In this document: positions 1 through 64,000 of the stretch, piece after piece
Layout of the letters: each line of letters opens with the position of its first letter
Position numbering within the stretch: position 1 is the stretch's first letter
Assembly: GCA_963675665.1 (NCBI GenBank)
Contig: OY776510.1
Span: forward strand, 3,872,001-3,936,000
DNA from: Spirochaetia bacterium
Lineage (GTDB): Bacteria; Spirochaetota; Spirochaetia; UBA9216
Direction of reading: 5' to 3'
Length of the DNA stretch: 64,000 bases
The notes under the pieces: generated by a model
What the model saw: only the letters and a program-made list of their open reading frames with translations
Told to the model about the DNA's origin: nothing
The model's database searches: none
Program-made: the position numbers and the translations under genes

Positions 1-516
1 GGCAATTACTACAGGAATATCCAGTCTTTTAACAATCATTTCAGAGACTTTCTCAGCTGCATCAACATGTCTGTATGCAAGAAGATCAACTCCTTCGACG
101 CCTTTTTGCTGTAATTTATAGGCGTCTTCCGTAATTTCTTCAGGAGTTCCTTTTAAAATGCTGGGGTGCCCTTCTATTTTCCCGCAGAAAGGGAAATATG
201 CTTTTTTATTTTCCTTTAAATAGGTAAATACAGACTCAAAAAATACCGTGCCCATCAAATAATCAAAACCGCATTCAACAGCCAATTCGGCTCCCGCAAG
301 GCATTCTTTTTCCGTCAAGGATACGATTTCAAGAAAAGTTTCTTTACCGGCAGCTCTCATTTCTTCCACAAGAGCTTTCATTTCATTCTTTGGTAAGCCA
401 ATATCTTTAAATCCCCAGAATTTCACCGGCAGATCTTTACAGGATTCAAAGACTTCCAGTGCATTTGCTACAGTTTCATCATTGTTGGTTAACATTACGA
501 TAAGGTTAGGAACCAT
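1..516 (-). CDS. Conserved hypothetical protein, probable TIM-barrel enzyme (runs off the window edge)
   Basis: ATG at 516 preceded by AAGGAGAG. Open frame MVPNLIVMLTNNDETV...WGFKDIGLP...GVDLLAYRH to position 1. Divergent from the DeoR gene. Confidence 0.75.
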   Translation of the reverse strand, partial: MVPNLIVMLTNNDETVANALEVFESCKDLPVKFWGFKDIGLPKNEMKALVEEMRAAGKETFLEIVSLTEKECLAGAELAVECGFDYLMGTVFFESVFTYLKENKKAYFPFCGKIEGHPSILKGTPEEITEDAYKLQQKGVEGVDLLAYRHVDAAEKVSEMIVKRLDIPVVIA

Positions 517-569
517 TTATTCTCTCCTTAACTTTTATTGATCTATTATCAGGCATACATTTTCTATTG

Positions 570-725
570 TCAAGTTTTTTCTTTCGTTCGATATATTTTA
601 TATAGTGTTTTTCTTTCTATCAACACCTTTTTTATATATTATATATAGCTTTTTAACATTTTTTCTTTCGTTTTTCTTTTCTTTTATATATCTTATCTTT
701 TTTTCGCAATTTTTTTCGCAATATT
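570..725. promoter_or_regulatory. Divergent promoter region with repeated TTTCTTTC/TTTTCG motifs (AgaR/DeoR-type operator-like)
   Basis: ttttctttcg at ~577 and ~661, tttctttct at ~610, tandem ttttttcgcaa at ~699-721. Lies directly upstream of an AgaR-like regulator. Confidence 0.4.
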
Positions 726-768
726 TATTGCAAAGTTTATTAAGATACTCTATACTGAAAAACATAAA

Positions 769-1584
769 ATGGTCCAAAGGAAGGTCATGCAGAATAAACT
801 AACTAAAAAAGAAAGAAAAGCAGAAATTCTAAAGAAACTGGGAGAACAGGGTTCTGTAGAAGTAACGTCACTCTCCCAACTTTTTACAGTCAGCGAAATG
901 AGCGTAAGAAACGACTTGAATGAACTTGCAGATGAAGGCAAACTTATCAGAAAACACGGGGGAGCCTACTCTATCAGTAACTCCATACAAAACAGGGAGA
1001 TTCCTTTAACAGAAAAGCAGAAAAAGAATTTCAAGGAAAAAGATCTTATAGGACAGGCGGCGGCATCTCTTTTAAAAGCGGGAGACTCCATTATGCTGGA
1101 TGCAGGAACAACTACCGAACATATTGCGCTTCATCTTAATAAATCAGGAGACCTTACAGTAATTACAAACGGCGTAAATATAATGAACCTGCTTATGCAT
1201 TATCCAGGTGTAACAACTTATACCGTGGGCGGTAAAATGGACAGCAAATCTTTCTCTATAATCGGGGAGATGGCTGAAAAAGATCTTAAGAATTATATTG
1301 CAAAGATATCCTTTATTTCGGCCGACGGTCTGACTATTGAAAACGGTTTAACAAATAACAGCCATGAAGCGACAAATATTTCAAGAATTTTAATATCAAA
1401 TTCCCAACAATGCATCCTTGTTATCGATGCCGATAAAATTAATGAAACCGGAATAATCTCATTATGTCCGATTACCGATATTGATATCCTTTTAACAGAT
1501 TCGCGAGCGCCGGAATCTTTTCTAAAGGAAGTAGAGAATATGGGGGTTAAGGTACTGATTGCCGAAGAAATTCTCGGCGTTTGA
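769..1584 (+). CDS. DeoR/GlpR (AgaR-like) transcriptional regulator
   Basis: N-terminal HTH VSEMSVRNDL..L...G..IRKHGGA and DeoR C-terminal domain LDAGTT/VITN. Start may be 787. Confidence 0.92.
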   Translation: MVQRKVMQNKLTKKERKAEILKKLGEQGSVEVTSLSQLFTVSEMSVRNDLNELADEGKLIRKHGGAYSISNSIQNREIPLTEKQKKNFKEKDLIGQAAASLLKAGDSIMLDAGTTTEHIALHLNKSGDLTVITNGVNIMNLLMHYPGVTTYTVGGKMDSKSFSIIGEMAEKDLKNYIAKISFISADGLTIENGLTNNSHEATNISRILISNSQQCILVIDADKINETGIISLCPITDIDILLTDSRAPESFLKEVENMGVKVLIAEEILGV

Positions 1585-2096
1585 AAACTTATACAGGAAT
1601 GGCTTTTTTGGATAACAATTTTATAGAAATTAAATATTTGGCAGACTGCCCGGAATATATCAATATTATTGCGGAATGGCTTTACGAGGAATTCGGCCGT
1701 TACCATCATGCCGATTCAAAAGAAAATCGGGTAAAAAGATTAAAGAGTTATTGCAATAAACATATCCTTCCAATCACATTTACTGCATCATACAAAAGCA
1801 ATCCGATTGCTACAGCCAGCCTTCTGAAACAGAACATGGATTCACACCCTGAATTATCGCCCTGGCTCGCAAGCGTATATACACTGTCAGACTTTAGAAA
1901 CCGTGGCATCGCAAAGTTATTAATAAATCATGTTATAAAAAAAGCCTGTGAATTGAATTTCGAACATCTGTTTTTATTCACAGACGAATTTGCAGCTTAT
2001 TACAATAAATTCGGATGGGAAACAATACTTGTTGAAGAATATTATCAGGAGCGTGTATCGTTGATGAAGCTGGACATTACCAATTTCCCGCAATGA
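1581..2096 (+). CDS. GNAT family N-acetyltransferase
   Basis: WLASVYT..FRNRGIA acetyl-CoA motif; YYNKFGW. Confidence 0.85.
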   Translation: MKTYTGMAFLDNNFIEIKYLADCPEYINIIAEWLYEEFGRYHHADSKENRVKRLKSYCNKHILPITFTASYKSNPIATASLLKQNMDSHPELSPWLASVYTLSDFRNRGIAKLLINHVIKKACELNFEHLFLFTDEFAAYYNKFGWETILVEEYYQERVSLMKLDITNFPQ

Positions 2097-2109
2097 ACAC
2101 CATGAAACC

Positions 2110-2141
2110 CGGCATAAGGGCAATTTACTTCCCTTATGCCG
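2110..2141. terminator. 11-bp inverted repeat, possible terminator hairpin
   Basis: CGGCATAAGGG-N10-CCCTTATGCCG just after the GNAT stop; no clear U tract. Confidence 0.4.
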
Positions 2142-2175
2142 ACCGGCGTATTATATTATTTTTAGAGGTGAAAAT

Positions 2176-2484
2176 ATGGGATTCTGGGAAAGATCAAAAG
2201 AAATGCTTAACAAGGGCGTAATATCAACAAAAGAAGTTATTGAAACCGCCGGCGAAAAAAGCAAGGAGATTGGAGAAAAAGGAGTTGCAAAACTTACCAT
2301 TATGCAGCTTGAAAAACAGGCGGAAAACAGGTTTGCACAGATTGGCCGTCATGTTTATCAAATTCTTATAAAAGAGGGCCAGCAGACTATCTCCAGAGGA
2401 ACAGATGATATTAAGAAACTATTGTCTGAGGTTGAGAAAATAGAAAAAGATATAGACGAATACGAGAAAACACTGAAAAGCTGA
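2176..2484 (+). CDS. Hypothetical coiled-coil protein
   Basis: GAGGTG RBS; 102-aa helical charged protein. Confidence 0.75.
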   Translation: MGFWERSKEMLNKGVISTKEVIETAGEKSKEIGEKGVAKLTIMQLEKQAENRFAQIGRHVYQILIKEGQQTISRGTDDIKKLLSEVEKIEKDIDEYEKTLKS

Positions 2485-2489
2485 GATTG

Positions 2490-3554
2490 CTACAGCCAGC
2501 GTTTTCGCCTGAACAATCTCAGTAATATCAGTGATACAATCAGAAATATGCCCCACATAATAAAGTAACTGTATCTGAAATGGAGTTCCGGCACATAATC
2601 AAAATTGGTGCCGTAGATTCCGGCGATGAAAGTGAGCGGGATAAATATTGCAGAAAAGATGGTAAGTATCTTCATGATTTCGTTCAAGCGGTTGCTTACG
2701 CTTGTATTATAGATATTTAGATGATCAGAGAGCATTTCTCGGTAACTGTCGATTGCGTCTACTGTCTGATTTGAAAGATCCAGAAGATCTTTCAGAAAAG
2801 GTATTGTTTCTTCCTGAATCAGCTCCGAATCTATTCTGGAAAGCTGAAGCAGGAATTCTCTTACAGGCCTCAACTGTTTGCGAAGATAATTCATTTCCCT
2901 TTTGTAATTATTGATCCTGGCAAGAACTTCCTGCGTAGGATTCCTTAGTATCTGCTCCTCGATATCTTCTATCTGTTCTCCCAGCCTTTCAATAATAATA
3001 AAGTAGTTATCTATAATAGTATCAAGAAGCGCATATGCCAGATAATCAATTCCGACCTTGCGTATCCGTCCTTTATGTTTTCTGATCCTGTTGCGGACCG
3101 GCTCAAAAACATCACCCGGTCTTTCCTGAAATGTAAGGAGAAAAGTTTTACCGAGAATAATACTCAACTGTTCACTTTGGATCTCTTGCTTTTCCTCATC
3201 ATAGTGCATCATTTTAATACCGAAAAACAGGTAATCATCATAGTCTTCCATTTTGGGTCTTTGTCCGGTATTTACAATGTCCTCGGTCACCAGGGCGTGG
3301 AGGTCAAACCCGCTGCCTATTTGCCTGATCAGGTCGGTATCGTGAAGCCCATTAATATTGAGCCATGTAACAGTATTTGTTTCCTTATACGGAAGCCCTT
3401 CTTTTATTTCATGAAGTGTTTTCTCGCTCAGTTTCTCATGGTCATAATCAATTAATGATATCGTTGATTCCTCAACCTTCTGTTCTCCAATAAAAATAAG
3501 TTCACCCGGAGCCTGACCTATTGCTGCAACTTTATTTTTCAAAAATCTGGCCAT
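2490..3554 (-). CDS. corA: Magnesium/cobalt transporter CorA
   Basis: QRPKME motif and C-terminal PLTFIAGIYGTNF (GMN-like) with two TM helices. GGAGG RBS before the ATG at 3554. Confidence 0.95.
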   Translation of the reverse strand: MARFLKNKVAAIGQAPGELIFIGEQKVEESTISLIDYDHEKLSEKTLHEIKEGLPYKETNTVTWLNINGLHDTDLIRQIGSGFDLHALVTEDIVNTGQRPKMEDYDDYLFFGIKMMHYDEEKQEIQSEQLSIILGKTFLLTFQERPGDVFEPVRNRIRKHKGRIRKVGIDYLAYALLDTIIDNYFIIIERLGEQIEDIEEQILRNPTQEVLARINNYKREMNYLRKQLRPVREFLLQLSRIDSELIQEETIPFLKDLLDLSNQTVDAIDSYREMLSDHLNIYNTSVSNRLNEIMKILTIFSAIFIPLTFIAGIYGTNFDYVPELHFRYSYFIMWGIFLIVSLILLRLFRRKRWL

Positions 3555-3622
3555 GTTTCCTCCCATGGTTTAAGCGTTTTTCATTTTTTAATTTATTGTT
3601 TAAATATTATTCCAATCAGTGA

Positions 3623-4588
3623 TCAAAAAAGATTAAAACCGATTTTAATGCCGGCTTTTAACTGAAACCGGTTTTTCTCAAAAAATGTCGGATCCAAAAA
3701 GTCTTTGAACATTGGTGCTTCCCAGCTTTTATCTTGCCAAAAATCACTGTAGGTTTTTGTAAATCGGGCATCAAGCAGATCAAGCCCCTCACAGAATATA
3801 CTGACGGAAACAAGGTTAGCCTGGCCCAGGAGTTCTTCGGACATAACAGTATACCCACGAAAAACAACAAAATCTGCACCCAGTCCGGAAAACCAGATGC
3901 CGTCGCTGCCGGACTGAGCTACACCATCCTTAATCCAGCCGGTACTGCTGCTGACGATTGAAACATAATGATTTACAATGTAAGCCTTGATAACCGGCAT
4001 ATATTTAAAAGGCAGACGGAATATAATCCCGTAGTACCATGACCATGCACCAGCCATGGGATCGGTCATCATAGTGTTTATCAGCGAATCGCCGTATTCA
4101 AAAACATCAAGCTTTTTCTGATCGTCAGCGCTTAATGAGCCCCCTTCATAGATAATTGCTTCCAATTCGGCAAGAATCTCCTCGTATTCCGTACACCTCC
4201 GGTAATGTTCAGAAAGATTTTTCTGGAAAGAATCTTTGTAATCAGAACCCCAAACCGGAGAGATTCCGATAAACGGGGCAATAAGCAGTCCTTTATTCAT
4301 AAAAACAAAAGGATTAATACCGGTTTCTATATATAAACCGCTGCCTAAACCGGAATAACCACCAAGTATTTCCGTTTTGTTTCCGATATCAAAATAAAAT
4401 ATGCCGACATTATTGTCCGGGTATAAATGAGATATAAAATCATCATCCATATCCAGAAATGAATAACCCGGGAACCCGAAGACCAGAGCTGGCGTTACAG
4501 CAAAGATAAAAATCAATAATAAAAAAAACGGTTTTTTTATTGCTTTCTGTCTTATTTTATCAAAATCGAATGTGCTCATATTCTTCAA
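3623..4588 (-). CDS. Hypothetical exported or outer-membrane protein
   Basis: Signal-like N-terminus; amphipathic C-terminal strand ending in Phe (KAGIKIGFNLF). Confidence 0.65.
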   Translation of the reverse strand: MKNMSTFDFDKIRQKAIKKPFFLLLIFIFAVTPALVFGFPGYSFLDMDDDFISHLYPDNNVGIFYFDIGNKTEILGGYSGLGSGLYIETGINPFVFMNKGLLIAPFIGISPVWGSDYKDSFQKNLSEHYRRCTEYEEILAELEAIIYEGGSLSADDQKKLDVFEYGDSLINTMMTDPMAGAWSWYYGIIFRLPFKYMPVIKAYIVNHYVSIVSSSTGWIKDGVAQSGSDGIWFSGLGADFVVFRGYTVMSEELLGQANLVSVSIFCEGLDLLDARFTKTYSDFWQDKSWEAPMFKDFLDPTFFEKNRFQLKAGIKIGFNLF

Positions 4589-4707
4589 TAAATATTTTTA
4601 TATTAACTCCTGTAAAAAACTTAAATCAGTTTCCCGTGGCTGTCAACTTTTTTATTTTGCAGTAATTATATGAATCTATTTGATCTGAATCCGATTGAAG
4701 ACGGTTT

Positions 4708-5457
4708 CTATAATGTTTTTACAAGCGAAACCAGTTCCGGCAATCCTGATATTATATTGGTAGAGTTCCGCTCTTTTCCTGTTTCACGGTTTTTCCCCAC
4801 AGTAAAATCAAGCGCCGTCTCATCCGTTCCGCGAACCAGCCGCTGAATCAGAACAGGTTTCATATTTGCTGCTTCAGCAGCAAGAATATCGTCTTCGGTA
4901 TCTCCTACATATACTATATCGGCTGCATCAAGCCCTGTTTCTTCCAGGGCCCGGACAAAAATCTCCGGATCCGGTTTCTTTACACCTACTTCCGCCGATA
5001 CAACAATAGTGTCGAAAAAACCGTCGAGATTATACTTTTCAAGATACTTCCTGACATGCCTGGGATGATCAAAATTACTGACAAGACCAAGGGTAAAATT
5101 ACTGTTTAATCTTTCCAGCGTCGGAACTGCATCAGGATCAGGTTCTATAAATTTTTGCCAGCTCTCAACCATTATATCTGCTGTCGATATAACATCGTTT
5201 ATTGAAACCTCCAGCTCTTCAGCCAGGGCCAGGTCAATAATCCTGTTTTCCAGCAATGTTAAATCTTTATTGATTACTGCGGGCTCTTCCCGTCCAAAAA
5301 ACTGATCACAGGCATTTGAAAAATCCTTCTTCGACATTTTAAGGCCGAGATCACTCAAGCAGGAATAAAATGTATTCAGCCAGACAGTCCATGCCTTTTT
5401 CATATCGCCATAGAGAAATAAGGTACCGTATAAATCAAAAAAGATTCCCCGTATCAT
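4708..5457 (-). CDS. HAD-superfamily hydrolase
   Basis: FFDLYGTL, VSN, KPDPEIF and YVGDTEDD motifs. Confidence 0.92.
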   Translation of the reverse strand: MIRGIFFDLYGTLFLYGDMKKAWTVWLNTFYSCLSDLGLKMSKKDFSNACDQFFGREEPAVINKDLTLLENRIIDLALAEELEVSINDVISTADIMVESWQKFIEPDPDAVPTLERLNSNFTLGLVSNFDHPRHVRKYLEKYNLDGFFDTIVVSAEVGVKKPDPEIFVRALEETGLDAADIVYVGDTEDDILAAEAANMKPVLIQRLVRGTDETALDFTVGKNRETGKERNSTNIISGLPELVSLVKTL

Positions 5458-5648
5458 ATATTTTCCTTTCTGTTATCGCATTATATTTATAAAACTTTCT
5501 GTTTGCCGGATTATATATAATATACGGATCGCTATCAACCTGCAGAACCAATCGTCCGTGATACAAATCCTGTTCTACCGTAAAAAATGTCAAGAAAAAA
5601 GTTGGTAGTCACAATAAGTAAATTCCTGATATAATACTCAAGTATTAA

Positions 5649-5742
5649 TCTCCGAGCCGACTTTCCTAAGGGACTAACCTATGGAAACAGGCCGTCAGGT
5701 TGTACCGGAAACGGTACCAGCCCCCCGTGTTTGGAAAGGAGA
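5649..5742 (+). ncRNA. Moco (molybdenum/tungsten cofactor) RNA motif, riboswitch candidate
   Basis: CTCCGAG 5' end, CCTAAG...TATGG tetraloop receptor, GTACCG-GAAA-CGGTAC hairpin and GCCCCCCGTGTTTGGAAAGGAG 3' end. These match the Moco motif consensus as I recall it. Confidence 0.85.
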
Positions 5743-5867
5743 GAAAGTGAACTGTTGCCCATATCATCCCGTTATTTTTATCTCACCTGTGTTTATCTAC
5801 ATTGAAAACAACAAGCTACAGCAGCATCTCTCCCTGTCAAATAAATCCTATACAGCAGGTAAACCAG

Positions 5868-8048
5868 ATGAAATGCTCAATATGCGAATTACGATGTGAT
5901 GTTACTGAAACCTTTTTCGGCCGCTGCGGGATGTACGTCCTGAATGAAACTGAAATCGTTCCCCGTTTTGAAAACCAGATATCCTCTTTTACAGTCGGCC
6001 GGATTGAAGATGTTCCGATACTTCACTATTACCCCGGCAGCCTAACCCTTCTTGCCGGAACAGTGAGCTGTAATTTCGACTGTCCATACTGCGAAAACAG
6101 TTATATCGCCCGGGAATCGTGGGAAAAACTGTTCCGCTATCAGATATCTCCCCGGGAACTTGTGCAAAAAGCCCGTTCCCTGGAATGCATGAATATTGCC
6201 TTTAACGTGAACGAACCGGCCGTCTCCTTCCCGTACTTTCTTGAAACGGCCGCAACCGCCCGGTCCGCAGGGCTCCATGCCGGCTGCGCAACCAACGGTT
6301 ATTTTACACGTGAAGGAATTGAGACCCTTGCAGAAAACATCGACTTCGCCAATGTCAGCCTTAAATCAATCAGCGATGATTTTTACAAAAAATCCTGCCG
6401 TGTTCCCGGTGTCGCTCCAGTGATCAGGAATATCGACATTCTTCAACAGAAGGGTGTACATGTGGAGGTGACTACTCCCGTTACACCGGATATGAATGAA
6501 GAAGATATAGAAAAAATATCCGGAATTCTGGGCGGCATAAGCAGAGACATTCCCTGGCATATATTCTGGCTTCTGCCTGAATACAAGATGGAGTCAGATG
6601 ACCATGTGCCGGTTGAACGGCTTCTGGCCATGAAAGAAATTGCGCACAGCAGCCTTAATCATGTTTTTCTGGGCAACCTGGTGGGATCGGAATGGCTTGA
6701 TACAGCCTGTCCTGATTGCGGATCGGTCATTGTGAAGCGGCTCAATGCCATGGGCTGCGGCTGTCAGATTGTAGAAGACAATCTGAACGGAGGACTCTGT
6801 CCGAACTGCGGTTCGCCGGTCAGTTTGGAGGGCCCCCTTTCCCTTGAATTCGCAGCCGCGGATGATTCTGCGACGCAGTCCTGGAAAAAAGATCCGCTGA
6901 GCCTGGGCCTGCTGGATGTACACGGATATCAGAAACTTTTTGACTTCAGGACCGGCGAAAGAATGGAACACCCGTCGCCGATTATTTCGAAGGTAAAAAA
7001 GCTTATCAGCGGCCGGCCGTATCCCGGAGATCAGAAGCCCGAATCGGACACCTGGGTAACGGATCTTGCACTGGAAATGATGGACATCTACCAGCCGGAG
7101 CTTGTTGTCCTTGATTACGCCCAGGCATGGTTTCTGGCGGTTAATCAGCCGGACGGGAAGAAAGAGGCCTTTGACAATATTTTTTCCAATGTAAACAGAT
7201 TTCTCGACAGCACCGGATTTGAACCCATGGTTGTAGGCACCGGAGGATTTGAAACCGTCGAAAGAATCATCGATCTGGAAAAATACTTCAGGACTGAAGA
7301 GATAATCCTGTCCAGCGGCAAATATGCCTATTTCAACCGGTCGTCTATAAAGGACCTTTCACAGGAAATACTTCAGGAACTGTCCGATATCTGGGACCTG
7401 TATACCCGGGATGAATTCCTTGCCGGCCTGGAATCATCCTATTCCGACGACTTTGCCATGTATATACACGATTTCATTGCCGTTGCCAAACCTGGAGTAA
7501 TGTTCAAGGGATTGAGCAGTTTTATCCGGATTAACGACTACACTTCATCACTGGATCGTTACATTCCGGTATATACCACACTGGATATTCCGGAAGATAT
7601 TACCCGGGTGGTTCCCGTCTCCTGCGATGCTGTCCGATCCGGTAAAAAGGTGGCCCTGATCATTATAGAAGGAGCCGGCCTTTCGTCTTTCCCGTTTACC
7701 GGCACCGCAAAATGCAGAAACCACGACGGCCTTTATACATATCAGATGCATGAACAGTATATAAGCCTGGGGACAGGCACTCATTACAGCAGCAGTGATT
7801 TCCGTTTTCCACTGGGCAGGGATTACTGGCTCAGGGATTACAGACCCTATCCTTTTTCAGGACGATTTCACAGGTTCCTGCAGAATACCCCTCAAAAACG
7901 AACCAGCCCGTTAAAAAGCCTTTCGGTAGGAAACAGAAATATCCATACCCATGTCTGTCTTGAAGCTGATATATCTCTGGAATGCTACTGCTGCTACCAG
8001 CATAACTTCGGAACAATGGCCGTGTTTCATGAAGAAGCACTGACCTGA
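5868..8048 (+). CDS. Radical SAM protein (AmmeMemoRadiSam AmrS/PflX-like) with a ~390-aa C-terminal extension
   Basis: N-terminal CSICELRC..GRCG, CNFDCPYC rSAM motif, NEP, CPDCG/CPNCG knuckles, C-terminal CYCC. Likely start at ATG 5868. Confidence 0.88.
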   Translation: MKCSICELRCDVTETFFGRCGMYVLNETEIVPRFENQISSFTVGRIEDVPILHYYPGSLTLLAGTVSCNFDCPYCENSYIARESWEKLFRYQISPRELVQKARSLECMNIAFNVNEPAVSFPYFLETAATARSAGLHAGCATNGYFTREGIETLAENIDFANVSLKSISDDFYKKSCRVPGVAPVIRNIDILQQKGVHVEVTTPVTPDMNEEDIEKISGILGGISRDIPWHIFWLLPEYKMESDDHVPVERLLAMKEIAHSSLNHVFLGNLVGSEWLDTACPDCGSVIVKRLNAMGCGCQIVEDNLNGGLCPNCGSPVSLEGPLSLEFAAADDSATQSWKKDPLSLGLLDVHGYQKLFDFRTGERMEHPSPIISKVKKLISGRPYPGDQKPESDTWVTDLALEMMDIYQPELVVLDYAQAWFLAVNQPDGKKEAFDNIFSNVNRFLDSTGFEPMVVGTGGFETVERIIDLEKYFRTEEIILSSGKYAYFNRSSIKDLSQEILQELSDIWDLYTRDEFLAGLESSYSDDFAMYIHDFIAVAKPGVMFKGLSSFIRINDYTSSLDRYIPVYTTLDIPEDITRVVPVSCDAVRSGKKVALIIIEGAGLSSFPFTGTAKCRNHDGLYTYQMHEQYISLGTGTHYSSSDFRFPLGRDYWLRDYRPYPFSGRFHRFLQNTPQKRTSPLKSLSVGNRNIHTHVCLEADISLECYCCYQHNFGTMAVFHEEALT

Positions 8049-8071
8049 AAAATAATGGAGGAGAATCTCAA

Positions 8072-9097
8072 ATGTTAAAACACAAAAAACCGGGATCATT
8101 TTCAAAATTCGTTCTTATCATCATTGTCATGAGTCTCACGGCATCCTTTGTGATGGCCGAAGGCAGAACAATATCCGACCAGACCGGCGCAGCCGTTACT
8201 TTACCGGACCAGGTCGACAGAGTGGTTACTGTCTACCCGATGGCGACACTCATTATCTACAGCCTGAAGGGCCAGGATAAAATTGTCGGAATTGATTCCA
8301 ACAGTCCGAAGAACAAGGTGCTTCAGGCCCTTGACGGGAATATCGAAAATATTACAAAAGTCGGGATGCCCTGGGAAGTAAATACTGAATCGGTTGTAGC
8401 AGTTGACCCGGATGTCGTAATAGGCGGATTCGGAGAGGTGCGGAATAACCTTGAAGCCCTTGGACTGCCTGTTATCGGACTTGACCTTGAGAGCCCGGAA
8501 AAACTCAAGGAAGGTATTCTACTTATAGGTGAATGCATCGGCAAAAATAAAGAAGCCGACGCGTTGATTGCTTATTATGACGAGAAAATGTCGTATATTT
8601 CCTCAAAAACAGCATCAATCCCGGAGAAAAAGCGCACCCGTGTTCTGATTCCGAACAAGACGGGGGTTAATTCATGTACCGGCGGAGATTCATATCAGAA
8701 CTTCCTTATTGAAGGGGCCGGAGGTATTAATGTAGCTGAAGCAATTACCGGACGCTGGCCGGAGGCTTCACTGGAACAGATTATGATCTGGAACCCGCAG
8801 GTTATTATTGTACCTCCGTACTGCGCGGAAACCGTTGATGACATTCTGGGCAATTCCGCCTGGGAAGATATCGACGCTGTTAAAAACAAACGCGTATTCG
8901 CCATGCCCGGCTATACCGTTGCATGGGACACTCCTGTAGCTGATTCATTTCTCGGAGAAATCTGGATTGCCGGGAAACTTTACCCTGAACTCTTTTCTGA
9001 TCTGGATTTTTCAAAGGAAGTAAAAAACTTCTACTCGGATTTCTACGGTATACACATGAGCAACAGTGACGTTGAGGCATTGCTGCTTTCCGATTGA
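8072..9097 (+). CDS. ABC transporter substrate-binding protein (FecB/BtuF/MolA class III)
   Basis: Signal peptide; TISDQTG..VTLP..VDRVV, NTESVVAVDPDVV, SLEQIMIWNP and IDAVKNKRVF. Confidence 0.92.
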   Translation: MLKHKKPGSFSKFVLIIIVMSLTASFVMAEGRTISDQTGAAVTLPDQVDRVVTVYPMATLIIYSLKGQDKIVGIDSNSPKNKVLQALDGNIENITKVGMPWEVNTESVVAVDPDVVIGGFGEVRNNLEALGLPVIGLDLESPEKLKEGILLIGECIGKNKEADALIAYYDEKMSYISSKTASIPEKKRTRVLIPNKTGVNSCTGGDSYQNFLIEGAGGINVAEAITGRWPEASLEQIMIWNPQVIIVPPYCAETVDDILGNSAWEDIDAVKNKRVFAMPGYTVAWDTPVADSFLGEIWIAGKLYPELFSDLDFSKEVKNFYSDFYGIHMSNSDVEALLLSD

Positions 9098-10134
9098 AAA
9101 ATATGATCGGACCGGAAACAACAAGGGAAAAGATTTCCGGTGTCAGAATATTTTTTCTGATACTGATTCCCCTCGGGCTGTTTTTGATTTCGCTCTTTAT
9201 CGGGCGCTATCCCCTCAGCCCGGGGGATATTATGAAAGCCCTTGGAGAGGTTCTTCTCTTCAGGGGCTTCAATGTCCCCAAAACTGTTTATACCATTCTT
9301 TTTAAAATACGCTTTCCCAGAACCATGACTGCGATGCTCATCGGGGCCGCCCTGTCTGTAAGCGGCGCTTCCTTTCAGGGAATGTTCAGGAACCCTCTTG
9401 TAAGCCCTGATGTTTTGGGGGTCTCGTCGGCAGCAGGATTCGGGGCCGCCCTGGCTATCCTTGCATCAGGAAATGCAGCTGTTATTCAGATAGCGGCCTT
9501 CGCCTTCGGAATAACAGGGGTAATTCTGACTTACGGGATAAGCCGTATCTACAAAAGCACCCCCGTTCTCATGCTTGTTCTGTCCGGGGTTGTTGTTTCG
9601 GCTTTTTTTTCAGCTCTTATTTCCGCGACCAAATTCATGGCCGATCCCTACGAAAAACTGCCTGCAATCACCTTCTGGCTGATGGGGAGCCTCAGCGGGA
9701 CAACCATGGAAGACATGCTTGCCGTTCTGCCCGCTATTGCAACGGGTCTTACGGGATTAATGCTGGTACGCTGGAGATTGAATGTCCTGGTAATGGGAGA
9801 TGAAGAAGCCCGTTCCCTCGGGATCAGAACGGAAATCCTGAAAGGGATTATTATTTTCTGCGCGACTATTGTTACTGCAGCCTCAGTATGCGTAAGCGGA
9901 ATGGTCGGTTGGGTCGGGCTTGTTATTCCCCATGTTGGGAGAATGCTTGTGGGGCCGGATCACAAGGTCCTGCTGCCCTCTTCGGCAGTCCTCGGAGCGT
10001 CCTACCTTCTTATAATCGATACCGTTGCCAGAACAGCCATCTCATCCGAGATCCCCCTCGGTATACTGACTGCTGTTATAGGGGCGCCCTTTTTCGCCTA
10101 TCTGATAAGAAAGACAAAAGGGGGCTGGCGATGA
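9094..10134 (+). CDS. FecCD/BtuC family ABC permease
   Basis: IRFPR, QGMFRNPLVSPDVLGVSSAA, GDEEARSLG, GWVGLVIPH. Confidence 0.95.
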   Translation: MKNMIGPETTREKISGVRIFFLILIPLGLFLISLFIGRYPLSPGDIMKALGEVLLFRGFNVPKTVYTILFKIRFPRTMTAMLIGAALSVSGASFQGMFRNPLVSPDVLGVSSAAGFGAALAILASGNAAVIQIAAFAFGITGVILTYGISRIYKSTPVLMLVLSGVVVSAFFSALISATKFMADPYEKLPAITFWLMGSLSGTTMEDMLAVLPAIATGLTGLMLVRWRLNVLVMGDEEARSLGIRTEILKGIIIFCATIVTAASVCVSGMVGWVGLVIPHVGRMLVGPDHKVLLPSSAVLGASYLLIIDTVARTAISSEIPLGILTAVIGAPFFAYLIRKTKGGWR

Positions 10135-11312
10135 CCGCTTTCCTTGAAATGTGCAACGGTTCCTATTCTTTCGGAGAACATCGGGTGCTGGATAATATCA
10201 GCTTTAAGGTCGGCGCAGGAGAGATTCTCTGCATCCTCGGAGCCAACGGCTGCGGAAAAACAACCCTGCTGAGATGTATCAACAACGGACTGGAGCTGGA
10301 TGCTGGTTCGGTTTATCTTGAAGGAAGGGATATCCGGACTATGGATGTGCTTGAAACGGCCCGTCAGATCGGTTTTGTATACCAGGAACATACAGCATCA
10401 TTTCCGTTTTCCGTGCTTGAAATTGTACGCATGGGACGTACGCCATACCTCGGGACCTTCGAATCGCCCTCGGACAGCGACACATTTATCGCGGAACAGG
10501 CCCTGGATATGGTAGGACTGCTTCATTATAAAAACAAACCCTACACAGAAATCAGCGGGGGGGAAAGGCAGCTGATCCTGATAGCAAGAACCCTGGCCCA
10601 GGATCCGAAAATCATCCTGCTTGATGAGCCGACATCGCATCTTGATTATAAAAATCAGCACATGGTCCTGAATATGATAAACCGGATGGCATCAGGAGGA
10701 ATAACAGTTATCATGACCTCGCATATGCCGAACCATGCGCTTTTTCATTCAAGCAGAACAGCCCTGATGCACCGGGGCAAGTTTATAGCTGAAGGCCCGC
10801 CTTCCGGGGTTATAACGGAAGCGAACCTTAAGACAATCTACGATATGGATGTAAAACTTCTTCAGGCCGGGAGTTCCGAAACAGATGATCCGATACGGTT
10901 CTGCCTTCCCGACTATTCTTCGTCAAACTCGATTGCTTCAGGCCTTCCGGGAGTCGAAACCCATTTCAGGGGATATTCCAGGGTCAGAAACGGTATCGCT
11001 GAAATTACCATTTCCGAGAATTTTATCCTGACATCTCTCTCCAGGAAAAGCGGAAATGTAAAAGTGACTATTCCTTCTGAGGGAATTCTCCTTTCCCCTG
11101 TTCCTTTTCTCAACAACAGTTCCCATCTTTTCCAGGGACATATCAGCAGTATTGGAGATAACGGCAAGGGAAAAGAATTGCTGGTTTGTATCTCAGGACA
11201 TCCGATCAGGCTCATGCTTTCAGAAAAAATAATCGAATCAATGAAATTAAAAGAAAACACAACTGTGTATCTGGGCTTCAAACATTCAAAGATCACCAGC
11301 GTTTCTTGTTGA
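10131..11312 (+). CDS. ABC transporter ATP-binding protein with probable C-terminal TOBE domain(s)
   Basis: GANGCGKT, ISGGERQ, LLDEPT. ATGA overlap at 10131. C-terminal ...MKLKENTTVYLGFKHSKI is TOBE-like. Confidence 0.92.
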   Translation: MTAFLEMCNGSYSFGEHRVLDNISFKVGAGEILCILGANGCGKTTLLRCINNGLELDAGSVYLEGRDIRTMDVLETARQIGFVYQEHTASFPFSVLEIVRMGRTPYLGTFESPSDSDTFIAEQALDMVGLLHYKNKPYTEISGGERQLILIARTLAQDPKIILLDEPTSHLDYKNQHMVLNMINRMASGGITVIMTSHMPNHALFHSSRTALMHRGKFIAEGPPSGVITEANLKTIYDMDVKLLQAGSSETDDPIRFCLPDYSSSNSIASGLPGVETHFRGYSRVRNGIAEITISENFILTSLSRKSGNVKVTIPSEGILLSPVPFLNNSSHLFQGHISSIGDNGKGKELLVCISGHPIRLMLSEKIIESMKLKENTTVYLGFKHSKITSVSC

Positions 11313-11377
11313 TTACCCCGTATTTGCATATATCTGTTTAACCGTCAGACTCATAAAACATACGGTAAAAGGCAGAA

Positions 11378-12262
11378 CTACTGAAGCACCCAACCCAGGT
11401 CGGCAACTGCCCCGGTCAAAGCCTCTTCCCAGGCGGCCCGGATTTCCGGGTCATCCCAGGTTGCCAGGTGACTGCCCCCTGCAACAGGGTACAGCTTTGC
11501 CGTGTTCCCGGCCTCATTCATCATTCCGACGAATTCCTCGGTGTAGCGAAACGGCAGAATATCATCTTCGACGCATTGGGTCATATATACCGGCGGAAGT
11601 CCGGGCCGGACATTCTGATAGGGCGAGCAGTTTTTTGCCTCCCCGCGGCCTATCAGAAGCTGTTTGAAATTATAATCGTTGACGTTTACCGCCCCCGCAA
11701 CCGTAAAAACAGCATTGGGCACGGAACTTGTTCCCGGATTCTCGGACGGGTCAATATACTGCGGGAACATGGCTGTACAGAGAGCCAGATGTCCGCCCGC
11801 TGAATCTCCCATAGCCGCAATGTGATCGGTATCGATATTAAACTTTTTACTGTATACCCGGGCCCATCGTACCGCTGAATTCGCATCCATCATCAAATCC
11901 ATAACACTGATTTTATTATGGTCGGCAAGCCGGTACTGTGCCGCAATTCCTATAAATCCCATACCGGCCATATACCGGGCATTATCCTGGGCCCATTCCA
12001 TTTCGGCCCGTATCCAGCCTCCCCCGCAGAAGTTTACAACTGCAGGATACGGTTTTATACGATTGGCATCATAGCCTTCAGGATAAAAAATATGCATTTC
12101 AAGCTTTCCATCAGGGGTTTCCTTGTAGTAGCAGGCATAATCGGCGAGATCAGCAGTCGCGTTGGAAACCGGTTCATTAATCAGGTATGGGCTGTGTTCC
12201 TCACCTGTACTTACGCAGGCTAAAACCGACAATAAAATCACTGCAGAAATTACGAATTTCAT
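11378..12262 (-). CDS. Alpha/beta hydrolase (esterase) lipoprotein
   Basis: Lipobox VLAC; CGGGW oxyanion motif, GDSAGG nucleophile, C-terminal His. Confidence 0.88.
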   Translation of the reverse strand: MKFVISAVILLSVLACVSTGEEHSPYLINEPVSNATADLADYACYYKETPDGKLEMHIFYPEGYDANRIKPYPAVVNFCGGGWIRAEMEWAQDNARYMAGMGFIGIAAQYRLADHNKISVMDLMMDANSAVRWARVYSKKFNIDTDHIAAMGDSAGGHLALCTAMFPQYIDPSENPGTSSVPNAVFTVAGAVNVNDYNFKQLLIGRGEAKNCSPYQNVRPGLPPVYMTQCVEDDILPFRYTEEFVGMMNEAGNTAKLYPVAGGSHLATWDDPEIRAAWEEALTGAVADLGWVLQ

Positions 12263-12409
12263 ATTTACCCCCTGTTGGACGCTGTCCGCAAGCGTCATTC
12301 ATTTACAACCTTTGAACCTGTATTATCAAAACCGCCGGACAATGTTGTGTCCAATAATGTTCGACAAATATCAGAAGTCAGGCAACCGTACCAGTAGAAC
12401 GCGTTCCGG

Positions 12410-13999
12410 CTATCTCCTGATAAAATCAACAGCAGCCTGCAGCAACGTGTCTTTTCCCCGGGTAATATCATCTGCATTATATTCAATATATTTTTCAACA
12501 AAACTTTTTCGCAGATCAGAGTTTTTTGTATTATGCCTGTACCATATAATGCTGGGTAATACGGTAAATATTTTAATATCGCCTTCGCGGTAAACTTTAT
12601 CGTCCATATGCCCGGCAAAGGAGCCGTTATTTGCCGTACCCATGACAGTGATCTCATCAAATCCCGACGTAATTGCCGTAAAAAAATCTCCTCCGCTCAC
12701 GCATTCCGAACCGGTTAGAACAACGACTTTTTTGCCGAAAACTGTATCCGGACTTTGCCCCGGGAATTTGTGAGCCAACAGAGGATACCGGCTGTAAGTA
12801 TCCGGTCCTGTTTTTTCAAATACATCATAGAATTGCATATCGTCAGGGTTCTTAACCAGCAATTCAAGTCCGCCGTAACTTACCTGGTGCATACCTCCGC
12901 CATGATTACGAAAATCCAGAATAATACCCTCCGTACCAAGTAAAGAAGCTACTGCGTCTCTGAACTCTTTATAAAACCTGGTCCGGGACGGGTCCCATGA
13001 TTTTAAATCTTTAATTTCCTGATCAAAATAATTTACCCTTATATATCCGATATTCATCTCCTGCAATATGCCCCCGTCAAGGGCATCATAGTTTTTGCCG
13101 ATCTCCGAACCGGGAACAAATATTATCGGGAACGGAGCCTCCCTGTATTGTTCCCCTGCAGTAAACTCTCTGTCCGGAATCTTTACCGAATCTATTGTAC
13201 CGCTTGTCTTTCGGCGTATTGTTACGGTTGAGAACAGATGAATGTTCCGCATTATGCTTTTCTGCCAATTCAGATTAACTGCGGTCGTATTTGCTCCGGA
13301 TGAGCCGATAATCGGCAGGGACGACTGTTCCAAAGGCCGACGCCATTCCTGCCACGGGATTCCGTTTAGAGCGATAATTTCATCTCCCGCTTCCCAGAAA
13401 TAAGGCGGAGAATTATCGAAAACCCTGCTGACAACCAGCCGGTTGTCTTTGCATGGCGTAATCCATGCGCCAGGAGGATTAATATTGAAACCCGATAAGG
13501 AAATACAGGGAGCACCGCTTTTTAAATTATTGTTCATAACCAACCGCTCCGGAATGATCATGGTGTGCCCTTCTTTCAGATAATATGTCAGCCTTGACAA
13601 AGCCCCCAAAGCGGAGCCATGACTGTCTGCAGATGCAATATCATCTCCGACTTCCTTTTTAAGAGTCGGCCAGTCCAGGTCAAGATTGATGAAACTGACG
13701 CAGGATCTTTCGATCTCTGAACTTAATTCATCATAAAGACGTAAATAATCCGAACGGTCATCCCCGGACAATAATCCCCAGTAAGAATTATTATTTTCTT
13801 CGAGAAAAAGAATTGTTTCTTGAATCATTGCTTCTTTTTCATCCGGGTCCGTGATTAACGGCGGCGGCAGCTCATGGGGCCAATTGTCCAGAACACCCGG
13901 AATCGGAACCTGTTGAAATGTTGTACATGCTGCAAGTATAGAGCTGTAGAGTATTATCTGAATAAAATTCTTTATCAATCGGCATTGTTTGAAATACAT
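12410..13999 (-). CDS. S41 family peptidase lipoprotein
   Basis: LAAC lipobox; PDZ-like GDEIIALNG; IILDFRNHGGG; CVSGGD catalytic Ser region. Confidence 0.85.
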   Translation of the reverse strand: MYFKQCRLIKNFIQIILYSSILAACTTFQQVPIPGVLDNWPHELPPPLITDPDEKEAMIQETILFLEENNNSYWGLLSGDDRSDYLRLYDELSSEIERSCVSFINLDLDWPTLKKEVGDDIASADSHGSALGALSRLTYYLKEGHTMIIPERLVMNNNLKSGAPCISLSGFNINPPGAWITPCKDNRLVVSRVFDNSPPYFWEAGDEIIALNGIPWQEWRRPLEQSSLPIIGSSGANTTAVNLNWQKSIMRNIHLFSTVTIRRKTSGTIDSVKIPDREFTAGEQYREAPFPIIFVPGSEIGKNYDALDGGILQEMNIGYIRVNYFDQEIKDLKSWDPSRTRFYKEFRDAVASLLGTEGIILDFRNHGGGMHQVSYGGLELLVKNPDDMQFYDVFEKTGPDTYSRYPLLAHKFPGQSPDTVFGKKVVVLTGSECVSGGDFFTAITSGFDEITVMGTANNGSFAGHMDDKVYREGDIKIFTVLPSIIWYRHNTKNSDLRKSFVEKYIEYNADDITRGKDTLLQAAVDFIRR

Positions 14000-14101
14000 T
14001 TTTACTTCTTCAATTTCTCTTTATATCTGCGGATCTGATCTGAAATTATATAGTTTTTACATCTGTACTGTCAAACCTCTTTTTGCCGAAGGAACAGTCG
14101 A

Positions 14102-15166
14102 TCAGCCCTTACCTCTCTTTTTACGAAGCGTAAGAATTACACTCTGAAGCAGGATAAAGAAACACAGCATAAGCCCTGTTGTAATACTTTGCCAGTACGG
14201 TTCCCTTAGCCCGGAAGCGATAACGATATTGCTGATCGTTTTCAGAGAGAGTACCCCGAAAAGCGTTCCGATTACACTGCCGACTCCGCCGGTTAATAAT
14301 GTTCCGCCGATAATTGAAGAGGCAATTGCCTGGATTTCAGCCTGGGTGGCATTTGCCGCATTTCCGGCCCCCGTGTGCATCAGGTAGACATAACCGCCGA
14401 TTCCGGCAAATACCCCGCTTAGAACATAGGCAAAAAACTTCGTGCGTTTGACATTTATACCGAGCATCAGTGCGCTTTCACTGTTGCCGCCCACTGCATA
14501 CAGGTTACGCCCGAACCGCGACCATTTCAGAATTGCCCATACCGCAAACACTATACCCAGCGCTACCAGCACACCCGGCTCTATCCTGGCTGGAATAAAA
14601 TTACCGGTTTTCCCGTAAGTACCGATACCGGGAATTACGATACGAAAATTCTTAAGAGCAAGGAACATTTCGTTTGTCACTGTTCGAGGAGTTTTACTGA
14701 TGATTGTCGTCAGTCCTTTTGCAAAGAACATGCCTCCCAGGGTGACAATAAAGGGCTGTATCTCCAGGTACGATATCAAAAACCCCTGGATAAGGCCTAT
14801 TCCCAAACCCATGCCCAGGGCCAGAACCATCGAGCCTGCTATGCTGCCGCCATGGTCTTCCAGAACAACAACACAGGTCATGGTTACCAGTGCAATCATT
14901 CCTCCAACCGAAATATCTATGCCGGCTGTTATCATGACTACGGTCAGTCCGCAGGAAACTATAATCAAATATGCATTGTTATTAAAAATATCAAAGAATT
15001 GCTGGGGATTAAGAAACCCGCCTCCCCATACAATCATTGCAATCACGTACATCGCTATAAATCCGCAAATTGTTATGGTAAGCAGCAAAGCAGTATTTGA
15101 AACAGGCTCTCCTGATTTTTTTCCTGTTCTACCTGATGAAATATTTAGTAAACTCTTTCCTGCCAT
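14102..15166 (-). CDS. Sugar ABC permease (YjfF-like)
   Basis: GIDISVG, FGRNLYAVGGNSESA.LGI, IIGGTLLTGGVG. Confidence 0.92.
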   Translation of the reverse strand: MAGKSLLNISSGRTGKKSGEPVSNTALLLTITICGFIAMYVIAMIVWGGGFLNPQQFFDIFNNNAYLIIVSCGLTVVMITAGIDISVGGMIALVTMTCVVVLEDHGGSIAGSMVLALGMGLGIGLIQGFLISYLEIQPFIVTLGGMFFAKGLTTIISKTPRTVTNEMFLALKNFRIVIPGIGTYGKTGNFIPARIEPGVLVALGIVFAVWAILKWSRFGRNLYAVGGNSESALMLGINVKRTKFFAYVLSGVFAGIGGYVYLMHTGAGNAANATQAEIQAIASSIIGGTLLTGGVGSVIGTLFGVLSLKTISNIVIASGLREPYWQSITTGLMLCFFILLQSVILTLRKKRGKG

Positions 15167-15167
15167 A

Positions 15168-16247
15168 TCAGTTATTCCCCGTCAGTTTCATGGGTTTTTT
15201 AAAAAGCCTGTCGCGCAACTGAAGTGCATATCTCTGTACAACCGGCGAACCTATTACGACGATGGCAATAATTACAACTGCCTTATAGGCTTTTACCGCT
15301 GTTGACGAAACCTTCATCGCATAAAGCGTAATCGTCAGGGCCTGGATTATGTATGCGCCAATCACTGAACCGGCCAGTTTGAATTTTCCGCCGCTCAGGG
15401 CATTGCCGCCGATTGCGACCGCCAGGATAGCATCCATTTCAATATCGATGAGAATTGTTTCATGGTTAATGAGGCCAATTCTGCAGACATTTATGGAACC
15501 GGCAATTGTTACACAGACACCAAGTATCATGAATACCAGAAGTTTCATAAAAACAGGGTTAATACCGTTTAACCGGGCAGCCCGTTCATTGATACCGACC
15601 GACTGTATATATAACCCGAGATTGGTAAACCTCAGAACAAGCTTAACAAGGATACCGAACACGATTACGATAAGAATCGGACTTGGAATCGGGATCCCCG
15701 GGATAAAACTTCCGATATAGTTAAGCAGCGGACTTTCAACATTGGGCGTTGCCCCGCCGTTTATCCAGTATGCTATCGGACGTCCTGCAGTAAACAGTAT
15801 CAACGAGGCAATCATCGGCTGAATATCAAACCTTGCAACCAGCATACCGTTAAACAGGCCGAACAGAATTGCTACAACACATGCCGTCAGCAGCGCCAGG
15901 ATAATAACCGGCATTGTAATTTCATTTGCCCGAAGTACTTTAACAAAAACGCTGCCTGCTATCGCCGCCGCTGCGCCAACGCTTATATCCTGCCCTTTCG
16001 TCGCCGAGGTTACCAGCGTCATACCGATTGCCAGAACTGCAAGCTCGGAAGCCCCGTTCAAAATACTGATTAAATTCCCGGAAAGAACGGTATTTCCATA
16101 ATTGTTTGTTATAACGCGGATGGAAAAAAAACCGATATCCCTGAATAAATTAAAAATAATAATCAATAAAAGGGCAAACAACGGTATTATCAGCTGGGAA
16201 TGCGACAGTCTCTTTATACCGTTAACCATATTGGAACTCTTAATCAT
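15168..16247 (-). CDS. Sugar ABC permease (YtfT-like)
   Basis: GQDISVG, SVGINERAARLNGI, DAILAVAIGG. Confidence 0.92.
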   Translation of the reverse strand: MIKSSNMVNGIKRLSHSQLIIPLFALLLIIIFNLFRDIGFFSIRVITNNYGNTVLSGNLISILNGASELAVLAIGMTLVTSATKGQDISVGAAAAIAGSVFVKVLRANEITMPVIILALLTACVVAILFGLFNGMLVARFDIQPMIASLILFTAGRPIAYWINGGATPNVESPLLNYIGSFIPGIPIPSPILIVIVFGILVKLVLRFTNLGLYIQSVGINERAARLNGINPVFMKLLVFMILGVCVTIAGSINVCRIGLINHETILIDIEMDAILAVAIGGNALSGGKFKLAGSVIGAYIIQALTITLYAMKVSSTAVKAYKAVVIIAIVVIGSPVVQRYALQLRDRLFKKPMKLTGNN

Positions 16248-17757
16248 TATGAGCAGCCTCCCCGGCTATCGTATGCATAATCCTTGTTTGCGTCATTTCT
16301 TCTCCCTTCAATTCACCGACTATGTTACGATCCCGCATAACGATAAGCCGCGAACAGGTGGTGAGCATCTCCTCTATTTCAGATGAAATAAATGTTACGC
16401 TGACACCTTCGCCTGCAAGCTTCAGTACAAGCTTTTGTATTTCCACCTTTGTTCCGACATCTATACCCCGCGTCGGTTCATCCAGAATAAGATACTGCGG
16501 ATTTGTGAGCAGCCAGCGTGCAAGTATGACCTTTTGCTGGTTACCGCCCGAAAGAGATTTTATGGGCGTATCCGTTGAAGCGGTTTTAATTCCCAATAAT
16601 TTAATATACTCATCTGCAAAGGCTTCAGCCTCGGTTCCGGAAAACGGCCGTAAAAAGCCCTTCAACACCTGCAGAGCAAGTATGATATTTTCACGTACGG
16701 ATAAATCCTCAATGATGCCGTCCCCTTTTCTGTCCTCGGGCAGATACCCGATACCATGCTTCATTGAGTCTTTGGGTTTGGAGATTTTAATATCTTTACC
16801 GTTTATCTTTATCTTTCCCCCGGTAATTCTATCAGCGCCGAATATGGCGCGCACGCTTTCACTGCGACCGGAACCGAGGAGCCCGGTAAACCCGTTAACT
16901 TCTCCCTTGTGAATTTCGAAGTCAAACGGTTTTGTGCCTTCTGCGCTGGATAAACCGCGGGCCTCGTAAACAAGCGGGGTATCCAGTTTAAGAGATTTTT
17001 CTCTATGCAATAATTCCGACATATCGTCTATCTCTTTTCCCATCATTGCCGAAATCAGTTTAACGCGCGGTAACTCCTTTACATCATATGCCCCAATCAG
17101 TTCACCGTTCCGTAAAACGGTTATCCTGTCGCTTATCTGGTATACCTGTTCAAGAAAATGTGTTATGAAGATGATTCCAACGCCGCGCAACTTCAGATCC
17201 CGCACAAGAGAGAAAAGCAACGCTACCTCCTGTTCATCCAGAGACGAAGTAGGTTCATCCAGTATAAGCACCTTGCATTCCATATCAACTGCACGTGCAA
17301 CTGCAACCATCTGCTGTACAGCCAGCGAACAGGTACCCAGCTGCCGGGTAGCGCTTGTAGGAATTTTTAGCTTCTCAAGTATCTCAACTGCTTTCTTTTC
17401 TATTGAACGCCAGTTTACAAAACGGTAATTGCCTCGCCCTATAAACATATTCTCAGCAACCGTCAGGTTGGGACACAGGGTTATTTCCTGGTAAACTGTA
17501 CTGATACCCAGGTTCTGGGCCTCCTGAGGTGATTTTATTGCAATTTCATTATCAATTCCTGCTATTCTGATTTGCCCGGAATCTTTCGGGTATACACCCG
17601 TTAAAACTTTGACCAGGGTTGATTTACCGGCCCCGTTTTCACCCATTAAAGCGTGTATTTCGCCTTTGCGAAGAGTAAAATCCACATTATGAAGGGCCCG
17701 TACACCCGGAAATGATTTTGAAATTCCACTCATGGATAAAACAATGTCATTCTTCAT
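16240..17757 (-). CDS. Sugar ABC ATP-binding protein with two NBDs (YtfR-like)
   Basis: GENGAGKST, LDEPT twice, LSGGNQQKV. Confidence 0.95.
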   Translation of the reverse strand: MKNDIVLSMSGISKSFPGVRALHNVDFTLRKGEIHALMGENGAGKSTLVKVLTGVYPKDSGQIRIAGIDNEIAIKSPQEAQNLGISTVYQEITLCPNLTVAENMFIGRGNYRFVNWRSIEKKAVEILEKLKIPTSATRQLGTCSLAVQQMVAVARAVDMECKVLILDEPTSSLDEQEVALLFSLVRDLKLRGVGIIFITHFLEQVYQISDRITVLRNGELIGAYDVKELPRVKLISAMMGKEIDDMSELLHREKSLKLDTPLVYEARGLSSAEGTKPFDFEIHKGEVNGFTGLLGSGRSESVRAIFGADRITGGKIKINGKDIKISKPKDSMKHGIGYLPEDRKGDGIIEDLSVRENIILALQVLKGFLRPFSGTEAEAFADEYIKLLGIKTASTDTPIKSLSGGNQQKVILARWLLTNPQYLILDEPTRGIDVGTKVEIQKLVLKLAGEGVSVTFISSEIEEMLTTCSRLIVMRDRNIVGELKGEEMTQTRIMHTIAGEAAHND

Positions 17758-17879
17758 CGGCAACAAACCGCCTTTTTCAGGTTTTTAAAAACGGCAGCGT
17801 AAAGTATGTGGTAAATACACACACTCTGCGCTGCACTTCATCTACTGCAAAGTCATCCAAAAAAGATCAGGAGATTAAA

Positions 17880-18848
17880 TTATTCTCCGAGTCCGTATGT
17901 ATCAATGTCTTTCTGTGTAATGGTTCGCGCATCAAAACCCTTTTCTTCAGAAATAACTTTCTTTGAGGACAGCTTTCCGCCGGCTTCAATCTTTTTAATC
18001 ATTCCATCGATTACTGTTGCCTGGAAAGGACTGCACTGACCGTCATAGTTCCAGTTGCCGGCAAGCAGTTCCCTGAGCGCCCATTTGTTACAGTCGAAAC
18101 CCATGACAACAACATCTCCGTCAACACCGTGTGTGATGCCTGCTTCGTCAAGCGCTGCAACAGCGCCTTTTGCCATGCCGTCATTTTCGGCATAGATAAC
18201 GTTGAAAGCTTCACCGGAATTGATTACCGATTCGGTAATTTTCTTTGCTTCAGCTTCATCCCAGGTTGCAGTCTGCTGCACTACCAGGTTCATCGCACCT
18301 GATGCAAACTGTGCATCCAATGCTGCGGTTCGTCCGATCTGTGCATCACTGCCCATAGCGCCCTGAATGTGAATGACATTGTATGAAGGCAGTTTCTGTG
18401 CTACAAGCCAGTTTACTGCTGTATCGCCCTGGTTTGCCATGTCCGAAACAACGGCGGCTTCATACAGGCTTGAATCCGCATTCAGCATACGGTCAAAGAG
18501 AAACACTTTGATACCGGCTTCTTTGGCATTACCGAGTACCGAAGCCCAGCCGTCTGTGGCAGCCGCAGACAGAAGAATATAGTCCACACCGTCTGTAATA
18601 AACTGGGCGGCTGCATTAAGCTGCTCATCATTCTTCAGGCTGTAAAAGCTTGAAACCTCATACCCGTTAGCTTCTGTAAAGACCTTTTCAAAGTCTGCTA
18701 CATTTGCTGCGCGGTATCCGGATTCGGACGGCGGATTGTTAACAATACCTACCTTAATCAGACCGGATTCCTGTTGTCCTCCGGCAAACAAAACCGCCGG
18801 ACCTAATACTGCAAGAACAACCAGCATGCATAAAATTTTTTTCTTCAT
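17880..18848 (-). CDS. Sugar ABC substrate-binding protein (YtfQ/galactofuranose-like)
   Basis: Spirochaete-type signal LFAGGQQE; ESGYR, YAENDGMA, VMGFD; first gene of a CUT2 operon. Confidence 0.9.
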   Translation of the reverse strand: MKKKILCMLVVLAVLGPAVLFAGGQQESGLIKVGIVNNPPSESGYRAANVADFEKVFTEANGYEVSSFYSLKNDEQLNAAAQFITDGVDYILLSAAATDGWASVLGNAKEAGIKVFLFDRMLNADSSLYEAAVVSDMANQGDTAVNWLVAQKLPSYNVIHIQGAMGSDAQIGRTAALDAQFASGAMNLVVQQTATWDEAEAKKITESVINSGEAFNVIYAENDGMAKGAVAALDEAGITHGVDGDVVVMGFDCNKWALRELLAGNWNYDGQCSPFQATVIDGMIKKIEAGGKLSSKKVISEEKGFDARTITQKDIDTYGLGE

Positions 18849-19268
18849 TTACCCCTCCTTAAGGGAACCAACTAACTTAAATAGTTTTTTAACGGCAACG
18901 CCGCATTGAACTCCGTAATCCTACTCTCTGCATTTCCGGAAGTACATGAGGTATTTTATTAATCCTGGTATAAATTCTTACGCTTTTTACCGGCTCTTTT
19001 TAAAAGGGAGTAAAAGGTTGGTTTTTTTATTCAAAAATTACATTTTTTTACGATAGTATGAATAATCATCAGCCGCCGAACAGCTTGTCAATTACACCGG
19101 AAAAGGAAATCACATCTGTAATATAATGCGCAATTATTGCCGGCAATAAAGCCCATAGCATTGTTTAAAAAAAACACAAAGCCAGGCATAGCAATACATT
19201 TTCACGGTTTTTGTTAATAATCATTTTGATCTCCCAAAAACAACAGTTTTCAGTTCAATTTTTTTATT

Positions 19269-20246
19269 CTATTCGCAGCACGCTTTGTTTTCAACATGTT
19301 TATTCTCTATCCATGCTTCTACCATTTCCAGATTATTAAAAACCGCGCCATGTCCTCCGTCTGTCTCAATGTATGAAATATTCCCGTTTTTATTATAATC
19401 GTTAAATACAATCCTTGAACCTTCTACCGGAGAGCTGTTATCGTTTCGGCCGTGAACCAGCAATACAGGAATTTGAATATTTTCAAGATCTTCAATATAT
19501 CGGTAATTCAGAAAACTTGCCCAGCGCCTGTAAGGATGCCCCCACCATGATAATACAACAGAATCCGGATTCTTATTTATTTCAATACACTTTTTACTAA
19601 AATCAGCAGGCGTAAGATCTTCTATAATACCGCGTTCGATAAGGATTTTTAATTGCTCTTCCTGGGAGATGCCCCCTGCTCCGGCAATAACCAGCCTGGA
19701 AATTTTCTCTTTAACGGATAACCTGTTATAAATTGCCGGAACCAGTCTGCCGCCTTCCGAATGCCCGAATATTACAGCTTTATCATATTTTCGAATGGTA
19801 AAGAAATAATCTATCGCACGGGCATATATCGTACTCAGTTCTTCTACTGTATATATTTGCAGCAATTCCTTTTTTGATTCTTCATTTTCAAATGGTTCCA
19901 GATTTGGCTTTTCAAGAATTAGTAAATCATATTCCTTCGCCAGCCTGATATTCAGAATCCCAGCTGTACTGTAGCCCGTTGAAAATCCCCCCATCCGTGA
20001 ACCGAGTACTGAGGAATAACCGGAACCGCCTATGATAATTATTACGGTGTTATTATTCGGTTTTCGTGAAACAGGATACATATAGGAAAAGTTATTATTG
20101 GAATGCCCGATTCTTACCTGCTCCATTCCGCTGTAAAGATAATTAATTGATTTACAATTGAATAACAATAAAGTTAACAATACCGTAATTAAAATTTTGT
20201 TTAATAACCTTTTCCGGTTACCTGCTTTTTTCATTGCTTGAAACAT
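19269..20246 (-). CDS. Alpha/beta hydrolase lipoprotein
   Basis: LFNC lipobox-like; GGSG, GHSEGG, VHGRND, GGH. Confidence 0.82.
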   Translation of the reverse strand: MFQAMKKAGNRKRLLNKILITVLLTLLLFNCKSINYLYSGMEQVRIGHSNNNFSYMYPVSRKPNNNTVIIIIGGSGYSSVLGSRMGGFSTGYSTAGILNIRLAKEYDLLILEKPNLEPFENEESKKELLQIYTVEELSTIYARAIDYFFTIRKYDKAVIFGHSEGGRLVPAIYNRLSVKEKISRLVIAGAGGISQEEQLKILIERGIIEDLTPADFSKKCIEINKNPDSVVLSWWGHPYRRWASFLNYRYIEDLENIQIPVLLVHGRNDNSSPVEGSRIVFNDYNKNGNISYIETDGGHGAVFNNLEMVEAWIENKHVENKACCE

Positions 20247-20305
20247 CCTGTTTTTTATTTTTATTTGATACTAACACAGGCAAGAGACTTGATAAAACAA
20301 AATAT

Positions 20306-21187
20306 TCAGCAAACAGGCAAATTCTGCGAAGCAAACAGGCCCAATGTTTTTTCCCATAATTCGGCAGATATTTCTTTATTATATTTCCGGATTACCTTTA
20401 CACTGGAATTGTCTCTTTTAAGGTAACATCCGTTCATCTTCAAAGCCTTCTCTGAACAGAGAAGAAATAAGCACGGCTGAACACTTTCTTCATTTGATAT
20501 AAACCTTGATTTTAATATACGCGACATAATATTAAATGTTAATCGAAAAAACCCTTTTTCAGGTTTGCCCAAATTTGTTTGAACCAATCCCGGGTAAAAA
20601 CAATTTATTGAACTGTTTGTATTTTTCAACCGACTTGCCAGTTCAAACGTAAAATATATTTCTGCCTGTTTTGAAAAAGAATATGCGTTCATTCCGTTGT
20701 ATTTTTTTATACTGTTCAGATAATCCGGATCGAATCTGTTATCACTGCTTCCCTCTGATACGACATTAATTATTTTACAGGCCTTTTGTGATTCATTCAT
20801 TTTCAGTATCAGGTTTGTCAACAGGAACGGCCCCAGGTAATTGGTGGCCAGTGTCTTTTCAATTCCTTCATCGGTTAATTCTTTTTTGAATAAAAGAACA
20901 CCCGCATTATTAATTAGAATATCAATATGTTTATACTTATCTATTATTGCCGGAATAACTTCATTTATGGATTTTTGAAGGGATACATCCAAAACAATCA
21001 AATCAATATTATTATTGTTTGATTCATGCATTACTTCTTTTTGAGCACGAAGCCCTTTTTCCCGGTTTCGACAAATCATGAGAACATTTGTCCCGCGTTT
21101 TCCAAGCTCAACCGACAATTTTTTCCCTATTCCGGAATCAGCGCCTGTAATAAGGCAATTCCTGTTCTTGAGTGCATTACATTTCAA
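20306..21187 (-). CDS. SDR family oxidoreductase (retinol dehydrogenase-like)
   Basis: TGADSGIG, NNAG, YSFSK. Confidence 0.92.
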   Translation of the reverse strand: MKCNALKNRNCLITGADSGIGKKLSVELGKRGTNVLMICRNREKGLRAQKEVMHESNNNNIDLIVLDVSLQKSINEVIPAIIDKYKHIDILINNAGVLLFKKELTDEGIEKTLATNYLGPFLLTNLILKMNESQKACKIINVVSEGSSDNRFDPDYLNSIKKYNGMNAYSFSKQAEIYFTFELASRLKNTNSSINCFYPGLVQTNLGKPEKGFFRLTFNIMSRILKSRFISNEESVQPCLFLLCSEKALKMNGCYLKRDNSSVKVIRKYNKEISAELWEKTLGLFASQNLPVC

Positions 21188-21191
21188 ATAT

Positions 21192-21800
21192 CTAATCCCC
21201 TGTAATAATGATACCGTTTAAAATCATTGTTATGGATTCAATTATCTCTTCAATTATCCTTTTTTGTCTTGCTTCTTCAGAAACTGTATCATCATACTTT
21301 TGCCTGTGCAGGTATTCTTTTAATGAATAAACAATATCCTGGATGATCTGGGCAGTTCTAAGTACGTTGATTTTTTTAACCTCGCCTTTCTTCATGTAAA
21401 AGGTAAAAGTATCCGCGAGATAGGCTGTTCCCTTCTTTTTTGAATAATCTACAAGCTTCTGTATATACGGATTCAGGCTGATGATGGATTCGTATGATAG
21501 CTGGTTTAAAATGCTGTTTGAATTAAGATACGAGAACCCCTCTGAGATCCAGCATAATATTCTTTGCCTGCAATCAGCTTCTTTATTTGCCTTTTCAATT
21601 ATTCTCGAAATATACCTGTCTGCTTCTTCAGTAATCATTGCAGTAAAGATTTCCTCTTTATTTTTAAAGTAGTGATAGAATGATGCCTTGTTAATTCCAA
21701 CTATTTTTGCAATATCATCCAAACTTGTCTTGTCATATCCATATTTGGAAAAGCATACGCCTGCAGCGGTAATAATTTGATTTTTTCTCTCGACAGCCAT
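21192..21800 (-). CDS. TetR/AcrR family regulator
   Basis: GYDKTSLDDIA..VGINKASFYHYFKNKEE. Imperfect inverted repeat aacctaa...ttaggtt upstream (~21816-21851). Confidence 0.93.
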   Translation of the reverse strand: MAVERKNQIITAAGVCFSKYGYDKTSLDDIAKIVGINKASFYHYFKNKEEIFTAMITEEADRYISRIIEKANKEADCRQRILCWISEGFSYLNSNSILNQLSYESIISLNPYIQKLVDYSKKKGTAYLADTFTFYMKKGEVKKINVLRTAQIIQDIVYSLKEYLHRQKYDDTVSEEARQKRIIEEIIESITMILNGIIITGD

Positions 21801-21874
21801 TTGGGAACCTCAATCAACCTAATATTCTAATATTATAACATATTGTTAGGTTATTGGCAAGCTTCATAGAAGCT

Positions 21875-22699
21875 TCATCCCATATTCAAACAGACTTTTA
21901 TTATTTTGTTCAGGCTTTTCAATTTCACTTCATCTTTTTCCGTATTTTCCAATATACTAATCCCAATAATTTCATTATTTGCCTGCAGATTTTTTAGGAT
22001 TTCCACTATTTCGCTTATTCGAAACCCATTCTGTTGTGGACATTTAACATTCCTGAATTCCAGAGGATCTATTACATCCAGATCGATATGAATATAAACT
22101 TTTTGCTTTTTCAGATCATCAATCATCGACGGATTTTCTCTGAAGTTTTCAACTGTTATCTTAGCAATTTCATTACTGTTTATGTATAAATCTTCTTCAG
22201 GGTCTAAATCTCTTGTACCTAATAATATCAGGTCGGTTTTTTCTATTTTCTTATACTTCGCTGAAATTTCATTACCTTCGATATTTTCCAGTAAAAATCT
22301 TAGCGGCATGCCATGAAATAATTTGCTGTGGGAACTTTTGGGCGAGTTCAAATCTCCATGCGCATCAAACCAGATTATTTTGAAGTTTTTTTCCTTTTCA
22401 ATAAAATATGAAATTATCGGAACTTCAACTCCGCAGCCGCCCCCGACTGTAAATAGTTTGCCGGGATTTTTTTCTTTCAGAATATTACCTATTCTTTCCA
22501 ACTGCTCTTTAATAACCGAATATCCAATAATATCTTTTTCCGGAACTATATTATCTGATTTTGAGATTTCGATTTCATCGAATTCAATCCCGAATTTTCT
22601 GATGTAATTTCCTAACGCTTCGGCACCAAAGTATAATTCATTTGTATACCCGGACCCCTGCCATTGTGCAACCAGTAAATTCAATTTACCCTCCTTCAT
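21875..22699 (-). CDS. Arginase family protein
   Basis: GGGC, WFDAHGDLN, FHGMP, HIDLDVIDP. Confidence 0.9.
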   Translation of the reverse strand: MKEGKLNLLVAQWQGSGYTNELYFGAEALGNYIRKFGIEFDEIEISKSDNIVPEKDIIGYSVIKEQLERIGNILKEKNPGKLFTVGGGCGVEVPIISYFIEKEKNFKIIWFDAHGDLNSPKSSHSKLFHGMPLRFLLENIEGNEISAKYKKIEKTDLILLGTRDLDPEEDLYINSNEIAKITVENFRENPSMIDDLKKQKVYIHIDLDVIDPLEFRNVKCPQQNGFRISEIVEILKNLQANNEIIGISILENTEKDEVKLKSLNKIIKVCLNMG

Positions 22700-22822
22700 T
22701 TTATCAATACTTTTTGTTTATCCTTAAGCGGAAAATTCTTAAATCTCGCCTGTTACTATTGAAAGTATTCTTATACTACAATCAATATAGTCAATGTCAA
22801 GATTGATTTTTTTTATTGGATT

Positions 22823-23830
22823 CTATTGTAATTTTATATCATATAGAAGTTCCATTGCCTCTTTTTCAATTTTCGCCGTATGAAAGCAAATTTTTGATGC
22901 TTTATCCAGATATTTCTGTTCCAGGGTTTTTCCGGCTTTATCAATCAGATGAGCTGTTTCAGTCCAATTGGCTGCAGCCTGTTTATACAGATCCGCAGCT
23001 TTTTTAATTCCAGTATTGCCAGGCAGGTAATCAAGACTTTCATATAAAAAGTCTCTGAAAAAATTTCTGAAAATTGCTCCACCGGTTCCACCGTTTTCCA
23101 TCAGGTCGGCCTGATCAAAGAGGTCTCTTTTGGGAGTTGGAGTACAATCAAGCCATTTTATCATTTCACCGGCCAATTTCAGAATACCTGAATATCCAAA
23201 GCACTTTAACGGCGGGTTAAGAAAATCATTAGACATTGACCGTAATACTTTTGGTATTACTTTTTCTGCAGAGGAAATTTCACCTGCTTTCCTGATTGTA
23301 TAAGAACGCGCTTTTGCAGACATGGAACCTTTTTCGAATCTTGCTTTCTCAAGATTCTCCAATGAAACCTTGTAGTTTTTTCCGGTATCAAAAATATAAG
23401 CATAACTTGAATCATATCCGTAAACGGTAACAAAATGTCCTGCAAAATGAAAACTATGATTGAAATGTTCAAGATGATAACAATCCAGCTGCAAACCGAC
23501 AGGAATGCCCCTGTCAAGCGGTTCCGATACATTTAACCAGGCTTTTTTCTTTGATGTTGTCTCTCTTTCTTCTAATTCTATTCCGATATTCCTGCAAAGC
23601 ATTCTCGTTAATTCAAAGGGTTTAGCCCGCCCCCCGATGAACGGCAAATTCATAAAACTCATTTTCCAATATATAAAACCAAATCCCTGACTCAATCCCA
23701 GCATCATTGGTTCACTGATATCAATATGCTTCTGTACAAGAAGGCTTTTTGTCGCTGCGGTTTCACAATGTTTTGCTTCAAATATTTTAAAATTATCTAT
23801 TACTCCCATATATTCAACAGCTCCCTTCAT
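22823..23830 (-). CDS. BtrH N-terminal/DUF4872 domain protein (peptidase-like fold)
   Basis: HCET, ISEPMMLG, HFAGH, GGTGGAIFRN. Confidence 0.85.
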   Translation of the reverse strand: MKGAVEYMGVIDNFKIFEAKHCETAATKSLLVQKHIDISEPMMLGLSQGFGFIYWKMSFMNLPFIGGRAKPFELTRMLCRNIGIELEERETTSKKKAWLNVSEPLDRGIPVGLQLDCYHLEHFNHSFHFAGHFVTVYGYDSSYAYIFDTGKNYKVSLENLEKARFEKGSMSAKARSYTIRKAGEISSAEKVIPKVLRSMSNDFLNPPLKCFGYSGILKLAGEMIKWLDCTPTPKRDLFDQADLMENGGTGGAIFRNFFRDFLYESLDYLPGNTGIKKAADLYKQAAANWTETAHLIDKAGKTLEQKYLDKASKICFHTAKIEKEAMELLYDIKLQ

Positions 23831-23860
23831 ATAGTTTTTCAGTAACTATATCATTTCATA

Positions 23861-23880
23861 TACGACAGCGTTATGTCATA
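23861..23880. promoter_or_regulatory. Palindromic operator TACGACA-N6-TGTCATA (YafY/WYL-type)
   Basis: Imperfect 20-bp palindrome upstream of the BtrH-like gene. A similar site TTGACA-N6-TAGCAA lies at 30207-30224. Confidence 0.5.
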
Positions 23881-23892
23881 TTAATAGATCTG

Positions 23893-23950
23893 CTTATAAT
23901 AAAATTTTCGCTTTTCATCCGGACTGCACAGCGGAGTCAAGGGCTGGTCT
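23893..23950 (-). repeat. Relic of a cassette 3' trailer (type B) with no attC body
   Basis: Aligns with 41132-41190 (ttataa...tttycgctyttc..GCAC.GCGGAGTCAAGG.CTGGTCT). Confidence 0.65.
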
Positions 23951-24200
23951 TTACATAATTCTATAAATGATTTATCAAAATCTCATTTATTGTTTCTTTT
24001 TTTCATTACTGTATTTTTTATATAATCAGCAACATAATCTTTATTTCCTGTTTTTATTGCTTTGAAAATCTCCATAATATTTACTGCTTATTAAATAGAT
24101 TTGTAAATAATGCAACAGGCAGAGTATTCATGTCGGCTTCTGTATTGATTTTCCTTAGACATTAATTGCAAGGATTATTCTATTCGTTTTTATCGTTTAA

Positions 24201-24986
24201 TTATATTATCCCTATACATTTCAGATAAGTAATTGCCTGGGAAACATTCTTTGTTGAAGTTTTATCCAATATATGCTGCCTGTGATTATTTACTGTATTT
24301 ACACTAACATAAAGTTTCTTTGCTATTTCCTTGCTGTCGAACCCCTGTGAAATTAGTTCAATAATTTCTTTTTCACGTTTTGTAATTAGATATTTCCCTA
24401 TACCGTTCTCCCTGTTAAATAAATGTTCCTCTTTTGTAATTGTATTTATAAAAAATCTTCGGGGTATACTGTTATCCGGATAATTTGATATGACATCTGA
24501 AATAATAAGCATAAGCCAGGAATTATAATACTTATCACATTCATAGATAAGCATTTGATGAAGAAATCTTATATATTCATTTTGCTTATTCTTTACACGG
24601 TAATCATAAATTAACTTGTAATTCTTTTTCTCTGCACTTTTAACAGGTTTTAGAAAATTATACATTTTTATCTCTGAATCATAGAGATAAGGTAAATCTT
24701 CTTTTGAAATCATTTCATGATAGTTTAAAACATCAACAGAACTTTCGGAATCATAACCGAGAAGTTTAATATGGTTATCCTCTTTTATTAAAAAATTATT
24801 TTTATGTATATCATAAACAGAAATAGCACGATTTTGAATTTTTGCCATTTCCTTCAGGCTTTTAATCTTCTGTTCAACCCTTTTATAGTCTGAGTCGGAA
24901 ATTTCACAATGAATTTCGCTCCGTATTTTTTTGTATTCTTCAGCAACTTTCAAATTGTTAATATTCATAAAATGATGAATTCTCAC
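24201..24986 (-). CDS. LuxR-type HTH regulator with PAS-like sensor domain
   Basis: C-terminal ITKREKEII..ISQG..SKEIA..LYVSVNTVNNHR. Confidence 0.88.
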   Translation of the reverse strand: MRIHHFMNINNLKVAEEYKKIRSEIHCEISDSDYKRVEQKIKSLKEMAKIQNRAISVYDIHKNNFLIKEDNHIKLLGYDSESSVDVLNYHEMISKEDLPYLYDSEIKMYNFLKPVKSAEKKNYKLIYDYRVKNKQNEYIRFLHQMLIYECDKYYNSWLMLIISDVISNYPDNSIPRRFFINTITKEEHLFNRENGIGKYLITKREKEIIELISQGFDSKEIAKKLYVSVNTVNNHRQHILDKTSTKNVSQAITYLKCIGII

Positions 24987-25035
24987 TATATAAACTATTT
25001 TATTTCTAATATTACACTATTTCAAGAATTTTATA

Positions 25036-25497
25036 ATGAACAAAAAGCAAGCATCCTTTTATCAAAGATATCCTCCTTCTTTACCATGTTCATGTAAAAT
25101 TTGCTTATATTTCTGTAACAGGCCCGGCTGGTGGCTTGTCTCAGAAGCACGATTGGCAATAGAAAATGGTCTCTCTCAAAAAATGATGCTTGAGTTTTCT
25201 CCGGATTTTACTTTTGCCGTATTATCTCCGGCCTTTAAAGGAAATGAATCATACTTTGCTTTGCAGCTATATTCTCAAAATAAATGTACATTCCTTCATG
25301 AAAACCGTTGCTCCATTTATAACAAACCTTTCCAGCCAGCAGAATGCAGGTTCTGTCATCATGAGCGTATTGGACAAGGAAAGAAATGCCATATTGAAAT
25401 TGGACATGATTGGAATACAAAAAAAGGCAAAAGGCTGATAAAATCCTGGTTGTCGTTGAATGATCTCAGATTGCCGCCTGCAATTAACATATTCTAA
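25036..25497 (+). CDS. Cys-rich protein (YkgJ/putative Zn- or Fe-S-binding)
   Basis: CSCKIC..FC, CTFL..NRCSIY..P.ECR.CHH. Confidence 0.72.
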   Translation: MNKKQASFYQRYPPSLPCSCKICLYFCNRPGWWLVSEARLAIENGLSQKMMLEFSPDFTFAVLSPAFKGNESYFALQLYSQNKCTFLHENRCSIYNKPFQPAECRFCHHERIGQGKKCHIEIGHDWNTKKGKRLIKSWLSLNDLRLPPAINIF

Positions 25498-25512
25498 ATG
25501 TACCTGATTCTG

Positions 25513-25613
25513 TATAACCAGGTTTTGGGCTGCCTGGCGGCGCGTGTATTCATCACGCGCATTGGTCAGATTCCGGGGTGAAGCCCATTAGCCGAAGGCG
25601 CCGTTTATTATAC
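25513..25613 (+). repeat. Degenerate solitary attC-like hairpin
   Basis: GTATAAC 15 nt after a stop, ending ATTATAC. Internal pairs GGGCT/AGCCC and GCGCGTG/CACGCGC. Confidence 0.35.
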
Positions 25614-25672
25614 TGCAGTGATGTAATGTAATTTAGCCGGGGAGTTTTCTTCAGCATAAATCAACTTTGCTA

Positions 25673-26338
25673 TTAATTATTTAGACAAAGTTTTCTCCCT
25701 AATTCATATGCCTTTTTACAATCTTCCACAAATACGGTTTCCCTTCTCTTCAGCCTTTTTTTTCCGTCAAAATATGTCATGGCGTATTTGCTGTAATCAT
25801 CAAATTGGTAAGTTGATGTTGAAGTTAAAAACTCACTATAGCCGAAAGTACGTTTCAGTAATTTTTGATTATATTTAAAAAGTTTAGGGTAACCTGCAAG
25901 CGGCAACGCAAAAGAAGGAGCATTCATTGTATAAAGAAAAGCCGTATTTATTTTTTTCCCAAAAGATGAGGGCTTGCCTTCGTAGGAAGTATATGGGAAA
26001 ATCAGACGCTCCATAAATGATTTCATTTCTCCTGTAACGGCCGTAAAATAGATTGGAGAGCCTAAAAGAAGAGCATCACACCCGCAAATTACCTGCAAAA
26101 CAGGTTCCAGATCATCTTTCATTGTGCATTTGCTTACCGAATTTCCTTTTAACTTGCATGCGAAGCAACTGGTACAGCCTTTAAATTGAATATCGTAAAG
26201 ATTGATCAGTTCAGTTTTCGCGCCTGTATCTTTTGCGCCTTCCAGGCATTTTTCAAGTAGTATATGTGTGTTCCATTCTTTTCTTGGACTTCCATTAATT
26301 GCAATAATCTTCACATTTTTCTCCATATATTTTTTCAC
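25673..26338 (-). CDS. Flavodoxin family / iron-sulfur flavoprotein
   Basis: INGSPRK.WNT, GCTSCFACK, GSPIYF. Confidence 0.92.
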   Translation of the reverse strand: MKKYMEKNVKIIAINGSPRKEWNTHILLEKCLEGAKDTGAKTELINLYDIQFKGCTSCFACKLKGNSVSKCTMKDDLEPVLQVICGCDALLLGSPIYFTAVTGEMKSFMERLIFPYTSYEGKPSSFGKKINTAFLYTMNAPSFALPLAGYPKLFKYNQKLLKRTFGYSEFLTSTSTYQFDDYSKYAMTYFDGKKRLKRRETVFVEDCKKAYELGRKLCLNN

Positions 26339-26467
26339 TACAACTACATCACAATTATTTTATTTACAATATTTGATATTTTCCGTGTATTTAATTTATC
26401 ATAAATAGATTGTTGTAACCAATAAAATTATTGACTTCTACTGAACCACAGTGTATCTTTTTTACCA

Positions 26468-26534
26468 AGCGGATCAGGCGATCTTGATTTAAGATGCAGT
26501 CGGGCTTTTGCAGCAGGCACAACCTGCGGGACCA
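26468..26534 (+). ncRNA. NiCo (czcD)-like metal riboswitch candidate
   Basis: GATCAGGC..GTCGGGC-TTTT-GCAGCAGG..CCTGCGGGAC follows the NiCo four-way-junction consensus as I recall it. Directly upstream of a CDF gene. P1 is short. Confidence 0.65.
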
Positions 26535-26591
26535 TTAACGCAGTCCCGGGCATTGCCCAAACGGCTTAACATTATCGGGGAGAACTGATCT

Positions 26592-27485
26592 ATGCTTGAT
26601 CAAAAACGTACAGGCTACTTTGAAGGTATCCTATCAGCAATTCTAAACACCGTATTATTCACATTTAAATTATGGGTCGGTACAGCAACCGGTTCCGTTG
26701 CCATTGTTGCGGACGCATGGCATACCCTCTCGGACACACTGACTTCATTAATTGTTATTTTCGGTTTCTGGGCATCCAGCCGTCCCAGCGACAAGGAACA
26801 CCCTTTCGGCCACGGCCGCGCTGAACTTGTAGGAGGAATATGTATCGGCATTCTGTTGGGAATGGTCGGCATCAACTTTCTCCAGGACTCGTATCATCAG
26901 CTGAAATCGCATGAATCGGCCGACTTCAATTTAACCGTCATCATTGTATTCAGTATTTCAGTTGTATTGAAAGAAATAATCGCCCGTTTTTCCATTCACT
27001 TCGGAAAAAAGTTCAACTCGACATCGCTGGTAGCCGACGGCTGGCACCATCGAAGCGACGCTATTGCTTCCGCCCTAATCCTCGCCGGAGTTTTCCTTGG
27101 AAAATATTTCTGGTGGATAGACGGCGTTCTGGGATTGGGAGTTTCAATCCTTATACTGAAGGTCTCTTTCAATATCATAAAAGATGCGGCATATTCGATA
27201 CTCGGAGAACCGGCCTCACAGGAATTCCTGTCTGAAATACAGGCCCTGGCAAAATCCATCGTACCGGAGATTGAAGACATCCACCACGTTCATGTTCACC
27301 GCTACGGCGACCACATTGAGGTAACCCTTCATATCCGCCTTTCAGGAAACCGCACATTGAAAGAGTCGCATGATTCAGCTACCCGGCTTGAGGTTTGCAT
27401 GAAGGAAAATATGAATGTGGAAGCAACTATCCATATGGAACCCAAATATATGGATGAAGAGTCTGTAGCATTGGATCTGAAATAG
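26592..27485 (+). CDS. Cation diffusion facilitator (FieF/CzcD family)
   Basis: ADAWHTLSD, HPFGHGRAE, ADGWHHRSD, C-terminal IHMEP. Confidence 0.95.
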   Translation: MLDQKRTGYFEGILSAILNTVLFTFKLWVGTATGSVAIVADAWHTLSDTLTSLIVIFGFWASSRPSDKEHPFGHGRAELVGGICIGILLGMVGINFLQDSYHQLKSHESADFNLTVIIVFSISVVLKEIIARFSIHFGKKFNSTSLVADGWHHRSDAIASALILAGVFLGKYFWWIDGVLGLGVSILILKVSFNIIKDAAYSILGEPASQEFLSEIQALAKSIVPEIEDIHHVHVHRYGDHIEVTLHIRLSGNRTLKESHDSATRLEVCMKENMNVEATIHMEPKYMDEESVALDLK

Positions 27486-27557
27486 CGAAATCAAAAGGAA
27501 AGACATTGTAAATTTTTCCCTGTACAAAGTTTCGGGTTTATTATGTAACATTACGAA

Positions 27558-28058
27558 TTATTCGCCGGATTTTATTTTTCCCAAAATTTCACTGATGTTT
27601 TCTTCTCCGTCAAAATAACCGACATCATTTCCTTTATAAAAGATTTCCCGTTTCGGCAATATATTAACTTTCCCGGTATCCGGATACTCACATATATCAA
27701 CTTTGTTAAGACTTCTTAGATCTATATAAACCAAAAGCTCTTCATTCGGATTATAAAGCTGATGCGCCCCGGATTCTCCCTTTTCAAATAATGCAATTTC
27801 ACCGGTTTTAATCTTGTGAATTCCTTCGGGCGTTCTCAGTTCTCCGCTTCCTGACAGGATCACAAACATTTCTTCCGCATTATGATGAAAATGATATGGA
27901 TAGGAAATTTTACCTTTTTCAAGGGACCTGATATTGCAGCAAAAATCTGTTAAATTTACCAATTCAGCAAGATCTTCAGATGTGTTCCAGGAGTATTCCG
28001 GAATTGGCGAGCTTTTGATTTCCATATGCAAATCTCCCGTTTTTATTATCTTTGACAT
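27558..28058 (-). CDS. Cupin domain protein
   Basis: YPYHFHHNAEEMF..LSG, GAHQLYN, CEYPDTGK. GAAGGAG RBS before 28058. Confidence 0.88.
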   Translation of the reverse strand: MSKIIKTGDLHMEIKSSPIPEYSWNTSEDLAELVNLTDFCCNIRSLEKGKISYPYHFHHNAEEMFVILSGSGELRTPEGIHKIKTGEIALFEKGESGAHQLYNPNEELLVYIDLRSLNKVDICEYPDTGKVNILPKREIFYKGNDVGYFDGEENISEILGKIKSGE

Positions 28059-28137
28059 AACTACTCCTTCTGGAATGCCGCGATTAATTGTACGACCGCG
28101 ATAGCGGCGTTGCGCAGGGTTTTCCCGGGGCATAATG

Positions 28138-28485
28138 TTACTGGAATTTCCCATATGCATTAACCCAGTTATCTGCTATTTCAAAAAACATCTTATATCC
28201 ATTTTTTCTAATGTAATAAACTGCTTCTTTATACTTTCTATATTTATAACCGTTTTTTGAATACCATTCACCAATTATATTGCAGGATTCCAACTCTGGA
28301 CAATCAGCACACGTGTCATGTTTCTTTTCCTGAAAACAACATAACTTGATTTTACATTTTGCTTTGGTTATATCTCTTTCACCTGTATCAAAACCAATCT
28401 TACAACCCTTACATGCTCCAGTCAAAAACGGTTTACAGGTCTTGCAATATGCACCGCAACATCCTGCATATCGATTTGGATTCAT
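28138..28485 (-). CDS. DUF3795-like Cys-rich protein
   Basis: GCCGAYCKTC, CKGC, CKIKLCC, CADC. Confidence 0.82.
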   Translation of the reverse strand: MNPNRYAGCCGAYCKTCKPFLTGACKGCKIGFDTGERDITKAKCKIKLCCFQEKKHDTCADCPELESCNIIGEWYSKNGYKYRKYKEAVYYIRKNGYKMFFEIADNWVNAYGKFQ

Positions 28486-28506
28486 TTAATCCTCCAACCA
28501 ATTTCT

Positions 28507-29994
28507 TTATTGAATAAGTAATCCCTGAGCAGAATAATGGTTTCCGTTTATGTCGACCACATTTACTTCAAGCATATCATCTGAAAACCTGTAAATATAT
28601 TTTGCGGCCCATCCAAGCGTGGGGATAACCGTATTCCAGATAATTGTATTATTATCAAAGAACGCCTTTGCAGCTATGAGTAAATTACGTTCATTTTTAT
28701 TTATATAATAATTTCCCATTAATCCCGGTTTCAGAATAGTCGGTATATTTTCACTATTATAAACGGTTAGAAATATCTCATTTTTTTGAGAATCAATTTC
28801 AAATTTTAATTTAACAGTATTAAAAACTCTTTGCTCATATTGAAATTCTTTGCCGCTGTAATATTTTAACCATTCAGGAAGCTGCTGAACAAATTCATCT
28901 GAATATTCCTCCCCTGAAGGGCTCTCGATTTGATTTTGTACAAAAACAAGTTCCTCCATGAGCTCTAATGATTCGCCTTGTTCAATTGAGGAGTCTGAAA
29001 ATTGACTGATTATTATATACTTCCCCCGTTTTATCAAATTAATTGTTTTTTCAATCACAAAAAAATCAGGTCGATGGTCCTCTATTAAAATAAAACCGTA
29101 TTTGGCTCCCGGAAAGATTGGATGAAAATGAAAAAGAACGATATCCTTGTTCTCCAAAGCCAGAGGACGGCCCGCCGTAAGGTTTTCATTGGTACTCTCC
29201 GAAAAATAAGGATGATCTTCAGCGGCATAAACGAGATCGGTATATCGAATGTCTGAGAAGTTCATTGCCTGTGTATAAGTAAGATCTAAAGGGTGCCAAA
29301 CACCTTCTTCATCCATAAATTCAACCCATTCATGATGAAAATCATACTGGTCCTGATGCTCCTGATTCAACACAACGCCGGATATTGAGCGAGCGGGAAT
29401 TCCATTTGCCCGGCACAATGCGATAAATAATCTTGAGAAATTAATACAGACCCCTTTCCGCTGGAATAGCGTCTGCGATGCTGATATAGAAGCGGGAGCC
29501 CGGTGGAACTTCTGATCAAACTTTAGATGACCGATGACAAAGTCGCTGATAGCTCTAACATTCTCTTCGACAGTTTTTGTGCCGTCAAATATTTGATGGG
29601 CTTGTTCACGTATGGCGGAATCTTCCGAATCGATGAAACGGGAAGGAGTAATCCAGGCTGCAGCCGTTTCATTACCATGGCGGTATGTCGATACGTTTTC
29701 CTTCTGGAGGGTGTAGCGTACAGTCATAATAGAGTACTTACTGAGCTCATTACAGGAGATCCGGGCCCAATATCCCCCGTACCCATCATATATTTTTTCA
29801 TATGGCACAATACGATCATTTAATAATATTTCAATCCCATTTGTTTCCAGAGATGAGCGACCGATTGGTATTAACAATGATGTTCCCAGCGGTAACATCT
29901 GTATTGATTTATTAGTCTGACTATAAACTCCCGGTATGAAACATATAATCAACAATGAAAAAAATACAACGTTTAAAAAGAATCTCCGTTTCAA
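28507..29994 (-). CDS. Exported transglutaminase-like protein
   Basis: GVCINFS..LCRANGIPAR, HEWVE, LDLT (Cys-His-Asp triad); signal peptide. Confidence 0.85.
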   Translation of the reverse strand: MKRRFFLNVVFFSLLIICFIPGVYSQTNKSIQMLPLGTSLLIPIGRSSLETNGIEILLNDRIVPYEKIYDGYGGYWARISCNELSKYSIMTVRYTLQKENVSTYRHGNETAAAWITPSRFIDSEDSAIREQAHQIFDGTKTVEENVRAISDFVIGHLKFDQKFHRAPASISASQTLFQRKGVCINFSRLFIALCRANGIPARSISGVVLNQEHQDQYDFHHEWVEFMDEEGVWHPLDLTYTQAMNFSDIRYTDLVYAAEDHPYFSESTNENLTAGRPLALENKDIVLFHFHPIFPGAKYGFILIEDHRPDFFVIEKTINLIKRGKYIIISQFSDSSIEQGESLELMEELVFVQNQIESPSGEEYSDEFVQQLPEWLKYYSGKEFQYEQRVFNTVKLKFEIDSQKNEIFLTVYNSENIPTILKPGLMGNYYINKNERNLLIAAKAFFDNNTIIWNTVIPTLGWAAKYIYRFSDDMLEVNVVDINGNHYSAQGLLIQ

Positions 29995-30058
29995 ATATTT
30001 TCTCCTGTTGTATATAATACCTTATAATCAGCAGTTTTATGTAAATTAATCTCCATTC

Positions 30059-30108
30059 CCGTCATGGACGGAGGGCGTATGCTGAGGCTGTATATTTGCT
30101 TGTTATGT
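30059..30108 (-). repeat. Internally deleted attC plus cassette-leader relic
   Basis: CCGTCATGGACGG leader hairpin fused through GGGC to GTATGCTGAGGCTGTATATTTGCTTGTTA, which is homologous to 34694-34722. Confidence 0.7.
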
Positions 30109-30148
30109 CATTTTGAATATCAATTATTACCAGGGCTTTTTTCTGCAT
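30102..30148 (-). pseudogene. 5' remnant (16 codons) of an isochorismatase/cysteine hydrolase gene
   Basis: MQKKALVIIDIQNDIT contains the ALxxIDxQND motif. It is divergent from the WYL gene and is cut exactly at TAAC|attC sequence. Confidence 0.65.
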
Positions 30149-30246
30149 AGTGTTTACTCTTTACTGGCAGATTTATATGTTTACTTTGATATTATACCAG
30201 CAATTATTGACAACAGTATAGCAACATTTCATAATAAGGCGATCAG

Positions 30247-31179
30247 ATGAAAATTGACAGGCTTGTAAGCATAATTTTGATACTCCTTGATAAAAAGCGT
30301 ATAGGCGCACAGGAATTGGCGGACATGTTTGAAGTGTCACCCCGCACAATCTACCGTGATATAGACTCTATCAACATGGCGGGTATTCCCGTTCGGTCAA
30401 CAGCAGGCGTGGGCGGCGGCTTTGAAATCATGGAGAAATACAAGATTGACAAAAAGGTTTTTTCGGCTGCCGACCTTTCAGCAATCCTGATGGGGCTTTC
30501 CGGTCTTTCGAATATGATACGTGGTGATGAACTGGTAAACGCCCTTGCGAAAGTCAAGAGCTTTATCCCGGCCGACAGAGCGAATGACATCGAATTAAAA
30601 GTTAATCAAATACATATAGATTTAAGTCCGTGGATGAGCAACAGAAACATACAACCATATTTTGACATTATCAAAACAGCCTTACAGGAAAGCAGACTGC
30701 TTTCATTTGAATATACAGACCGCTACGGGAATAAAACCGCACGAACAGCAGAACCATATCAGCTCGTATTGAAAAGCAGTCATTGGTATTGGCAAGGGTA
30801 TTGCCGTAAAAGAAATGATTTTCGCTTATTCAAACTGTCCCGCACATTAAACCTGCAAATACAAGAGGAAATATTTACGCCGCGTGATTATCAAAAACCG
30901 CAGCTGGAGTTTTCCGACACCCTGGAAACCATGCAGACAAGAATTAAAATTCGTATTCATAAATCCGTCATGGACAGGGTACTTGATTATTGCGCTTACG
31001 AACACTTAACTCCGTACGGTGATGAGCACTACATTGTCAGTTTTCCTTTCATAGAGAACGACTACTACTACAATATTCTTTTCAGCTTCGGGGATAAATG
31101 CGAGTGCCTGGAACCGTTACATATCCGCACGGAAATGAAGCGCAGAATACATAATATGGCTGCCATATACGAAGGCTAA
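30247..31179 (+). CDS. YafY family HTH-WYL transcriptional regulator
   Basis: AQELADMFEVSPRTIYRDI, G.GGG, EPYQL, WYWQGYC..RNDFRLFKLSR. Confidence 0.95.
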   Translation: MKIDRLVSIILILLDKKRIGAQELADMFEVSPRTIYRDIDSINMAGIPVRSTAGVGGGFEIMEKYKIDKKVFSAADLSAILMGLSGLSNMIRGDELVNALAKVKSFIPADRANDIELKVNQIHIDLSPWMSNRNIQPYFDIIKTALQESRLLSFEYTDRYGNKTARTAEPYQLVLKSSHWYWQGYCRKRNDFRLFKLSRTLNLQIQEEIFTPRDYQKPQLEFSDTLETMQTRIKIRIHKSVMDRVLDYCAYEHLTPYGDEHYIVSFPFIENDYYYNILFSFGDKCECLEPLHIRTEMKRRIHNMAAIYEG

Positions 31180-31327
31180 GAAAATCCGGGGACGGGATAT
31201 TTTTACAGCGGCCGTCAAAAAGTTCCGGCGATATCAGGGCTGACAAACAGACTTTTCATAGATCATCCATCTGAAAAACCTTGATGCATTTATTATAAAG
31301 GCATATCATATTTTCAGGGAGAATGTT

Positions 31328-32878
31328 ATGATAACAATAACCCTTCTTGTTTTAATCATGTTTATATTTTCAGTTCCGGAAATTGGTGCTGATGACGGCA
31401 GCTGGAATACCTCATTCTCAGTACAGGGCGGAAGCATCTACAGTGAGACTGATCATCCGGAAATAATCCTTGAAAAGGAACTGCTTGTATTTGACGGGAA
31501 AAAGACTGCCGCAATCTTTCAGTTCAGAAATACTTCTGCCCGCACAATTACGGTAGACTGCGGATTCCCGGTCAGACATGAAATAGATACAATAGATTAC
31601 GGCGACTATCTGGAAGTTCTTTCAGGGGGCTACGGCGGCGGTGTAATAAAAGCGCTTGAGTGGCTTGAAACGGAAGATATCATCGATCCTGAAGGAATTG
31701 AACCTCCCGGTACAGCCATATTACTGAATGACTACAATAACACCCGCGAGTTTATCGGGCCCGAAGATATATCGGCAGAAATCGATTTTTCAATATCACA
31801 GGACGGTAATCAGGTAAAAATCCGGAACCTGCTTCTGGAACGTCATGCTTCAAGACTCGTTGCTGCGGTGACCTACCATTTCCGCCATAACCTGGTTTTT
31901 CCTCCCGGTGCAGTTTCGACAGTCCGGGTTGATTATACTCAGGATCTTGTTTCCGGCGGCGACAACATGAGCAATTCATACCGTTGGGATTATGTAATCG
32001 GGACCGGTTCGACATGGAAAGGCCCAATCGGATCATTTCTTCTGGCGGTCCCCGCAGATTGGGACGGTGAGACACCTGGTCTTGAAAAGCTTATCGGTAC
32101 AGACGGATTCAATGTATTCGGGGCCCGCGACTATGAACCGGCCCGCATCGAAACCTTCAGGTTTTATTCCTGGGATATGGATTACATGAGTCTCTATATC
32201 TTTCGTGAAGAAACTTTTCCCGCAATGAAAAAAATGTGGCAGACCGGTTCAAGAGAGGTCATGCAGGAAATCAGACCCGTACAGGAGTTTGTCCGGACTG
32301 TTTCCGCGTCATCATTTATCCGTGATCGTATCAATGTATATTGCGCGGACGGCGTGGTAGATCGCGCCGGATTCGATCCTGTCGCCGCTTTTGACGGTCT
32401 GGACGAAACCTCATGGTGCGAGGGGGCCCCGGACGACGGGATTGGCGAATACCTTGAGTGCGTATTGACTGAGCCTGTGTGGGCACTGACGATTAAAAAC
32501 GGTTTTACCCGATTCGCGGCTGAAAACTGGATGTTCGAATACGGAGATTTCGATGAATATATAAAAGACGACAGTCTCGGCCTTAAGGATTACTACAGAA
32601 TGAACAATCGCGTAAAAACCCTTGAGATATCATCTTCAGGCGGGGAACCCGTGTACACGCTCGAATTGGCCGACAGGCGGGATTCACAGACTTTCAGCGG
32701 TATTTTTCTGGAACCGGGCACATGGCGTTTCACAATTCGTTCCGTATATCCGGGGTCGAAGTGGAAAGATACATGTCTTGCGGAATTACGCTTTGTCGAA
32801 AAGCCCTCGGTAAAAACTTTCAAAACATACCTGGATGACACATTCTTTCGGAAACACCTTGCGGGTTTCAGATATTAA
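31328..32878 (+). CDS. Exported protein with DUF4424-like N-terminus and discoidin/NADase-type glycan-binding C-terminal domain
   Basis: Signal peptide; YVIGTGSTWKGPI; AFDG..ETSWCEG..DGIGE, NNRVK, VYPGSKWKDTCLAE. Confidence 0.7.
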   Translation: MITITLLVLIMFIFSVPEIGADDGSWNTSFSVQGGSIYSETDHPEIILEKELLVFDGKKTAAIFQFRNTSARTITVDCGFPVRHEIDTIDYGDYLEVLSGGYGGGVIKALEWLETEDIIDPEGIEPPGTAILLNDYNNTREFIGPEDISAEIDFSISQDGNQVKIRNLLLERHASRLVAAVTYHFRHNLVFPPGAVSTVRVDYTQDLVSGGDNMSNSYRWDYVIGTGSTWKGPIGSFLLAVPADWDGETPGLEKLIGTDGFNVFGARDYEPARIETFRFYSWDMDYMSLYIFREETFPAMKKMWQTGSREVMQEIRPVQEFVRTVSASSFIRDRINVYCADGVVDRAGFDPVAAFDGLDETSWCEGAPDDGIGEYLECVLTEPVWALTIKNGFTRFAAENWMFEYGDFDEYIKDDSLGLKDYYRMNNRVKTLEISSSGGEPVYTLELADRRDSQTFSGIFLEPGTWRFTIRSVYPGSKWKDTCLAELRFVEKPSVKTFKTYLDDTFFRKHLAGFRY

Positions 32879-33011
32879 AAGGACTCAGCATAAGGAAGCG
32901 CCGCAGCTTGCGAGGATGCTCATCTTCAACATCAATTATGTAATGTTCTTTTGCCCCGTCATATGGAAAACCACATTCTGTAAAAGAAAAGGGACTCCTG
33001 GCGCGCCAGTA

Positions 33012-33133
33012 CTGCAGAGGCGGAAGCTGATGTTGTTGTCGCGATTCGACGGATTGTTGTTGTTCCGGTTGGCACAACGCAGGTTATTACCTGAATTGTT
33101 CCAGTTACCGCCACGGTTCAAACGGTTACTGCC
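33012..33133 (-). repeat. DGR template repeat (TR)
   Basis: 122-nt AAC/AAT-rich near-copy of the VR. Ungapped alignment has 30 mismatches, 21 of them at TR adenines. Confidence 0.93.
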
Positions 33134-33176
33134 GTTTATCGACACCTTCCCATAATCGCTAAATTTTTTAGAAAGC

Positions 33177-33301
33177 CAGGGGGTTTACCCCCTGAACCCC
33201 CTTACAATGCCGTTCTTGCGCTCCCTTCGGGGCGCAAAGAACGGCCAGGACAAAATGTAAAAAGGTAAAAAATAAAAAGGTTACGCCGATTTTCAATCGG
33301 C
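33177..33301 (-). other. Three hairpins between VR and TR (DGR cis-element-like)
   Basis: GCCGATT-GAA-AATCGGC over the stop codon (33285-33301); GCCGTTCTT..CCC-GAA-GGG..AAGAACGGC (33209-33245); CAGGGGG-TAAA-CCCCCTG (33177-33194). Confidence 0.75.
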
Positions 33302-34498
33302 TGTCCTGCAGAGGCGGAAGCCGACGTAGTTGCCGCGAAGCGACGGATTGAAGACTTCCCGGGAGGCACAACACAAATATTCACTTGAATCTTCCCAGTT
33401 ACAGCCACGGCCCACACGGTAACCGCCACTTTCTGGTCCCGACGGATCTGTTTCAGACCCGCCGCTGTAGGCAGCATGCCAATCATAACACCATTCATAC
33501 ACATTGCCGCTCATATCCCGCAATCCCAAAGCATTGGCGGTTTTCAAGCCTGCTTCTTTGGTGCCAAAAGTCGGATCTCCACTGCTTCCACTATTGTTGC
33601 CGGAGTACCAGGCATAGTCGCTTATTTTATCAGGGTCTGTTTCATCGGTGTACACAGGACCGCCGCTTACATGATCTCCGCCGTTCCAGTTTGTACCGTC
33701 AATGTACCTTGCTGCGTACTCCCATTCTGCTTCGGTGGGCAATCGGTAACCGTTCTTGCTCCAGTCCACATACACAGCAGCACTGCTTGCAGCATCGGCC
33801 TTGGTATAGTCTGTGGTCAATCCGGCATCGGAATAATAAACCTGTTCAGTATCGGTTATGCTGTCATCCGCCTGGGTCAGGAGATTGCAGAACGCCGCCG
33901 CGTCATACCAATTCACGTAGTAGGCTGGATACTCAGCTCCCGCACCATATCCACTTCCGTCCGGGTCCGTCCCCGGCCAGGTGGTCAACCATACATCTTC
34001 CCATAAGCCCTGGGTAACCTCGGTTTCACCCATCCAGAAGTTTTTGGTTAACGTAACTTCCTGAGTTGTGCTTTCCACATCCTCGCCCATGGTAAAAGTG
34101 CCTCCGGAAGGCACATAGTGCATGTTGAAGTTGGCTGCATTGGCGGTGTGTAATATGGCAGCCCCTGCAATATATGAAAAGGTTGCCGTAACTTCCACTG
34201 CCGATGCGGGCATGGTAAAGGTTGCCGTGCCGCCGTCGCTGCTTATCGTTGCCGGGCTGATGCTGACCCCTGATGCACTTAACGCAACCTGCCGGCCGCT
34301 GTTAAGCGATGCTGTCAGGGTTACAGTGGCCCCCTCTGCTGCCTCGGATACATCGGCATTTAAAGATTCTCCTGATTCCGCTCCACTGGGGCTTACTGTT
34401 ACCGCGTAGGTTGTGGGTGTAGGATCATTCGGTGTGGGACATCCTGCTAAAAGCAGGATTCCTGCAATTGCAATCGCTGCTAGAATAATTTTTTTCAT
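33293..34498 (-). CDS. DGR target lipoprotein: bacterial repeat domain plus FGE-sulfatase/CLec domain with C-terminal VR (TvpA-like architecture)
   Basis: Lipobox LAGC; FTMG, ETEVTQ, YRLPTEAEWEYAAR, N.LGL.DMSGNVYEWC, GFRLC. Confidence 0.92.
   Translation of the reverse strand: MKKIILAAIAIAGILLLAGCPTPNDPTPTTYAVTVSPSGAESGESLNADVSEAAEGATVTLTASLNSGRQVALSASGVSISPATISSDGGTATFTMPASAVEVTATFSYIAGAAILHTANAANFNMHYVPSGGTFTMGEDVESTTQEVTLTKNFWMGETEVTQGLWEDVWLTTWPGTDPDGSGYGAGAEYPAYYVNWYDAAAFCNLLTQADDSITDTEQVYYSDAGLTTDYTKADAASSAAVYVDWSKNGYRLPTEAEWEYAARYIDGTNWNGGDHVSGGPVYTDETDPDKISDYAWYSGNNSGSSGDPTFGTKEAGLKTANALGLRDMSGNVYEWCYDWHAAYSGGSETDPSGPESGGYRVGRGCNWEDSSEYLCCASREVFNPSLRGNYVGFRLCRTAD
33306..33427 (-). 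repeat. DGR variable repeat (VR)
   Basis: 3' end of the target gene; shares the terminal GCTTCCGCCTCTGCAG with the TR. Confidence 0.93.
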
Positions 34499-34577
34499 CT
34501 CTTCCTCCAATTATTATTTCAATTGGCGGCCACGGATAGCCGCCTCTTTATGGACTGTTTTTAGGGCGTGGTATTTC

Positions 34578-34725
34578 CGCTAACGCGCCAGGAATATGCG
34601 AAGTTGAAGTGAAGCCAAAGGAGTGTTTTGCCAATGAGCAAAACCGACTGCCCCTGCTCTGCTTCTCAGCAAGCTTCAATTTGGGTGTAGGCCGTATGGC
34701 CGAGCCGCATATTTGCTTGTTAGAT
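34578..34725 (-). repeat. attC-like site 1
   Basis: Minus strand ATCTAAC...GTTAGCG; inner arms AATATGCG/CGCATATT; homologous to sites 2-4. Confidence 0.85.
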
Positions 34726-34881
34726 GCCGTTTCTTTCATGGTTGATTTATAGTGTTTTTGTCAAATACATGGATGTATTTGACACCATAATTAGTTTCAA
34801 AACTTTTGTCCTTAGTCAGAACTTAATGCTCCCTTTATCTCAGATATAAGCTCACCAATCTTTGTCTTTTCCTCTTCTGAT

Positions 34882-36089
34882 TGTTTAGTGAGAGTATTTC
34901 CCTGACACTCACCCCGAAAAATATATAATTTCATTATGCGGCAGTGCCGCCATTGTCCTCGTCTTTTTCTACTTCCTCAAGGAATACCTGAAAGGGTATT
35001 CTACCCTTCATATTGCGTCCTTGATGTGCTCGTTCATTATTGTAGTACTCCAGAAACTTATCCAGATCTTCCTGCATCTCAGATAATGATTCGTAATATT
35101 TTTCACGACCTTTAATTCTAAAATGCTCATCAAGTAAAGTTCTGTGAAGCCGCTCAACAAATCCATTACTTTGCGGTCTGCAGACCTTTGTTGTCCTATG
35201 CTCTATATCTTCAAGCTGAAGGAATAATTCGAAAGGATGATGGTCCGGTCTTCCGCAGTACTCACGTCCATTGTCGGTAAGCACATTCTTAACCTTCACA
35301 TTATGTTCCTCGAAAAAAGGCAGAACATCATTATTTATTACCTGAACTGCAGTCACCGGCAGCTTATTTGTATACAGCCTTCCCCAGGCATGACGACTAT
35401 GACAATCAATCACTGTTTGTAAATATATTTTCCCTATTCCTTTCAGATGTCCGACCATAAAGGTATCTATCGAAACGAGATAACCAGTATGCTTTGTTTC
35501 GATGTGTCTCTCTCTGAACTCAGGATTAAATCTTTCAAGTAGTTTTATCTGGTCATCATTAAGCTTGAATTTTTTGTTCTTCAATTTTTCTTCCAAGCGT
35601 AAAAGTCGCTGGTGGCGGGTTTCCATTTTATGTCTAACCCATACTCCACGGACCCCGCCGGAGCTTACATTCACACCCTTCAAAGCAAGCTGCTGAGAAA
35701 CTCTCAGACAACCATGAGTTGGGAACTCCAAACTATAATCCAGAATCTCTTTTTCAATTTCAGGTGCTACTCGATTTGGATGTGGATTCCGTGGTCCTGG
35801 TAAGCTGTCGATTAATCCCTGAGATCCGTAGGTTTGATAATTACGTCTTATCTCATAAAATTGCTGCCGGGAATAACCCATAATTCGACATGCCTTACTT
35901 ACATTTCCTAAATCTTCTGCAAGCTCTAACATACTCATCTTTCGTCTCGCAGCTTTCTGTGCTACAGTCTTGTTGGTGGCCATTTGCTCCTCCTGATAAA
36001 TGTTTTTGTGGTGAAATCATTATATCTTTCGGAGGTGTTTTGGCCACCTATTTTTTAGCCAACTGTCAGGTTAATACGATCACTGTTCA
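34882..36089 (-). mobile_element. IS481 family insertion sequence
   Basis: Imperfect 26-bp TIRs TGTTTAGTGAGAGTATTTCCCTGACA / TGAACAGTGATCGTATTAACCTGACA, flanked by the TTCTGAT direct repeat (34875-34881, 36090-36096). Confidence 0.92.
34934..35983 (-). CDS. IS481 family transposase
   Basis: N-terminal HTH LGNVSKAC; DDE integrase core (IDT, LTDNGREY, NGFVER). Confidence 0.95.
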   Translation of the reverse strand: MATNKTVAQKAARRKMSMLELAEDLGNVSKACRIMGYSRQQFYEIRRNYQTYGSQGLIDSLPGPRNPHPNRVAPEIEKEILDYSLEFPTHGCLRVSQQLALKGVNVSSGGVRGVWVRHKMETRHQRLLRLEEKLKNKKFKLNDDQIKLLERFNPEFRERHIETKHTGYLVSIDTFMVGHLKGIGKIYLQTVIDCHSRHAWGRLYTNKLPVTAVQVINNDVLPFFEEHNVKVKNVLTDNGREYCGRPDHHPFELFLQLEDIEHRTTKVCRPQSNGFVERLHRTLLDEHFRIKGREKYYESLSEMQEDLDKFLEYYNNERAHQGRNMKGRIPFQVFLEEVEKDEDNGGTAA

Positions 36090-36251
36090 TTCTGATAAAG
36101 AATCATCTAGAATTACTCTAACAGAATCAATATCTGAATATAATTGATCAATAAACTTTATATAATCAAAATCATTTTGTTCTTGACCTTCTATAATGCT
36201 AACACTTAATTCATCTTCATCAGGTTTCCTATAAAATTTAATTTCCATTAT

Positions 36252-38570
36252 TTACCCCCTGAAACTTTTAAGATTATATTTTTTTACTCTTTTTTTTATA
36301 GATGGTTTGCCACCGTCTGTAATTTCTGCAATATAATCAACTACACTTTTTGAGTTTATTTTACCTTCTAGAGCTTCTGAACGAATTATTATTTTTTCTG
36401 CACTTTCACACAAAATAATATTCTGAGCATCTCCTAACATTGGAATTGTAGCATTATGAGATACAAGTATAATTTGTTTTTTACTTTTAATATTTTTTAT
36501 TGCTTTTATTAATCCAACATTAATGTAATTTGTTGCTAAATTATCTTCTGGTTGATCAATAATTAATGGTGCAGTGTCACCTAAATATCCCAATATGAGA
36601 TCCAAAATAACTGATGTTTTCCATCCTGCACTTAATTCTTCAAAATTTTTACCTGAAGCGGTAGTGATACGATATTTTATCTTATTAAGTTTATCAAATT
36701 CATGATATATCTTTGATTTGAAATCATCATATGATTGTATTTTAGGATTTTGTTTTCGAAATTTATCAATATATAAATTTTCTGGACTGATTTCTTTAAA
36801 AGAATTAATTCGATTATTTGCTTTCAAATATATATTTAAGACTTCTAAAAACTTATCTTTCGTAAGTTGAAAATCATTTTCAATGAATAATTCATGATCC
36901 ATAACTTTTTCTTTTTCAGTTTTACATTTTATAGAGTATTTGGATATTTTTTCTAATGTATTATAAAAAATATCTAGTTGCCTTTTGTATTCAGATACTT
37001 TATTTATTAATCTTTCAAAATCCAATTTTTTACTTTGGTGTTTTTGATTTTCTAAACTTAGATTTCTATCAAATTCTTCTTTATAATCATTTATCTTTCC
37101 TCGAATGATATTCTCACTTATAGATATATTATATGCTTTTAAAAGCTTCTCTTCTAACTCATTAAAAATTGATTCGTCAATTTCAATAAATGGATTTTCC
37201 TCAATAAAACTTTTTATAGAAGTAAGATTATTCAAATGCTTTTGGTAAGTTAATTCTGGATATTCAATCTTTCTGATTGTATTGGAACTTGGAAGTAAAA
37301 GGGAAAAAACATTATGTTTGATTTTTTCAGTTAATACCAACCTAGAAATTACTGGAATTTGTTTAAAATCATGCTGTATGCTTTCAATATTCTCAATAGA
37401 ATCTATTAATGAATCTAGATCCTGTTTTAATCCTATTAAAGCGTCTCTTACCTTAGCAATAATCTCAGTATTCCCTGGAAAAACTTTTTTTATTATTGGG
37501 ATATCATCAATATCTTTTTTGCTATTTTCATGTATTAATTGAATTATATAATTTTGATCAATATAATGAGGAACTAAGCCTGACGGGTTCCTAATCTCTA
37601 TATCATTAACAGAAAATTTTTCATAAATTATATTTATTTCACTATTATTAAGCTTTCTAAACACTGAATCAACAAATAATGTCTTTCCACTAGAAGAACC
37701 ACCAATAACAACATTTAAGCCAGGAGAAAGCATAACATCTATATCAATAAATTCATTATTTAGCTTCACTTCACTTATAAATTCAGACCAGTGTTGGGGA
37801 GGTTCTTTAGAATATACCATTCTTGAGGATTCTGACAAAGCTAATCTTAAACCACTAAATGTTGGTTGTGAATAAATCCACGTAGGAATAAATTCACTTG
37901 CATTTGGATCCTTAGCGCTAGGATAATTACTTGGATTATAATTATCTGTACAAGTAACTAAATTTATGAACTCTCTAATACCAAGCCTATCAAAATATTC
38001 CAATGTATCTTGTAAGCCCCTTTCATTTCTTGCAGTAAATCCATCGAATTGATTGTAATAGATATTTCTTTCTAATATTGAATCATATCTGACACCAGTT
38101 TCAGTTGATATAGACTTATGAAATTGTTTATGATTTTGACCACCATGTGGTAGTAGTATAAAATCATAATTATCAAAGTTTCTAATTATTGTTTCAATAT
38201 TTAATTTAAAATCATCATCACCATCAATTATCTTATTTGGATACAAATTATCCAATATTTCATTTATATCATCTATTTCTGCTTCTGTAATATTATCTAT
38301 ATTGAAAAATATATGGCAATGATATAGAGGCTTGTTATCATAATTAAAAATGTGCAATTCTACACCTAAAACAACGTTTTTTGTTTTTTCTAATAATTTC
38401 ATATATGCAAGCTTATTTATCGTATTATGATCTGTTAAAGATATTAGAAAATCCGAATTTGCTGACACTTCAGATATTTTTGATAAAAGTAAATCTACAT
38501 TATATTCTTCATTAAGCTGATTAGGATTCTCTGAAGTGTGAATATGTAAATCTGTATAAATAGGTTTCAC
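36252..38570 (-). CDS. PHP phosphoesterase-ABC ATPase fusion (Ppl/TrlF-like candidate defence protein)
   Basis: DLHIHT, LTDHN, GVE, HCH; Walker A GGSSSGKT; LSAGWK; IIDQPEDNL; VSHN. Very AT-rich. Confidence 0.85.
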   Translation of the reverse strand: MKPIYTDLHIHTSENPNQLNEEYNVDLLLSKISEVSANSDFLISLTDHNTINKLAYMKLLEKTKNVVLGVELHIFNYDNKPLYHCHIFFNIDNITEAEIDDINEILDNLYPNKIIDGDDDFKLNIETIIRNFDNYDFILLPHGGQNHKQFHKSISTETGVRYDSILERNIYYNQFDGFTARNERGLQDTLEYFDRLGIREFINLVTCTDNYNPSNYPSAKDPNASEFIPTWIYSQPTFSGLRLALSESSRMVYSKEPPQHWSEFISEVKLNNEFIDIDVMLSPGLNVVIGGSSSGKTLFVDSVFRKLNNSEINIIYEKFSVNDIEIRNPSGLVPHYIDQNYIIQLIHENSKKDIDDIPIIKKVFPGNTEIIAKVRDALIGLKQDLDSLIDSIENIESIQHDFKQIPVISRLVLTEKIKHNVFSLLLPSSNTIRKIEYPELTYQKHLNNLTSIKSFIEENPFIEIDESIFNELEEKLLKAYNISISENIIRGKINDYKEEFDRNLSLENQKHQSKKLDFERLINKVSEYKRQLDIFYNTLEKISKYSIKCKTEKEKVMDHELFIENDFQLTKDKFLEVLNIYLKANNRINSFKEISPENLYIDKFRKQNPKIQSYDDFKSKIYHEFDKLNKIKYRITTASGKNFEELSAGWKTSVILDLILGYLGDTAPLIIDQPEDNLATNYINVGLIKAIKNIKSKKQIILVSHNATIPMLGDAQNIILCESAEKIIIRSEALEGKINSKSVVDYIAEITDGGKPSIKKRVKKYNLKSFRG

Positions 38571-38752
38571 ATAAGACTCCTTTATACTATATTTTTAATA
38601 ATCTAATTCAAGCCTCTTTCTTGCACGCCATGGACGGCGGGCTCTTACTTAAACACTCCCAACCATTAAAGAAATTGCCTATAACGTTCCGGGCATATGC
38701 GAAGTTGAAGCGCAGCCAAAGGAGTGTTTTGCCGTAAGCGGTAATTCTTCCC

Positions 38753-40285
38753 CTATGACTTTATCTGTTCAGCGGTCAGGTTGAATGGTAGCAGTTTTTC
38801 ATAATCTGCGGGTTCTTCACAGTACGGTAACTTGCGAAAAACATAGTAGAAGTAATCATAGACCGATAGCTTCTGCAATTTAGCAGATTCAACAAGACTG
38901 TAGAGTACCGCCGAAGATTCGGCTCCATGTTCGGTGTCGGAAAACAACCAGTTCTTCCGTCCGATTACAAACGGCCGGATTGCATTTTCAGCAATGTTGT
39001 TCGACGGAGTAAGCAGCGGATCTTCCAGGTATAACTTTAACTGAACCCAGTTATCAAGCGTGTATGATATCGCCTTCCCGAAAGCCATTGTAGGCGGAGT
39101 CCCTGCTGCATGTTTAGTAAGCTGTTTGAATAAAGAATCAAGGATAGATCCGGCCTGGTTGGCTCGATGCTTCTGAAAGCCTTTTTTGGAATATTGCTCG
39201 CGCAGGGCTTCAAGCTCGAACAGGTCTTTAATCAATTCAAGTATATGTTTTACTTCCGGAGATTTAGACATCTCCCAGTATTTATAAAAATACCTTCTGG
39301 CATGCGCCCAACATAAAACATGACGAGGTCCATCATGTCCATCTTTTCGCAGCCTTTTCAAAGCAGTGTGATAGGCCTCATAATCATCAGTCTGCAACCA
39401 ACCGGTATAACCTTGCAGAAAATCATACGGTATTTCATGAGAACGGCCTGTTTCATACTGAAACACTACCGATTTTTTATCAGGTTTTCCGCCAAGAAAG
39501 ACCCACATCCAGGATTTATCCTGTGCTTTGCGACCTTTTTCTTTCAAAACCTGTACCCGGGTTTCATCGGCATTTATTATCGGCCCGTTTTTAATATTAT
39601 CTTTAAGCAACTCATAAATCGGTCTGCATTTATCAGCGCACTTTATTGCCAATGTGCTCAGTGTTGCCCTTGGAATATCTGCACCAATTGTATTCAGTCT
39701 CTTGCTCTGACGGTAGAACGGGAGAGCATATTCAAACTTCTCATTTATGATCCACGCGAGAAGGCTTTCATCGGCAATGCTCCCGGCGATCAGATGTTTA
39801 ATCCCTTCAGCAGTCTGCACCCCCGAAGTTTCATCGGTGGTTCCTTCACAATTTCTGCAAACATATTTTTTCTTTATCTCACGCCTGACTACTACTTTCG
39901 CAGGAACTATGCATAGCCGTTCGGAGACATCTTCACCAATACAAATCTTCTCAGTTCCGCAAGCGCATGTTTTATCTTCCTCATCAATATCGTATTCAAT
40001 AATTTCTCGGGGAAGATCTTCTGACAGAGCTTTTCTACCGACACCCTTACGAACAGTTTTCGTGTGAGCTTTTACTTCACGGGTCTCAGTTTCTATTTCT
40101 TCGTTCTGCTCAAATGCCGTATCCTCTGCCTCGTTGAAAAGTGACGCCTGTTTTTTATCTTCATTCGTGAGCTTCTCTGATTTTGTTCCGAAATGAAGAG
40201 ATTGCAAAAGCTGGACCTGCTCTTCTAATCGGGCAATTTTTATTTTTAATTTCTCATTCTCTTCAAGCAAAGCCTGGCTGTTCAT
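38753..40285 (-). CDS. tnpC: IS66 transposase TnpC
   Basis: FG.KSEK, zinc finger, NADET, LQTDDY, CWAHARR, NN.AE.AIRP..IGRKNWLF. Confidence 0.96.
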   Translation of the reverse strand: MNSQALLEENEKLKIKIARLEEQVQLLQSLHFGTKSEKLTNEDKKQASLFNEAEDTAFEQNEEIETETREVKAHTKTVRKGVGRKALSEDLPREIIEYDIDEEDKTCACGTEKICIGEDVSERLCIVPAKVVVRREIKKKYVCRNCEGTTDETSGVQTAEGIKHLIAGSIADESLLAWIINEKFEYALPFYRQSKRLNTIGADIPRATLSTLAIKCADKCRPIYELLKDNIKNGPIINADETRVQVLKEKGRKAQDKSWMWVFLGGKPDKKSVVFQYETGRSHEIPYDFLQGYTGWLQTDDYEAYHTALKRLRKDGHDGPRHVLCWAHARRYFYKYWEMSKSPEVKHILELIKDLFELEALREQYSKKGFQKHRANQAGSILDSLFKQLTKHAAGTPPTMAFGKAISYTLDNWVQLKLYLEDPLLTPSNNIAENAIRPFVIGRKNWLFSDTEHGAESSAVLYSLVESAKLQKLSVYDYFYYVFRKLPYCEEPADYEKLLPFNLTAEQIKS

Positions 40286-40323
40286 AAATAAATTTTAACA
40301 TGATTAAATTCCGGTGTGAAGCA

Positions 40324-40668
40324 TTAAACGCGGGAATATGATAATTCTTTATGCGCGTTGAAGAAATCTATCCCGTCCAGCAGCATCTTAAGTTCCTCGA
40401 ATCTGATTTCTCTGGCCTCTTCTTCTGTTTCAGGCCAGGGAAACTTGTTCTTCTCCAACCGTTTCTGCCATAGGCAGAATCCGTTTCGATCCCAGTAGAC
40501 AATTTTCAAAAGTTTTTGTTGGCCGTTACAGAACAGAAACAAACTTTTCGAAAACGGGTCATTATGCATTACGTTCTGAATCTGAAGGCTCAATCCGTTT
40601 ACCCCTTTTCTTAAATCCGTTTTGCCGGGCCGTATAAAATATCGGTAATCTGTATAATCGAAAATCAT
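40324..40668 (-). CDS. tnpB: IS66 accessory protein TnpB
   Basis: TDLRKG.NGL, KIVYWD.NGF.LW.KRLE..KF.WP. Confidence 0.95.
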   Translation of the reverse strand: MIFDYTDYRYFIRPGKTDLRKGVNGLSLQIQNVMHNDPFSKSLFLFCNGQQKLLKIVYWDRNGFCLWQKRLEKNKFPWPETEEEAREIRFEELKMLLDGIDFFNAHKELSYSRV

Positions 40669-40961
40669 TCAAGTTCTCCGATTATTCTCAGAACTGATTT
40701 CAGCTCGGCTTCATCAAACCCGGCAGTTATTGATATTAAAAACTTTTTGGACTTCAATACAATTGGTGCAGCTGCTACAGATTGAACGGGTTTTATTTCT
40801 ATTATCTCTGAGCTCTTTGACAGGTTCATACCGAACCGTTTTCTGTGCTTATAGAAAGTATTTGGATGAATTTCAATCTCTTTGCAAAACTCCGGAATTG
40901 ATTTTCCGCTCATCTGTTGTTGTTCAAATATTTCTTCCCAGTTTTTGATTATCTTCTTCAT
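40665..40961 (-). CDS. tnpA: IS66 accessory protein TnpA
   Basis: W....QQMSGKSIPEFC..IEI..TFY HTH; GGAGG RBS before 40961. Confidence 0.88.
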   Translation of the reverse strand: MKKIIKNWEEIFEQQQMSGKSIPEFCKEIEIHPNTFYKHRKRFGMNLSKSSEIIEIKPVQSVAAAPIVLKSKKFLISITAGFDEAELKSVLRIIGELE

Positions 40962-41195
40962 TTCATTCCTCCGTGATTCTTTTCCCGGAGGATAGTACAT
41001 TTTCAGATTTTCGCAAGAAGGAAAGAATTACCGCTTACGTTTTGCCAAAGAGCAAAACCGACTGTCTTGTTCAACTTCTTCGCAAGCTTCAATTTGGACG
41101 AAGGGCGAATGCCCGTAGTCGCATATGCCCTGTTATAAGCTGTGTTTCCGCTCTTCGACCAGGCCGCACGGCGGAGTCAAGGTCTGGTCTCTTCA

Positions 41196-44100
41196 TTATC
41201 GCTCCCCTTTTTTATCTACGCTTATATTTTCAATTCTATGTATTTCTAGCATTTCAATCCCAAATTCTTCACATATTTGCTGTTTATATTTGAAATCTTC
41301 AATTTCAAACATATATAAATATTTTCGAACTGTCTGTGATAACACATTTTTGGCTAAGGGATTGTGATCCAAATCTTTATTTAATCGTCTTAGTAAAGCT
41401 ATAGGAAATTTAATAAAATGATCTACTTTTATTACAGCATCAATTAATCTGTATGCTGTAGATTGATTAACCTTCAATAATCTTTCAAAAGTCACTGATA
41501 GATTTTCTGAACCAACAAATTGTGAAACTCTAGATATAAAAGTATAAGTAAGGATCGAGCAAATTCTTGAAAGATAAGCTATTGCATAAGCTTCAACAAT
41601 TTCACGATCTTCAGTATCGTATACGGGTTGAGTTTGCATGATCTTACTTATCTCAGTAGCTATCTTCTCAGGATTTTCCATAATTGATCTTAATATTAAA
41701 CCAAGAGGTTTTAATAGAAGAAGATAAGTATTTTCTACCAATTTTAATTTTTCATCTCCTTCTAATGATGCATAAGAATTTTTAACAACTTGTCCAATTA
41801 TTTCAGCCAACTTTATCGAATAGGATATTTTATCAACAATTGTAAGCTCTTCTTCAATATCAATACAACCATCACAATCCTCTTCCTTTTTTTCCTTATC
41901 TTCTATTTCATCTCTTTGCTTTAAGTCTGAGTTTCTAGCATCTTCAACATTAATATGATTTAAAACCAATTTAGGCATCTCATTGTAGATTTTATTTAGC
42001 TTTTTAATATCATCATCAAGTCTTATAGGCTCTTCTTCACTAAATAATAAAGTTGCGGCATTTAATAATGAATCAATAATAATTGGATCTTTACTCAAAT
42101 AAGACAGAAACATCAAAATATTTGAATAATTTTCATTGTGTGGTTTTGATGCCATATTTGAAATTGTCTCTTTGATTTTTGTCTTAGATATTTTATCTGA
42201 CATATATTTTGCTGTAAAAAAGAAGAACATATATTTATATGCAAAAAAGTAACGACCATCTTTATGTAATAATACTTCTGACTGAAGAGTTTCTTTCAAT
42301 ATTGTATCAATTCTATTTTGAATATCATGTCTCTCTGCATGGTCGTAACAGAAGCTCTCAAAATCAAGATCATCCAAATACTTATGGTCGTTATTAAACA
42401 TTGTAAACGCAAGAGAAGATAAAAAATTATTAAATGCATTAATTGCTTCTGGAGATGGATTACTATTTTTCAATGAATCTAAAATTAATGTCTGATAATA
42501 ATAACCATATGAACTCTGATGAAAATTAGTAGGATCGATTTCTGTGATATTTTGTAATAGTACTAGAATAATCAATGGATATGAAGGAGTTAAATTTTTA
42601 CCAACTATTTTATTTATAATATCTGTAACATTATCTAATTCTCTTAAATGTTCATTTATACTGTTATAAGGATCATTATTCAAGGAATACCATTTTTTAA
42701 TTAATAAGGATCGTCTAAAATTCCCAAATTCTTTAATTTGGAATAGTTTAAATCCATTGTATATAATTGAAGCCTCTGGCTCACTTCCTGTTAATTCTTC
42801 AATCTCTAATAGATCATGTGAAGTGAGTACGATATTTATAAAAATATCCTTAAGAGAATCCATATATTTCCTTCTGAATCTCCTAGGAATACTGGATTCA
42901 TCAAAATCATCAATCAATATAACTTTCTTATCATTATCGATTGTATCGAATTCACTTTCCTTTATATTTTTATATTGTAATAAAGCTTCTCTTCTAATTA
43001 GCGATTGGAGCTCTTTATTATTTGTAGATTTAATTTTAGCTCCATCTATCCAAATCGGCATATACCCATCATGCAACAATGTACGATAGAGCTTTTTTAA
43101 TACTGTGGTTCTACCACTTCGACCTTGCCCTAAAATTATGTATTTCGAACCTGTCTTTTTATTAAAATTGAGTGCATTCTCACTATTAATAACTGAAGAT
43201 TCATAAGATACTCTTTTTAGCGGATCTGGATTCAAATGATGAAAATCTGGATATACAAATATATCATCTAATTTTAAATTAGTTATTTGTGGATGATGTA
43301 AATTTGCCCCTATATCATTAATAAAATTCTTTATCTCTGCTTTTAAAGATAAATAACTTTCATTTTGTCTGGGAATAATAAGAGATATTTGTTCATCATC
43401 AACATTATTTTTAATAAGTTCGCCCTCTTTTATATCAAGTATATATTTTTCGAGCTTATAATTTCCTTCACTATTTTTCTCTATGAGATATGAATAAAAA
43501 GCATTATCTTTAGAATCTAAGAAACTGCTTCCATCAGAATAATATGTAATTTGAGATTTTTCATTGCTTCTCATACTACTTCCTAACCAATGCTCATGGC
43601 CAGTTAAAACAATATTTGAACAACTTTCAATATAATCTCTTAATCTCTTAGAACTCCAAGATTTAAACCAATTTAAAGGGTGATGCATTAAAGTTATTGA
43701 AATACCATTGCTAGGTTGCATATATTCTGATATCAGTTGCTCTGGCAGAATTATCTTTCCTTGTACCTCCGGGTTCGAAGTCATCCAAGCACTATTTATA
43801 GAAAATATATTTAATACATTATCATCAACATTAATGTTTTTTTTCCATATTATTTGGTTGTCTAGAAATGCTCCCGACATAGAATTAAATTCATTAATAA
43901 AGTCAAAAAAAGATCGTTGAGGTTCCGTACATATTTCAATTGTTTCATTATCAAGTTCTTCACTATCATCTTCATTACTTATAATATCACGTATCAATCT
44001 TTCTCTTAGTTTATTTTTTTTCTCAAAATAACAATCATGATTACCGGGAACAATAATTATTTCAGCTCTCGGTTTTCTTAGTTTATTATATTCGTCAAGT

Positions 44101-44303
44101 AAATCAGATAATAAAATATAGGCATTCAAATAACCATCAATATTACTTTGATTAGAAATATCACCAGTGATTAATAGAAGAACTAAATCACATGAATCTG
44201 CCAAATTTTTAGTAACTGTAAAAATATTGTTAAAATATGATTTCAATTCATCAGTTATTTCTCCGATATGCAAATCACTTAAATGCAAAATTAAATACTT
44301 CAT
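41196..44303 (-). CDS. Metallophosphoesterase-STAND/NACHT-like NTPase fusion (candidate defence protein)
   Basis: LHLSDLH, ITGD, PGNHD, HHP, GHEH; P-loop GQGRSGRT; Walker B VILIDD; long helical C-terminus. Confidence 0.85.
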   Translation of the reverse strand: MKYLILHLSDLHIGEITDELKSYFNNIFTVTKNLADSCDLVLLLITGDISNQSNIDGYLNAYILLSDLLDEYNKLRKPRAEIIIVPGNHDCYFEKKNKLRERLIRDIISNEDDSEELDNETIEICTEPQRSFFDFINEFNSMSGAFLDNQIIWKKNINVDDNVLNIFSINSAWMTSNPEVQGKIILPEQLISEYMQPSNGISITLMHHPLNWFKSWSSKRLRDYIESCSNIVLTGHEHWLGSSMRSNEKSQITYYSDGSSFLDSKDNAFYSYLIEKNSEGNYKLEKYILDIKEGELIKNNVDDEQISLIIPRQNESYLSLKAEIKNFINDIGANLHHPQITNLKLDDIFVYPDFHHLNPDPLKRVSYESSVINSENALNFNKKTGSKYIILGQGRSGRTTVLKKLYRTLLHDGYMPIWIDGAKIKSTNNKELQSLIRREALLQYKNIKESEFDTIDNDKKVILIDDFDESSIPRRFRRKYMDSLKDIFINIVLTSHDLLEIEELTGSEPEASIIYNGFKLFQIKEFGNFRRSLLIKKWYSLNNDPYNSINEHLRELDNVTDIINKIVGKNLTPSYPLIILVLLQNITEIDPTNFHQSSYGYYYQTLILDSLKNSNPSPEAINAFNNFLSSLAFTMFNNDHKYLDDLDFESFCYDHAERHDIQNRIDTILKETLQSEVLLHKDGRYFFAYKYMFFFFTAKYMSDKISKTKIKETISNMASKPHNENYSNILMFLSYLSKDPIIIDSLLNAATLLFSEEEPIRLDDDIKKLNKIYNEMPKLVLNHINVEDARNSDLKQRDEIEDKEKKEEDCDGCIDIEEELTIVDKISYSIKLAEIIGQVVKNSYASLEGDEKLKLVENTYLLLLKPLGLILRSIMENPEKIATEISKIMQTQPVYDTEDREIVEAYAIAYLSRICSILTYTFISRVSQFVGSENLSVTFERLLKVNQSTAYRLIDAVIKVDHFIKFPIALLRRLNKDLDHNPLAKNVLSQTVRKYLYMFEIEDFKYKQQICEEFGIEMLEIHRIENISVDKKGER

Positions 44304-44383
44304 ATGCACTCCATATACATTCTTTATTCTTCATCGCCCGTCGGCCGGAGGTCCGGGCGTCTTCCTCTTAGCGGAAACATTGC

Positions 44384-44532
44384 TTATAACGTTCCCAGCA
44401 TAACCGAAGTTGAAGCGCTACCAAAGGAGTGTTTTGCCATAGAGCAAAACCGACTGACCATGCTCTGCTACTTTCGCAAGCTTCAATTTGGGTGGAGGCC
44501 GAATGGCCGGAACCGGTTATGGTGTGTTAGAT
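44384..44532 (-). repeat. attC-like site 3
   Basis: Minus strand ATCTAAC...GTTATAA; arms CATAACCG/CGGTTATG. Confidence 0.87.
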
Positions 44533-44659
44533 GCCGTTTCTGTCTTGGTTGGTTCTATGATGAATTTGTCAAATACAAGGATGTATTTGACAGAGCAATT
44601 GATTTCATAATTTTTTACTTTCTCCCCCTTTAAGGAATATGATACTAGGTCGTATCTCT

Positions 44660-46819
44660 TCAAGATGTTATAGCTTTTACATCATTATATAAAACACATA
44701 GGTGTTTATCTGACATGTCTATTATAGGTTCAAACATAAATGAATTAACATGGATATTCTCTGGAGTCATCAAATTAACTCTTTCTAATATCTTTGTATT
44801 CTCATTATCATCAACAAATTTTCTTTTAAATTCTTTAAATAGTTTACCAGTTTGGTTTTTTTTAATTCTACTAACAAAATCTCTATCATCTATTTTATTT
44901 ATCATAAAATCTTCAGCAAAAATGCGAATAGCCATGGATAAAACTATTTTTTTTTCTAAACAAAACCCAGATGAATCATCACTATTCACATATACTTCTG
45001 CAGTTTCACAAATAATATCTTGTATATTTTTATTATCATCTAAATCAAATTTGAATTCTATATCATTAAAAAATGATTCATAAATTTCTTTGATTTTACC
45101 AACAGTGATATTCTCACTATTTTCTTTTATATGTAATACTGAAGTTAAATCGCTAAAAATACTATTATTTCCAGTATATTCCGATAAATTCCTTGTAAAA
45201 GGTATTGATGCTATAAGCTTACTTGCATTGTCTAAATTCTTTTTCCAGAAAATAAACGGATTTGCAATATATGAATATTTTAATTTTTCAAGTTTGATAT
45301 TTCCTTCATCTCGCTCAGCAATATAAGAGCACATATATCGGTTCATTCCGATTCTGTCTTGTATCGTTCTAAAAAAATCATAATTATGCGTTAGAATAAT
45401 CATATAAAAATCATGATAATTACAAATATCTTTTAAGTATTCAATTATTGCGTATTTATTCTTATAATCAAATGAATCTGCAATATCATCTACAATAATT
45501 AAGTTTTCTGTACCTTTCTTTTTTCTTGATTCTATTTCAAAGATAATATTTAGCAGATATAGTGTTCTTCTTTCTCCTTGACTTAGTATTTTAATTAATA
45601 CGTCTTCATCAATTGGTTTATTTCCATGATAATTATATTTAATACTAGGGGCTACATCTTGAAGAACTGTTTCATCTTTATTCTCTATCTCTATATTATA
45701 GGGAACATAAAAGCGTCTATTAAATATATCTAATACTTTTTCCCAATCGGTTTTTTCTTCTTTTGCAGTTTCTACAACTTCTCTAATTTTTTCTTTATTC
45801 GTTCTGTATATATCAATTATTTCAGTATATTCAATTATCTTTTCAAAAATAAATGATAATACTACTTTTCTCTTAAATTCTTCAGGTTCACCTAATTCAG
45901 TAATTATTTCTTGATTTTCAAATAAGTATTCTCTAAGCGTTCTTAATTGTGCATTTGAAACTTTTTTATCAATTTTTTCAAATAGCTTTGAAATATCTTC
46001 ATCTTCTAATATTCTTTCTTTCTCTTCTTTAATAATCTCACTAAATGTCTCTTGATCGGAGATTTCTGTTTTATCACCATTATTATTTAAATTTATAGAA
46101 TGTTCTGCTTTAAAGAAACCATTGTCTGTTAATTGTTTATGGACTGTTGTTGCATTATAATGATTAAAATCTTTCTTCAAATATGTTGAATCTTGGATTA
46201 GCTGGTCATATCTATTTATATATTCACCTATTTCAGATTTAACAGATTTAATAAAATCAAAATTCTTTTGCTCGAATAAAATACCATAGTCGATAATGTC
46301 ATTATTGATTAAATTGTCTTTTTTGATTTCTGTTTCAAGTGTTAAAAGTAATTCTAAAAAATTATCATTATTAAACGTTTTCTCAATTTCATCAGTAATA
46401 TTTGCAGTTCTTTTTAATTTGAATAATGGTGTTATTGCTTCAATAAATTTTTCTTTCCCCTTATTGATATCCTCATATAATGCTTCATAAATTGATCTTA
46501 ATTCTTCATTAACAAGCAAGACTGTCATAGCATCTGATTTATAAGTTCTATCATAGGGATTAATTACAAAAACTTTATTAAAATCAATAATATTGTTTGA
46601 TTCATCTACAATAGTACGTAATGATTCCTTATCATTGTAAACTTCATCCTTACTATTATTACCTTTTGAAAAATCATCAAATGTTCTTGAAAAAGATGTT
46701 TTCATTACACCATTAGGAGCATATATAACATATACATTTTTATTATCGCTAAAATCAAATTCAAATTCTAAATCTTCAATTCCATAACAGTTCTTAAAAT
46801 CAATTTTTAATTTCTCCAC
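44660..46819 (-). CDS. ABC/SMC-like coiled-coil ATPase (AAA_13/RloC-like architecture; candidate defence protein)
   Basis: APNGVMKTS, long coiled coil, LSQGERR, IIVDDIADSFDYKNK, LTHN. Confidence 0.8.
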   Translation of the reverse strand: MEKLKIDFKNCYGIEDLEFEFDFSDNKNVYVIYAPNGVMKTSFSRTFDDFSKGNNSKDEVYNDKESLRTIVDESNNIIDFNKVFVINPYDRTYKSDAMTVLLVNEELRSIYEALYEDINKGKEKFIEAITPLFKLKRTANITDEIEKTFNNDNFLELLLTLETEIKKDNLINNDIIDYGILFEQKNFDFIKSVKSEIGEYINRYDQLIQDSTYLKKDFNHYNATTVHKQLTDNGFFKAEHSINLNNNGDKTEISDQETFSEIIKEEKERILEDEDISKLFEKIDKKVSNAQLRTLREYLFENQEIITELGEPEEFKRKVVLSFIFEKIIEYTEIIDIYRTNKEKIREVVETAKEEKTDWEKVLDIFNRRFYVPYNIEIENKDETVLQDVAPSIKYNYHGNKPIDEDVLIKILSQGERRTLYLLNIIFEIESRKKKGTENLIIVDDIADSFDYKNKYAIIEYLKDICNYHDFYMIILTHNYDFFRTIQDRIGMNRYMCSYIAERDEGNIKLEKLKYSYIANPFIFWKKNLDNASKLIASIPFTRNLSEYTGNNSIFSDLTSVLHIKENSENITVGKIKEIYESFFNDIEFKFDLDDNKNIQDIICETAEVYVNSDDSSGFCLEKKIVLSMAIRIFAEDFMINKIDDRDFVSRIKKNQTGKLFKEFKRKFVDDNENTKILERVNLMTPENIHVNSFMFEPIIDMSDKHLCVLYNDVKAITS

Positions 46820-46958
46820 AGTTTCCTTCTCTTATAATTATTTTTCCTTAATATTTAAAAATCAGCAGATTTACCAATAATATTATTCAATCCTTCTTCA
46901 TACCCGCCACGGACGGCGGGCTCTTCCTTAAACAATCCCAACCAAGACAGAAATTGCC

Positions 46959-47105
46959 ATCTAACGGCCCGGGTTAAGCGAAGCTGATGCGCAACTTAAG
47001 GAGTGTTTTGCGAATGCGCAAAACCGACTGGCCCTGCTCTACTTCTTCGTCAGCTTCAGTTTGGGTGGAGGCCGAATGGCCGGAACCGCTTAACCATTGT
47101 TAGAT
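46959..47105 (-). repeat. attC-like site 4
   Basis: Minus strand ATCTAAC...GTTAGAT; arms GGTTAAGCG/CGCTTAACC. Confidence 0.87.
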
Positions 47106-47336
47106 GCCGTTTCTTGGTTGGTTGAAGAATAAATTGGCAAAATACACGGATGTATTTTGCAACACAACCAATTTATTAATATTTCACTTCTCTTTCTCTA
47201 TCCAGAATCATGAATATAGATTTTGACTACTCCAAAACCTTTGTTAAATGTCTGTTTTACCTGACCGCACGGCGGAGCCAAGGTCTGGCTCTAATTTTAA
47301 AAATATATTTCTTATTGCTTTTTACAACACATAATA

Positions 47337-47680
47337 CTATAAGTTCTCAATTATTCGTTCAATTTCATAATCAATCAATCCTGATTTTAAATGAATATTG
47401 TTTTCTGATATATAATTCAAGATAGCATCTTCACTGATAGATTCTGGAATTAATGGCTCCATTTCCCTAATTGCTGAACTAGGAATACTAAATTCTGAGA
47501 GAATTGATGTATTTGTATTTTTGTATTTCATGGATAACACAAAGCCATTTTGGAACCTTATATTTAAACCATTTTTTTGATTACATTAAAAACAAATTGT
47601 ATTGATTCATTGATAATAACTATATAGAAATCCAAAATCAGATCAGGATTTTGGGTTATATCTTTGAACTTTTTGAGTTT
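47337..47680 (-). pseudogene. 3' remnant of an AT-rich cassette ORF with a homopolymer frameshift
   Basis: Reading continues upstream of the 67-aa ORF if the A7 run at ~47572-47578 were A8. No start codon; followed by a type B trailer. Confidence 0.45.
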
Positions 47681-47684
47681 AAAG

Positions 47685-47862
47685 AATCAATAAATCACCT
47701 GAAAGCAGAATCACCGACCGAAGAGCTGGCAATAATGCTGAACGTACTCCTAATCTGGTGGCAGATGCTTATGTATGGACGGCACAATCATTAAAATGAT
47801 TCCATGAGCTGTTCACCTTATCAGCGTGATTCCTGCAAATCCTTCAGATAGAACCGTTAGAT
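47685..47862 (-). repeat. Degenerate long attC-like site after the class D beta-lactamase-like gene
   Basis: ATCTAAC ~25 nt after the stop; arms GCAGGAATCAC/GTGATTCTGC; distal GTT box decayed. Confidence 0.45.
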
Positions 47863-47885
47863 CTCAAGCAATACTTAAAATTTTC

Positions 47886-48701
47886 CTACTCAACAATTTT
47901 TAATTCTTTTAATATTTGCAGCATTACTGTTTTTGCTTCACCATATTTACCCGGAAAATCAGATTTATTTTTTTCAAGATTTGTAGAAATAAAATAGACA
48001 TTGCTATTTGTCTCGATATATCCTACAAACCAGCTATAATAAACATTATCAAGCCTCATAACCGTTCCGGTTTTTCCTGATAATTTATAATTTTCATTTT
48101 CATCTAATGCTAAAAGCTCTTTTACTATATTCTGCGATCTCTTTGAAAATGGCAAATCCAATGAGTATAATTTCTTTATAAGTTCAATTTGCTCCATTGC
48201 AGATATTTTCATATTTCCTTCTAACCAGAAGATATCCACTCCGGAATCAATATTCTGATTACCGTAATTTAATTTATCCAGATATTCCTGCATTCGCTCA
48301 AACCCGATCCGCCTTGCAATTTCCTGATAATACCAGACTACAGAGCTTTTCATTGCACTTTCTAGGGTTTGATTTTTATTCCAGGATTTAAATTCATATT
48401 CTGTTCTATCCCATTCAATTTGATAATCTTTGTCAGAGGCAACTCCTGATTCCAAGGCAATGAGTGAATTATAAATTTTAAATGTGGAGGCCGGCAAAAT
48501 ACCCGATTCAGCCAAGTCTTCGTTATAAATAGAATATATTTTTTTATTTTGATCATAGATTATTATGCAACCCTGAGAATCAATTGCCTCAAAATATTCT
48601 CCAAAATCTTGAACCACAATTTTTTTTCCACTTTGACAACTTGTAGTCAGCATGATGAAGCCAAGTGAAATAATGATTAATATTGATTTATACTTTTTCA
48701 T
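47886..48701 (-). CDS. Class D beta-lactamase (OXA-like) or BlaR-sensor-like lipoprotein
   Basis: PASTFK, SVV, YGN, FWL, KTG motifs; lipobox TTSC. Confidence 0.88.
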   Translation of the reverse strand: MKKYKSILIIISLGFIMLTTSCQSGKKIVVQDFGEYFEAIDSQGCIIIYDQNKKIYSIYNEDLAESGILPASTFKIYNSLIALESGVASDKDYQIEWDRTEYEFKSWNKNQTLESAMKSSVVWYYQEIARRIGFERMQEYLDKLNYGNQNIDSGVDIFWLEGNMKISAMEQIELIKKLYSLDLPFSKRSQNIVKELLALDENENYKLSGKTGTVMRLDNVYYSWFVGYIETNSNVYFISTNLEKNKSDFPGKYGEAKTVMLQILKELKIVE

Positions 48702-49717
48702 TGTAATTCTCCTTTTATAGATATACCATGTATAGCCGGTCCTGTTACATCAATTCTATCAGTGATAATGTAAGCATCGTAGCGTTGAGGAATTAACTCC
48801 AAATCCTCTTTTGTATCGAATCCGCCTGACCAGTCACCTTTCATCATAACAAGCACAACACGACTGTTAACGCTCTCCATCCTATCAATAAATTTCATCG
48901 GCCAGCCCCATAAAAATCTTGCATACTTTAAAGGTATATGAACCCCCATATTCCTGATACTTTCCGGAATATATCCTGTCCAGCCTATCATCATATAATG
49001 AAGAAGCCCCTTTTGAAGTGTTTTTCTTGTAAAAGATTTCATTTCCGGGTAGACATTGGTAATCAACTCCAGCGCCTCATCATTACCGTATATCGAATAG
49101 TTTTCTCTCTCTTTTTCATCCATCTGCTGTAATTTCTTCAACAAGACATACCCAATCGGTTTTCCGCTATCTTTTATATGAATAAGAAACTTCTTTTCGG
49201 GAAACTCAGCCACAACCTTATCAAAAGATGGCATTAATCCTAAGGCCTTGTTTCTGAATGGAAATGTTTCTCCATTATCAAAGGTATATCCATAGCCTAT
49301 ATCCAATTCCTGCAACTCCGTTAGAGTATAGTCGATAACAAAACCTTTCCCGTTTGTTCTGTAATCCAGTAAATAATCATGAAAGACAGCCAGTTCTCCA
49401 TCCTTAGTCAGCCGCACATCAAATTCAACAACATCAGCACCGAAATCAAAAGCAGCCTGCATAGACTCTATTGTATTTTCAAGTTGATTGTGTTCAGGTT
49501 TGTATATGATTGATGCAGTATTTGTATTCCAGTTAACATTCTCAATATCAAAAGTCTGCCCCAAGCCTCGATGCGCAAGCAGCAGTGGCTTACCAGCAGG
49601 TTTGTTGTAAGTAAATATATTTGTATTATTAAAAAATATAAACAGTATAAGTCCGGCGAACGATATGAGTATAATTTTCTTTTTCAATTTTTTCTCCTCA
49701 ACTACTATCATTAGCAT
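48698..49717 (-). CDS. Glycerophosphodiester phosphodiesterase family protein
   Basis: AHRG, ENT, VEFDVRLTKDG..VFHD, ITDR. Confidence 0.92.
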   Translation of the reverse strand: MLMIVVEEKKLKKKIILISFAGLILFIFFNNTNIFTYNKPAGKPLLLAHRGLGQTFDIENVNWNTNTASIIYKPEHNQLENTIESMQAAFDFGADVVEFDVRLTKDGELAVFHDYLLDYRTNGKGFVIDYTLTELQELDIGYGYTFDNGETFPFRNKALGLMPSFDKVVAEFPEKKFLIHIKDSGKPIGYVLLKKLQQMDEKERENYSIYGNDEALELITNVYPEMKSFTRKTLQKGLLHYMMIGWTGYIPESIRNMGVHIPLKYARFLWGWPMKFIDRMESVNSRVVLVMMKGDWSGGFDTKEDLELIPQRYDAYIITDRIDVTGPAIHGISIKGELQ

Positions 49718-49749
49718 GAAGACTGAATTTTCTATATAGATCTTCGGAT

Positions 49750-50673
49750 CTAATTTTTAGATTTCAACGCTGATATAAGTTCATACCGGCCTTGGCAGCT
49801 AGTTTTATGGAGAATACTGTGAACATGATGTTTGACTGTACTAATTGAGATAAATAATTCTTCTGCAATTTTTTTATTACTTAGACCGCCTCCCAACAAC
49901 ACAAGAACCTCCTGCTCTCTGTTGCTCAGCCTGAATTTCGTACAGAATTTAAGTATGCGAATCTTGTAATCATCATTAAACCGAAGAAGATTTACCATAT
50001 AAAAATTAAAAAAGAGGCCAAACAAAAATATCGAGACTGCGGACAGAGGGTAAGCCATACTCAGAGAAACTTCAGCTCTGTAAAGTTTGAACCGAATGAA
50101 GTATGCATCAATAACGCACATAACGGGTGTGGTCATTAGATAAATTGACATTAACTTATAAAATAAAGACGTAACCCCTCTTTTATTGGCTATCAAAACC
50201 AGACCAGAAACAAAAAGAATACAAAGAAAAGACAAACCAATAGAGTTCTTTAACCAAAAGAAAAGCGAATAATGTCGCCCAAATATATGATGGGAAAATT
50301 TTGACAATATAAATATCATAGTAAAAAAGCAGATAACAGGCAGAATCATTCCAGATTCGAAATCTTTCACCCCCCGATTCTCTTTTCTTGCCAATAGAGC
50401 AGTCAATAAGGAATTAACCACTAATATCGAAATTCCAATAATCGCTATTGAATCAAAACATGTATACAAAACAGAATCAATCGGGATTATATTTACAACC
50501 AGATAGCCGGAGAGAAACGAAAACAGGAGAAAAACCTCCAAACCGCAGAATGACATACATAAGTATCTGTAAAATAAATTCTGTGTTTTTATCCACCCGG
50601 CATAAAGATTACGGATATTAAGCGAGACTATCAGCATATTGATTATAAAAAATATTAGAATTATATGTTTCAT
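49750..50673 (-). CDS. Membrane-bound LuxR-type regulator
   Basis: About 7 TM segments plus C-terminal [28 protein letters not shown]. Confidence 0.88.
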
Positions 50674-50819
50674 ATTAAAAGCTGTTATATGTCAATTACC
50701 ACTTTATAAATTTTATATTTCTCATAGCCCGTCGGCCGGAGGCCCGGGCTATTTCTTCCTTATTTTACACCCATCAACGCTATATTTCTAACATTTATAT
50801 TTTTTCTCTATTTTCGTGC

Positions 50820-50965
50820 ATTTAACGACGATTTCAGCTGCGCACTCGATCCTGGAGCAGAGCGGAAGGAATTGGCGCGGTTTTAGAGTGTAGCGAGATC
50901 AGCGCGAAACGTCTCTGCTAAAACCGAGACAATAGACGGCGACTGCTGCATTTGTCATGTCATAC
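50820..50965 (-). repeat. attC-like site 5 (different sequence family)
   Basis: Minus strand CCGTATGAC...GTTAAATG, 146 nt, with CGGTTTTAG/CTAAAACCG arms. Its inner box complements GTTATACGG at 51781-51789. Confidence 0.7.
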
Positions 50966-51022
50966 GGATTTTTTCTTTCTATCTTTATATCTCCTTAAAT
51001 TTGTGACTTTTCTATTATATAA

Positions 51023-51640
51023 TTATTTAATCTTTTTCACTATATAATCAATATATACTTGTCGGATAAATTCACCTTCAAACATTCTTTCCAGAATTCT
51101 TTTTTCTTTGATTATCAATTTCATATCTTTAAAATATCTATCTGCTTCTATATCTTCATGAAACACGTGTATCACTTTATCATTATCCTCTTCTTGTTCA
51201 AATTCCATATTCCCTAATTCAATTCCAATTCCACACATAAAATCATCGACCGATAAAAAGTTAAGAAAAAGTAATCCATTAGTCTTTAAAACTCTTTTTA
51301 TCTCTATTATTGATTCTTCAATATCTTCTTTTTTCATATGAAATATGGAATTATAGGAATAAACAGCATCAAATTCTTGATCAGAATAAGGTAACTTTTT
51401 CATATTCCCTTTTATAATATTTAGTTCTTGATCTCTCAATTTTGAAAATTCATATGCAGCGTCTATTTGTTTGTCATTATTTTCGATACCATAAGTATCA
51501 TATCCATATTCTTTAAACAAACTTAATGGCGGTTGATTGCCACCTGCACCACAATCTAATATTTTTTTGTCAGAACATTCACTATTACATATACTTAGAA
51601 ATCTATACAAAGGAATTTGTCTAAATACTTGTTTCATCAA
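51023..51640 (-). CDS. Class I SAM-dependent methyltransferase
   Basis: ILDCGAGG, GNMKKLPY....FDAV, IKRVLK.NG. Confidence 0.9.
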   Translation of the reverse strand: MMKQVFRQIPLYRFLSICNSECSDKKILDCGAGGNQPPLSLFKEYGYDTYGIENNDKQIDAAYEFSKLRDQELNIIKGNMKKLPYSDQEFDAVYSYNSIFHMKKEDIEESIIEIKRVLKTNGLLFLNFLSVDDFMCGIGIELGNMEFEQEEDNDKVIHVFHEDIEADRYFKDMKLIIKEKRILERMFEGEFIRQVYIDYIVKKIK

Positions 51641-51891
51641 TTAACCTCATTTTCTTATTACATATTTGAAATCATACATATATTTCATATTTATTAATTT
51701 TATCAACTATTTCACGAAGTCTGAATCACCCCTAAATGACCCACATATTTGTTACATTCCTTAAAGATGAATTTATAATTCCGTATAACATATTATGCTT
51801 AGTGTTTTACTTAAATACTATTAAATTCTTCTCCTGCCAGCCATGGATGGCAGGCTCTTCCTTAAAAAATCCCAACCAAGAAAGAAATTGC

Positions 51892-51912
51892 ATCTAACTC
51901 AGTTTTATACGC
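51892..51912 (-). other. attI-like site at the head of the array
   Basis: Minus strand GCGTATAAAACTGA-GTTAGATG followed by the conserved cassette leader, with no attC body upstream. Resembles attI1 TAAAACAAAGTT. Confidence 0.55.
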
Positions 51913-52100
51913 AATAGCGAACAATGTATCAGCAATAATGCCCAATTGCAGGTGATCTCCTATAAAACCCCATAACTGCATTATTTGCTTTTATTCTTCC
52001 GGCAGTATAACTCCTGCGTTTTTACCTTGCAAAATTATACACCCGTAAAATGTATATATCAAATTAGCATTTAACTCATATTCCTTTGTAATACAATGAA

Positions 52101-52472
52101 TTACACCACGAACCGCCGCCATACAACACGCTGATTATGGAAATTTATTAAATACCCAACCCTGATGCCGGACAGCTTCAAATAATTAATTAACTGCGCT
52201 TCCATAGCCGGTGTAAACTGGGCTACAGATTTAAGCTCAAGAATGATTTTATTTTCCACAACCATGTCGGCAATATAAGCGCTGGCCAACTCATTACGGT
52301 AATAAACCGGGTAAACATGCTGCCTGCTTATTTGAAGCCCCATATGCCTGAATTCAATAACCAGGGCCCCCTCATACGCCGACTCAAGCAGCCCCGGGCC
52401 AAGTGAATTATGCACCGCAAACGCAGCACCCAGAACCATGTTTGATAAATCCTTTTCATAAATAGCTGACAT
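52101..52472 (-). CDS. GxxExxY protein (PD-(D/E)XK-like)
   Basis: LGPGLLESAYE, ADMVVE..IILELK, QLINYL, G.LINF. Confidence 0.95.
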   Translation of the reverse strand: MSAIYEKDLSNMVLGAAFAVHNSLGPGLLESAYEGALVIEFRHMGLQISRQHVYPVYYRNELASAYIADMVVENKIILELKSVAQFTPAMEAQLINYLKLSGIRVGYLINFHNQRVVWRRFVV

Positions 52473-52787
52473 ATACAGCCTCCTGTTTTTATAAAACAGT
52501 CACCTGCAAGCGATGAGCAGTCAAGGGTTCGGAGAACTTGCCTTGCCCTTGACGGCGAAGAGCGGAAGGTACAATGAAAAAACCTGGAGGAAGGAAAAGA
52601 TGTATAAACCACCGATGAAAAAGATAGCCACAGATAATCAAGAGACAGATAAAAATTACAGTTTTATAAAACTTCAGCTTTCGAAGCCTTCCCTGGATGT
52701 GCCGAACGTTTAGTTATTCGCCGACAGGGGAATAACTAATCCCCAAATTATCAAGGGAAATTGCTTCGGTAATTTTTCATGATGATA

Positions 52788-52830
52788 ATCTTCTTAATCC
52801 GTGAAATCAGTGGTTCAATAACTCTCTTCA
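52788..52830. repeat. 43-bp exact direct repeat, copy 1
   Basis: ATCTTCTTAATCCGTGAAATCAGTGGTTCAATAACTCTCTTCA; identical to 53927-53969. Confidence 0.9.
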
Positions 52831-52854
52831 TCATCATCTTCAATAAAGAAAAAA

Positions 52855-53202
52855 CTATTCACTGGCAGGATCAAGAAGCTTAACATAATCTTCACGCGGA
52901 TAAGTAAAAACCTCAATTGCAACAGAATCTTCCAGGATCTCAGCCCTGTGTTCAATTCCCTTGTTTATACACCAGCTGTCTCCGGGTTTCATCTCCCAGG
53001 GCCTGCCCCCGATATGAACAATAATATTGCCCGAAACAAGAAAACCGATCTGCTCATAATCAGCATGGGCATGGGGCGGAAGAACAGCCCCCTTCTTCAT
53101 CCGGAACTCGCTCATCAGGGAATCCTCGCCAATTACCGAAGTCTTCACATCGACCCCCTCAAGAGCAGATACAAAATTGTCATCGTTGTGTCTGTTAACC
53201 AT
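52855..53202 (-). CDS. Cupin domain protein
   Basis: PPHAH..EQIG..VSG, PGDSW.I..GIEH, EVF..PREDY. Confidence 0.9.
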   Translation of the reverse strand: MVNRHNDDNFVSALEGVDVKTSVIGEDSLMSEFRMKKGAVLPPHAHADYEQIGFLVSGNIIVHIGGRPWEMKPGDSWCINKGIEHRAEILEDSVAIEVFTYPREDYVKLLDPASE

Positions 53203-53255
53203 AAAATCCTCATTAATAAAATATTTGTCTTGCCTACCGGTCCCGGTCTTTCTTA

Positions 53256-53894
53256 TTAATCCAGGTAGGCCCTTACAGCTATTGAAAACTCAACCTGGGA
53301 CGGCCCCGTTTTTTTCTCTTTTGCAGGGAACTGCCTGTCGAAGTTCTCAACATCAGCCGGATCCAAATCATAAACCGGGCTGCAGAAAAACCTGCGCCTT
53401 CGCCCGTCGAATGCACTCTTATCAAGCTCGCATGCCAGCTGCCCGAACGGAAACCTGCCTTCAGAATTGCTGATATTAAAATCCCGTGAATTAATAAAAC
53501 CGTGCCTGCAGTAGTTGTACGGATGCCCAAGGATAATAATTCCCTTCTCCCCCATAGACTTCGCAAGCTCCATGGTTTTTCCGATCAATGCGGAACCCAC
53601 ACCCCTGTGCTGGAATTCAGGCAGAACGCAGACCGGCCCGAACGTAAGCGTATCAAGCCGGTTGCTCTCATCATCAAGAACAAACGACCTGGTGTACATA
53701 ATATTACCGATTACCCTGCCGTCAAGTTCGGCGACATAGTCCAGTTCAGGAATAAAATCGCCGTGGTTTCTAAGCACATGCACAAGGTAGTGCTCCTCGC
53801 ATCCAGGGAAATAAAGGTTCCAGAACGCCTCGCGTGTAACCTCTTCTACCGTGCGGAAATCTTCCGGCTTTTCTCTTCTTATACTAACATTCAT
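53256..53894 (-). CDS. GNAT family N-acetyltransferase (YhbS-like)
   Basis: TREAFWN..PGC.EHYL, FGPVCVLPEFQHRGVG. Confidence 0.92.
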   Translation of the reverse strand: MNVSIRREKPEDFRTVEEVTREAFWNLYFPGCEEHYLVHVLRNHGDFIPELDYVAELDGRVIGNIMYTRSFVLDDESNRLDTLTFGPVCVLPEFQHRGVGSALIGKTMELAKSMGEKGIIILGHPYNYCRHGFINSRDFNISNSEGRFPFGQLACELDKSAFDGRRRRFFCSPVYDLDPADVENFDRQFPAKEKKTGPSQVEFSIAVRAYLD

Positions 53895-53926
53895 ATCAGT
53901 CCCCGATTTTGATGATTTTATCATAC

Positions 53927-53969
53927 ATCTTCTTAATCCGTGAAATCAGTGGTTCAATAACTCTCTTCA
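53927..53969. repeat. 43-bp exact direct repeat, copy 2
   Basis: Identical to 52788-52830. Confidence 0.9.
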
Positions 53970-53983
53970 GCAATCATTCAGTC

Positions 53984-54205
53984 CTAGAAATTTGTAATAT
54001 AAAGACCAACCAGCTTTTCGTTTATAACCCCTGCAATTCGTACCGCATCATCGTAATCAGCGCTTTTGTCGAGAATCATACCAATGCTCGCCTTTTCAAG
54101 GCCCGGAAAATTCGGCTCGCCAGTTACCTCGAAAACGATAAAGGGATTGCCCTTAGCCGTCTCCTTAACAACAGCCCTGTGCCTTCCTGTAAAAGTATTA
54201 GCCAT
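53984..54205 (-). CDS. Small hypothetical protein
   Basis: GGGGGG RBS-like sequence before MANTFTG; 73 aa. Confidence 0.55.
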   Translation of the reverse strand: MANTFTGRHRAVVKETAKGNPFIVFEVTGEPNFPGLEKASIGMILDKSADYDDAVRIAGVINEKLVGLYITNF

Positions 54206-54440
54206 AAACACCCCCCGCTTATTAAAAAATATCATATATCTACTTTATTTTCTTAACCAGTGTTTCAATAAACCTCTTCATCTCAGAAATTTGAAATATA
54301 AACCTCGGAAGCGGTTTAAGAATTATTTGATCCTAAAATTATTATAAAATCTTTTTCTACTCATTCAAAAAAAACCAAAATATCGCTTCCGAAATGTCAG
54401 TAAGGTTAAATTTAATAGTGCTGTCTTCATCAAGTATTTC

Positions 54441-54469
54441 TTGCACGATCAGACAATCAATAGTATTAT
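54441..54469 (+). promoter_or_regulatory. Sigma70-like promoter
   Basis: TTGCAC-N17-TATTAT, implying a ~180-nt 5' UTR. Confidence 0.5.
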
Positions 54470-54653
54470 ATTTTCAAGCCGGATCAGCCGGCAAATCGGC
54501 CGTCCCGAACAACCGGGGGTTTACGGAGGTGAGAACTAAAAAAAATAACTCGATAATTCAAATCGGAGTTGTTTTGACAGTTTCACCGGCTAAATAACAT
54601 TACATTGTCAACATCACTCCAAACACACCAAAAACCCAAAAGGAAGGATAACC

Positions 54654-55880
54654 ATGAAACGAGTAATGATATTGGGAACCGGCGCCCAGGGAAGCGCAAT
54701 AGCAAAACTACTGGATAAGGAATCGAATGTAGCAGAAATAATCTGCGCTGATTACGATCTGAAAGCGGCGGAAACCCTCATCAAAAGCCTGTCCAGGGCA
54801 AAAGCGGTTCAAGTAAACGCAAAAAAAGTTGAAGACATCGTCAGGGCAGGCAGAGGCGCCGACATAATAGTCAACGGTCTGCCGATCAGCTTCAACCTCA
54901 CGGTAATGGAAGCAGCTCTTGAACTGAAAGCACACTACCAGGATTTATGCATGACCGAACTGGAAGGGCTTGATTCAATAGAATCAACAAAATACATGTT
55001 CACCGAAATGAACCGGCGCTTTAAAGAAGCCGGAGTTCTAGCGCTGACAAATACCGGATCGGCGCCCGGCCTTGCAAATGTTGTAGTCAGGGAAACCGCC
55101 GAAAAATTCGATTCGGTTGATACAATTGAAATAAACGTATACGAAGGCGTTTGGTCAAAAAGGTTTGTGCCGTTCTGGTGGTCGCCCGATGTGGCCTTTT
55201 CCGATATGACTGAAAACCCGATACGCTTTGAAAACGGCAGACATGTCTTTACAAAGCAGTTTGATAATCCCGTCATGATGGAATTCCCGGGAATAGCCAA
55301 ACCCGTTAGAATGGTCGACCACTCTCACGAAGAACCCGTAACAATGGGGCTTAATGCTCAAAAATACCTTAAAGGCGCAAAGAATATTATATTCCGGTAC
55401 GGGGGGCCGCATATTGAGCTGTCAGAGGCGCTGTTTAAAATGGGATTTCTGTCGCATAAAAAACGCAGTTTTAAGGGAATTGAATATGTCCCGTTCGACC
55501 TTGTTATAGAACACGCGCCTCCCGCTCCAAAATACAGGGAAGAAATAAAGGAAATAATCGACGAGGGATTGATTAGCGAAGAAGGCTCATTTCAGATTAT
55601 TGTCGATGGGATTAAAGACGGCAAACCGCGCAAGGCAACGGTCTATGTAAATTCTCCTGGGCTGCTTGAAGCTTTCGAAAAATCCGGAATAAGCCATGAA
55701 GCTTATCTTACCGGACAAAGCGCGTTTATCTTCACAAAAATGATGGTTACTGATGCGGTAAAACAGACGGGATTAATCTCTCCTGAGGTTCTTGAAACTG
55801 ACGCGCGGAGGTTCTTCTTTGATGAAGCGGCAAAACTGGAAATAACCTTCGACGAGATAACCGAACAGAAGGTTAATTAA
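54654..55880 (+). CDS. Saccharopine dehydrogenase family oxidoreductase (lysine 6-dehydrogenase or carboxynorspermidine dehydrogenase-like)
   Basis: ILGTGAQG, IICAD, HYQDL, GSAPGLAN, WSP, HEE. Confidence 0.85.
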   Translation: MKRVMILGTGAQGSAIAKLLDKESNVAEIICADYDLKAAETLIKSLSRAKAVQVNAKKVEDIVRAGRGADIIVNGLPISFNLTVMEAALELKAHYQDLCMTELEGLDSIESTKYMFTEMNRRFKEAGVLALTNTGSAPGLANVVVRETAEKFDSVDTIEINVYEGVWSKRFVPFWWSPDVAFSDMTENPIRFENGRHVFTKQFDNPVMMEFPGIAKPVRMVDHSHEEPVTMGLNAQKYLKGAKNIIFRYGGPHIELSEALFKMGFLSHKKRSFKGIEYVPFDLVIEHAPPAPKYREEIKEIIDEGLISEEGSFQIIVDGIKDGKPRKATVYVNSPGLLEAFEKSGISHEAYLTGQSAFIFTKMMVTDAVKQTGLISPEVLETDARRFFFDEAAKLEITFDEITEQKVN

Positions 55881-55888
55881 AACGGCTG

Positions 55889-57871
55889 TCAGACTGCCCC
55901 GGTAATTGTAAAAACTGTCTGCCTGGAATCAGACTCATAGTTAAAATCACCTTTCAGCTGCGCCGCCAGGATTCCGACAAGTCTAAAGCCGAAACCCCTG
56001 ATTCCTTCTTTTTTATAATCCGAGGGCAGCAGCAGGCCGTTGTTCCAAACCTTCATCTCGTACTGAGATTCTTTTTCCAGAAAGGAAATTCCGAGCTGAT
56101 AGTTGCCGCCCTTTTTAAAAGCATATTTATATGCATTTGTCAAAAGTTCGTTCAGGATCAGGCCCCAGCATACAGCCTGATGCGAAGAGAGAGAAATATC
56201 ATTGAGCTCGGTCTTTAAATCAACGAAATATTCATCCGTCTGAAAAAAGTCTTTTATGGATTCAATTACATTCTCAAGAAAATCATTCATTCTGATTTTA
56301 TCGCTGTTAAACCTGGAGTATTCAAACATTGAATACAGGTCCGCAAAAGTTGTAATACGGTTTTGTACCGAAACAAGGACTTCTTTTACATCGCTGCTGT
56401 CAGCCACCATATGTTCCAGCTTAATAATCGACTGAATCATTGCAATTGAGTCTTTTATCTGGTGTTCCAGCTCGTCAAACATTGCATTCTGCTTATTCAG
56501 AGAATTGTTTAAATGCCTGCTTGTTTCTATATATTCCGTAATCTCCGAAAATGTAAGAACGGCCTGTTCAACCTTGCCTGTTCCGCCTGTAACCACTGGT
56601 TGGGCGCTGATTTTCAGCCAGTGATCAATATTCTTTCTGTTTGTAATCTTGAGAATAAAGTTGTTTACGTCCCTGCCGGTTGAAAAAACCAGGCTGCCGG
56701 GCAGGAGCTTTTCATCTGCGGGCTGATCATCTATATAACATTTGCTGAAAAGCAAATCCTTCTGTTTTCCGATAATTTCAATTGCACTGATCCCGAATAT
56801 TTTTTCAGCACCCTTGTTGCATGCCAGAACAACCTTGTCGCTGTTCAGCAGGATTATTCCGTCGTTTGATGAATTAAGAACTGAATCAAGAATTTTCTGG
56901 TTTTCCAGTAGCTTGTCTTCAACCAGTCTTCTTTTAATTGCGTCAGAAACAATATTTGTCAGTGATTCCATAAAATCATTGGACGGCAGCACTTCTTTAT
57001 CTTTATAGGCGAGTAAAACGGTTCCCAGAAGAATATCAGCCAGAGGGTCAACAATAGCCAGCACGATATACTGTTCAAAGCCCAATAACTTCTGCAGAAC
57101 TGCACTTATTTTGCCCGGAGCTGCCGTACCGTACGAGATATCATCAAAACTGTCGGCATACAAAACGGTTTTTTTCATCATCTCATTTTTAATATCATCA
57201 TTAATAGTAATGAGTCTTTTCATTTTATTGTTTATCAATTCAAGAAAGAAGTTTTTTCTTAAAGCCTGATGACCGCTCATTTGTGTCATATTCAAATACA
57301 CATTTTCGTTTTCTTTATAATATTCAGCATATCCGGTAAAATCCGCCCCTGTAATTTCCAGCATATTATCAAGAATAAACTGAATCAGATCATTCTGGGG
57401 CGGCAGAACGGATATTTTATGCGTAAAATCTGCCAGTTCCCTGTTGTACCGGTTCTGAACAAGAATTGCGTGTTCGGAATTCTTGCGCTGCGTAATATCA
57501 AGTAATGTGCTTAAATATCCTGCAGGTTCATTCGATTCGTTATAGATAAGTTTTGTCTCTATAACCGCGTAAATCTTTTTATTATTCTCTCCGGTAAAGG
57601 ATTGTTCGATCTGCAGCAGCTCTTTTTTACCGTCCATCAACAGCTTTAACTGCTTTTTTAAGTTATTGGCCCCGGTTACAGATATAATATCTTCAACAGA
57701 TTTGCCGCTGATATCTTCAACCGAATAGCCCAGAACACGTGCGAATTTTACATTGGCATAAACAAGCCTGAAGTCAAGAGACAAAACTGCCAGACCGATA
57801 TGAGTATTCCTGAAAAAACTCTGGAAAACACCCTCGCTGTCTGCATGAAAACTTTTAAGCAAATTTTCCAT
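55889..57871 (-). CDS. PAS-domain sensor histidine kinase (HisKA_2 type)
   Basis: Two PAS domains; H-box ELEHQIKDS; LNELLTNAYKYAF; GFGFRLV. Confidence 0.88.
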   Translation of the reverse strand: MENLLKSFHADSEGVFQSFFRNTHIGLAVLSLDFRLVYANVKFARVLGYSVEDISGKSVEDIISVTGANNLKKQLKLLMDGKKELLQIEQSFTGENNKKIYAVIETKLIYNESNEPAGYLSTLLDITQRKNSEHAILVQNRYNRELADFTHKISVLPPQNDLIQFILDNMLEITGADFTGYAEYYKENENVYLNMTQMSGHQALRKNFFLELINNKMKRLITINDDIKNEMMKKTVLYADSFDDISYGTAAPGKISAVLQKLLGFEQYIVLAIVDPLADILLGTVLLAYKDKEVLPSNDFMESLTNIVSDAIKRRLVEDKLLENQKILDSVLNSSNDGIILLNSDKVVLACNKGAEKIFGISAIEIIGKQKDLLFSKCYIDDQPADEKLLPGSLVFSTGRDVNNFILKITNRKNIDHWLKISAQPVVTGGTGKVEQAVLTFSEITEYIETSRHLNNSLNKQNAMFDELEHQIKDSIAMIQSIIKLEHMVADSSDVKEVLVSVQNRITTFADLYSMFEYSRFNSDKIRMNDFLENVIESIKDFFQTDEYFVDLKTELNDISLSSHQAVCWGLILNELLTNAYKYAFKKGGNYQLGISFLEKESQYEMKVWNNGLLLPSDYKKEGIRGFGFRLVGILAAQLKGDFNYESDSRQTVFTITGAV

Positions 57872-57886
57872 CTGAAATAAACCCTT

Positions 57887-58792
57887 CTATATTCGGGACT
57901 GCCTGGTAAACAGATTTACTCCCAACCCTGCAGCCGGCCATAAAAATGTAGTCCATAATCCTACCAGAGCATACCGGAAAAAATCAAACAGGTAATGTTC
58001 CGGAAGAATCAGTTTGACTCCCGCCATAATTCCGATGGCCCCCGCAAGACCGATAATGAATCGAATAACTTTTATTACCCACATTGAATCTGTTTCAGAA
58101 AAATAAATATAGCGCTCTTCAATAAAAAACCCGTAAACAGCACCTGCAGAAATACCCGATATCTTGAAAAAATCTTCAATCTTCATTGAGCCTTTGAACA
58201 ATGTTAAATCCAGGATCAAAACAATAATTGTAAGCAGAATAAAAACCGCCTGGATTCTCATAAATATTCTTTTCAGTTTTACATGATCATCATAATGATT
58301 ATCAATCAGGGAACAGAAAATATAGGCAACCGCTATCCCGATTATTACTGCCGCAACAACATCAACAGGCCAGTGAACGCCGAGATATACCCTTGATATA
58401 CCTACGAGCAGCAGAATTATTATTGCAATAATTGTAAACAGTCTCTTTCTGATAATCTGCGACAGCGTAATAAAAAAAGTGGTTGCTCCCTGGGTATGCC
58501 CGCTTGGAAATGAATACCCGGTAGCTGTTTCAATTCTTTTCCCGCTAATCGAACCCAGTTTTTCAAATGGCCTTGATGTGTGAAAAGTTATTTTAAGCAC
58601 AGCATTCACCATTGATGAAAAAATAAAGGCTGAAGCCAGTTTAAAACCTTCTTTCTTGGAGACATTCCAGTATATAAACGATATCACGATTATAAAGAAA
58701 TACTGCTCTCCCAGCATTGTAATCATCTCTGCCGCTTTATCGAGAACGGGCGTAGATATCTCCTGAAAGAATAGAAGAATCTGAGTCTGCAT
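57887..58792 (-). CDS. PAP2 family membrane phosphatase
   Basis: K....RP, SFPSGH, SRVYLGVHWP.D. Confidence 0.93.
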   Translation of the reverse strand: MQTQILLFFQEISTPVLDKAAEMITMLGEQYFFIIVISFIYWNVSKKEGFKLASAFIFSSMVNAVLKITFHTSRPFEKLGSISGKRIETATGYSFPSGHTQGATTFFITLSQIIRKRLFTIIAIIILLLVGISRVYLGVHWPVDVVAAVIIGIAVAYIFCSLIDNHYDDHVKLKRIFMRIQAVFILLTIIVLILDLTLFKGSMKIEDFFKISGISAGAVYGFFIEERYIYFSETDSMWVIKVIRFIIGLAGAIGIMAGVKLILPEHYLFDFFRYALVGLWTTFLWPAAGLGVNLFTRQSRI

Positions 58793-58879
58793 TATTACCT
58801 CGTTTCTGTTATTTATATTTTGTCCTCATTTTACCATAAAATAAACATTTTTGTATTAATATTGTAAATGATCATCAAA

Positions 58880-59938
58880 TTAACTGTATCCGGCCTTAAC
58901 ACCAAAAAGGCCTGCCCGGGGTGCCGTAAAATCGAAATCTTCCAGTTCCGGCAGTTTCAGGGCCGTTTCCTGTCTTGTAACAACAGGAAACCCGTAAAAC
59001 TGATTAGTATATTTTACCGCGCCTTTCTGGTCCTGATATTTTTTAATAAAACCGGTATGAGCCTGAAGCCTGTTCGCGTTATATTCGTCTGCTTCGGCAG
59101 CAGCTGTTGCTGCGGATTCTTTTATTATAACAGATAATTCCGCCTCAGTTTCATAACCGCAACATTCGCGACCGTTTACAACAGCGGCGGCAAGCGTTGT
59201 TCCGGTTCCCATGAACGGATCAATAACCTTGTCGCCCTGCAGCGAATACATATTTATCAACCGGTGAGGCAGCTCGAATGCAAAAGCGCCGCTGCGGTTT
59301 CTGCCTTCCCCGCCCGTCCCTTTTCGGGCTGCAAGCGGCTGCGAAACACCTTTGAGGTTCCATACATCGGAAAACCAAAGGTTGCGTTCTTCCCAGAAAA
59401 AAGCGCTTCTGCGTCGCAGCTTCTGCCCGGCGTCATTAAAAACACGCTTGCCGCCCTTTCGGAATATCAGAATATATTCATGTTCGAGCGTTACATAGGC
59501 TCCTGCAGGCAGCATTCCGGAACCCATATATTTTGTCGGAGAGTTGGTCGGTTTGAACCAGTGAATAATCGGCAGGCATTCAAACCCAAGCCCAATCATC
59601 TTCATGGTTATCCGTGAATGGTTCGGATACAGCCTGAAACCTTCACCCATCGTCCTTGTTGCGTCGCCCACGTTGATGCAGGCGAAAGAACCCGGTTTCA
59701 ATACCCGAAAACATTCGCTCCAGACCGAATCCAGAACCCGGTGCATGCTTTCAAAGGCGGCGTTTCCGTCATTCTGCTGTAATGCCCTGCCCGTTTCGAC
59801 AGACACACTGCTGAAACTGTTGTCCCACATTTCAATCATCGGATACGGAGGGGAAGTAACAACAAGATCCATGCTTCCGCTTTCAATCTCATCCATTGAT
59901 GTCGCACTTTTGAAAAAGACTCTGTTTTCAAGCTGCAT
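58880..59938 (-). CDS. Orphan DNA methyltransferase (beta class, N4-C/N6-A)
   Basis: VVTSPPY precedes DPFMGTGT; no restriction endonuclease adjacent. Confidence 0.9.
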   Translation of the reverse strand: MQLENRVFFKSATSMDEIESGSMDLVVTSPPYPMIEMWDNSFSSVSVETGRALQQNDGNAAFESMHRVLDSVWSECFRVLKPGSFACINVGDATRTMGEGFRLYPNHSRITMKMIGLGFECLPIIHWFKPTNSPTKYMGSGMLPAGAYVTLEHEYILIFRKGGKRVFNDAGQKLRRRSAFFWEERNLWFSDVWNLKGVSQPLAARKGTGGEGRNRSGAFAFELPHRLINMYSLQGDKVIDPFMGTGTTLAAAVVNGRECCGYETEAELSVIIKESAATAAAEADEYNANRLQAHTGFIKKYQDQKGAVKYTNQFYGFPVVTRQETALKLPELEDFDFTAPRAGLFGVKAGYS

Positions 59939-60020
59939 GGTTCAGATTACCAGTTAAGCTGAATATTGTCACTCGAATATTGCCTGCATGCAGTTTCTAT
60001 TGTATAAATAAACACCTGAT

Positions 60021-61685
60021 ATGATTGTTTACCGATTTCTTACAGTACTGATTATTCTTTGCCTGCTGCCGCTGACAGTTTTCGCCGCCCCTGATTTCTT
60101 TTCCGATACAGATGACGAGTTACTGCTTAAGCAGCTTTTATCCGAAATGTCCGATGAACAGCTTCTTGCCCAGATGATGCTTCTGGGTTATATGGGAGAC
60201 GCTCCGACCGCTGAAATACTGGACTGGATTTCAGAAAAAGAAATCGGCGGCATCAAGATTTTCGGCTGGAACGTCAGCAGCACCGCCAATCTTGCGTCTA
60301 ACATAGCCAGAATGCAGCGCCAGAGCCAGCAGACCGGGATGAAAATTCCATTGTTCATTGCAACCGACCAGGAAGGCGGCTGGGTCAGACACATCCATAC
60401 CGGAACATCCGAAACCTCGGGCAACATGTCTCTTGCGGCCAGCCGGATTCCCGCCGATTCGTTTAAGACCGGTTACTATATAGGCATGGAACTTCATGCG
60501 CTCGGAATAAACATGAATTTTGCCCCGACTGTGGATGTCTATTCCAATCCCGAAGCTCATGTTATCGGACCCCGCGCATTCAGCGATGATCCCCGGCTTG
60601 CGGCGCTTCTGGCCTCGGCATGGTACAAGGGAATGGACAGCGCGGGCATCATCTGCACGGCGAAACATTTTCCGGGGCATGGAGACGCCGACAAGGACTC
60701 TCACGGTGCCCTTCCGATTATCAGCGCTGATATCGAAACCCTCTGGGAAAGGGACCTTCTGCCGTACAGATACCTCGTCAAGGAAAACATTCCCGCTATC
60801 ATGTCGGGCCATCTCGCGTTTCCGAATGTAACCGGCAGCGAAATTCCGGCCAGCCTTTCGCCGATATTTCTTGGCGATGTCCTTCGTGAACGGATTGGTT
60901 TTAAAGGTCTGATAATTACTGACGATCTTATGATGAACGGCGTTCAGCTTCTTCCCATTAATACCGCCGAAATCTGTAAAGCTGCCATTGATGCCGGAAA
61001 CGATATTATCCTTATTTCGAGAACAGCGGAAATACAGCAGAAAGTCTGGATTTACCTGACCGAACAGCTGAGAATCGATTCCGAATTCAGGCAAAGAGTC
61101 AGGGAATCCGCAGAGAGGGTTCTCAGGGCAAAATTAAAATATCTTAAACCTGAAACCGCAGTTCCGCTTTTTCCGGATCCCGAAGCTGTCAGGAAACTTG
61201 TACCTGACCAGGACGGCGAATCGTTCTTCTTTGATCAGGCGCTGCGAAGTACAACCGTTATTCGAAACTCCGGCGACGACGGGCTTACTCCGTCGGGCAG
61301 GATTCTTCTGGCCGGTCAGCTTGAACGTTTTTTCAGCGCTGGTCTGAAAGAATTTCCTGAAGCCGATACATTCAGGTTTGACTACAGCCCTTTTTATTCA
61401 GCATCCGATTCTGTAAAAAACCGGCTTGCGCGAACCGTTGAAAATTACGATACGGTTATTTACTGCCTTGCAAATCCCAACAGCGCTGAAGTCCTTGAAT
61501 CAATAAGCGGCACAGACACCAAAATAATCGTTTTATCTGTCCTGACGCCCGTTTACCTGAGAGAAATGCCCTGGATCGAGAATGCTGTAGCCGTTTACGG
61601 AGTTTCAACCGATTCGTTCACTGCAGGATTTGCAGCCCTCGGCGGAAAAATACAGCCGCAGGGCAGTCTTCCAATAAAATTCTGA
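60021..61685 (+). CDS. nagZ: GH3 beta-N-acetylhexosaminidase
   Basis: DQEGG, NFAPTVD, KHFPGHG....DSH, ITDDL.M; signal peptide. Confidence 0.9.
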   Translation: MIVYRFLTVLIILCLLPLTVFAAPDFFSDTDDELLLKQLLSEMSDEQLLAQMMLLGYMGDAPTAEILDWISEKEIGGIKIFGWNVSSTANLASNIARMQRQSQQTGMKIPLFIATDQEGGWVRHIHTGTSETSGNMSLAASRIPADSFKTGYYIGMELHALGINMNFAPTVDVYSNPEAHVIGPRAFSDDPRLAALLASAWYKGMDSAGIICTAKHFPGHGDADKDSHGALPIISADIETLWERDLLPYRYLVKENIPAIMSGHLAFPNVTGSEIPASLSPIFLGDVLRERIGFKGLIITDDLMMNGVQLLPINTAEICKAAIDAGNDIILISRTAEIQQKVWIYLTEQLRIDSEFRQRVRESAERVLRAKLKYLKPETAVPLFPDPEAVRKLVPDQDGESFFFDQALRSTTVIRNSGDDGLTPSGRILLAGQLERFFSAGLKEFPEADTFRFDYSPFYSASDSVKNRLARTVENYDTVIYCLANPNSAEVLESISGTDTKIIVLSVLTPVYLREMPWIENAVAVYGVSTDSFTAGFAALGGKIQPQGSLPIKF

Positions 61686-61706
61686 TTAACAGTATGGAGA
61701 AAGCCG

Positions 61707-62627
61707 TTGTTAAATTTCATATTAAAAAACAGAAGTCCCGGGAGATGGCGGAGGGTCAGTTCTTCAGGCATAGATGAGCTTGTTACGTTTCTTTCGGATT
61801 ATGAATATTCCTGCGTGCCTTTTACTTCTCGATTGGGAATTAAGGGAACAGAAGCGGCGTCCCGTCAATTCAACAGCAATATAATTTATTCCGAATACGT
61901 AAACGGCCGGATTGCAAGCGCTTTGCTTTTGGCGCCGGACGGTATAACGTGCCCGGTTTTTTCAGACTCCAGCTCAACGGATGAGCTGCCCGGGATAATC
62001 TCGGGTTTGTCATATTCCAAAAAACAGTACATTACTCTTATGGGATTATCGGAAAACGTTAAAAGAATTGAAAAACTTTTCGGCGGCAGAAACCGTATTT
62101 CGGTAGATTATGATTTGCTCACTGCTGAAGCGTCTGAAGTTGCTTTAACGGTAGATGCATATCTTGAAAAAAAGGACAGAAAATACCTGAAAAACTTCAG
62201 TATCCGCAAGGCTGAAATTACGGATCTTGATTATCTTATGCCGCTTCGAAAAGCTTATGAAATTGAAGAGGTAATTCTCAAACCTGAAAATTTCAACGAA
62301 ACTGCATGCAGGCAGCGTTTCAGCCGGACCATTAAAAAACAGACGGTTTTTTACGCTGAAACAGACAATTCGGCTGCGGCAACCTGCTGTATAAATGCCG
62401 AAGGAGTCAACTGGTCGCAAATTGGCGGTGTATTTACAAAACCCGAATACCGTGGAAAAGGTCTTTCTGCCGTTCTCATGTCCGGCATTGCCGAATCATG
62501 CGCTGAAAGAAAAAAAGACGTAACACTATTCGTAAAAAAGAATAACCTGCCGGCATTAAAACTTTATTCCAACTGCGGGTTTGTGAAAAAAGGCGAATTC
62601 AGGATAAGCTACCTGGAAAGCAGGTAA
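61707..62627 (+). CDS. GNAT family acetyltransferase (C-terminal GNAT domain)
   Basis: QIGGVFTKPEYRGKG, LFVKKNN.PA.KLY..CGF. Confidence 0.85.
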   Translation: MLNFILKNRSPGRWRRVSSSGIDELVTFLSDYEYSCVPFTSRLGIKGTEAASRQFNSNIIYSEYVNGRIASALLLAPDGITCPVFSDSSSTDELPGIISGLSYSKKQYITLMGLSENVKRIEKLFGGRNRISVDYDLLTAEASEVALTVDAYLEKKDRKYLKNFSIRKAEITDLDYLMPLRKAYEIEEVILKPENFNETACRQRFSRTIKKQTVFYAETDNSAAATCCINAEGVNWSQIGGVFTKPEYRGKGLSAVLMSGIAESCAERKKDVTLFVKKNNLPALKLYSNCGFVKKGEFRISYLESR

Positions 62628-62989
62628 TCTACTATTATCCTGTCTGATTTCGGAAATTCTAATGAGCCAAGCATTGAAATATCTACCCATTTTATTTCCT
62701 GGTGTTCGGTTAATGTGTAATCTTCATTATCAAGCAGGATACTGTAAGCGAAAAGTCTGTATTTCTTTAAACCGTTACTGAAGGTACCTTCGCACAGCTT
62801 GTCTTTCACCGAAACAGACAACCCCAGCTCTTCCTCGTATTCACGTTTCAGAGCTTCCTCAGGGCTTTCGCCGGCTTCAAGCTTGCCTCCGGGAAATTCC
62901 CATTTTACGCCTATGCTTGTTCCCGGCTTTCTCAGCCCTATAAGTACTTTTCCAGCCTTTTCAGCAACGCCGGCTACAGAAATATTCAT
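62609..62989 (-). CDS. NUDIX hydrolase (MutT/NudG-like)
   Basis: WEFPGGKLEAGESPEEALKREYEEELG. Confidence 0.93.
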   Translation of the reverse strand: MNISVAGVAEKAGKVLIGLRKPGTSIGVKWEFPGGKLEAGESPEEALKREYEEELGLSVSVKDKLCEGTFSNGLKKYRLFAYSILLDNEDYTLTEHQEIKWVDISMLGSLEFPKSDRIIVDYLLSR

Positions 62990-62998
62990 ACAAGTCTG

Positions 62999-63400
62999 TC
63001 AGAGAAGAAGAACCCTCGGAAAAATAAAATGAAGAACACCGAAGATAACCGCGGCGACGCCTATAAACGAGCTGTTCCGTGCAAAGAAATCATTCAATTT
63101 CTCGCTGGCGCCTGCTTCCGAACGATCTTTGTAATAATCAAGAGTCAGTGCAATACCGACAGCGATATTTGCCAGAGCAGGAATAAGATCTCCTGCAACG
63201 GGAACATCCATCGAAGATAGAAGTTTCAAAATACCGACGATAAAGGACAGTATGCCGACGACGATTTTTAAAGTTGTTCGGCCTTCGAAAAATTCGGTAA
63301 AAATTCTGAAACCGCTAATTCGTTCTACCATGGTTTCAGAAGCAAGTCCGAAACCGCCGAGAAGATTCAATAAAATCGACAGAAAATAAATTTGTACCAT
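62999..63400 (-). CDS. Hypothetical membrane protein
   Basis: Four hydrophobic segments; AGGAGG/GAGG RBS. Confidence 0.8.
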   Translation of the reverse strand: MVQIYFLSILLNLLGGFGLASETMVERISGFRIFTEFFEGRTTLKIVVGILSFIVGILKLLSSMDVPVAGDLIPALANIAVGIALTLDYYKDRSEAGASEKLNDFFARNSSFIGVAAVIFGVLHFIFPRVLLL

Positions 63401-63518
63401 AAAATGCCTCTACCTCCTTTGAATTCTCTACATTTAAAGATTATATCAAACCTTCTTTATGGTCAACTCAAATATCTCTTTTTATAAATATGATGCCTGA
63501 TTGTTATTTTTTCTGTTC

Positions 63519-63574
63519 TTGACAATTTAAAGTTTATCATTTAGGATTACAAGGTAAATACACACGTGTGTATT
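63519..63574 (+). promoter_or_regulatory. Sigma70 promoter with LacI-type operator
   Basis: TTGACA-N17-TAGGAT, followed by the perfect 18-bp palindrome AATACACACGTGTGTATT (63557-63574). Confidence 0.8.
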
Positions 63575-63597
63575 GCTCTATGAACTGGAGACGGACA

Positions 63598-64000
63598 ATG
63601 GGAAAAAGAATGACAATAAAAGATCTCGCCGAAATTGCAGGAGTTGATCATTCCACCGTTTCCAGGGCGCTGAACAACAGCCCGAGGGTGCAGGAAGCAA
63701 CCAGGCTTAAAATCATGGAACTGGCCCGGAAGCATAATTTCCAGTTTAACGCAAGTGCGCGCTCGCTCAGCAGCAGAAGAACAGGCGTAATCGGAATTAT
63801 ATACCCGGCCGGCATGGAAGATTTTTACAGCTCGCTTTATACCAACAGGCTTTTCATGGACCTGCGGAAAGAGCTCGAAAACTATCAGCTGGACGGAATT
63901 CTCCTGTCTGCGCTTCATCCTGTAAACGGCGAAAGCAATATCGAGCGGTTGATAAGACAGAATAAAGTCGACGGGTTTCTTATTTTTCACGGCAGCATAT
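63598..64000 (+). CDS. LacI family transcriptional regulator (runs off the window edge)
   Basis: MGKRMTIKDLAEIAGVDHSTVSRALN...NASARSL; GGAG RBS. Confidence 0.93.
   Translation, partial: MGKRMTIKDLAEIAGVDHSTVSRALNNSPRVQEATRLKIMELARKHNFQFNASARSLSSRRTGVIGIIYPAGMEDFYSSLYTNRLFMDLRKELENYQLDGILLSALHPVNGESNIERLIRQNKVDGFLIFHGSI

Follow-up and report, generated by a model that had tools for sequence, protein, structure and literature searches.

Cassette-junction hairpins of a spirochaete integron array and their probable kinship with the dispersed TD-2 repeat

Background

Sedentary chromosomal integrons, for example those of Vibrio with their VCRs, carry one attC site per cassette, each a long imperfect palindrome with RYYYAAC...GTTRRRY cores, and the cassettes are co-oriented. 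Other structured repeats, such as REP/BIME, pneumococcal BOX and Neisseria Correia elements, are multi-copy, modular and intergenic, often lie at the 3' ends of genes and, where studied, affect mRNA stability or translation.

Closest to the hairpins described here are the TD-1 and TD-2 motifs, which the account of Weinberg et al. (2007) gives as seen only in T. denticola, with TD-1 instances overlapping the reverse complements of TD-2 in a 5' regulatory configuration (PMC1950547). The TD-2 consensus (RF03162) reads accgcc-AUGGAU-ggcggu, then a middle hairpin, then ..gugc-ACGGAU-gcac.., and what TD-2 and other repeats with AYGGAY loops do has been a standing question since 2007. For the TwoAYGGAY RNA, binding by CsrA/Rsm proteins is put forward in its description as a proposal only (10.64898/2026.09.22.753630). 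The SELEX consensus of CsrA is RUACARGGAUGU (PMC4347634).

We analysed a 64,000-nt stretch of a Spirochaetia genome (the window; GCA_963675665.1 OY776510.1:3872001-3936000), in which hairpins at cassette ends had been taken for CsrA-like tags, specific to cassettes, on the antisense strand.

Cassette junctions in the window

The region that carries the hairpins is an integron cassette array without an integrase, in which genes lie on the - strand, one site per cassette sets RYYYAAC and GTTRRRY around an imperfect palindrome, and the genes carried are of typical kinds (class D beta-lactamase-like, anti-phage, GNAT, cupin and methyltransferase). Deviating R' boxes are GTTAGCG and GTTATAG. The attC bottom strand is the + strand, as assigned by ORF direction and by consistency with type-2 attC sites adjoining IntI, and it is the strand on which the hairpins read GGA, in line with the original prediction. 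The integrase gene itself (392 bits, cut-off 265) stands at a distance of about 600 kb, together with an array of about 108 kb that numbers at least 50 type-2 attC sites; that array holds pieces of type-1 junctions, and the window holds one type-2 attC. A recombinase that lacks the IntI-specific insertion (Xer-like) adjoins arrays of the window's kind in the host genome and in two others (G009 and G003), and in G002 about 14.5 kb separate its ortholog from a single, weak attC-like match (E 6e-5).

Each junction is ordered as leader hairpin, linker, extended stem with attC, linker and trailer hairpin, an anatomy that recurs at 34.5, 38.6/41.1, 44.3 and 46.9 kb (Table 1). The attC sites are long, at 147-149 nt, with a stem that runs 13-20 bp beyond the R boxes, and the single-strand fold of the junction has three domains (z = -5.5). 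The IS66-family element in one of them forms a single contig piece (38734-41038) at about 5x depth. The window hairpins are homologous parts of this repeated junction of about 300 nt (families D1-D5) and are therefore not eight independent events. Trailers lie 68-177 nt behind the ORF, away from the stop codon, while leaders of the L2 class lie 2-20 nt before the Shine-Dalgarno (SD) sequence of their own ORF, which leaves no space for a promoter of their own. The leader at 34525, read on the - strand, stands about 20 nt upstream of the GGAGG and ATG of an FGE-sulfatase-like ORF.

Table 1. Hairpins, attC sites and associated features of the cassette array in the window
Feature	Coordinates	Strand	Details
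Palindrome CCGTC-ATG-GACGG	30059-30071		3-nt loop; outside the hairpin class; edge of a truncated attC half
Leader hairpin GGCGGC-CACGGATA-GCCGCC	34525-34544	+	6-bp stem
Type-1 attC, 148 nt	34578-34725	-	top strand -: R'' ATCTAAC ... R' GTTAGCG
Trailer hairpin T1	34759-34784	+	11-bp stem, loop TGGA
Leader hairpin L1, CGCC-ATGGAC-GGCG	38626-38639	+	4-bp stem, loop ATGGAC
Type-1 attC interrupted by IS66-family element	38679-41138	-	
IS66-family element	about 38734-41038		inverted repeats of 20 nt at 38733-38752 and 41020-41039; three ORFs (111, 114 and 510 aa)
Trailer hairpin, array-only class T3	41157-41189	+	outer stem GACCAGGCC/GGTCTGGTC, inner CCGC-ACG-GCGG
Leader hairpin, array-only class L2	44335-44359	+	CGCCCG..GGCC-GGA-GGTC..CGGGCG
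Type-1 attC, 149 nt	44384-44532	-	
Trailer hairpin T1	44567-44592	+	11-bp stem, loop AGGA; exact RUACARGGAUGU at 44573-44584
Leader hairpin L1, CCCGCC-ACGGAC-GGCGGG	46903-46920	+	6-bp stem, loop ACGGAC
Type-1 attC 46959-47105 with stem extensions	46937-47121	-	46937-46958 pairs with 47106-47121
Trailer hairpin T1	47137-47160	+	10-bp stem, loop CGGA
Solitary T3-class hairpin	47260-47288	+	
L2-class leader hairpin	50726-50750	+	adjoins type-2 attC
Type-2 attC	50819-50960	-	family making up the integrase-linked array found elsewhere in the host
Leader hairpin CCTGCCA-GCCATGGA-TGGCAGG	51833-51854	+	7-bp stem, loop GCCATGGA
Leader, conserved linker and stem extension to ATCTAAC	51833-51898	+	attC absent, array break

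Seven of the eight hairpins predicted at cassette ends hold: all three trailers lie where they had been placed, as do the leaders at 34525, 38626, 46903 and 51840 (51833-51854 here), each with GGA on the + strand and adjoining ORFs on the - strand. The copy at 30059 drops out, being a different palindrome with GGA in its stem and no homology to the other leaders; it runs into a truncated attC half (30065-30105) that is 73% identical to 34682-34722. That the loop is kept while the stems differ was also confirmed, with 18 distinct stem sequences among the 23 hairpins of the strict loop class in the arrays of three genomes. The 7-mer CANGGAY on its own shows no enrichment (56 observed, 50.7 +/- 7.9 expected) and the exact 12-mer RUACARGGAUGU has 7 copies in the whole genome against 2.9 expected from base composition, so the signal is the hairpin plus its loop and not the word.

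Only particular sequence variants are bound to arrays, namely the stem of T1 and, together with its flank, the L1 hairpin. The T1 20-mer has five copies in the host genome, all within arrays, and recurs in other spirochaete-type assemblies at 12 of 59 loci, 11 with the same attC context and one without attC, which indicates that specific hairpin variants travel with the type-1 attC family across species.

Kinship with a dispersed repeat

The hairpin class is dispersed genome-wide. TD-2 has 33 matches in the host at E<=0.01, 18 of them at or above the gathering score and none (0/33) within the arrays by position, and a further count gave 105 hairpins of the strict loop class outside arrays, apart from the 23 inside the arrays of the host, G009 and G003. 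No TD-2 match was found in 14 control genomes, and at E<=1e-4 the motif is present in 7 of 11 genomes of the host family or order. On the + strand, leader and trailer have the same order and are of the same two types as the outer hairpins of TD-2, a 5' GC-rich hairpin with an AYGGAN hexaloop and a 3' AT-rich one with (CA)NGGA(UG), both on one strand. Where TD-2 has three hairpins within about 98 nt, the middle one being GAGUUU...AAACUC, the window has attC and its extended stem (46937-47121); attC thus occupies the position of the TD-2 middle hairpin at cassette junctions. We consider it probable that the seven hairpins represent both outer hairpins of a unit of TD-2 type, a three-hairpin repeat of some spirochaetes that in the host lies between co-directional genes. 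The window has no match at the TD-2 gathering score (48.7 bits), nor, over 29500-52500, at E<=10. In a model built from 20 dispersed units, T1 aligns at positions 68-87 and L1 at 1-18, at only 9.5-18.5 bits (E 0.1-8), and these low scores count against this identity. The original idea of cassette-specific tags that license or regulate cassettes is not supported, given the dispersal of the class, and is largely explained by a known repeat family.

Such a repeat could also be selfish: the units would have spread as DNA without a host function, and the junction would carry or have absorbed one. High copy number, tandem arrays of 2-6 units and near-identical arms (AATGATAAAA...TTTTATCATT) around a variable, always complementary core would fit, as would the patchy distribution of TD-2, which within the class occurs in 9 of 151 genomes and in 3 of 88 genera, and its unequal copy number within the genus, from 3 to 25 matches per genome at E<=1e-4. 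The description of TwoAYGGAY likewise proposes a mobile-like expansion (10.64898/2026.09.22.753630). Against this, matches to a Y1 transposase (RAYT or IS200-like; PF01797) number zero in the host, with 6 of 14 control genomes positive, and no mobilising enzyme has come to light. A loop kept on many stems would need selection on the loop itself, and the variants seen in arrays recur next to attC, conserved, in several assemblies. We regard a purely selfish origin as distinctly unlikely.

Strand polarity

With neighbouring genes taken from crude ORF calls made for this analysis, both neighbours lie on the other strand at 27 of 33 TD-2 matches and both on the same strand at none (0/33), and the strict-class hairpins outside arrays lie opposite both neighbours in 59 of 78 intergenic cases and never (0/78) on the strand of both. 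In the arrays of the three genomes all 23 lie on the bottom strand and none on the top. Given these ratios, 59:0 outside and 23:0 inside arrays, the antisense GGA is the rule of the hairpin family in the host genome. An ordinary dispersed repeat free of strand bias had been named as the outcome that would overturn the original prediction; the repeat is indeed dispersed, but it is strongly biased. The polarity follows local gene direction and not chromosome position, and in a T. denticola-like genome it is mixed (7 opposite, 3 same, 11 mixed and 2 undetermined among 23). Read in the sense direction, the AT-rich hairpin overlaps or abuts the end of the upstream gene (gap -12 to +4) in 20 of 33 TD-2 matches, and in about a third of the matches 0-30 nt separate the end of the GC-rich hairpin from the next ORF. 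For the selfish reading, polarity could be a filter, in that GGA copies upstream of an SD would mimic the CsrA module of flagellin genes, be repressed and be lost; a reversed GC-rich hairpin would sit at a flagellin-like distance from the SD.

Over the 33 dispersed units the stems are nearly perfect Watson-Crick on both strands, with 29 G-U pairs when read as GGA and 31 when read as UCC, and so do not tell which strand is folded. The lack of asymmetry would also suit a selfish repeat. In the array-only classes the + (bottom) strand folds better than the - strand, at -14.6 against -11.6 kcal/mol for L2 and -17.7 against -11.9 kcal/mol for T3, and 31 of 34 L2 copies show, within the inner stem, a bottom-strand G.T pair that would be an A.C mismatch on the top strand.

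The G.T pair of L2 lends some weight to the idea that the hairpins are accessory structures of the recombination site, folded with attC in the single-stranded bottom strand, where they would aid folding, protection or recognition by IntI or by the Xer-like recombinase. The location of that recombinase beside the arrays of the host, G009 and G003, the extension of the attC stem past the R boxes and the covariation of the L2 outer stems point the same way, and L2 (15 of 15) and T3 (9 of 9) are found only in arrays and, like the strict class (23 of 23), always on the bottom strand there. However, the 105 hairpins of TD-2 class away from any attC have the same polarity relative to genes, which follows local gene direction. 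The T. denticola-like genome has a 60-kb array side of IntI without such hairpins, and most type-2 junctions of the large integron also lack them (10 L2, 6 T3 and 4 strict-class hairpins for its 50 or more attC sites). We therefore hold such an accessory role in single-stranded DNA to be very unlikely.

Discussion

The hairpins are best read as gene-boundary hairpins that each cassette carries, and we give a probability of about 0.45 to the proposal that they act in cis on the sense transcript and are not licensing tags peculiar to cassettes. The gene-strand transcript would carry the UCC reading of the loop, in cassettes and in the rest of the genome alike, and it is this uniformity that argues for action on the sense strand. 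A cassette cut at R' would carry its leader before the ribosome-binding site and its trailer behind the ORF, followed by attC. The trailer would be a 3' hairpin that gives end protection or weak termination, and the leader a 5' hairpin just upstream of the SD whose UCC or CCUCC loop is complementary to SD-like GGA or GGAGG tracts; the CsrA-like look of the opposite strand would matter only if that strand became RNA. This function at RNA boundaries is what we infer from position and polarity. Conservation of the loop across at least 18 different stems speaks for a specific ligand, and we know of no reader of a UCC loop; the only known ligand of such a loop, CsrA, reads the strand opposite the sense strand, which argues against the boundary reading. 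The better folding of L2 and T3 on the bottom strand, the G.T pairs of L2, the distance of the trailers from the stop codon and the mixed polarity in the T. denticola-like genome also weigh against it.

FliW-type CsrA classically targets flagellin mRNAs. In the host, each of the three flagellin genes examined bears a sense-strand hairpin shaped like those of the cassettes, placed 16-25 nt ahead of the SD (GGGACA-AGGA-TGTTCC, GGGCA-TGGA-TGCCC and GAAGGCA-AGGGA-TGCCTTC), and csrA itself lies 19 kb from the window in a flagellin-like/fliW/csrA operon. The predicted exact consensus match was recovered at 44573-44584 (ATACAAGGATGT, 12/12), with 11/12 in the other two trailers, so that the GGA reading resembles a CsrA site and is a putative one by its sequence. 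It is conceivable, then, that GGA-strand RNA in TD-2 orientation, antisense to the cassettes, is bound by CsrA, the two ANGGAN or CA-NGGA-UG hairpins of a junction or TD-2 unit serving one CsrA dimer, and that its role is that of a decoy or sponge, or of an antisense RNA under CsrA control. Tandem TD-2 arrays would suit such a role, and the leaders at 34525, 46903 and 51833 are the three highest-ranked terminator-like sites of the + strand. The form of a CsrA site (a GGA loop in A(N)GGA or RUACARGGAUGU context) is found on the + strand only, the mRNA strand of the cassettes reading UCC at the loops. Weighing against the idea are the placement of GGA opposite both flanking genes and never on the strand of both, the spacer, too short for a conserved promoter of its own, in those TD-2 matches where the GC-rich hairpin lies 0-30 nt from the next gene start, the small excess of the exact consensus word, and the fact that the known antagonist in FliW-type systems is a protein and not an sRNA. 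Csr/Rsm binding is proposed for the related TwoAYGGAY motif (10.64898/2026.09.22.753630), yet overall we find CsrA binding to antisense RNA unlikely.

A broader reading, which we offer as a long shot, would join these strands. The type-1 attC junction would be a TD-2 unit in which a recombination site arose from the middle hairpin or took its place; dispersed units and cassette junctions would be two states of one system; the GGA strand would offer flagellin-leader-like hairpin pairs to FliW-type CsrA, as RNA or single-stranded DNA; and cassettes would be built locally from native transcription units with a lineage-typical 5' leader and 3' trailer. If true, the junctions would be a visible trace of cassette birth, possibly with the Xer-like recombinase beside the sister arrays as the enzyme.

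For TD-2, the host genome adds the absolute gene polarity (59:0), the likeness of its hairpins to the host's flagellin leaders, which are expected CsrA targets, and a variant in which an integron attC occupies the position of the middle hairpin. For integron biology, there are attC sites with a conserved context reaching far past the R boxes, and each cassette comes with a 5' and a 3' hairpin of its own, which bears on the expression of promoterless cassettes and on the origin of cassettes.

Comparison with known systems

The array shares with sedentary chromosomal integrons its cores, its palindrome, co-oriented cassettes and one attC per cassette, in a host with a bona fide IntI elsewhere. 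It differs in conservation that extends about 75-100 nt past both R boxes, in two extra hairpins and a stem extended by 13-20 bp, and in the absence of an integrase, a sister array abutting an Xer-like recombinase. Like REP/BIME, BOX and Correia elements, the hairpins belong to multi-copy structured intergenic repeats, but they have a conserved loop motif and strict gene polarity in a host without a RAYT-type transposase. They share with CsrA-binding hairpins, including the three flagellin leaders of the host, a GGA loop closed by CA:UG; GGA lies on the mRNA in those leaders and opposite the genes in cassettes and dispersed units.

TwoAYGGAY (RF01731), as described, is similar in having two AYGGAY-loop hairpins, a high and variable copy number and an association with repeats, but its hairpins stand on a common basal stem and it belongs to other taxa. 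It has no match in the window; one weak match, of 29.5 bits where the threshold is 43, falls among TD-2 units in tandem. TD-2 is the closest relative, a multi-copy spirochaete element with 18 bona fide members in the host, in which a GC-rich hairpin with an AUGGAU-type hexaloop and an AT-rich one with an ACGGAU-type loop follow each other from 5' to 3' on the GGA strand as they do at the junctions. The junctions depart from it in their array-specific T1 stems and linkers and in the replacement of the GAGUUU..AAACUC hairpin by an attC that, extended stem included, measures about 185 nt. Set beside the T. denticola distribution given in PMC1950547, the present genomes add a second spirochaete family, in which the polarity of the element is strict.

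Cassette array and junction structure

The region of the window from 33-54 kb is an integron-type cassette array without an integrase, with its ORFs on the - strand and a cargo that includes, besides the proteins in the table, GNAT, cupin, methyltransferase, and PD-(D/E)XK genes and two insertion sequences. The attC within the junction repeat (type-1) is 147-149 nt long and runs on the - strand from R'' (ATCTAAC) to R' (GTTAGAT, GTTATAA, or GTTAGCG). A bona fide IntI (392 bits) lies ~600 kb from this array and heads a ~108-kb array in which a second attC family (type-2) is represented by at least 50 sites. The two families mix, since one type-2 site lies in the window and type-1 junction pieces are present within the big IntI array. 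The orientation of the type-2 sites beside IntI shows that - is the top strand and + the bottom one.

Read on the + strand, every complete junction opens with a leader hairpin, which 15-45 nt separate from the first arm of a 13-20 bp stem extension; the attC and the second arm of the extension follow, and after a further 14-35 nt comes the trailer hairpin. Folded as single-stranded DNA, it formed three separate domains, the two strands having energies of -55.9 and -57.5 kcal/mol and z of about -5.5. The trailer and the attC belong to the same cassette, and the leader is assigned to the next one because it lies beyond R'. The extension of the attC stem past R'' and R' was seen at 46937-46958 with 47106-47121 and at 44523-44552 with 51872-51901 (CCAACCAAGACAGAAATTGC / GCCGTTTCT..TGGTTGG). 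As the half beyond R' is part of the next cassette, it must be common to all cassettes of this class. Together with the R box, the extension forms a ~27-bp duplex, roughly equal in size to a dif-type Xer site.

Seven of the eight CANGGAY hairpins of the original prediction are present as described, while the eighth, at 30059-30071, falls outside the class: its sequence, CCGTC-ATG-GACGG, places GGA in the stem, and it sits on the margin of a truncated attC half. The bare word CANGGAY occurs at chance level (56 found vs 50.7 +/- 7.9 expected), and the hairpins are homologous copies rather than independent events, because they are pieces of one repeated junction of ~300 nt. Over 29500-52500, Rfam gave no relevant match at E<=10.

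Features of the window and of the chromosome contig (G000:C1) of its genome
Feature	Position	Strand	Details
Trailer hairpins	34759-34784, 44567-44592	+	TGTCAAATACA-NGGA-TGTATTTGACA, 11-bp stems
Trailer hairpin	47137-47160	+	10-bp stem
Leader hairpin	34525-34544	+	GGCGGC-CACGGATA-GCCGCC
Leader hairpin	38626-38639	+	CGCC-ATGGAC-GGCG
Leader hairpin	46903-46920	+	CCCGCC-ACGGAC-GGCGGG
Leader hairpin	51833-51854	+	CCTGCCA-GCCATGGA-TGGCAGG
L2 leader hairpins	44335-44359, 50726-50750	+	
T3 hairpins	41157-41189, 47260-47288	+	
Type-2 attC	50819-50960		
TrlF-like AAA ATPase	36252-38570	-	cassette cargo
DS8 anti-phage protein	41196-44309	-	cassette cargo, 882 bits
PDC-S46 candidate defence protein	44660-46819	-	cassette cargo, 816 bits
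Class D beta-lactamase-like protein	47886-48701	-	cassette cargo, NF012161, 266 bits vs cut-off 250
IS66-family element	38734-41038		ORFs of 111, 114, and 510 aa; 20-nt inverted repeats
Third repeat (ATCTTCTTAATCCGTGAAATCAGTGGTTCAATAAC...)	52788-52833, 53927-53972, 54238-54283		far end of array
Molybdenum/tungsten cofactor riboswitch	5638-5757	+	RF01055, 58.3 bits, upstream of 748-aa ORF
Tandem TD-2 arrays	G000:C1 1652349-1652894, 2973070-2973369, 836249-836456, 4576606-4576751		
Flagellin genes with CA-NGGA-UG-type hairpin	G000:C1 3649681, 3844131, 3845247		hairpin within upstream 60 nt
Flagellin leader hairpins			GGGACA-AGGA-TGTTCC; GGGCA-TGGA-TGCCC; GAAGGCA-AGGGA-TGCCTTC
354-aa tyrosine recombinase	G000:C1:3511201-3512262		L009:2201-3265, +

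The IS66-family element interrupts a type-1 attC and has several copies in the genome, as its contig depth is ~5x that of its flanks. Three small - strand ORFs (a cupin, a GNAT, and another) begin at copies of the third repeat. Contigs from four sequencing runs, compared with the window, end in pieces at the repeats with ambiguous joints, and cassette boundaries are not readable from them. In one marine metagenome (run X5), the attC bins at 34328-34991, 40968-41631, 44288-44951, and 46944-47607 had summed depths of 58-529, far above the barely covered cassettes, so related attC sequences are abundant in other organisms of that sample.

The 354-aa tyrosine recombinase heads a co-directional cassette array at 3512.3-3531 kb that holds type-1, type-2, and a third type of attC. 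With the genome's IntI it shares 32% identity, but it lacks the IntI-specific insertion of ~40 residues, and its IntI score of 190.8 bits falls short of the 265-bit cut-off; its top model is XerA/'integron integrase', exactly at the cut-off. Orthologs (53-63% identity) adjoin such arrays in two comparison genomes, G009 and G003; in G010 the ortholog is on a contig with TD-2 matches, and in G002 it lies ~14.5 kb from one weak attC-like match.

Relationship to the TD-2 motif

Hairpins that are long, AT-rich, and have the same loops number in the dozens in the genome of the window (G000). They lie within a three-hairpin unit of ~98 nt that Rfam identifies as TD-2 (RF03162). At E<=0.01 there are 33 matches, of which 18 exceed the gathering score; none lies inside an array, and 14 control genomes gave no matches. 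The TD-2 consensus begins with accgcc-AUGGAU-ggcggu, continues with a middle hairpin, and ends with an AT-rich hairpin carrying ACGGAU. Its outer hairpins are thus of the leader type and the trailer type, their order and GGA strand agree with the junction, and in the cassette junction the attC occupies the position of the middle hairpin. We consider it probable, at roughly four in five, that the window hairpins are TD-2-type outer hairpins around an attC, an identity that is much firmer than any of the mechanistic readings below. The junction as a unit is not a member of TD-2, since it gives no threshold match and its middle hairpin is replaced, and a model built from the dispersed units recovered the window hairpins only among chance-level matches.

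The central proposal of the original prediction, that the hairpins are tags licensing cassettes, is not supported: counted inside and outside arrays, as that prediction suggested, hairpins with the same loops are frequent outside. Under a strict definition, which requires a stem of 6 bp or more and accepts NGGA loops with a CA:TG closure or ANGGAN/AGGAN loops with a C:G or G:C closure, their density is ~4x higher in the arrays of G000 (13 per 0.15 Mb) than elsewhere (105 per 5.0 Mb). In a sample of the class comprising 151 genomes and 88 genera, TD-2 was matched in 9 genomes and 3 genera; two of these genera belong to the window's family, and the third has 2.8-Mb genomes and carries IntI as well. 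TD-2 units also stand between genes in tandem, 2-6 per array, with a period of ~100-112 nt and two GGA-loop hairpins in each unit. Ends of the IS200/IS605 or RAYT type were dropped as an explanation, as the genome has no Y1 transposase.

Polarity and the functional strand

By crude ORF calls, both neighbouring genes lie on the strand opposite to TD-2 in 27 of the 33 matches of G000 and on the same strand in none, the other six being between convergent or divergent genes. The 105 strict-class hairpins outside arrays, placed by the same calls, include 78 intergenic ones (59 opposite both neighbours, none on the strand of both, 19 in mixed contexts) and 27 within ORF calls (16 sense, 11 antisense). 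In the arrays of G000, G009, and G003, all 23 are on the bottom strand and none on the top. The earlier observation that the hairpins are all antisense therefore holds in arrays, but as a rule of the whole family in G000 and not as a trait of cassettes. Orientation by replication was dropped, since + and - copies are interleaved along the chromosome and track local gene direction.

This polarity argues that it is the gene-sense RNA, with UCC loops, that is certainly made across the elements. In that reading, the AT-rich hairpin overlaps or abuts the end of the upstream gene (gap -12 to +4) in 20 of 33 TD-2 matches, and in about one third the GC-rich hairpin ends 0-30 nt ahead of the next ORF, with an AGGAGG-like tract between them in the cases read. 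Of four mechanisms, we rank first, and tentatively favor, boundary hairpins of the sense transcript, in which each cassette would bring its own 5' leader and 3' trailer. Sense-strand intrinsic terminators were dropped; on the - strand the hairpins are followed by an A-run or purine tract and no T-run.

Ranked second, and unlikely, are CsrA sites on a putative GGA-strand RNA. The exact 12-mer match claimed at 44.57 kb was found at 44573-44584 (genome-wide, 7 copies vs 2.9 expected). The resemblance to such sites goes beyond the consensus of the original prediction: csrA lies in a flagellin-like/fliW/csrA operon, and all three flagellin genes examined carry a sense-strand hairpin of the same form 16-25 nt upstream of AAGGAGG or ACGGAGG, the two-site arrangement expected of FliW-type CsrA control. 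Because these leaders carry that form on the mRNA strand, a putative + strand transcript of the L1 leader or T1 trailer would very likely bind this CsrA in vitro. In the matches with only 0-30 nt between the GC-rich hairpin and the next gene's start, however, the spacer is too short for a conserved GGA-strand promoter. G-U pairs in TD-2 units carry no strand signal (29 in the GGA vs 31 in the UCC reading).

A reversed TD-2 unit would place a flagellin-like CsrA module before the next gene, and selection against such units would by itself produce the observed polarity. A reading of the elements as selfish palindromic repeats with orientation filtered by selection is ranked third, and we regard it as doubtful.

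Array-bound variants

Two further hairpins absent from the original list, L2 (CGCCCG..GGCC-GGA-GGTC..CGGGCG, after R') and T3 (before R''), flank both attC families and have covarying outer stems; all copies in G000 (15/15 and 9/9, respectively) are in arrays. For both, the bottom strand folds better, and 31 of 34 L2 copies have a G.T pair on that strand. The fourth-ranked mechanism, accessory structures of single-stranded DNA in recombination, is better supported for these two than for the hairpins of the original prediction; overall we regard it as improbable. The T of the L2 pair has an equally good reading on the sense strand, where it is the A of an ACCUCC anti-SD-like loop.

The T1 stem (CAAATACANGGATGTATTTG) has five copies in G000, all in arrays. 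Its 20-mer was found at 59 loci in species-representative genomes, in 11 of which (spirochaete-type assemblies) it follows the same attC edge, GTTA..TGC.GTTTC..TGGTTG. One locus, L092, has no attC: the leader hairpin and a single arm of the stem extension lead straight into the T1 trailer, representing either an empty junction or the outcome of a deletion. A metagenome scan with the L1 flank gave five loci, two real (L107, L109) and three due to chance.

The T1 20-mer hairpin also occurs in gamma-proteobacteria (among loci L047-L105). Shewanella and relatives have it in rRNA operon spacers, and its GGA reading was antisense to the rRNA at all six loci checked with Rfam. Its neighbours in Alteromonadales, Cellvibrionaceae, and others are tRNA genes, whose strand it shares at 9 of 10 loci; there it lies inside units of multiple GGA hairpins, which in the loci read (e.g. 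L057, L061, L083, L085) are followed by terminator-like hairpins. At the gamma-proteobacterial loci no Rfam family matched the units, and no Csr/Rsm family was found.

Comparison with known elements

We found no description of attC sites flanked by TD-2-type hairpins in the literature searched, subscription journals and preprint supplements being outside its scope, and the accessible portion of the T. denticola integron paper does not mention flanking hairpins (PMC3607928). In a T. denticola-like genome (G043), 7 of 23 TD-2 matches are opposite both neighbours, 3 on the strand of both, 11 mixed, and 2 without assigned polarity, and the long AYGGAN hairpin is absent from the 60-kb array side of IntI; the rules of G000 may therefore not hold for TD-2 everywhere.

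According to their 2007 description, TD-1 and TD-2 are multi-copy motifs of Treponema denticola, of unknown function at the time; some instances of TD-1 overlap reverse complements of TD-2, and its usual setting is a 5' regulatory configuration (PMC1950547). The window hairpins would work like TD-2 and are probably related to it. For the related TwoAYGGAY class, binding of Csr/Rsm proteins and a spread resembling that of mobile elements have been proposed (10.64898/2026.09.22.753630). The gamma-proteobacterial hairpin units may be relatives of elements of this type.

Follow-up and report, generated by a model that had tools for sequence, protein, structure and literature searches.

A gene for a 401-aa lipoprotein was found on the minus strand (33293–34498) of the 64,000-nucleotide stretch of DNA that was analysed (the window), as shown by the ORF list, Pfam and a PDB match. 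The ORF is listed as 33293–34510 from a TTG codon, the ATG at 34498 being the likelier start. The protein has a lipobox-bearing signal peptide (MKKIILAAIAIAGILLLAGC) and, besides an InlB B-repeat-like domain, an FGE-sulfatase/C-type-lectin domain at its C terminus. It gave Pfam matches to FGE-sulfatase (1e-37) and Flg_new_2 (3.5e-5). Its best solved relative was the Treponema denticola variable protein TvpA (PDB 2y3c, E = 9.5e-30), and this alignment spans the variable repeat (VR) described below.

In a diversity-generating retroelement (DGR), a reverse transcriptase (RT) and an accessory gene turn the RNA of a template repeat (TR) into adenine-mutagenised cDNA, which is pasted over the VR. 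Here the VR (33306–33427, minus strand), delimited by the repeat alignment, occupies the final ~41 codons of the target before the RTAD-stop. It contains a 16-nt block (GCTTCCGCCTCTGCAG; 33306–33321, minus strand) that is identical in the TR (33012–33027) and forms an IMH-like 3′ anchor. Four nucleotides past the end of the TR/VR identity lies a hairpin, GCCGATT-GAA-AATCGGC (33285–33301, minus strand), which includes the stop codon and is followed by a T-run. Its DNA fold (−7.8 kcal/mol, z = −2.74) was equalled by 6 of 200 shuffles, and no comparable hairpin was found on the TR side (DNA fold z = 0.45). The hairpin resembles the target-recognition hairpin/cruciform of DGRs, for which a GC-rich stem of 7–10 bp, a loop of 4 nt (GRNA) and a position 4–34 bp after the VR are described (PMC3240598). 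An identical GC-rich 3′ block of the IMH type and, closely following the VR, an inverted repeat are both present as in a DGR, though the loop is a 3-nt GAA. The location of the VR at the 3′ end of the target, its C-type-lectin/FGE-sulfatase fold and the changes at codon positions 1–2 are also those of a DGR.

Between the VR and the TR is a 159-nt spacer (33134–33292, minus strand) with two more strong hairpins. The first-pass annotation had placed the TR ~160 nt from the target stop with no room for avd, and the spacer is indeed too short for this accessory gene; the ORFs that overlap it had no Pfam match. The TR (33004–33133, minus strand) is non-coding and A-rich (37 A in 130 nt), and it retains an open, AAY-rich reading frame with AAC/AAT codons in the frame of the VR. 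A 69-aa ORF overlies the TR; a protein search with it gave 9 matches, none of them from the contig of this window, which says little as the ORF itself is absent from that database. The following 125 nt up to the stop of the convergent gene (32879–33003, minus strand) are the usual site of an RT gene, and neither an RT remnant nor similarity to the dispersed repeat was found in them. The convergent neighbour (31328–32878, plus strand) encodes 516 aa with an NADase-type glycan-binding (discoidin-like) domain, lies outside the DGR and marks its boundary. A promoter/terminator scan of 32600–35000 gave results no better than shuffles.

A repeat search of the window showed one direct repeat of 130 nt (33004–33133 versus 33298–33427; 75% identity, spacing 294). 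Its ungapped core on the minus strand comprises 122 nt (TR 33012–33133, VR 33306–33427) with 30 mismatches, 21 of them at TR adenines, and recounting gave the same figures as reported earlier. Within the core, 21 of 36 A sites and 9 of 86 non-A sites were mismatched; over the full 130 nt the numbers were 21 of 37 and 12 of 93 (Fisher one-sided p = 7.7e-7). Taking the adenines of the VR as reference gave p = 0.67, and the adenine bias thus runs only from TR to VR. All 21 A-site changes were found at codon positions 1–2. A plain partial duplication of the 3′ end of the gene with chance divergence, without any DGR, would fit the 30% of mismatches at non-adenines, but it is hardly credible against so strong and one-directional a bias confined to codon positions 1–2. 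Moreover, it is the non-coding copy that is rich in A, only the VR is followed by a hairpin, and the target family is visibly DGR-diversified. As judged from the sequence, this is a genuine DGR TR/VR pair on a TvpA-like surface lipoprotein in a spirochaete-type genome.

The share of mismatches at TR adenines was 70% (21/30) over 122 nt and 64% (21/33) over 130 nt. The A-bias screen used in this analysis, set at at least 70% of mismatches at A, left the pair unflagged at its 130-nt value. At 70%, the pair is also below a published cut-off of more than 80% (PMC7517822), and it falls short of the rule "only A-to-N, minor exceptions" given in PMC5758913. All nine non-A mismatches of the core lie within alignment index 12–71 (codons 5–24), and index 72–105 holds the final 10 mismatches, all at A, followed by 16 identical bases, in agreement with the polar pattern described before. 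The clustering of non-A mismatches toward the 5′ 72 nt was weak, with P = 0.008, or P = 0.049 without the terminal 16-nt identical block by which the end of the repeat is defined. Among the non-A changes in the VR, the previously noted RGG to RGC and LRC to LCC were confirmed as GGT>TGT and CGT>TGT. In addition, three Glu codons in the VR, all GAA, face AAC, AAT and AAC in the TR, so that the present TR is unable to give them by adenine mutagenesis. A 42-letter pattern of the 3′ part (N at adenines) matched only the TR and the VR in the window, with 0 matches in 100 shuffles, and neither pattern nor repeat searches found a second TR/VR copy in the 64 kb.

Among the best 120 homologues of the target, 80 share the tail ..GFRLCRTAD, their hypervariable positions being interspersed with invariant scaffold residues. 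Those named belong to Spirochaetales, Marispirochaeta and Spirochaeta, and close relatives among the 120 listed showed 60–80% identity to the target; a close paralogue on the same contig was not among these 120. Departures from the scaffold were found on both copies of the repeat. One VR Cys replaces a Gly of 76/80 homologues, and a second replaces an Arg of 51/80. The TR encodes Leu at a site with 56 Val, 11 Ile and 4 Leu among the 80 homologues, and Ser (AGC) where 79/80 show Gly and the VR has GGC. Since this Gly is kept in 79 of 80 homologues, the AGC/GGC difference is read as a change in the TR. It is the most IMH-proximal "adenine" mismatch, and a G>A substitution in a TR free of selection seems a better account of it than mutagenesis by a DGR. 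The earlier suggestion that recent retrohoming was limited to the IMH-proximal part is in line with the clustering of non-A mismatches, but it is weakened by the higher P value without the terminal block and by the position of this last A mismatch at a conserved Gly.

Another template may have written the VR, either a master TR beside an RT elsewhere or an earlier version of the local TR that differed from it in having AAA codons, among other things; today's local TR would then be a dead or diverged copy. The three GAA codons and five further non-A differences grouped in the 5′ half would be explained in this way. Besides, Glu/Lys/Gln-type residues were found in 7/80, 12/80 and 6/80 homologues at the same variable positions (12, 16, and 24, respectively), and Lys codons are reported to be present in Treponema TRs (PMC4891356). 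A master TR would, however, need to encode both RGC and LCC, contrary to the scaffold, and neither a second copy in the window nor a close same-contig paralogue among the 120 best homologues was found. We regard such an origin of the VR as very unlikely.

The first-pass annotation had seen no RT before the convergent gene, which was correct, and the same was shown to hold for the whole 64 kb. No RVT family was detected by Pfam among 51 ORFs of at least 115 aa across the window or among 38 smaller ORFs at 27.9–40.1 kb. A tblastn search of the window with three DGR RTs, themselves verified as RVT_1, had its best match at E = 0.1 and well away from the locus. Thus, the DGR-clade RT that stands beside the TR in a complete cassette is missing from the 64-kb window. 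The accessory gene of a cassette (Avd or HRDC type) was also not found, the small ORFs at 27.9–40.1 kb being without a Pfam family; Avd has its own Pfam model. A target with a TR–VR pair, missing machinery and mobile elements nearby correspond to a degenerate or RT-less DGR of the kind described in PMC10907252. Searching with the target protein revealed 80 related loci among the matches listed, at most 42% identical, and a DGR RT was present in 3 of these 80.

Mobile elements of the IS481 and IS66 families lie directly upstream of the locus, as does a defence island of low GC content. The nearest copy of an attC-like palindromic repeat of ~150 nt (34578–34725, minus strand) lies 80 nt upstream of the target start and is given as context, without implying that it belongs to the DGR. 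An IS481-family transposase (34934–35983, minus strand; NF033577, 256.6 bits, cut-off 224) is located immediately upstream of this repeat. The target and TR lie where a putative array of attC-like cassettes, rich in single-gene anti-phage systems, ends on its downstream side. An integron gene cassette has its own 3′ attC in an array next to intI; here the attC-like repeat is upstream of the target, and no tyrosine-recombinase family was found in the 64-kb window by Pfam. A degenerate attC half-site past the TR was considered and rejected, as local alignments to four repeat copies gave scores at or below the average of 300 shuffles. Nor did the 150 nt that follow the TR exceed shuffles against any of the attC-like copies compared. 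In Rfam, a Moco riboswitch was the only match in the window, and the dispersed repeat had none.

Taken together, the locus most likely represents either the decaying remains of a DGR or a unit relying on an enzyme encoded far away, and in either case belongs to a kind of locus known before. The first-pass annotation had offered a truncated, drifting DGR or a target and TR served in trans as alternatives; these bracket the two readings that survive. On balance we think it somewhat probable that the locus is a degenerate DGR that has lost its RT and accessory gene and is now drifting. The VR would have been written from the local TR, or a recent ancestor of it, while an RT was available; rewriting of the pair would since have ceased, and both copies would now be gaining ordinary substitutions. 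With both copies drifting, the target would now act as a fixed allele.

Several features of the sequence suggest this degenerate state: the adenine signature on a classical target with no RT in the window, scaffold departures on both copies, divergence at 9 of 86 non-A sites with only 70% of mismatches at A, and the GAA codons. The mobile elements and low-GC defence island directly upstream point the same way. Comparable losses are on record. In PMC5758913, over half of the candidate DGRs were set aside because they were judged inactivated, Treponema strains that lost the core DGR are described as keeping leftover targets (PMC4891356), and transposon-derived repeats are reported to have taken the place of RT genes in Thiohalocapsa (PMC10907252). 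Against degeneration, the target ORF, lipoprotein signal, IMH-like block and hairpin are all intact and the TR frame is open. The confinement of non-A mismatches to the first 72 nt on the 5′ side is what partial rewriting at a later time, starting at the 3′ end, would leave. PMC5758913 also reports up to 11 non-A differences for targets of DGRs judged functional, several of them common in Treponema-related lineages, and describes remote trans-served targets as typical of the Treponema DGR.

These points would also suit a live non-autonomous unit, in which the local TR is transcribed and copied by a DGR RT from elsewhere in the genome, with or without an accessory protein, the cDNA being pasted into the adjacent VR, recently only into its IMH-proximal part. 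The intact target, IMH-like block and hairpin and the polarity of the non-A mismatches agree with this. Integration of cDNA is described as possible at internal sites at the 5′ end and fixed at the 3′ end (PMC3240598), avd, TR and brt are reported to function in trans from a plasmid (PMC3240598, PMC5758913), and RT-less Thiohalocapsa loci were inferred to be diversified in trans (PMC10907252). Further support comes from L038, a locus on a contig of an unrelated MAG (JANSXW010000079.1). Its TR/VR pair is clean, every mismatch (15/15) being at an adenine, and the flanks examined contained no RT, so that a TR distant from an RT can look freshly used. However, no RT was found within the 64-kb window, the TR/VR match fails at 9/86 non-adenine sites, and a template still in use could ill afford its adenine at a Gly kept in 79/80 relatives. 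The 42-mer pattern had 0 matches in 185,579 species-representative genomes, which carries little weight as the collection evidently does not contain the present locus either. A live unit of this kind is possible, if unlikely.

L038 encodes a caspase + FGE-sulfatase target, with a TR ~250 nt past the stop, no avd and a convergent gene 144 nt after the TR, a layout like the present one. No RT was found in the 16.9 kb examined (including 8.8 kb upstream and 5.9 kb downstream), and the other 10.6 kb of the contig may hold one. It differs from the present locus in its mismatches, which make it look recently written, and in the N-terminal domain of its target, the tblastn match to the present target being 33% identity over the C-terminal domain (query residues 125–400). 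By analogy, the shared order of a target, a structured spacer of ~160–250 nt, a TR and a convergent gene within ~125–145 nt might indicate that enzyme-free modules of target and TR are a recurrent, transferable non-autonomous form of DGR using any compatible host RT. Such a module would here lie at the end of an attC-like array, and the polarity would reflect partial rewriting in trans; this is rather doubtful. A Treponema locus, L040, showed the order target-HRDC-RT, and no TR–VR pair was found in it, which precludes a comparison of spacing with this locus. Short A-biased repeats of 55–71 nt at L034, L044, L066 and L068 and tandem repeats at L010 were not counted as DGRs.

Compared to known systems, the locus is similar to the DGR of Treponema denticola in having a lipoprotein target with a C-terminal FGE-sulfatase/C-type-lectin VR (TvpA) and in its spirochaete setting. 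Treponema targets can use a distant RT, and leftover targets are kept by strains without the core DGR (PMC5758913, PMC4891356). These remote or leftover targets are described as "without RT genes and TRs" (PMC4891356), whereas the present target still has its TR next to it and lacks just the RT and accessory gene; the present pair also differs by its nine non-adenine differences. In the degenerate loci of Thiohalocapsa PB-PSB1 (Dore et al., 2024; PMC10907252), RT genes are reported to have been replaced through transposon/MITE activity, and part of the targets undergo diversification in trans; conflict systems and mobile elements surround these loci. The trans-served VRs match the TR of the complete locus at every non-adenine site according to that report, and population reads show activity, while the present TR/VR match is imperfect. 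Bordetella phage BPP-1 shares the adenine mutagenesis from TR to VR, a C-type-lectin target whose 3′ end holds the VR, a GC-rich 3′ block identical in both repeats and, a short way downstream, a hairpin with the stop codon inside it (PMC3240598). In BPP-1, avd-TR-brt are contiguous with the target and the hairpin has an 8-bp GC-rich stem and a 4-nt GRNA loop; the present locus has neither avd nor an RT in the window, and in its hairpin the stem is 7 bp long, with 4 GC pairs, and the loop is GAA (3 nt).

Published accounts already cover DGR loci without an RT, leftover targets and diversification in trans (PMC10907252, PMC4891356, PMC5758913). The texts on DGRs available for "non-autonomous" elements or integron cassettes held no description of a TR travelling with its target; in the available text of PMC3521204, "non-autonomous" is used once, of Bacteroides mobile elements, and integrons or cassettes appear only in a speculation. 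If an RT is present elsewhere in the genome, this locus and L038 would show that a TR is able to travel with its target rather than with the RT. DGR finders anchor on the RT, and such loci are therefore missed. The locus provides a natural example of what remains of a DGR after loss of the enzyme, with template, target, recognition hairpin and datable drift on both copies, which may be used for calibrating DGR finders and for deciding at what point a surface protein that was once hypervariable should be regarded as fixed.

One long direct repeat was found in the window (33004–33133 vs. 33298–33427, 130 nt, 75% identical). The downstream copy on the minus strand, non-coding and rich in adenine, corresponds to the template repeat (TR, 33012–33133) of a diversity-generating retroelement (DGR), and the upstream copy to the variable repeat (VR, 33306–33427), which supplies the final ~41 codons of the target ORF (33293–34510). 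The first 122 nt contain 30 mismatches, comprising 21 of the 36 TR adenines and 9 of the 86 other positions. Mismatches were enriched at TR adenines (p = 7.7e-7, Fisher's test, 130 nt) and not at VR adenines in the reciprocal test (p = 0.67, 130 nt), which gives the direction of mutation as TR to VR. All 21 changes at adenine sites hit the first or second codon position; a hand count gives 11 A>G, 8 A>T and 2 A>C. The nine non-A mismatches span codons 5–24, five at codon position 1 and four at position 3, and each of the final ten mismatches is at an adenine, with 16 identical bases after the last one. The first-pass annotation, which had proposed either a truncated, drifting DGR or a target+TR unit served in trans, gave the same mismatch numbers, and its RGG>RGC and LRC>LCC changes were also correct. 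A 42-mer with degenerate positions, taken from the 3′ part of the repeat, matched only TR and VR in the window (0/100 shuffles), and no further TR- or VR-like copies were found there.

The target most likely starts at the ATG at 34498, and its N-terminus (MKKIILAAIAIAGILLLAGC) is a lipoprotein signal. Pfam matches were an FGE-sulfatase domain (1e-37) and an InlB B-repeat-like domain, and the closest solved structure was the Treponema denticola variable protein TvpA (2y3c, E = 9.5e-30), with an alignment extending across the VR to ..GFRL.C.

No member of the reverse transcriptase (RT) family was found in the 51 ORFs of at least 115 aa in the whole window or in 38 smaller ORFs at 27.9–40.1 kb. 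A tblastn search of the window with three DGR RTs from the loci fetched for comparison, each confirmed as RVT_1, gave a best E of 0.1 and no match near the locus. The target–TR spacer, previously put at ~160 nt, measured 159 nt, and the proposed lack of room for an RT was borne out: read along the strand of the target, 125 nt separate the TR from the stop of a convergent gene (516 aa, NADase-type glycan-binding domain). The locus is a real DGR TR–VR pair on a TvpA-like lipoprotein, without the enzyme.

Upstream of the target, a ~150-nt palindromic repeat, an IS481-family transposase, a 772-aa AAA-like protein, a complete IS66 and two anti-phage genes follow in this order. Three defence-island genes next to the target (36252–38570, 41196–44309 and 44660–46819; all minus strand, GC 0.26–0.38) are predicted single-gene anti-phage systems with the palindromic repeat between them. 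One matches over its full length the NCBIfam model NF053861, named "anti-phage protein" (882 bits, cut-off 790; PADLOC PDC-S60), another matches PADLOC PDC-S46 over its full length (E = 9.5e-246), and the third, the 772-aa protein, is TrlF/Ppl-like, an AAA ATPase that scores under the cut-offs. Also in this minus-strand run of genes is a class D beta-lactamase-family gene (47886–48701, 271 aa; NF012161, 266.3 bits, cut-off 250) with a BlaR1 sensor domain match below that model's cut-off; it lies upstream of the 46959–47105 repeat copy and is not bracketed by two copies. Elsewhere in the window, a molybdenum-cofactor riboswitch (5638–5757, plus strand; RF01055, 58.3 bits, gathering score 36) precedes a radical-SAM gene (748 aa) and an ABC transporter operon of the iron-siderophore type.

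Copies of the palindromic repeat were found at 34578–34725, 44384–44532 and 46959–47105, with a fragment at ~51810–51920. A further copy is split (38.63–38.74/41.04–41.15 kb; nhmmer 38632–38733 and 41039–41145) by the IS66 (~38753–41040; TnpA 40665–41000, TnpB 40324–40668, transposase 38753–40285), whose ends are of the GTAAGCG type and which is flanked by a direct duplication of 8 bp, GGCAAAAC. The repeat is embedded in ~250–290 nt of shared sequence and, on the gene strand, starts with ATCTAAC and ends with GTTAGAT, GTTATAA or GTTAGCG. The inner boxes covary across copies (ATATGCG/CGCATAT, ATAACCG/CGGTTAT, TTAAGCG/CGCTTAA), as single strands the copies fold over their full length, and in two of them homology ends just beyond the 3′ box. 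We take this architecture to resemble that of integron attC sites; no integrase was found in the window and no Rfam family matched the repeat. The target+TR unit comes after the last copy. Given that no such site was found 3′ of the unit and that its GC (about 0.50) differs from that of the island (0.26–0.38), the attC-like array is treated as a probable neighbour of the unit and not as its carrier.

Four nt past the identical block begins a hairpin (GCCGATT-GAA-AATCGGC) with the stop codon inside (DNA fold −7.8 kcal/mol, z = −2.74; 6/200 shuffles fold equally well), and no comparable fold was found at the matching position after the TR (z = 0.45). The hairpins described by Guo et al. (PMC3240598), reported there as required for efficient homing, have a 7–10 bp GC-rich stem and a 4-nt GRNA loop 4–34 bp past the VR. 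The window hairpin agrees with them in placement and stem length, but just 4 of its pairs are GC and its loop is 3 nt long. The 5′ arm appears to be encoded by the Ala-Asp-stop of a family-wide RTAD tail, kept in most relatives (R 75/80, T 66/80, A 72/80, D 58/80; homologues at 32–80% identity), and in the window the A-D-stop codons form the 5′ arm and loop. Conservation of a tail whose codons build the hairpin suggests that selection may act at the DNA level on a target-recognition element.

Comparison of both copies with 80 relatives was counted as evidence for decay. In the TR, codon TTG encodes Leu where relatives show V56/I11/L4, and AGC encodes Ser at the Gly of GFRLC (Gly in 79/80), which the VR keeps; the AGC "adenine" mismatch, the most IMH-proximal of all, would be more simply explained by G>A substitution in the TR once it was released from selection. 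The VR has Cys at one site with Gly in 76/80 relatives and at another with Arg in 51/80 (Cys in 5/80). We give about even chances to the locus being a drifting relic. The VR also contains three Glu codons, all GAA, opposite TR codons AAC, AAT and AAC. Adenine changes give AAC a repertoire of 15 amino acids according to Wu et al. (PMC5758913), and AAY cannot become Glu by them alone, so that the present-day TR was not the template for the VR in its entirety. Glu/Lys/Gln-type residues occur at these positions in 7, 12 and 6 of 80 relatives, and Lys codons are present in Treponema TRs (PMC4891356), which makes an older TR with third-position adenines plausible; it is improbable that the last template of the VR was a different or an older one.

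A live unit, served in trans via the local TR, is somewhat better placed, though still unlikely. Against decay, all functional elements readable in the sequence are intact, and according to Wu et al. (PMC5758913) 23% of the DGRs that they regarded as functional carry non-A differences, one target having as many as 11, and such differences are frequent near the Treponema lineage. The polarity of the non-A mismatches, claimed in the first-pass annotation, also speaks against decay: they all fall within the 5′-most 52 of the 86 non-A positions (P = 0.008), but this is statistically only suggestive, with P = 0.049 when the terminal identical block is set aside because it defines the repeat end. 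Such polarity fits the fixed 3′ and variable 5′ cDNA junction seen with truncated VRs (PMC3240598). On the side of decay, the adenine share of mismatches (70% overall) is below thresholds for calling DGR pairs (PMC7517822, PMC5758913).

RT action in trans would be possible in principle. The avd-TR-brt set is functional from a plasmid (PMC3240598), seven targets of the Treponema DGR are not adjacent to it (PMC5758913), and Thiohalocapsa PB-PSB1 has, per DGR class, one complete locus and degenerate loci in which transposon-derived repeats replaced the RT, some being diversified in trans (PMC10907252). The TR/VR pattern had no match in species-representative genomes, a collection evidently without this locus too, and the target protein scan gave only distant relatives among the matches listed. 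Convincing TR–VR pairs were present in 3 of the 80 loci listed (L013, L032 and L038). L013 and L032 have a DGR RT at most about 1.5 kb from the TR; the third RT-bearing locus among the 80, L040 from a Treponema MAG, has an FGE-sulfatase/Listeria-Bacteroides-repeat target followed by an HRDC-domain ORF and a DGR-type RT (3770–6879), and no TR–VR pair was detected in its 7.3 kb. In L038 (contig JANSXW010000079.1), the TR lies ~250 nt past the stop of a caspase + FGE-sulfatase target (8795–11049), the next gene, 144 nt past the TR, is convergent and of the Uma2 family, and no RT was found in 8.8 kb upstream and 5.9 kb downstream (16.9 kb covered). All 15 TR/VR mismatches there are at adenines, and this TR looks freshly used. 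L038 is thus a second, cleaner case of a TR located beside its target and away from the RT, and shows that this arrangement occurs elsewhere.

The window locus belongs to an already known class, that of degenerate DGR loci and leftover targets, and involves no new mechanism. The database search gave 5721 relatives of the target out of 8000 scored candidates, the best 60–80% identical, and the few named ones were from Spirochaetales, Marispirochaeta and Spirochaeta. A C-terminal ..R[LFPV]C[RK]T.., mostly GFRLCRTAD, was present in 80 of the best 120 homologues. In 80 aligned homologues, a fixed scaffold (R4, V5, R7, G8, G9, W11, L18, R19, C20, A21, R23, P28, R31, G36, F37, R38, L39, C40, then RTAD) alternates with highly variable positions, and the picture from these alignments is of a family that looks DGR-diversified lineage by lineage.

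Follow-up and report, generated by a model that had tools for sequence, protein, structure and literature searches.

A truncated diversity-generating retroelement beside an attC array of a Spirochaetia genome and its complete, attC-bounded relative

Introduction

Integrons and diversity-generating retroelements (DGRs) are two of the main bacterial systems for producing adaptive variation, the former by shuffling ready-made genes and the latter by rewriting a single gene at a defined position. DGRs of the Treponema denticola type have TvpA-like lipoprotein targets with an FGE-sulfatase/CLec domain, and carry HRDC and Avd accessory genes. Retroelements also meet integrons in the form of group IIC-attC introns, which home into attC sites as parasites. 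To our knowledge, the movement of cellular, non-phage DGRs between genomes is poorly understood, and a DGR bounded by attC sites would, if confirmed, provide a concrete vehicle for it.

Chromosomal integrons have been described in Treponema (PMC3607928, PMC4889954), and cassette insertion at secondary sites of the genome, away from att sites, has been reported (bioRxiv 10.1101/2022.09.11.507474). The literature that we searched offers a speculation from 2012 but no account of a DGR bounded by attC sites. A sequence-only reading of a 64,000-nt stretch of a Spirochaetia genome (hereafter the window) had nevertheless proposed such an arrangement, with a DGR sitting as a cassette in an integron-like array. 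As detailed below, comparison with three relatives (G263, G020 and G452) supports the proposal, but the window copy itself is truncated and has neither a reverse transcriptase (RT) nor a 3' attC.

The locus shares features with each of the described systems. As in T. denticola-type DGRs, the window target is a lipoprotein with a C-terminal FGE-sulfatase VR, the TR is rich in AAC and the substitutions are adenine-specific, and the intact relative G263 has HRDC, bAvd and an RT of ~310 aa. Unlike those DGRs, the window copy is devoid of RT, Avd, HRDC and most of the spacer, and the unit is bounded by integron recombination sites; the accessible text of PMC4891356 uses attC only as a species tag. 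With integron cassettes and CALINs it has in common the R''/L''/L'/R' boxes, the invariant AAC...GTT, a covarying L stem, co-oriented ORFs, an IntI in the genome, defence-gene cassettes and IS elements in or near attC sites. The usual cassette is a single promoterless ORF, whereas the cargo here is a five-part retroelement of ~3.4 kb. Like the group IIC-attC introns, it is an RT element physically tied to attC; unlike them, the DGR is the cargo of the cassette, the attC is its own 3' end, and the RT is of the DGR type (with bAvd and TR) rather than an intron maturase.

The attC array of the window

We built a covariance model (R1) from 11 attC sites, whose alignment contains 14 pairs with 90.9% of the cells paired and 20 cells changed on both sides. 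None of 500 shuffles reached this number of both-side changes, and slid controls paired in 22-46% of the cells. The covariation is located in the L stem. The attC sites of the window are real, with the R''-L''...L'-R' architecture, the conserved AAC/GTT and a central length of ~95 to ~150 nt. The long-type sites (~148 nt) have extra conserved hairpins at their flanks.

The last, distal site of the array, attC-a (34569..34732, minus strand; R'' ATCTAAC, R' GTTAGCG), scores 156.6 bits with R1 (E 1.5e-30). Moving away from it, R1 identified attC-b, split by an IS66 element into two halves (38670-38736 and 41023-41145), attC-c (44375..44539, minus strand, 163.3 bits) and attC-d (46950..47112, minus strand, 153.7 bits). 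Further on, an R'-type half-site (GAGTTAGATGCAATTTC) and, after it, the conserved cassette leader (51810..51892, minus strand, only 13 bits with R1) probably mark where the array ends proximally; between 47113 and 51873 there are four genes and no internal attC. The cassettes, all on the minus strand, include three defence-type ORFs. The first (36252..38570) encodes a TrlF/Ppl-like AAA ATPase, a candidate defence protein matching NCBIfam NF045780 below the cut-off (182.6 bits) and PADLOC Ppl in its C-terminal part only (3e-21). The second (41196..44309) encodes a DS8/PDC-S60 anti-phage protein (NF053861, 882.5 bits against an NCBIfam cut-off of 790; PADLOC PDC-S60, 404.6 bits), and the third (44660..46819) a candidate defence protein with a full-length match to PDC-S46 (PADLOC, 815.9 bits). 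Two IS elements are also present: an rve/DDE transposase gene (34934..35983, minus strand; Pfam rve and rve_3) just upstream of attC-a, and the IS66 element inside attC-b (38734..41038, minus strand), which has three ORFs and an 8-bp target duplication (GGCAAAAC).

In the whole genome, a single contig of 5.15 Mb, R1 produced 16 matches in two clusters only. The genome encodes an IntI (4525299-4526318; TIGR02249, 392.5 bits in one full-length stretch, cut-off 265) that adjoins neither cluster. Unlike in integrons, the window array lies 0.6 Mb from this IntI, and R1 found no attC within ±20 kb of the integrase, after 3.53 Mb or at 4.43-4.45 Mb. A recombinase gene beside the attC cluster at 3.51 Mb was rejected as an integron integrase: its product is XerA-like, lacks the IntI insertion and matches TIGR02249 below the cut-off and in two stretches. 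The window contains no tyrosine recombinase. With four attC sites at 34569-47112 and no IntI nearby, the window array is a CALIN.

The window copy is a truncated relic

At the distal end of the array, beyond attC-a, lies the DGR target gene (33293..34498, minus strand), an intact ORF for a 401-aa lipoprotein (Pfam, NCBIfam) with an LLLAGC lipobox, one InlB-B-repeat-like domain and a C-terminal FGE-sulfatase/CLec domain. Pfam matched PF03781 (FGE-sulfatase) at residues 131-397 of 401 (1e-37) and PF18998 (Flg_new_2) at 3.4e-5; the combination of a C-type-lectin/FGE-sulfatase fold with a C-terminal VR is the one expected of a DGR target. The sequence-only reading had placed the gene start 80 nt past a GTTAGCG box and in the orientation of the cassettes, and both observations hold: the R' box is at 34584-34578, the ATG is at 34498 and every ORF of the array is on the minus strand. 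The intervening cassette 5' end and leader (34499..34583, minus strand) starts TTAGCGGAAAT..., its first positions as a cassette start reading GTTAGCGG, and contains a hairpin and a GGAGG ~7 nt before the ATG. The hairpin (GGCGGC-TATCCGTG-GCCGCC, 34525-34544) had been taken as a CACGGAT leader typical of cassette 5' ends. Hairpins with a TCCRTG loop do occur at two further cassette starts (46903 and 51833), but they are not specific to cassettes: the genome has 108 of them, many upstream of ordinary genes, and the word CACGGAT is unenriched (8 matches against 5.55 expected; 8 were reached in 23 of 100 shuffles). The leader hairpin is a genome-wide 5'-UTR motif and no cassette signature. A 17-nt leader-hairpin pattern gave at least 120 GC-rich chance matches in metagenome contigs, and neither blastn nor tblastn showed any of them to be related to the target or leader. 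A pattern of the same kind matched 7 of 401 class genomes, 4 by chance inside coding DNA, with reversed-pattern controls matching at a similar rate.

The VR (33298..33427, minus strand) spans 130 nt and the last ~43 codons of the target; the TR (33004..33133, minus strand), also of 130 nt, is rich in AAC/AAT codons and unique in the genome. The two differ at 33 positions, 21 of them at TR adenines, so that 21 of 37 TR adenines are mismatched versus 12 of the 93 other TR positions (Fisher p = 8e-7). The 12 non-adenine mismatches, 9 of which lie away from the 3' boundary, indicate decay. VR and TR share an identical, GC-rich 3' end of 16 nt (GCTTCCGCCTCTGCAG), as expected of an IMH-like boundary. 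The 165-nt gap between them contains no ORF and includes, after the target stop codon, two GC-rich hairpins read from the sequence (33175..33260, minus strand; GCCGTTCTTGCGC...GCGCAAGAACGGC and CAGGGGG..CCCCCTG) that look like terminators or post-VR structures. A 26-nt exact TR word had no match in metagenome or viral contigs, and Rfam had none at E <= 1 in window positions 30000-55000.

Past the TR the element is cut. A stub of TR-proximal spacer (32981..33003, minus strand; TACTGGCGCGCCAGGAG...) is followed by the 3' fragment of a small gene unrelated to DGRs (32868..32979, minus strand), which is 84% identical over 58 nt to a full-length, 109-aa paralogue elsewhere in the genome (3751351-3751680). 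Homology to the relatives G263 and G162 ends near 32981 (alignment, BLAST), marking the truncation point. No Avd or HRDC gene was found beside the repeats, there being no ORF in the VR-TR gap or after the TR; a convergent gene begins 125 nt beyond the TR, and no RT adjoins. Genome-wide, PF00078 matched only six identical RTs of ~470 aa, far from the TR, which we take as putative group II intron RTs by their identical multi-copy form and their length. The DGR RT of G263, used as a query, had no match in the window genome at E <= 1e-30. A 3'-side attC was likewise not found, with no R1 match below 34569 at E <= 10 (filters off) and no attC with a CCGCTAAC box in the genome. The window copy is, hence, a truncated, drifting relic and not a complete DGR. 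As it lacks a 3' attC and has no RT to serve it, whether in cis or in trans, it can now be neither diversified nor excised; the truncation and the missing DGR RT would leave the TR inert and the VR frozen and drifting, and the still-intact lipoprotein gene would be expressed at most as a fixed protein. With no attC on its 3' side and no CCGCTAAC-type attC in the genome, its status as a cassette rests on comparison and not on local sequence.

A complete DGR bounded by attC

The sequence-only reading had called for an intact target-TR-RT-attC version with a predicted inner box, and contig C70 of the relative G263 provides it. In order, the contig carries a GTTATAG half-site, the same leader hairpin, an FGE-sulfatase target (965..2011), a TR (2076-2203) with 20 of 21 VR/TR mismatches at TR adenines, HRDC (2295..2831), bAvd (2764..3159), an RT of ~310 aa (3147..4079) and an attC (4206-4320; 49 bits) with E-values of 2.4e-8 within the locus and 2.7e-6 across the genome. 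The L boxes of this attC are perfect over 12 bp, and folding of its bottom strand gives an R stem, a bulge and an L stem. Its inner (R'') box is CCGCTAAC, the exact complement of the window cassette start, as predicted; G263's own cassette start (GTTATAGG) differs from the complement of its own R'' at 2 of 8 positions. By-eye comparison of the arrays of the window genome found the cassette 5' end complementary to its own R'' box at about half of the junctions. Upstream of the G263 unit there is only the R' half-site and no attC, and the contig may contain a misjoin, given an assembly of 170 contigs. The combination of a 3' attC with a GTTATAG half-site alone at the 5' end resembles insertion at a secondary site, a route proposed here from this one locus.

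The G263 unit suggests that whole DGRs can travel as integron cassettes. It is the one intact attC-bounded DGR that we found: R1, a model tuned to the attC family of the window and liable to miss others, detected attC in the 1.5-kb flanks of 1 of 28 DGR RT loci in the class. An IntI that scores above the cut-off of its family is encoded in each of G263, G020 and G162. Sites 83-88% identical to the G263 attC are present in G328, G364 and G419; we rejected them as DGR ends, as they have no upstream ORF of at least 160 aa and close other cassettes.

Origin of the window copy

We consider it probable, at roughly 80%, that window positions 32981-34583 (minus strand) are the 5' part of a DGR that once entered the array as a single integron-type cassette. 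In the window, G020, G263 and G452, homology begins at the GTTA of the R' box, with 60-75% identity up to the ATG versus 31-49% upstream, which places the cassette 5' boundary between the G and the TT of the preceding R' core, as in integron cassettes. Upstream of this common box the DNA varies among an attC of the 148-nt type, a decayed attC of ~108 nt and non-attC DNA. The window is homologous to G263 in the leader, the VR end and spacer, the TR and ~25 nt past it, where the similarity ends; identity to G263 is 78% over the first 70 nt past the VR, and 75% between the window TR and that of the intact DGR. Two other copies are further decay stages: G020 keeps a 50-nt piece of TR with 9 of 13 mismatches at adenines, and the G452 copy is cut ~20 nt past the stop codon.

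The same juxtaposition would arise by chance had the array inserted or grown upstream of a resident, decaying DGR target that was never a cassette. The missing 3' attC fits such a history, any gene beside the last attC would seem to be attC-preceded, the GC content of the target region (0.50) departs from that of the adjoining cassettes (0.26-0.38), and FGE-sulfatase lipoprotein homologues occur in 38 of 61 class genomes, mostly without attC, TR or RT. We nonetheless judge it unlikely: exactly at the R' box the same leader is joined to upstream contexts of three different kinds, the terminal attC of the intact relative has an R'' box complementary to the window 5' end, and the surroundings give no sign of a resident locus. 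Of the two flanking genes (31328..32878 and 28507..29994), neither occurs in the five relatives of the same genus that were searched, and in ten family relatives the former has one homologue (46% identity) and the latter none. Targets at the same chromosomal position without attC or leader had been named in advance as evidence against a cassette; remoter target homologues without attC or TR do exist in G005, G010, G054 and G145, but none is syntenic.

Less likely still is that only the 5' module (the attC-proximal leader with the signal-peptide/B-repeat part) is mobile, through homologous recombination among paralogous lipoprotein genes, and that the DGR is an independent passenger. The family is mosaic: in its central part the target protein of the window has only 31-38% identity to those of G263 and G020, and the window and G020 share 78% identity in the target N-terminus versus 38% in the FGE domain. 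In G145 and G199, moreover, homology is confined to the signal-peptide and leader parts, without attC. Recombination limited to the 5' end would not, however, account for the 75-85% homology that the VR end, post-VR spacer, TR and post-TR stub of the window show to G263 or G162; the copies thus have both unit ends in common, and in G263 the unit is closed by attC. The intact target ORF and the identical, IMH-like 3' end of VR and TR could instead signal a working target served in trans by an RT encoded elsewhere. This we regard as very improbable, in view of the putative intron nature of the only PF00078 matches, the failure of the G263 RT to find a counterpart at E <= 1e-30, the severed spacer and the non-adenine mismatches, most of them away from the 3' boundary. 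Assembled contigs of the public runs holding the window strain also contain a single VR sequence, although contigs cannot reveal rare variants. Capture of a DGR as a cassette, followed by truncation, is the reading that we adopt below.

A possible route for mobile DGRs

A complete unit of the captured kind would, as in G263, span ~3.45 kb and comprise a TTRRRY start, a leader with hairpin and RBS, a lipoprotein target with a C-terminal CLec/FGE-sulfatase VR, the TR, an HRDC gene, Avd, RT, a TCCGTG-loop hairpin and the attC. IntI would recombine the folded bottom strand of this attC with attI, another attC or a secondary GTT site, so moving the whole hypermutation system as a unit; the excised circle of a G263-type unit would be expected to join the attC to the TTATAGG start at the junction ...CGCGGAACG/TTATAGGAAAT. 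After insertion, RT and Avd of an intact copy would copy the TR RNA with adenine errors and overwrite the VR, varying the ligand-binding face of the surface lipoprotein. In the window copy, a deletion or rearrangement ~25 nt past the TR took away the spacer, HRDC, Avd, RT and attC and left the DGR stub joined to the small-gene fragment.

On balance, we favor the broader proposition that complete DGRs of Spirochaetia, comprising target, TR, HRDC, Avd and RT, are true mobile cassettes of integrons. If so, integron cassettes can carry a multi-gene retroelement, beyond the single promoterless ORF, and IntI can take up, store, rearrange and pass on horizontally a whole targeted-hypermutation system next to cassettes for phage defence, putting a variable surface lipoprotein into one "biobank" with anti-phage systems. 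The relics in the window genome, G020 and G452 would then be the decay trail of repeated captures in at least 4 families. The window would represent the decay end of this story, in which distal cassettes erode and erosion has frozen a once-variable protein.

Related sequences in other genomes

A wider search of genome contigs for related loci recovered distant FGE-sulfatase proteins only, with identities of at most 40%. Self-BLAST of those 80 loci and 13 others identified A-biased repeat pairs in 4 only, the pairs of one (L042) being tandem repeats. A relative of ~90% identity, known from a single contig of low depth in another study's run, follows the window leader to 34585 and then switches to a different attC-like sequence, a weak hint in favor of the cassette origin. 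TR-like DNA with 71% identity is also present in G115, G240 and G286, three genomes of ~2.8 Mb from one genus.

A DGR remnant at the edge of an attC array

The minus-strand ORF at 34498..33293 (401 aa; ORF call and Pfam) encodes a lipoprotein (signal LLLAGC) with a single InlB-B-repeat-like domain (PF18998) and, at the C-terminus, an FGE-sulfatase/CLec domain (PF03781, 1e-37). The last ~130 nt of the gene (33427-33298) recur 294 nt downstream, at 33133-33004, with 75% identity and with many AAC/AAT codons in the downstream copy. Differences between the copies concentrate at adenines of the downstream copy (21 of 33), affecting 21 of 37 adenines vs 12 of the 93 remaining positions (Fisher p = 8e-7). 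The repeats are the variable region (VR) and template repeat (TR) of a diversity-generating retroelement (DGR), and the DGR that the sequence-only reading placed at 33012..34584 is real at those coordinates. The pair is not clean: 12 mismatches fall at non-adenines, 9 of them at a distance from the 3' boundary. The VR-TR gap contains no ORF, and a convergent gene with a NADase-type glycan-binding domain (31328..32878; domain search) ends just 125 nt from the TR. The TR is unique: a genome-wide search of G000, the genome of the window, found no second copy of it and no second VR.

Repeats of ~150-240 nt at 34.6, 38.6/41.1, 44.4 and 47.0 kb resemble the sites of a second cluster at 3.5127-3.5300 Mb of G000. 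In 11 aligned sites the TAAC...GTTA boxes are invariant, the L stem covaries and the central part spans ~95-150 nt. A 14-pair structure paired 90.9% of cells, with 20 cells changed on both sides (a value reached in 0 of 500 shuffles), and slid controls paired only 22-46%. The covariance model built on these sites (R1), run on the window with filters off, returned four attC sites, all on the minus strand: attC-a (34569-34732), attC-b (38670.. plus 41023-41145), attC-c (44375-44539) and attC-d (46950-47112), with no further match at E < 1. AttC-b is a single site that a complete IS66 with three ORFs (38734-41038) has split, duplicating 8 bp of the target (GGCAAAAC); another IS, of the rve type, occupies 34934-35983, immediately upstream of attC-a. 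The array holds three complete cassettes, encoding a TrlF/Ppl-like ATPase, a DS8/PDC-S60 anti-phage protein (882.5 bits, above cut-off) and a full-length PDC-S46 (815.9 bits).

Across G000, R1 gave 16 matches, all within the two clusters. A true integron integrase (IntI) is encoded at 4525299-4526318 (TIGR02249, 392.5 bits against a cut-off of 265, one full-length stretch), with no R1 attC within ±20 kb. The recombinase beside the 3.51-Mb cluster was rejected as IntI, being XerA-like and devoid of the IntI insertion. This makes the window array a CALIN, an attC cluster without integrase. The larger cluster (11 sites, 3512682-3529958) directly follows this tyrosine recombinase (3510961-3512025; locus L009, 961-2025), and the true IntI stands alone at 4.525 Mb; either IntI was split from its array by rearrangement or the attC sites go with a recombinase other than IntI.

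As the sequence-only reading had noted, the target gene is co-oriented with the cassettes and its ATG lies 80 nt downstream of the R' box GTTAGCG of the last attC (34584-34578). R1 with filters off found no attC downstream of the DGR remnant in the window, and none of the attC sites in G000 has the cognate inner box CCGCTAAC. By itself, the window fits equally a last cassette that lost its 3' end and a first non-cassette gene next to the array.

An intact attC-bounded DGR and its decayed relatives

A VR-spacer-TR query matched 12 of 401 genomes of the class Spirochaetia. One of these, G263, from a third family (the window and a further genome, G020, belong to two others), carries on contig C70 a GTTATAG half-site, a leader with GGCGGCCATCCGTGGCCGCC, the target (965..2011), a post-VR spacer and a TR (78 and 75% identical to the window, respectively), HRDC (2295..2831), bAvd (2764..3159), RT (3147..4079), a TCCGTG-loop hairpin and an attC (4206-4320; 49 bits; E 2.4e-8 in the locus and 2.7e-6 genome-wide). 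Its VR/TR pair is textbook, with 20 of 21 mismatches at adenines. The L boxes of this attC are perfect over 12 bp, and the bottom strand folds as R stem, bulge and L stem. The inner box, CCGCTAAC, is exactly complementary to the window cassette start GTTAGCGG, as had been predicted for an intact copy.

The same boundary recurs in decayed relatives. In G020 (locus L113), the same R' and leader come after an attC-like site of the short type with a decayed L'' box (7596-7703; 26 bits, E 8e-4 in 20 kb). The lipoprotein gene behind this leader shares 78% identity with that of the window at the N-terminus, and the last residues and stop context of the two genes are identical. Downstream lie a 50-nt TR piece, in which 9 of 13 mismatches fall on adenines, and a convergent gene; this genome has no RT. 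In G452, leader and target are kept and the element is cut ~20 nt after the stop codon. Aligned across the window, G020, G263 and G452, the segment from R' box to ATG is 60-75% identical vs 31-49% in the 60 nt upstream, which are part of a long attC in the window, a short decayed attC in G020 and non-attC DNA in G263 and G452. A low-depth contig from another study's run carries a ~90% relative of the leader whose match ends at 34585; the sequence beyond includes the core of a different attC type, which is no more than a weak hint. IntI genes scoring above the family cut-off occur in G263, G020 and G162.

The intact relative and the boundary-exact homology in four genomes support the proposal that integron cassettes can include a DGR as their cargo; the putative mobility of such a cassette rests on the one intact copy. 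The window copy, however, is a DGR relic, truncated and inert, at the CALIN's distal edge, and the functional coupling of two diversification machines once proposed for G000 is unsupported. The only PF00078 matches in this single-contig genome (5.15 Mb) are six identical ~470-aa RTs, all outside the DGR locus and taken for putative group II intron RTs, and a bona fide DGR RT as query gave no match at E <= 1e-30. The window resembles G263 and G162 through the TR and ~25 nt of the next spacer and diverges near 32981; from 32979 on it carries the 3' end of a small gene with a full 109-aa paralogue at 3751351-3751680 of G000 (84% identity over 58 nt). Because homology stops and a gene end follows, a deletion or rearrangement past the TR must have taken away the spacer, HRDC, Avd, RT and attC. 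Another relic, in G162 (contig C193, locus L274, 66-575), consists of an FGE-sulfatase fragment and, after it, a diversified VR-like repeat whose 3' flank and spacer are of the TR type (85% identity to window 33027-32976); unrelated genes come next.

The G263 RT retrieved DGR RTs from 24 of the 401 genomes (E <= 1e-30). Among 28 of the 29 loci returned (the other overlaps one of them), scanned with 1.5-kb flanks, only that of G263 had an R1 attC, a count that is a lower bound because R1 is specific to this attC family. The leader is present in three of the 401 genomes (G000, G020 and G263), and the G452 copy came from an order-level search of 92 genomes. More distant target homologues (G005, G010, G054, G145) had no attC or TR nearby; that of G056 (71% identity) had no TR or RT on its 2.8-kb contig, which ends before the upstream side. 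The regions flanking the window locus show no conservation among family relatives. Full-text literature searches, which leave out subscription journals, returned no description of an attC-bounded DGR; in the excerpted passages, attC appears in PMC4891356 only as a T. denticola tag, and PMC5737381 handles DGRs and attC separately.

Leader hairpins and other repeats

The hairpin GGCGGC-TATCCGTG-GCCGCC, read earlier as a cassette leader, is real at 34525-34544, and similar TCCRTG-loop hairpins precede other cassette ORFs (46903, 51833), but it does not mark cassettes. The word CACGGAT is not enriched (8 matches vs 5.55 expected). A genome-wide scan found 108 TCCRTG-loop hairpins in G000; most of 25 GC-rich short-stem examples, chosen by eye, lie ~10-30 nt ahead of the RBS and ATG of ordinary genes, often closing a leader of three hairpins. 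Of five full leaders tested, one matched Rfam TD-2 on the opposite strand (RF03162; 51.7 bits, gathering score 48.7). On these grounds the hairpin is a 5'-UTR feature found across the lineage.

The three-part leader precedes many ordinary G000 genes (e.g., 2400713-2400806, 1988060-1988165, 4258374-4258462 and 98253-98311) and is built from a long AT-rich hairpin (loop TCCRTG), a GAAGTTTG...CAAACTTC hairpin and, ~10 nt ahead of AGGAGG and ATG, a short CCYGCC-NTCCRT-GGCRGG hairpin, with covarying stems and fixed loops. The long attC sites are flanked by these hairpins too, and window copies lie at 34525-34544, 34759-34784, 46903-46920, 47137-47160 and 51833-51854.

The segment 47113-51892, with methyltransferase, LuxR-type regulator, GDPD and transpeptidase/beta-lactamase-like genes, has no internal attC and is bounded by attC-d and an R' half-site (51873) carrying the conserved cassette leader. 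It may be one 4.9-kb multi-gene cassette, because the R'' box of attC-d is complementary to this half-site (GTTAGATGC). A 55-nt leader-like repeat (GACCAGGCCGCACGGCGGAGTCAAGG...) occurs at two cassette-flanking positions (41145-41199 and 47246-47300) and, outside the attC array, upstream of a BtrH_N/DUF4872 gene (23905-23959); the low-GC stretch at 20-26 kb may represent older cassette DNA that lacks attC sites.
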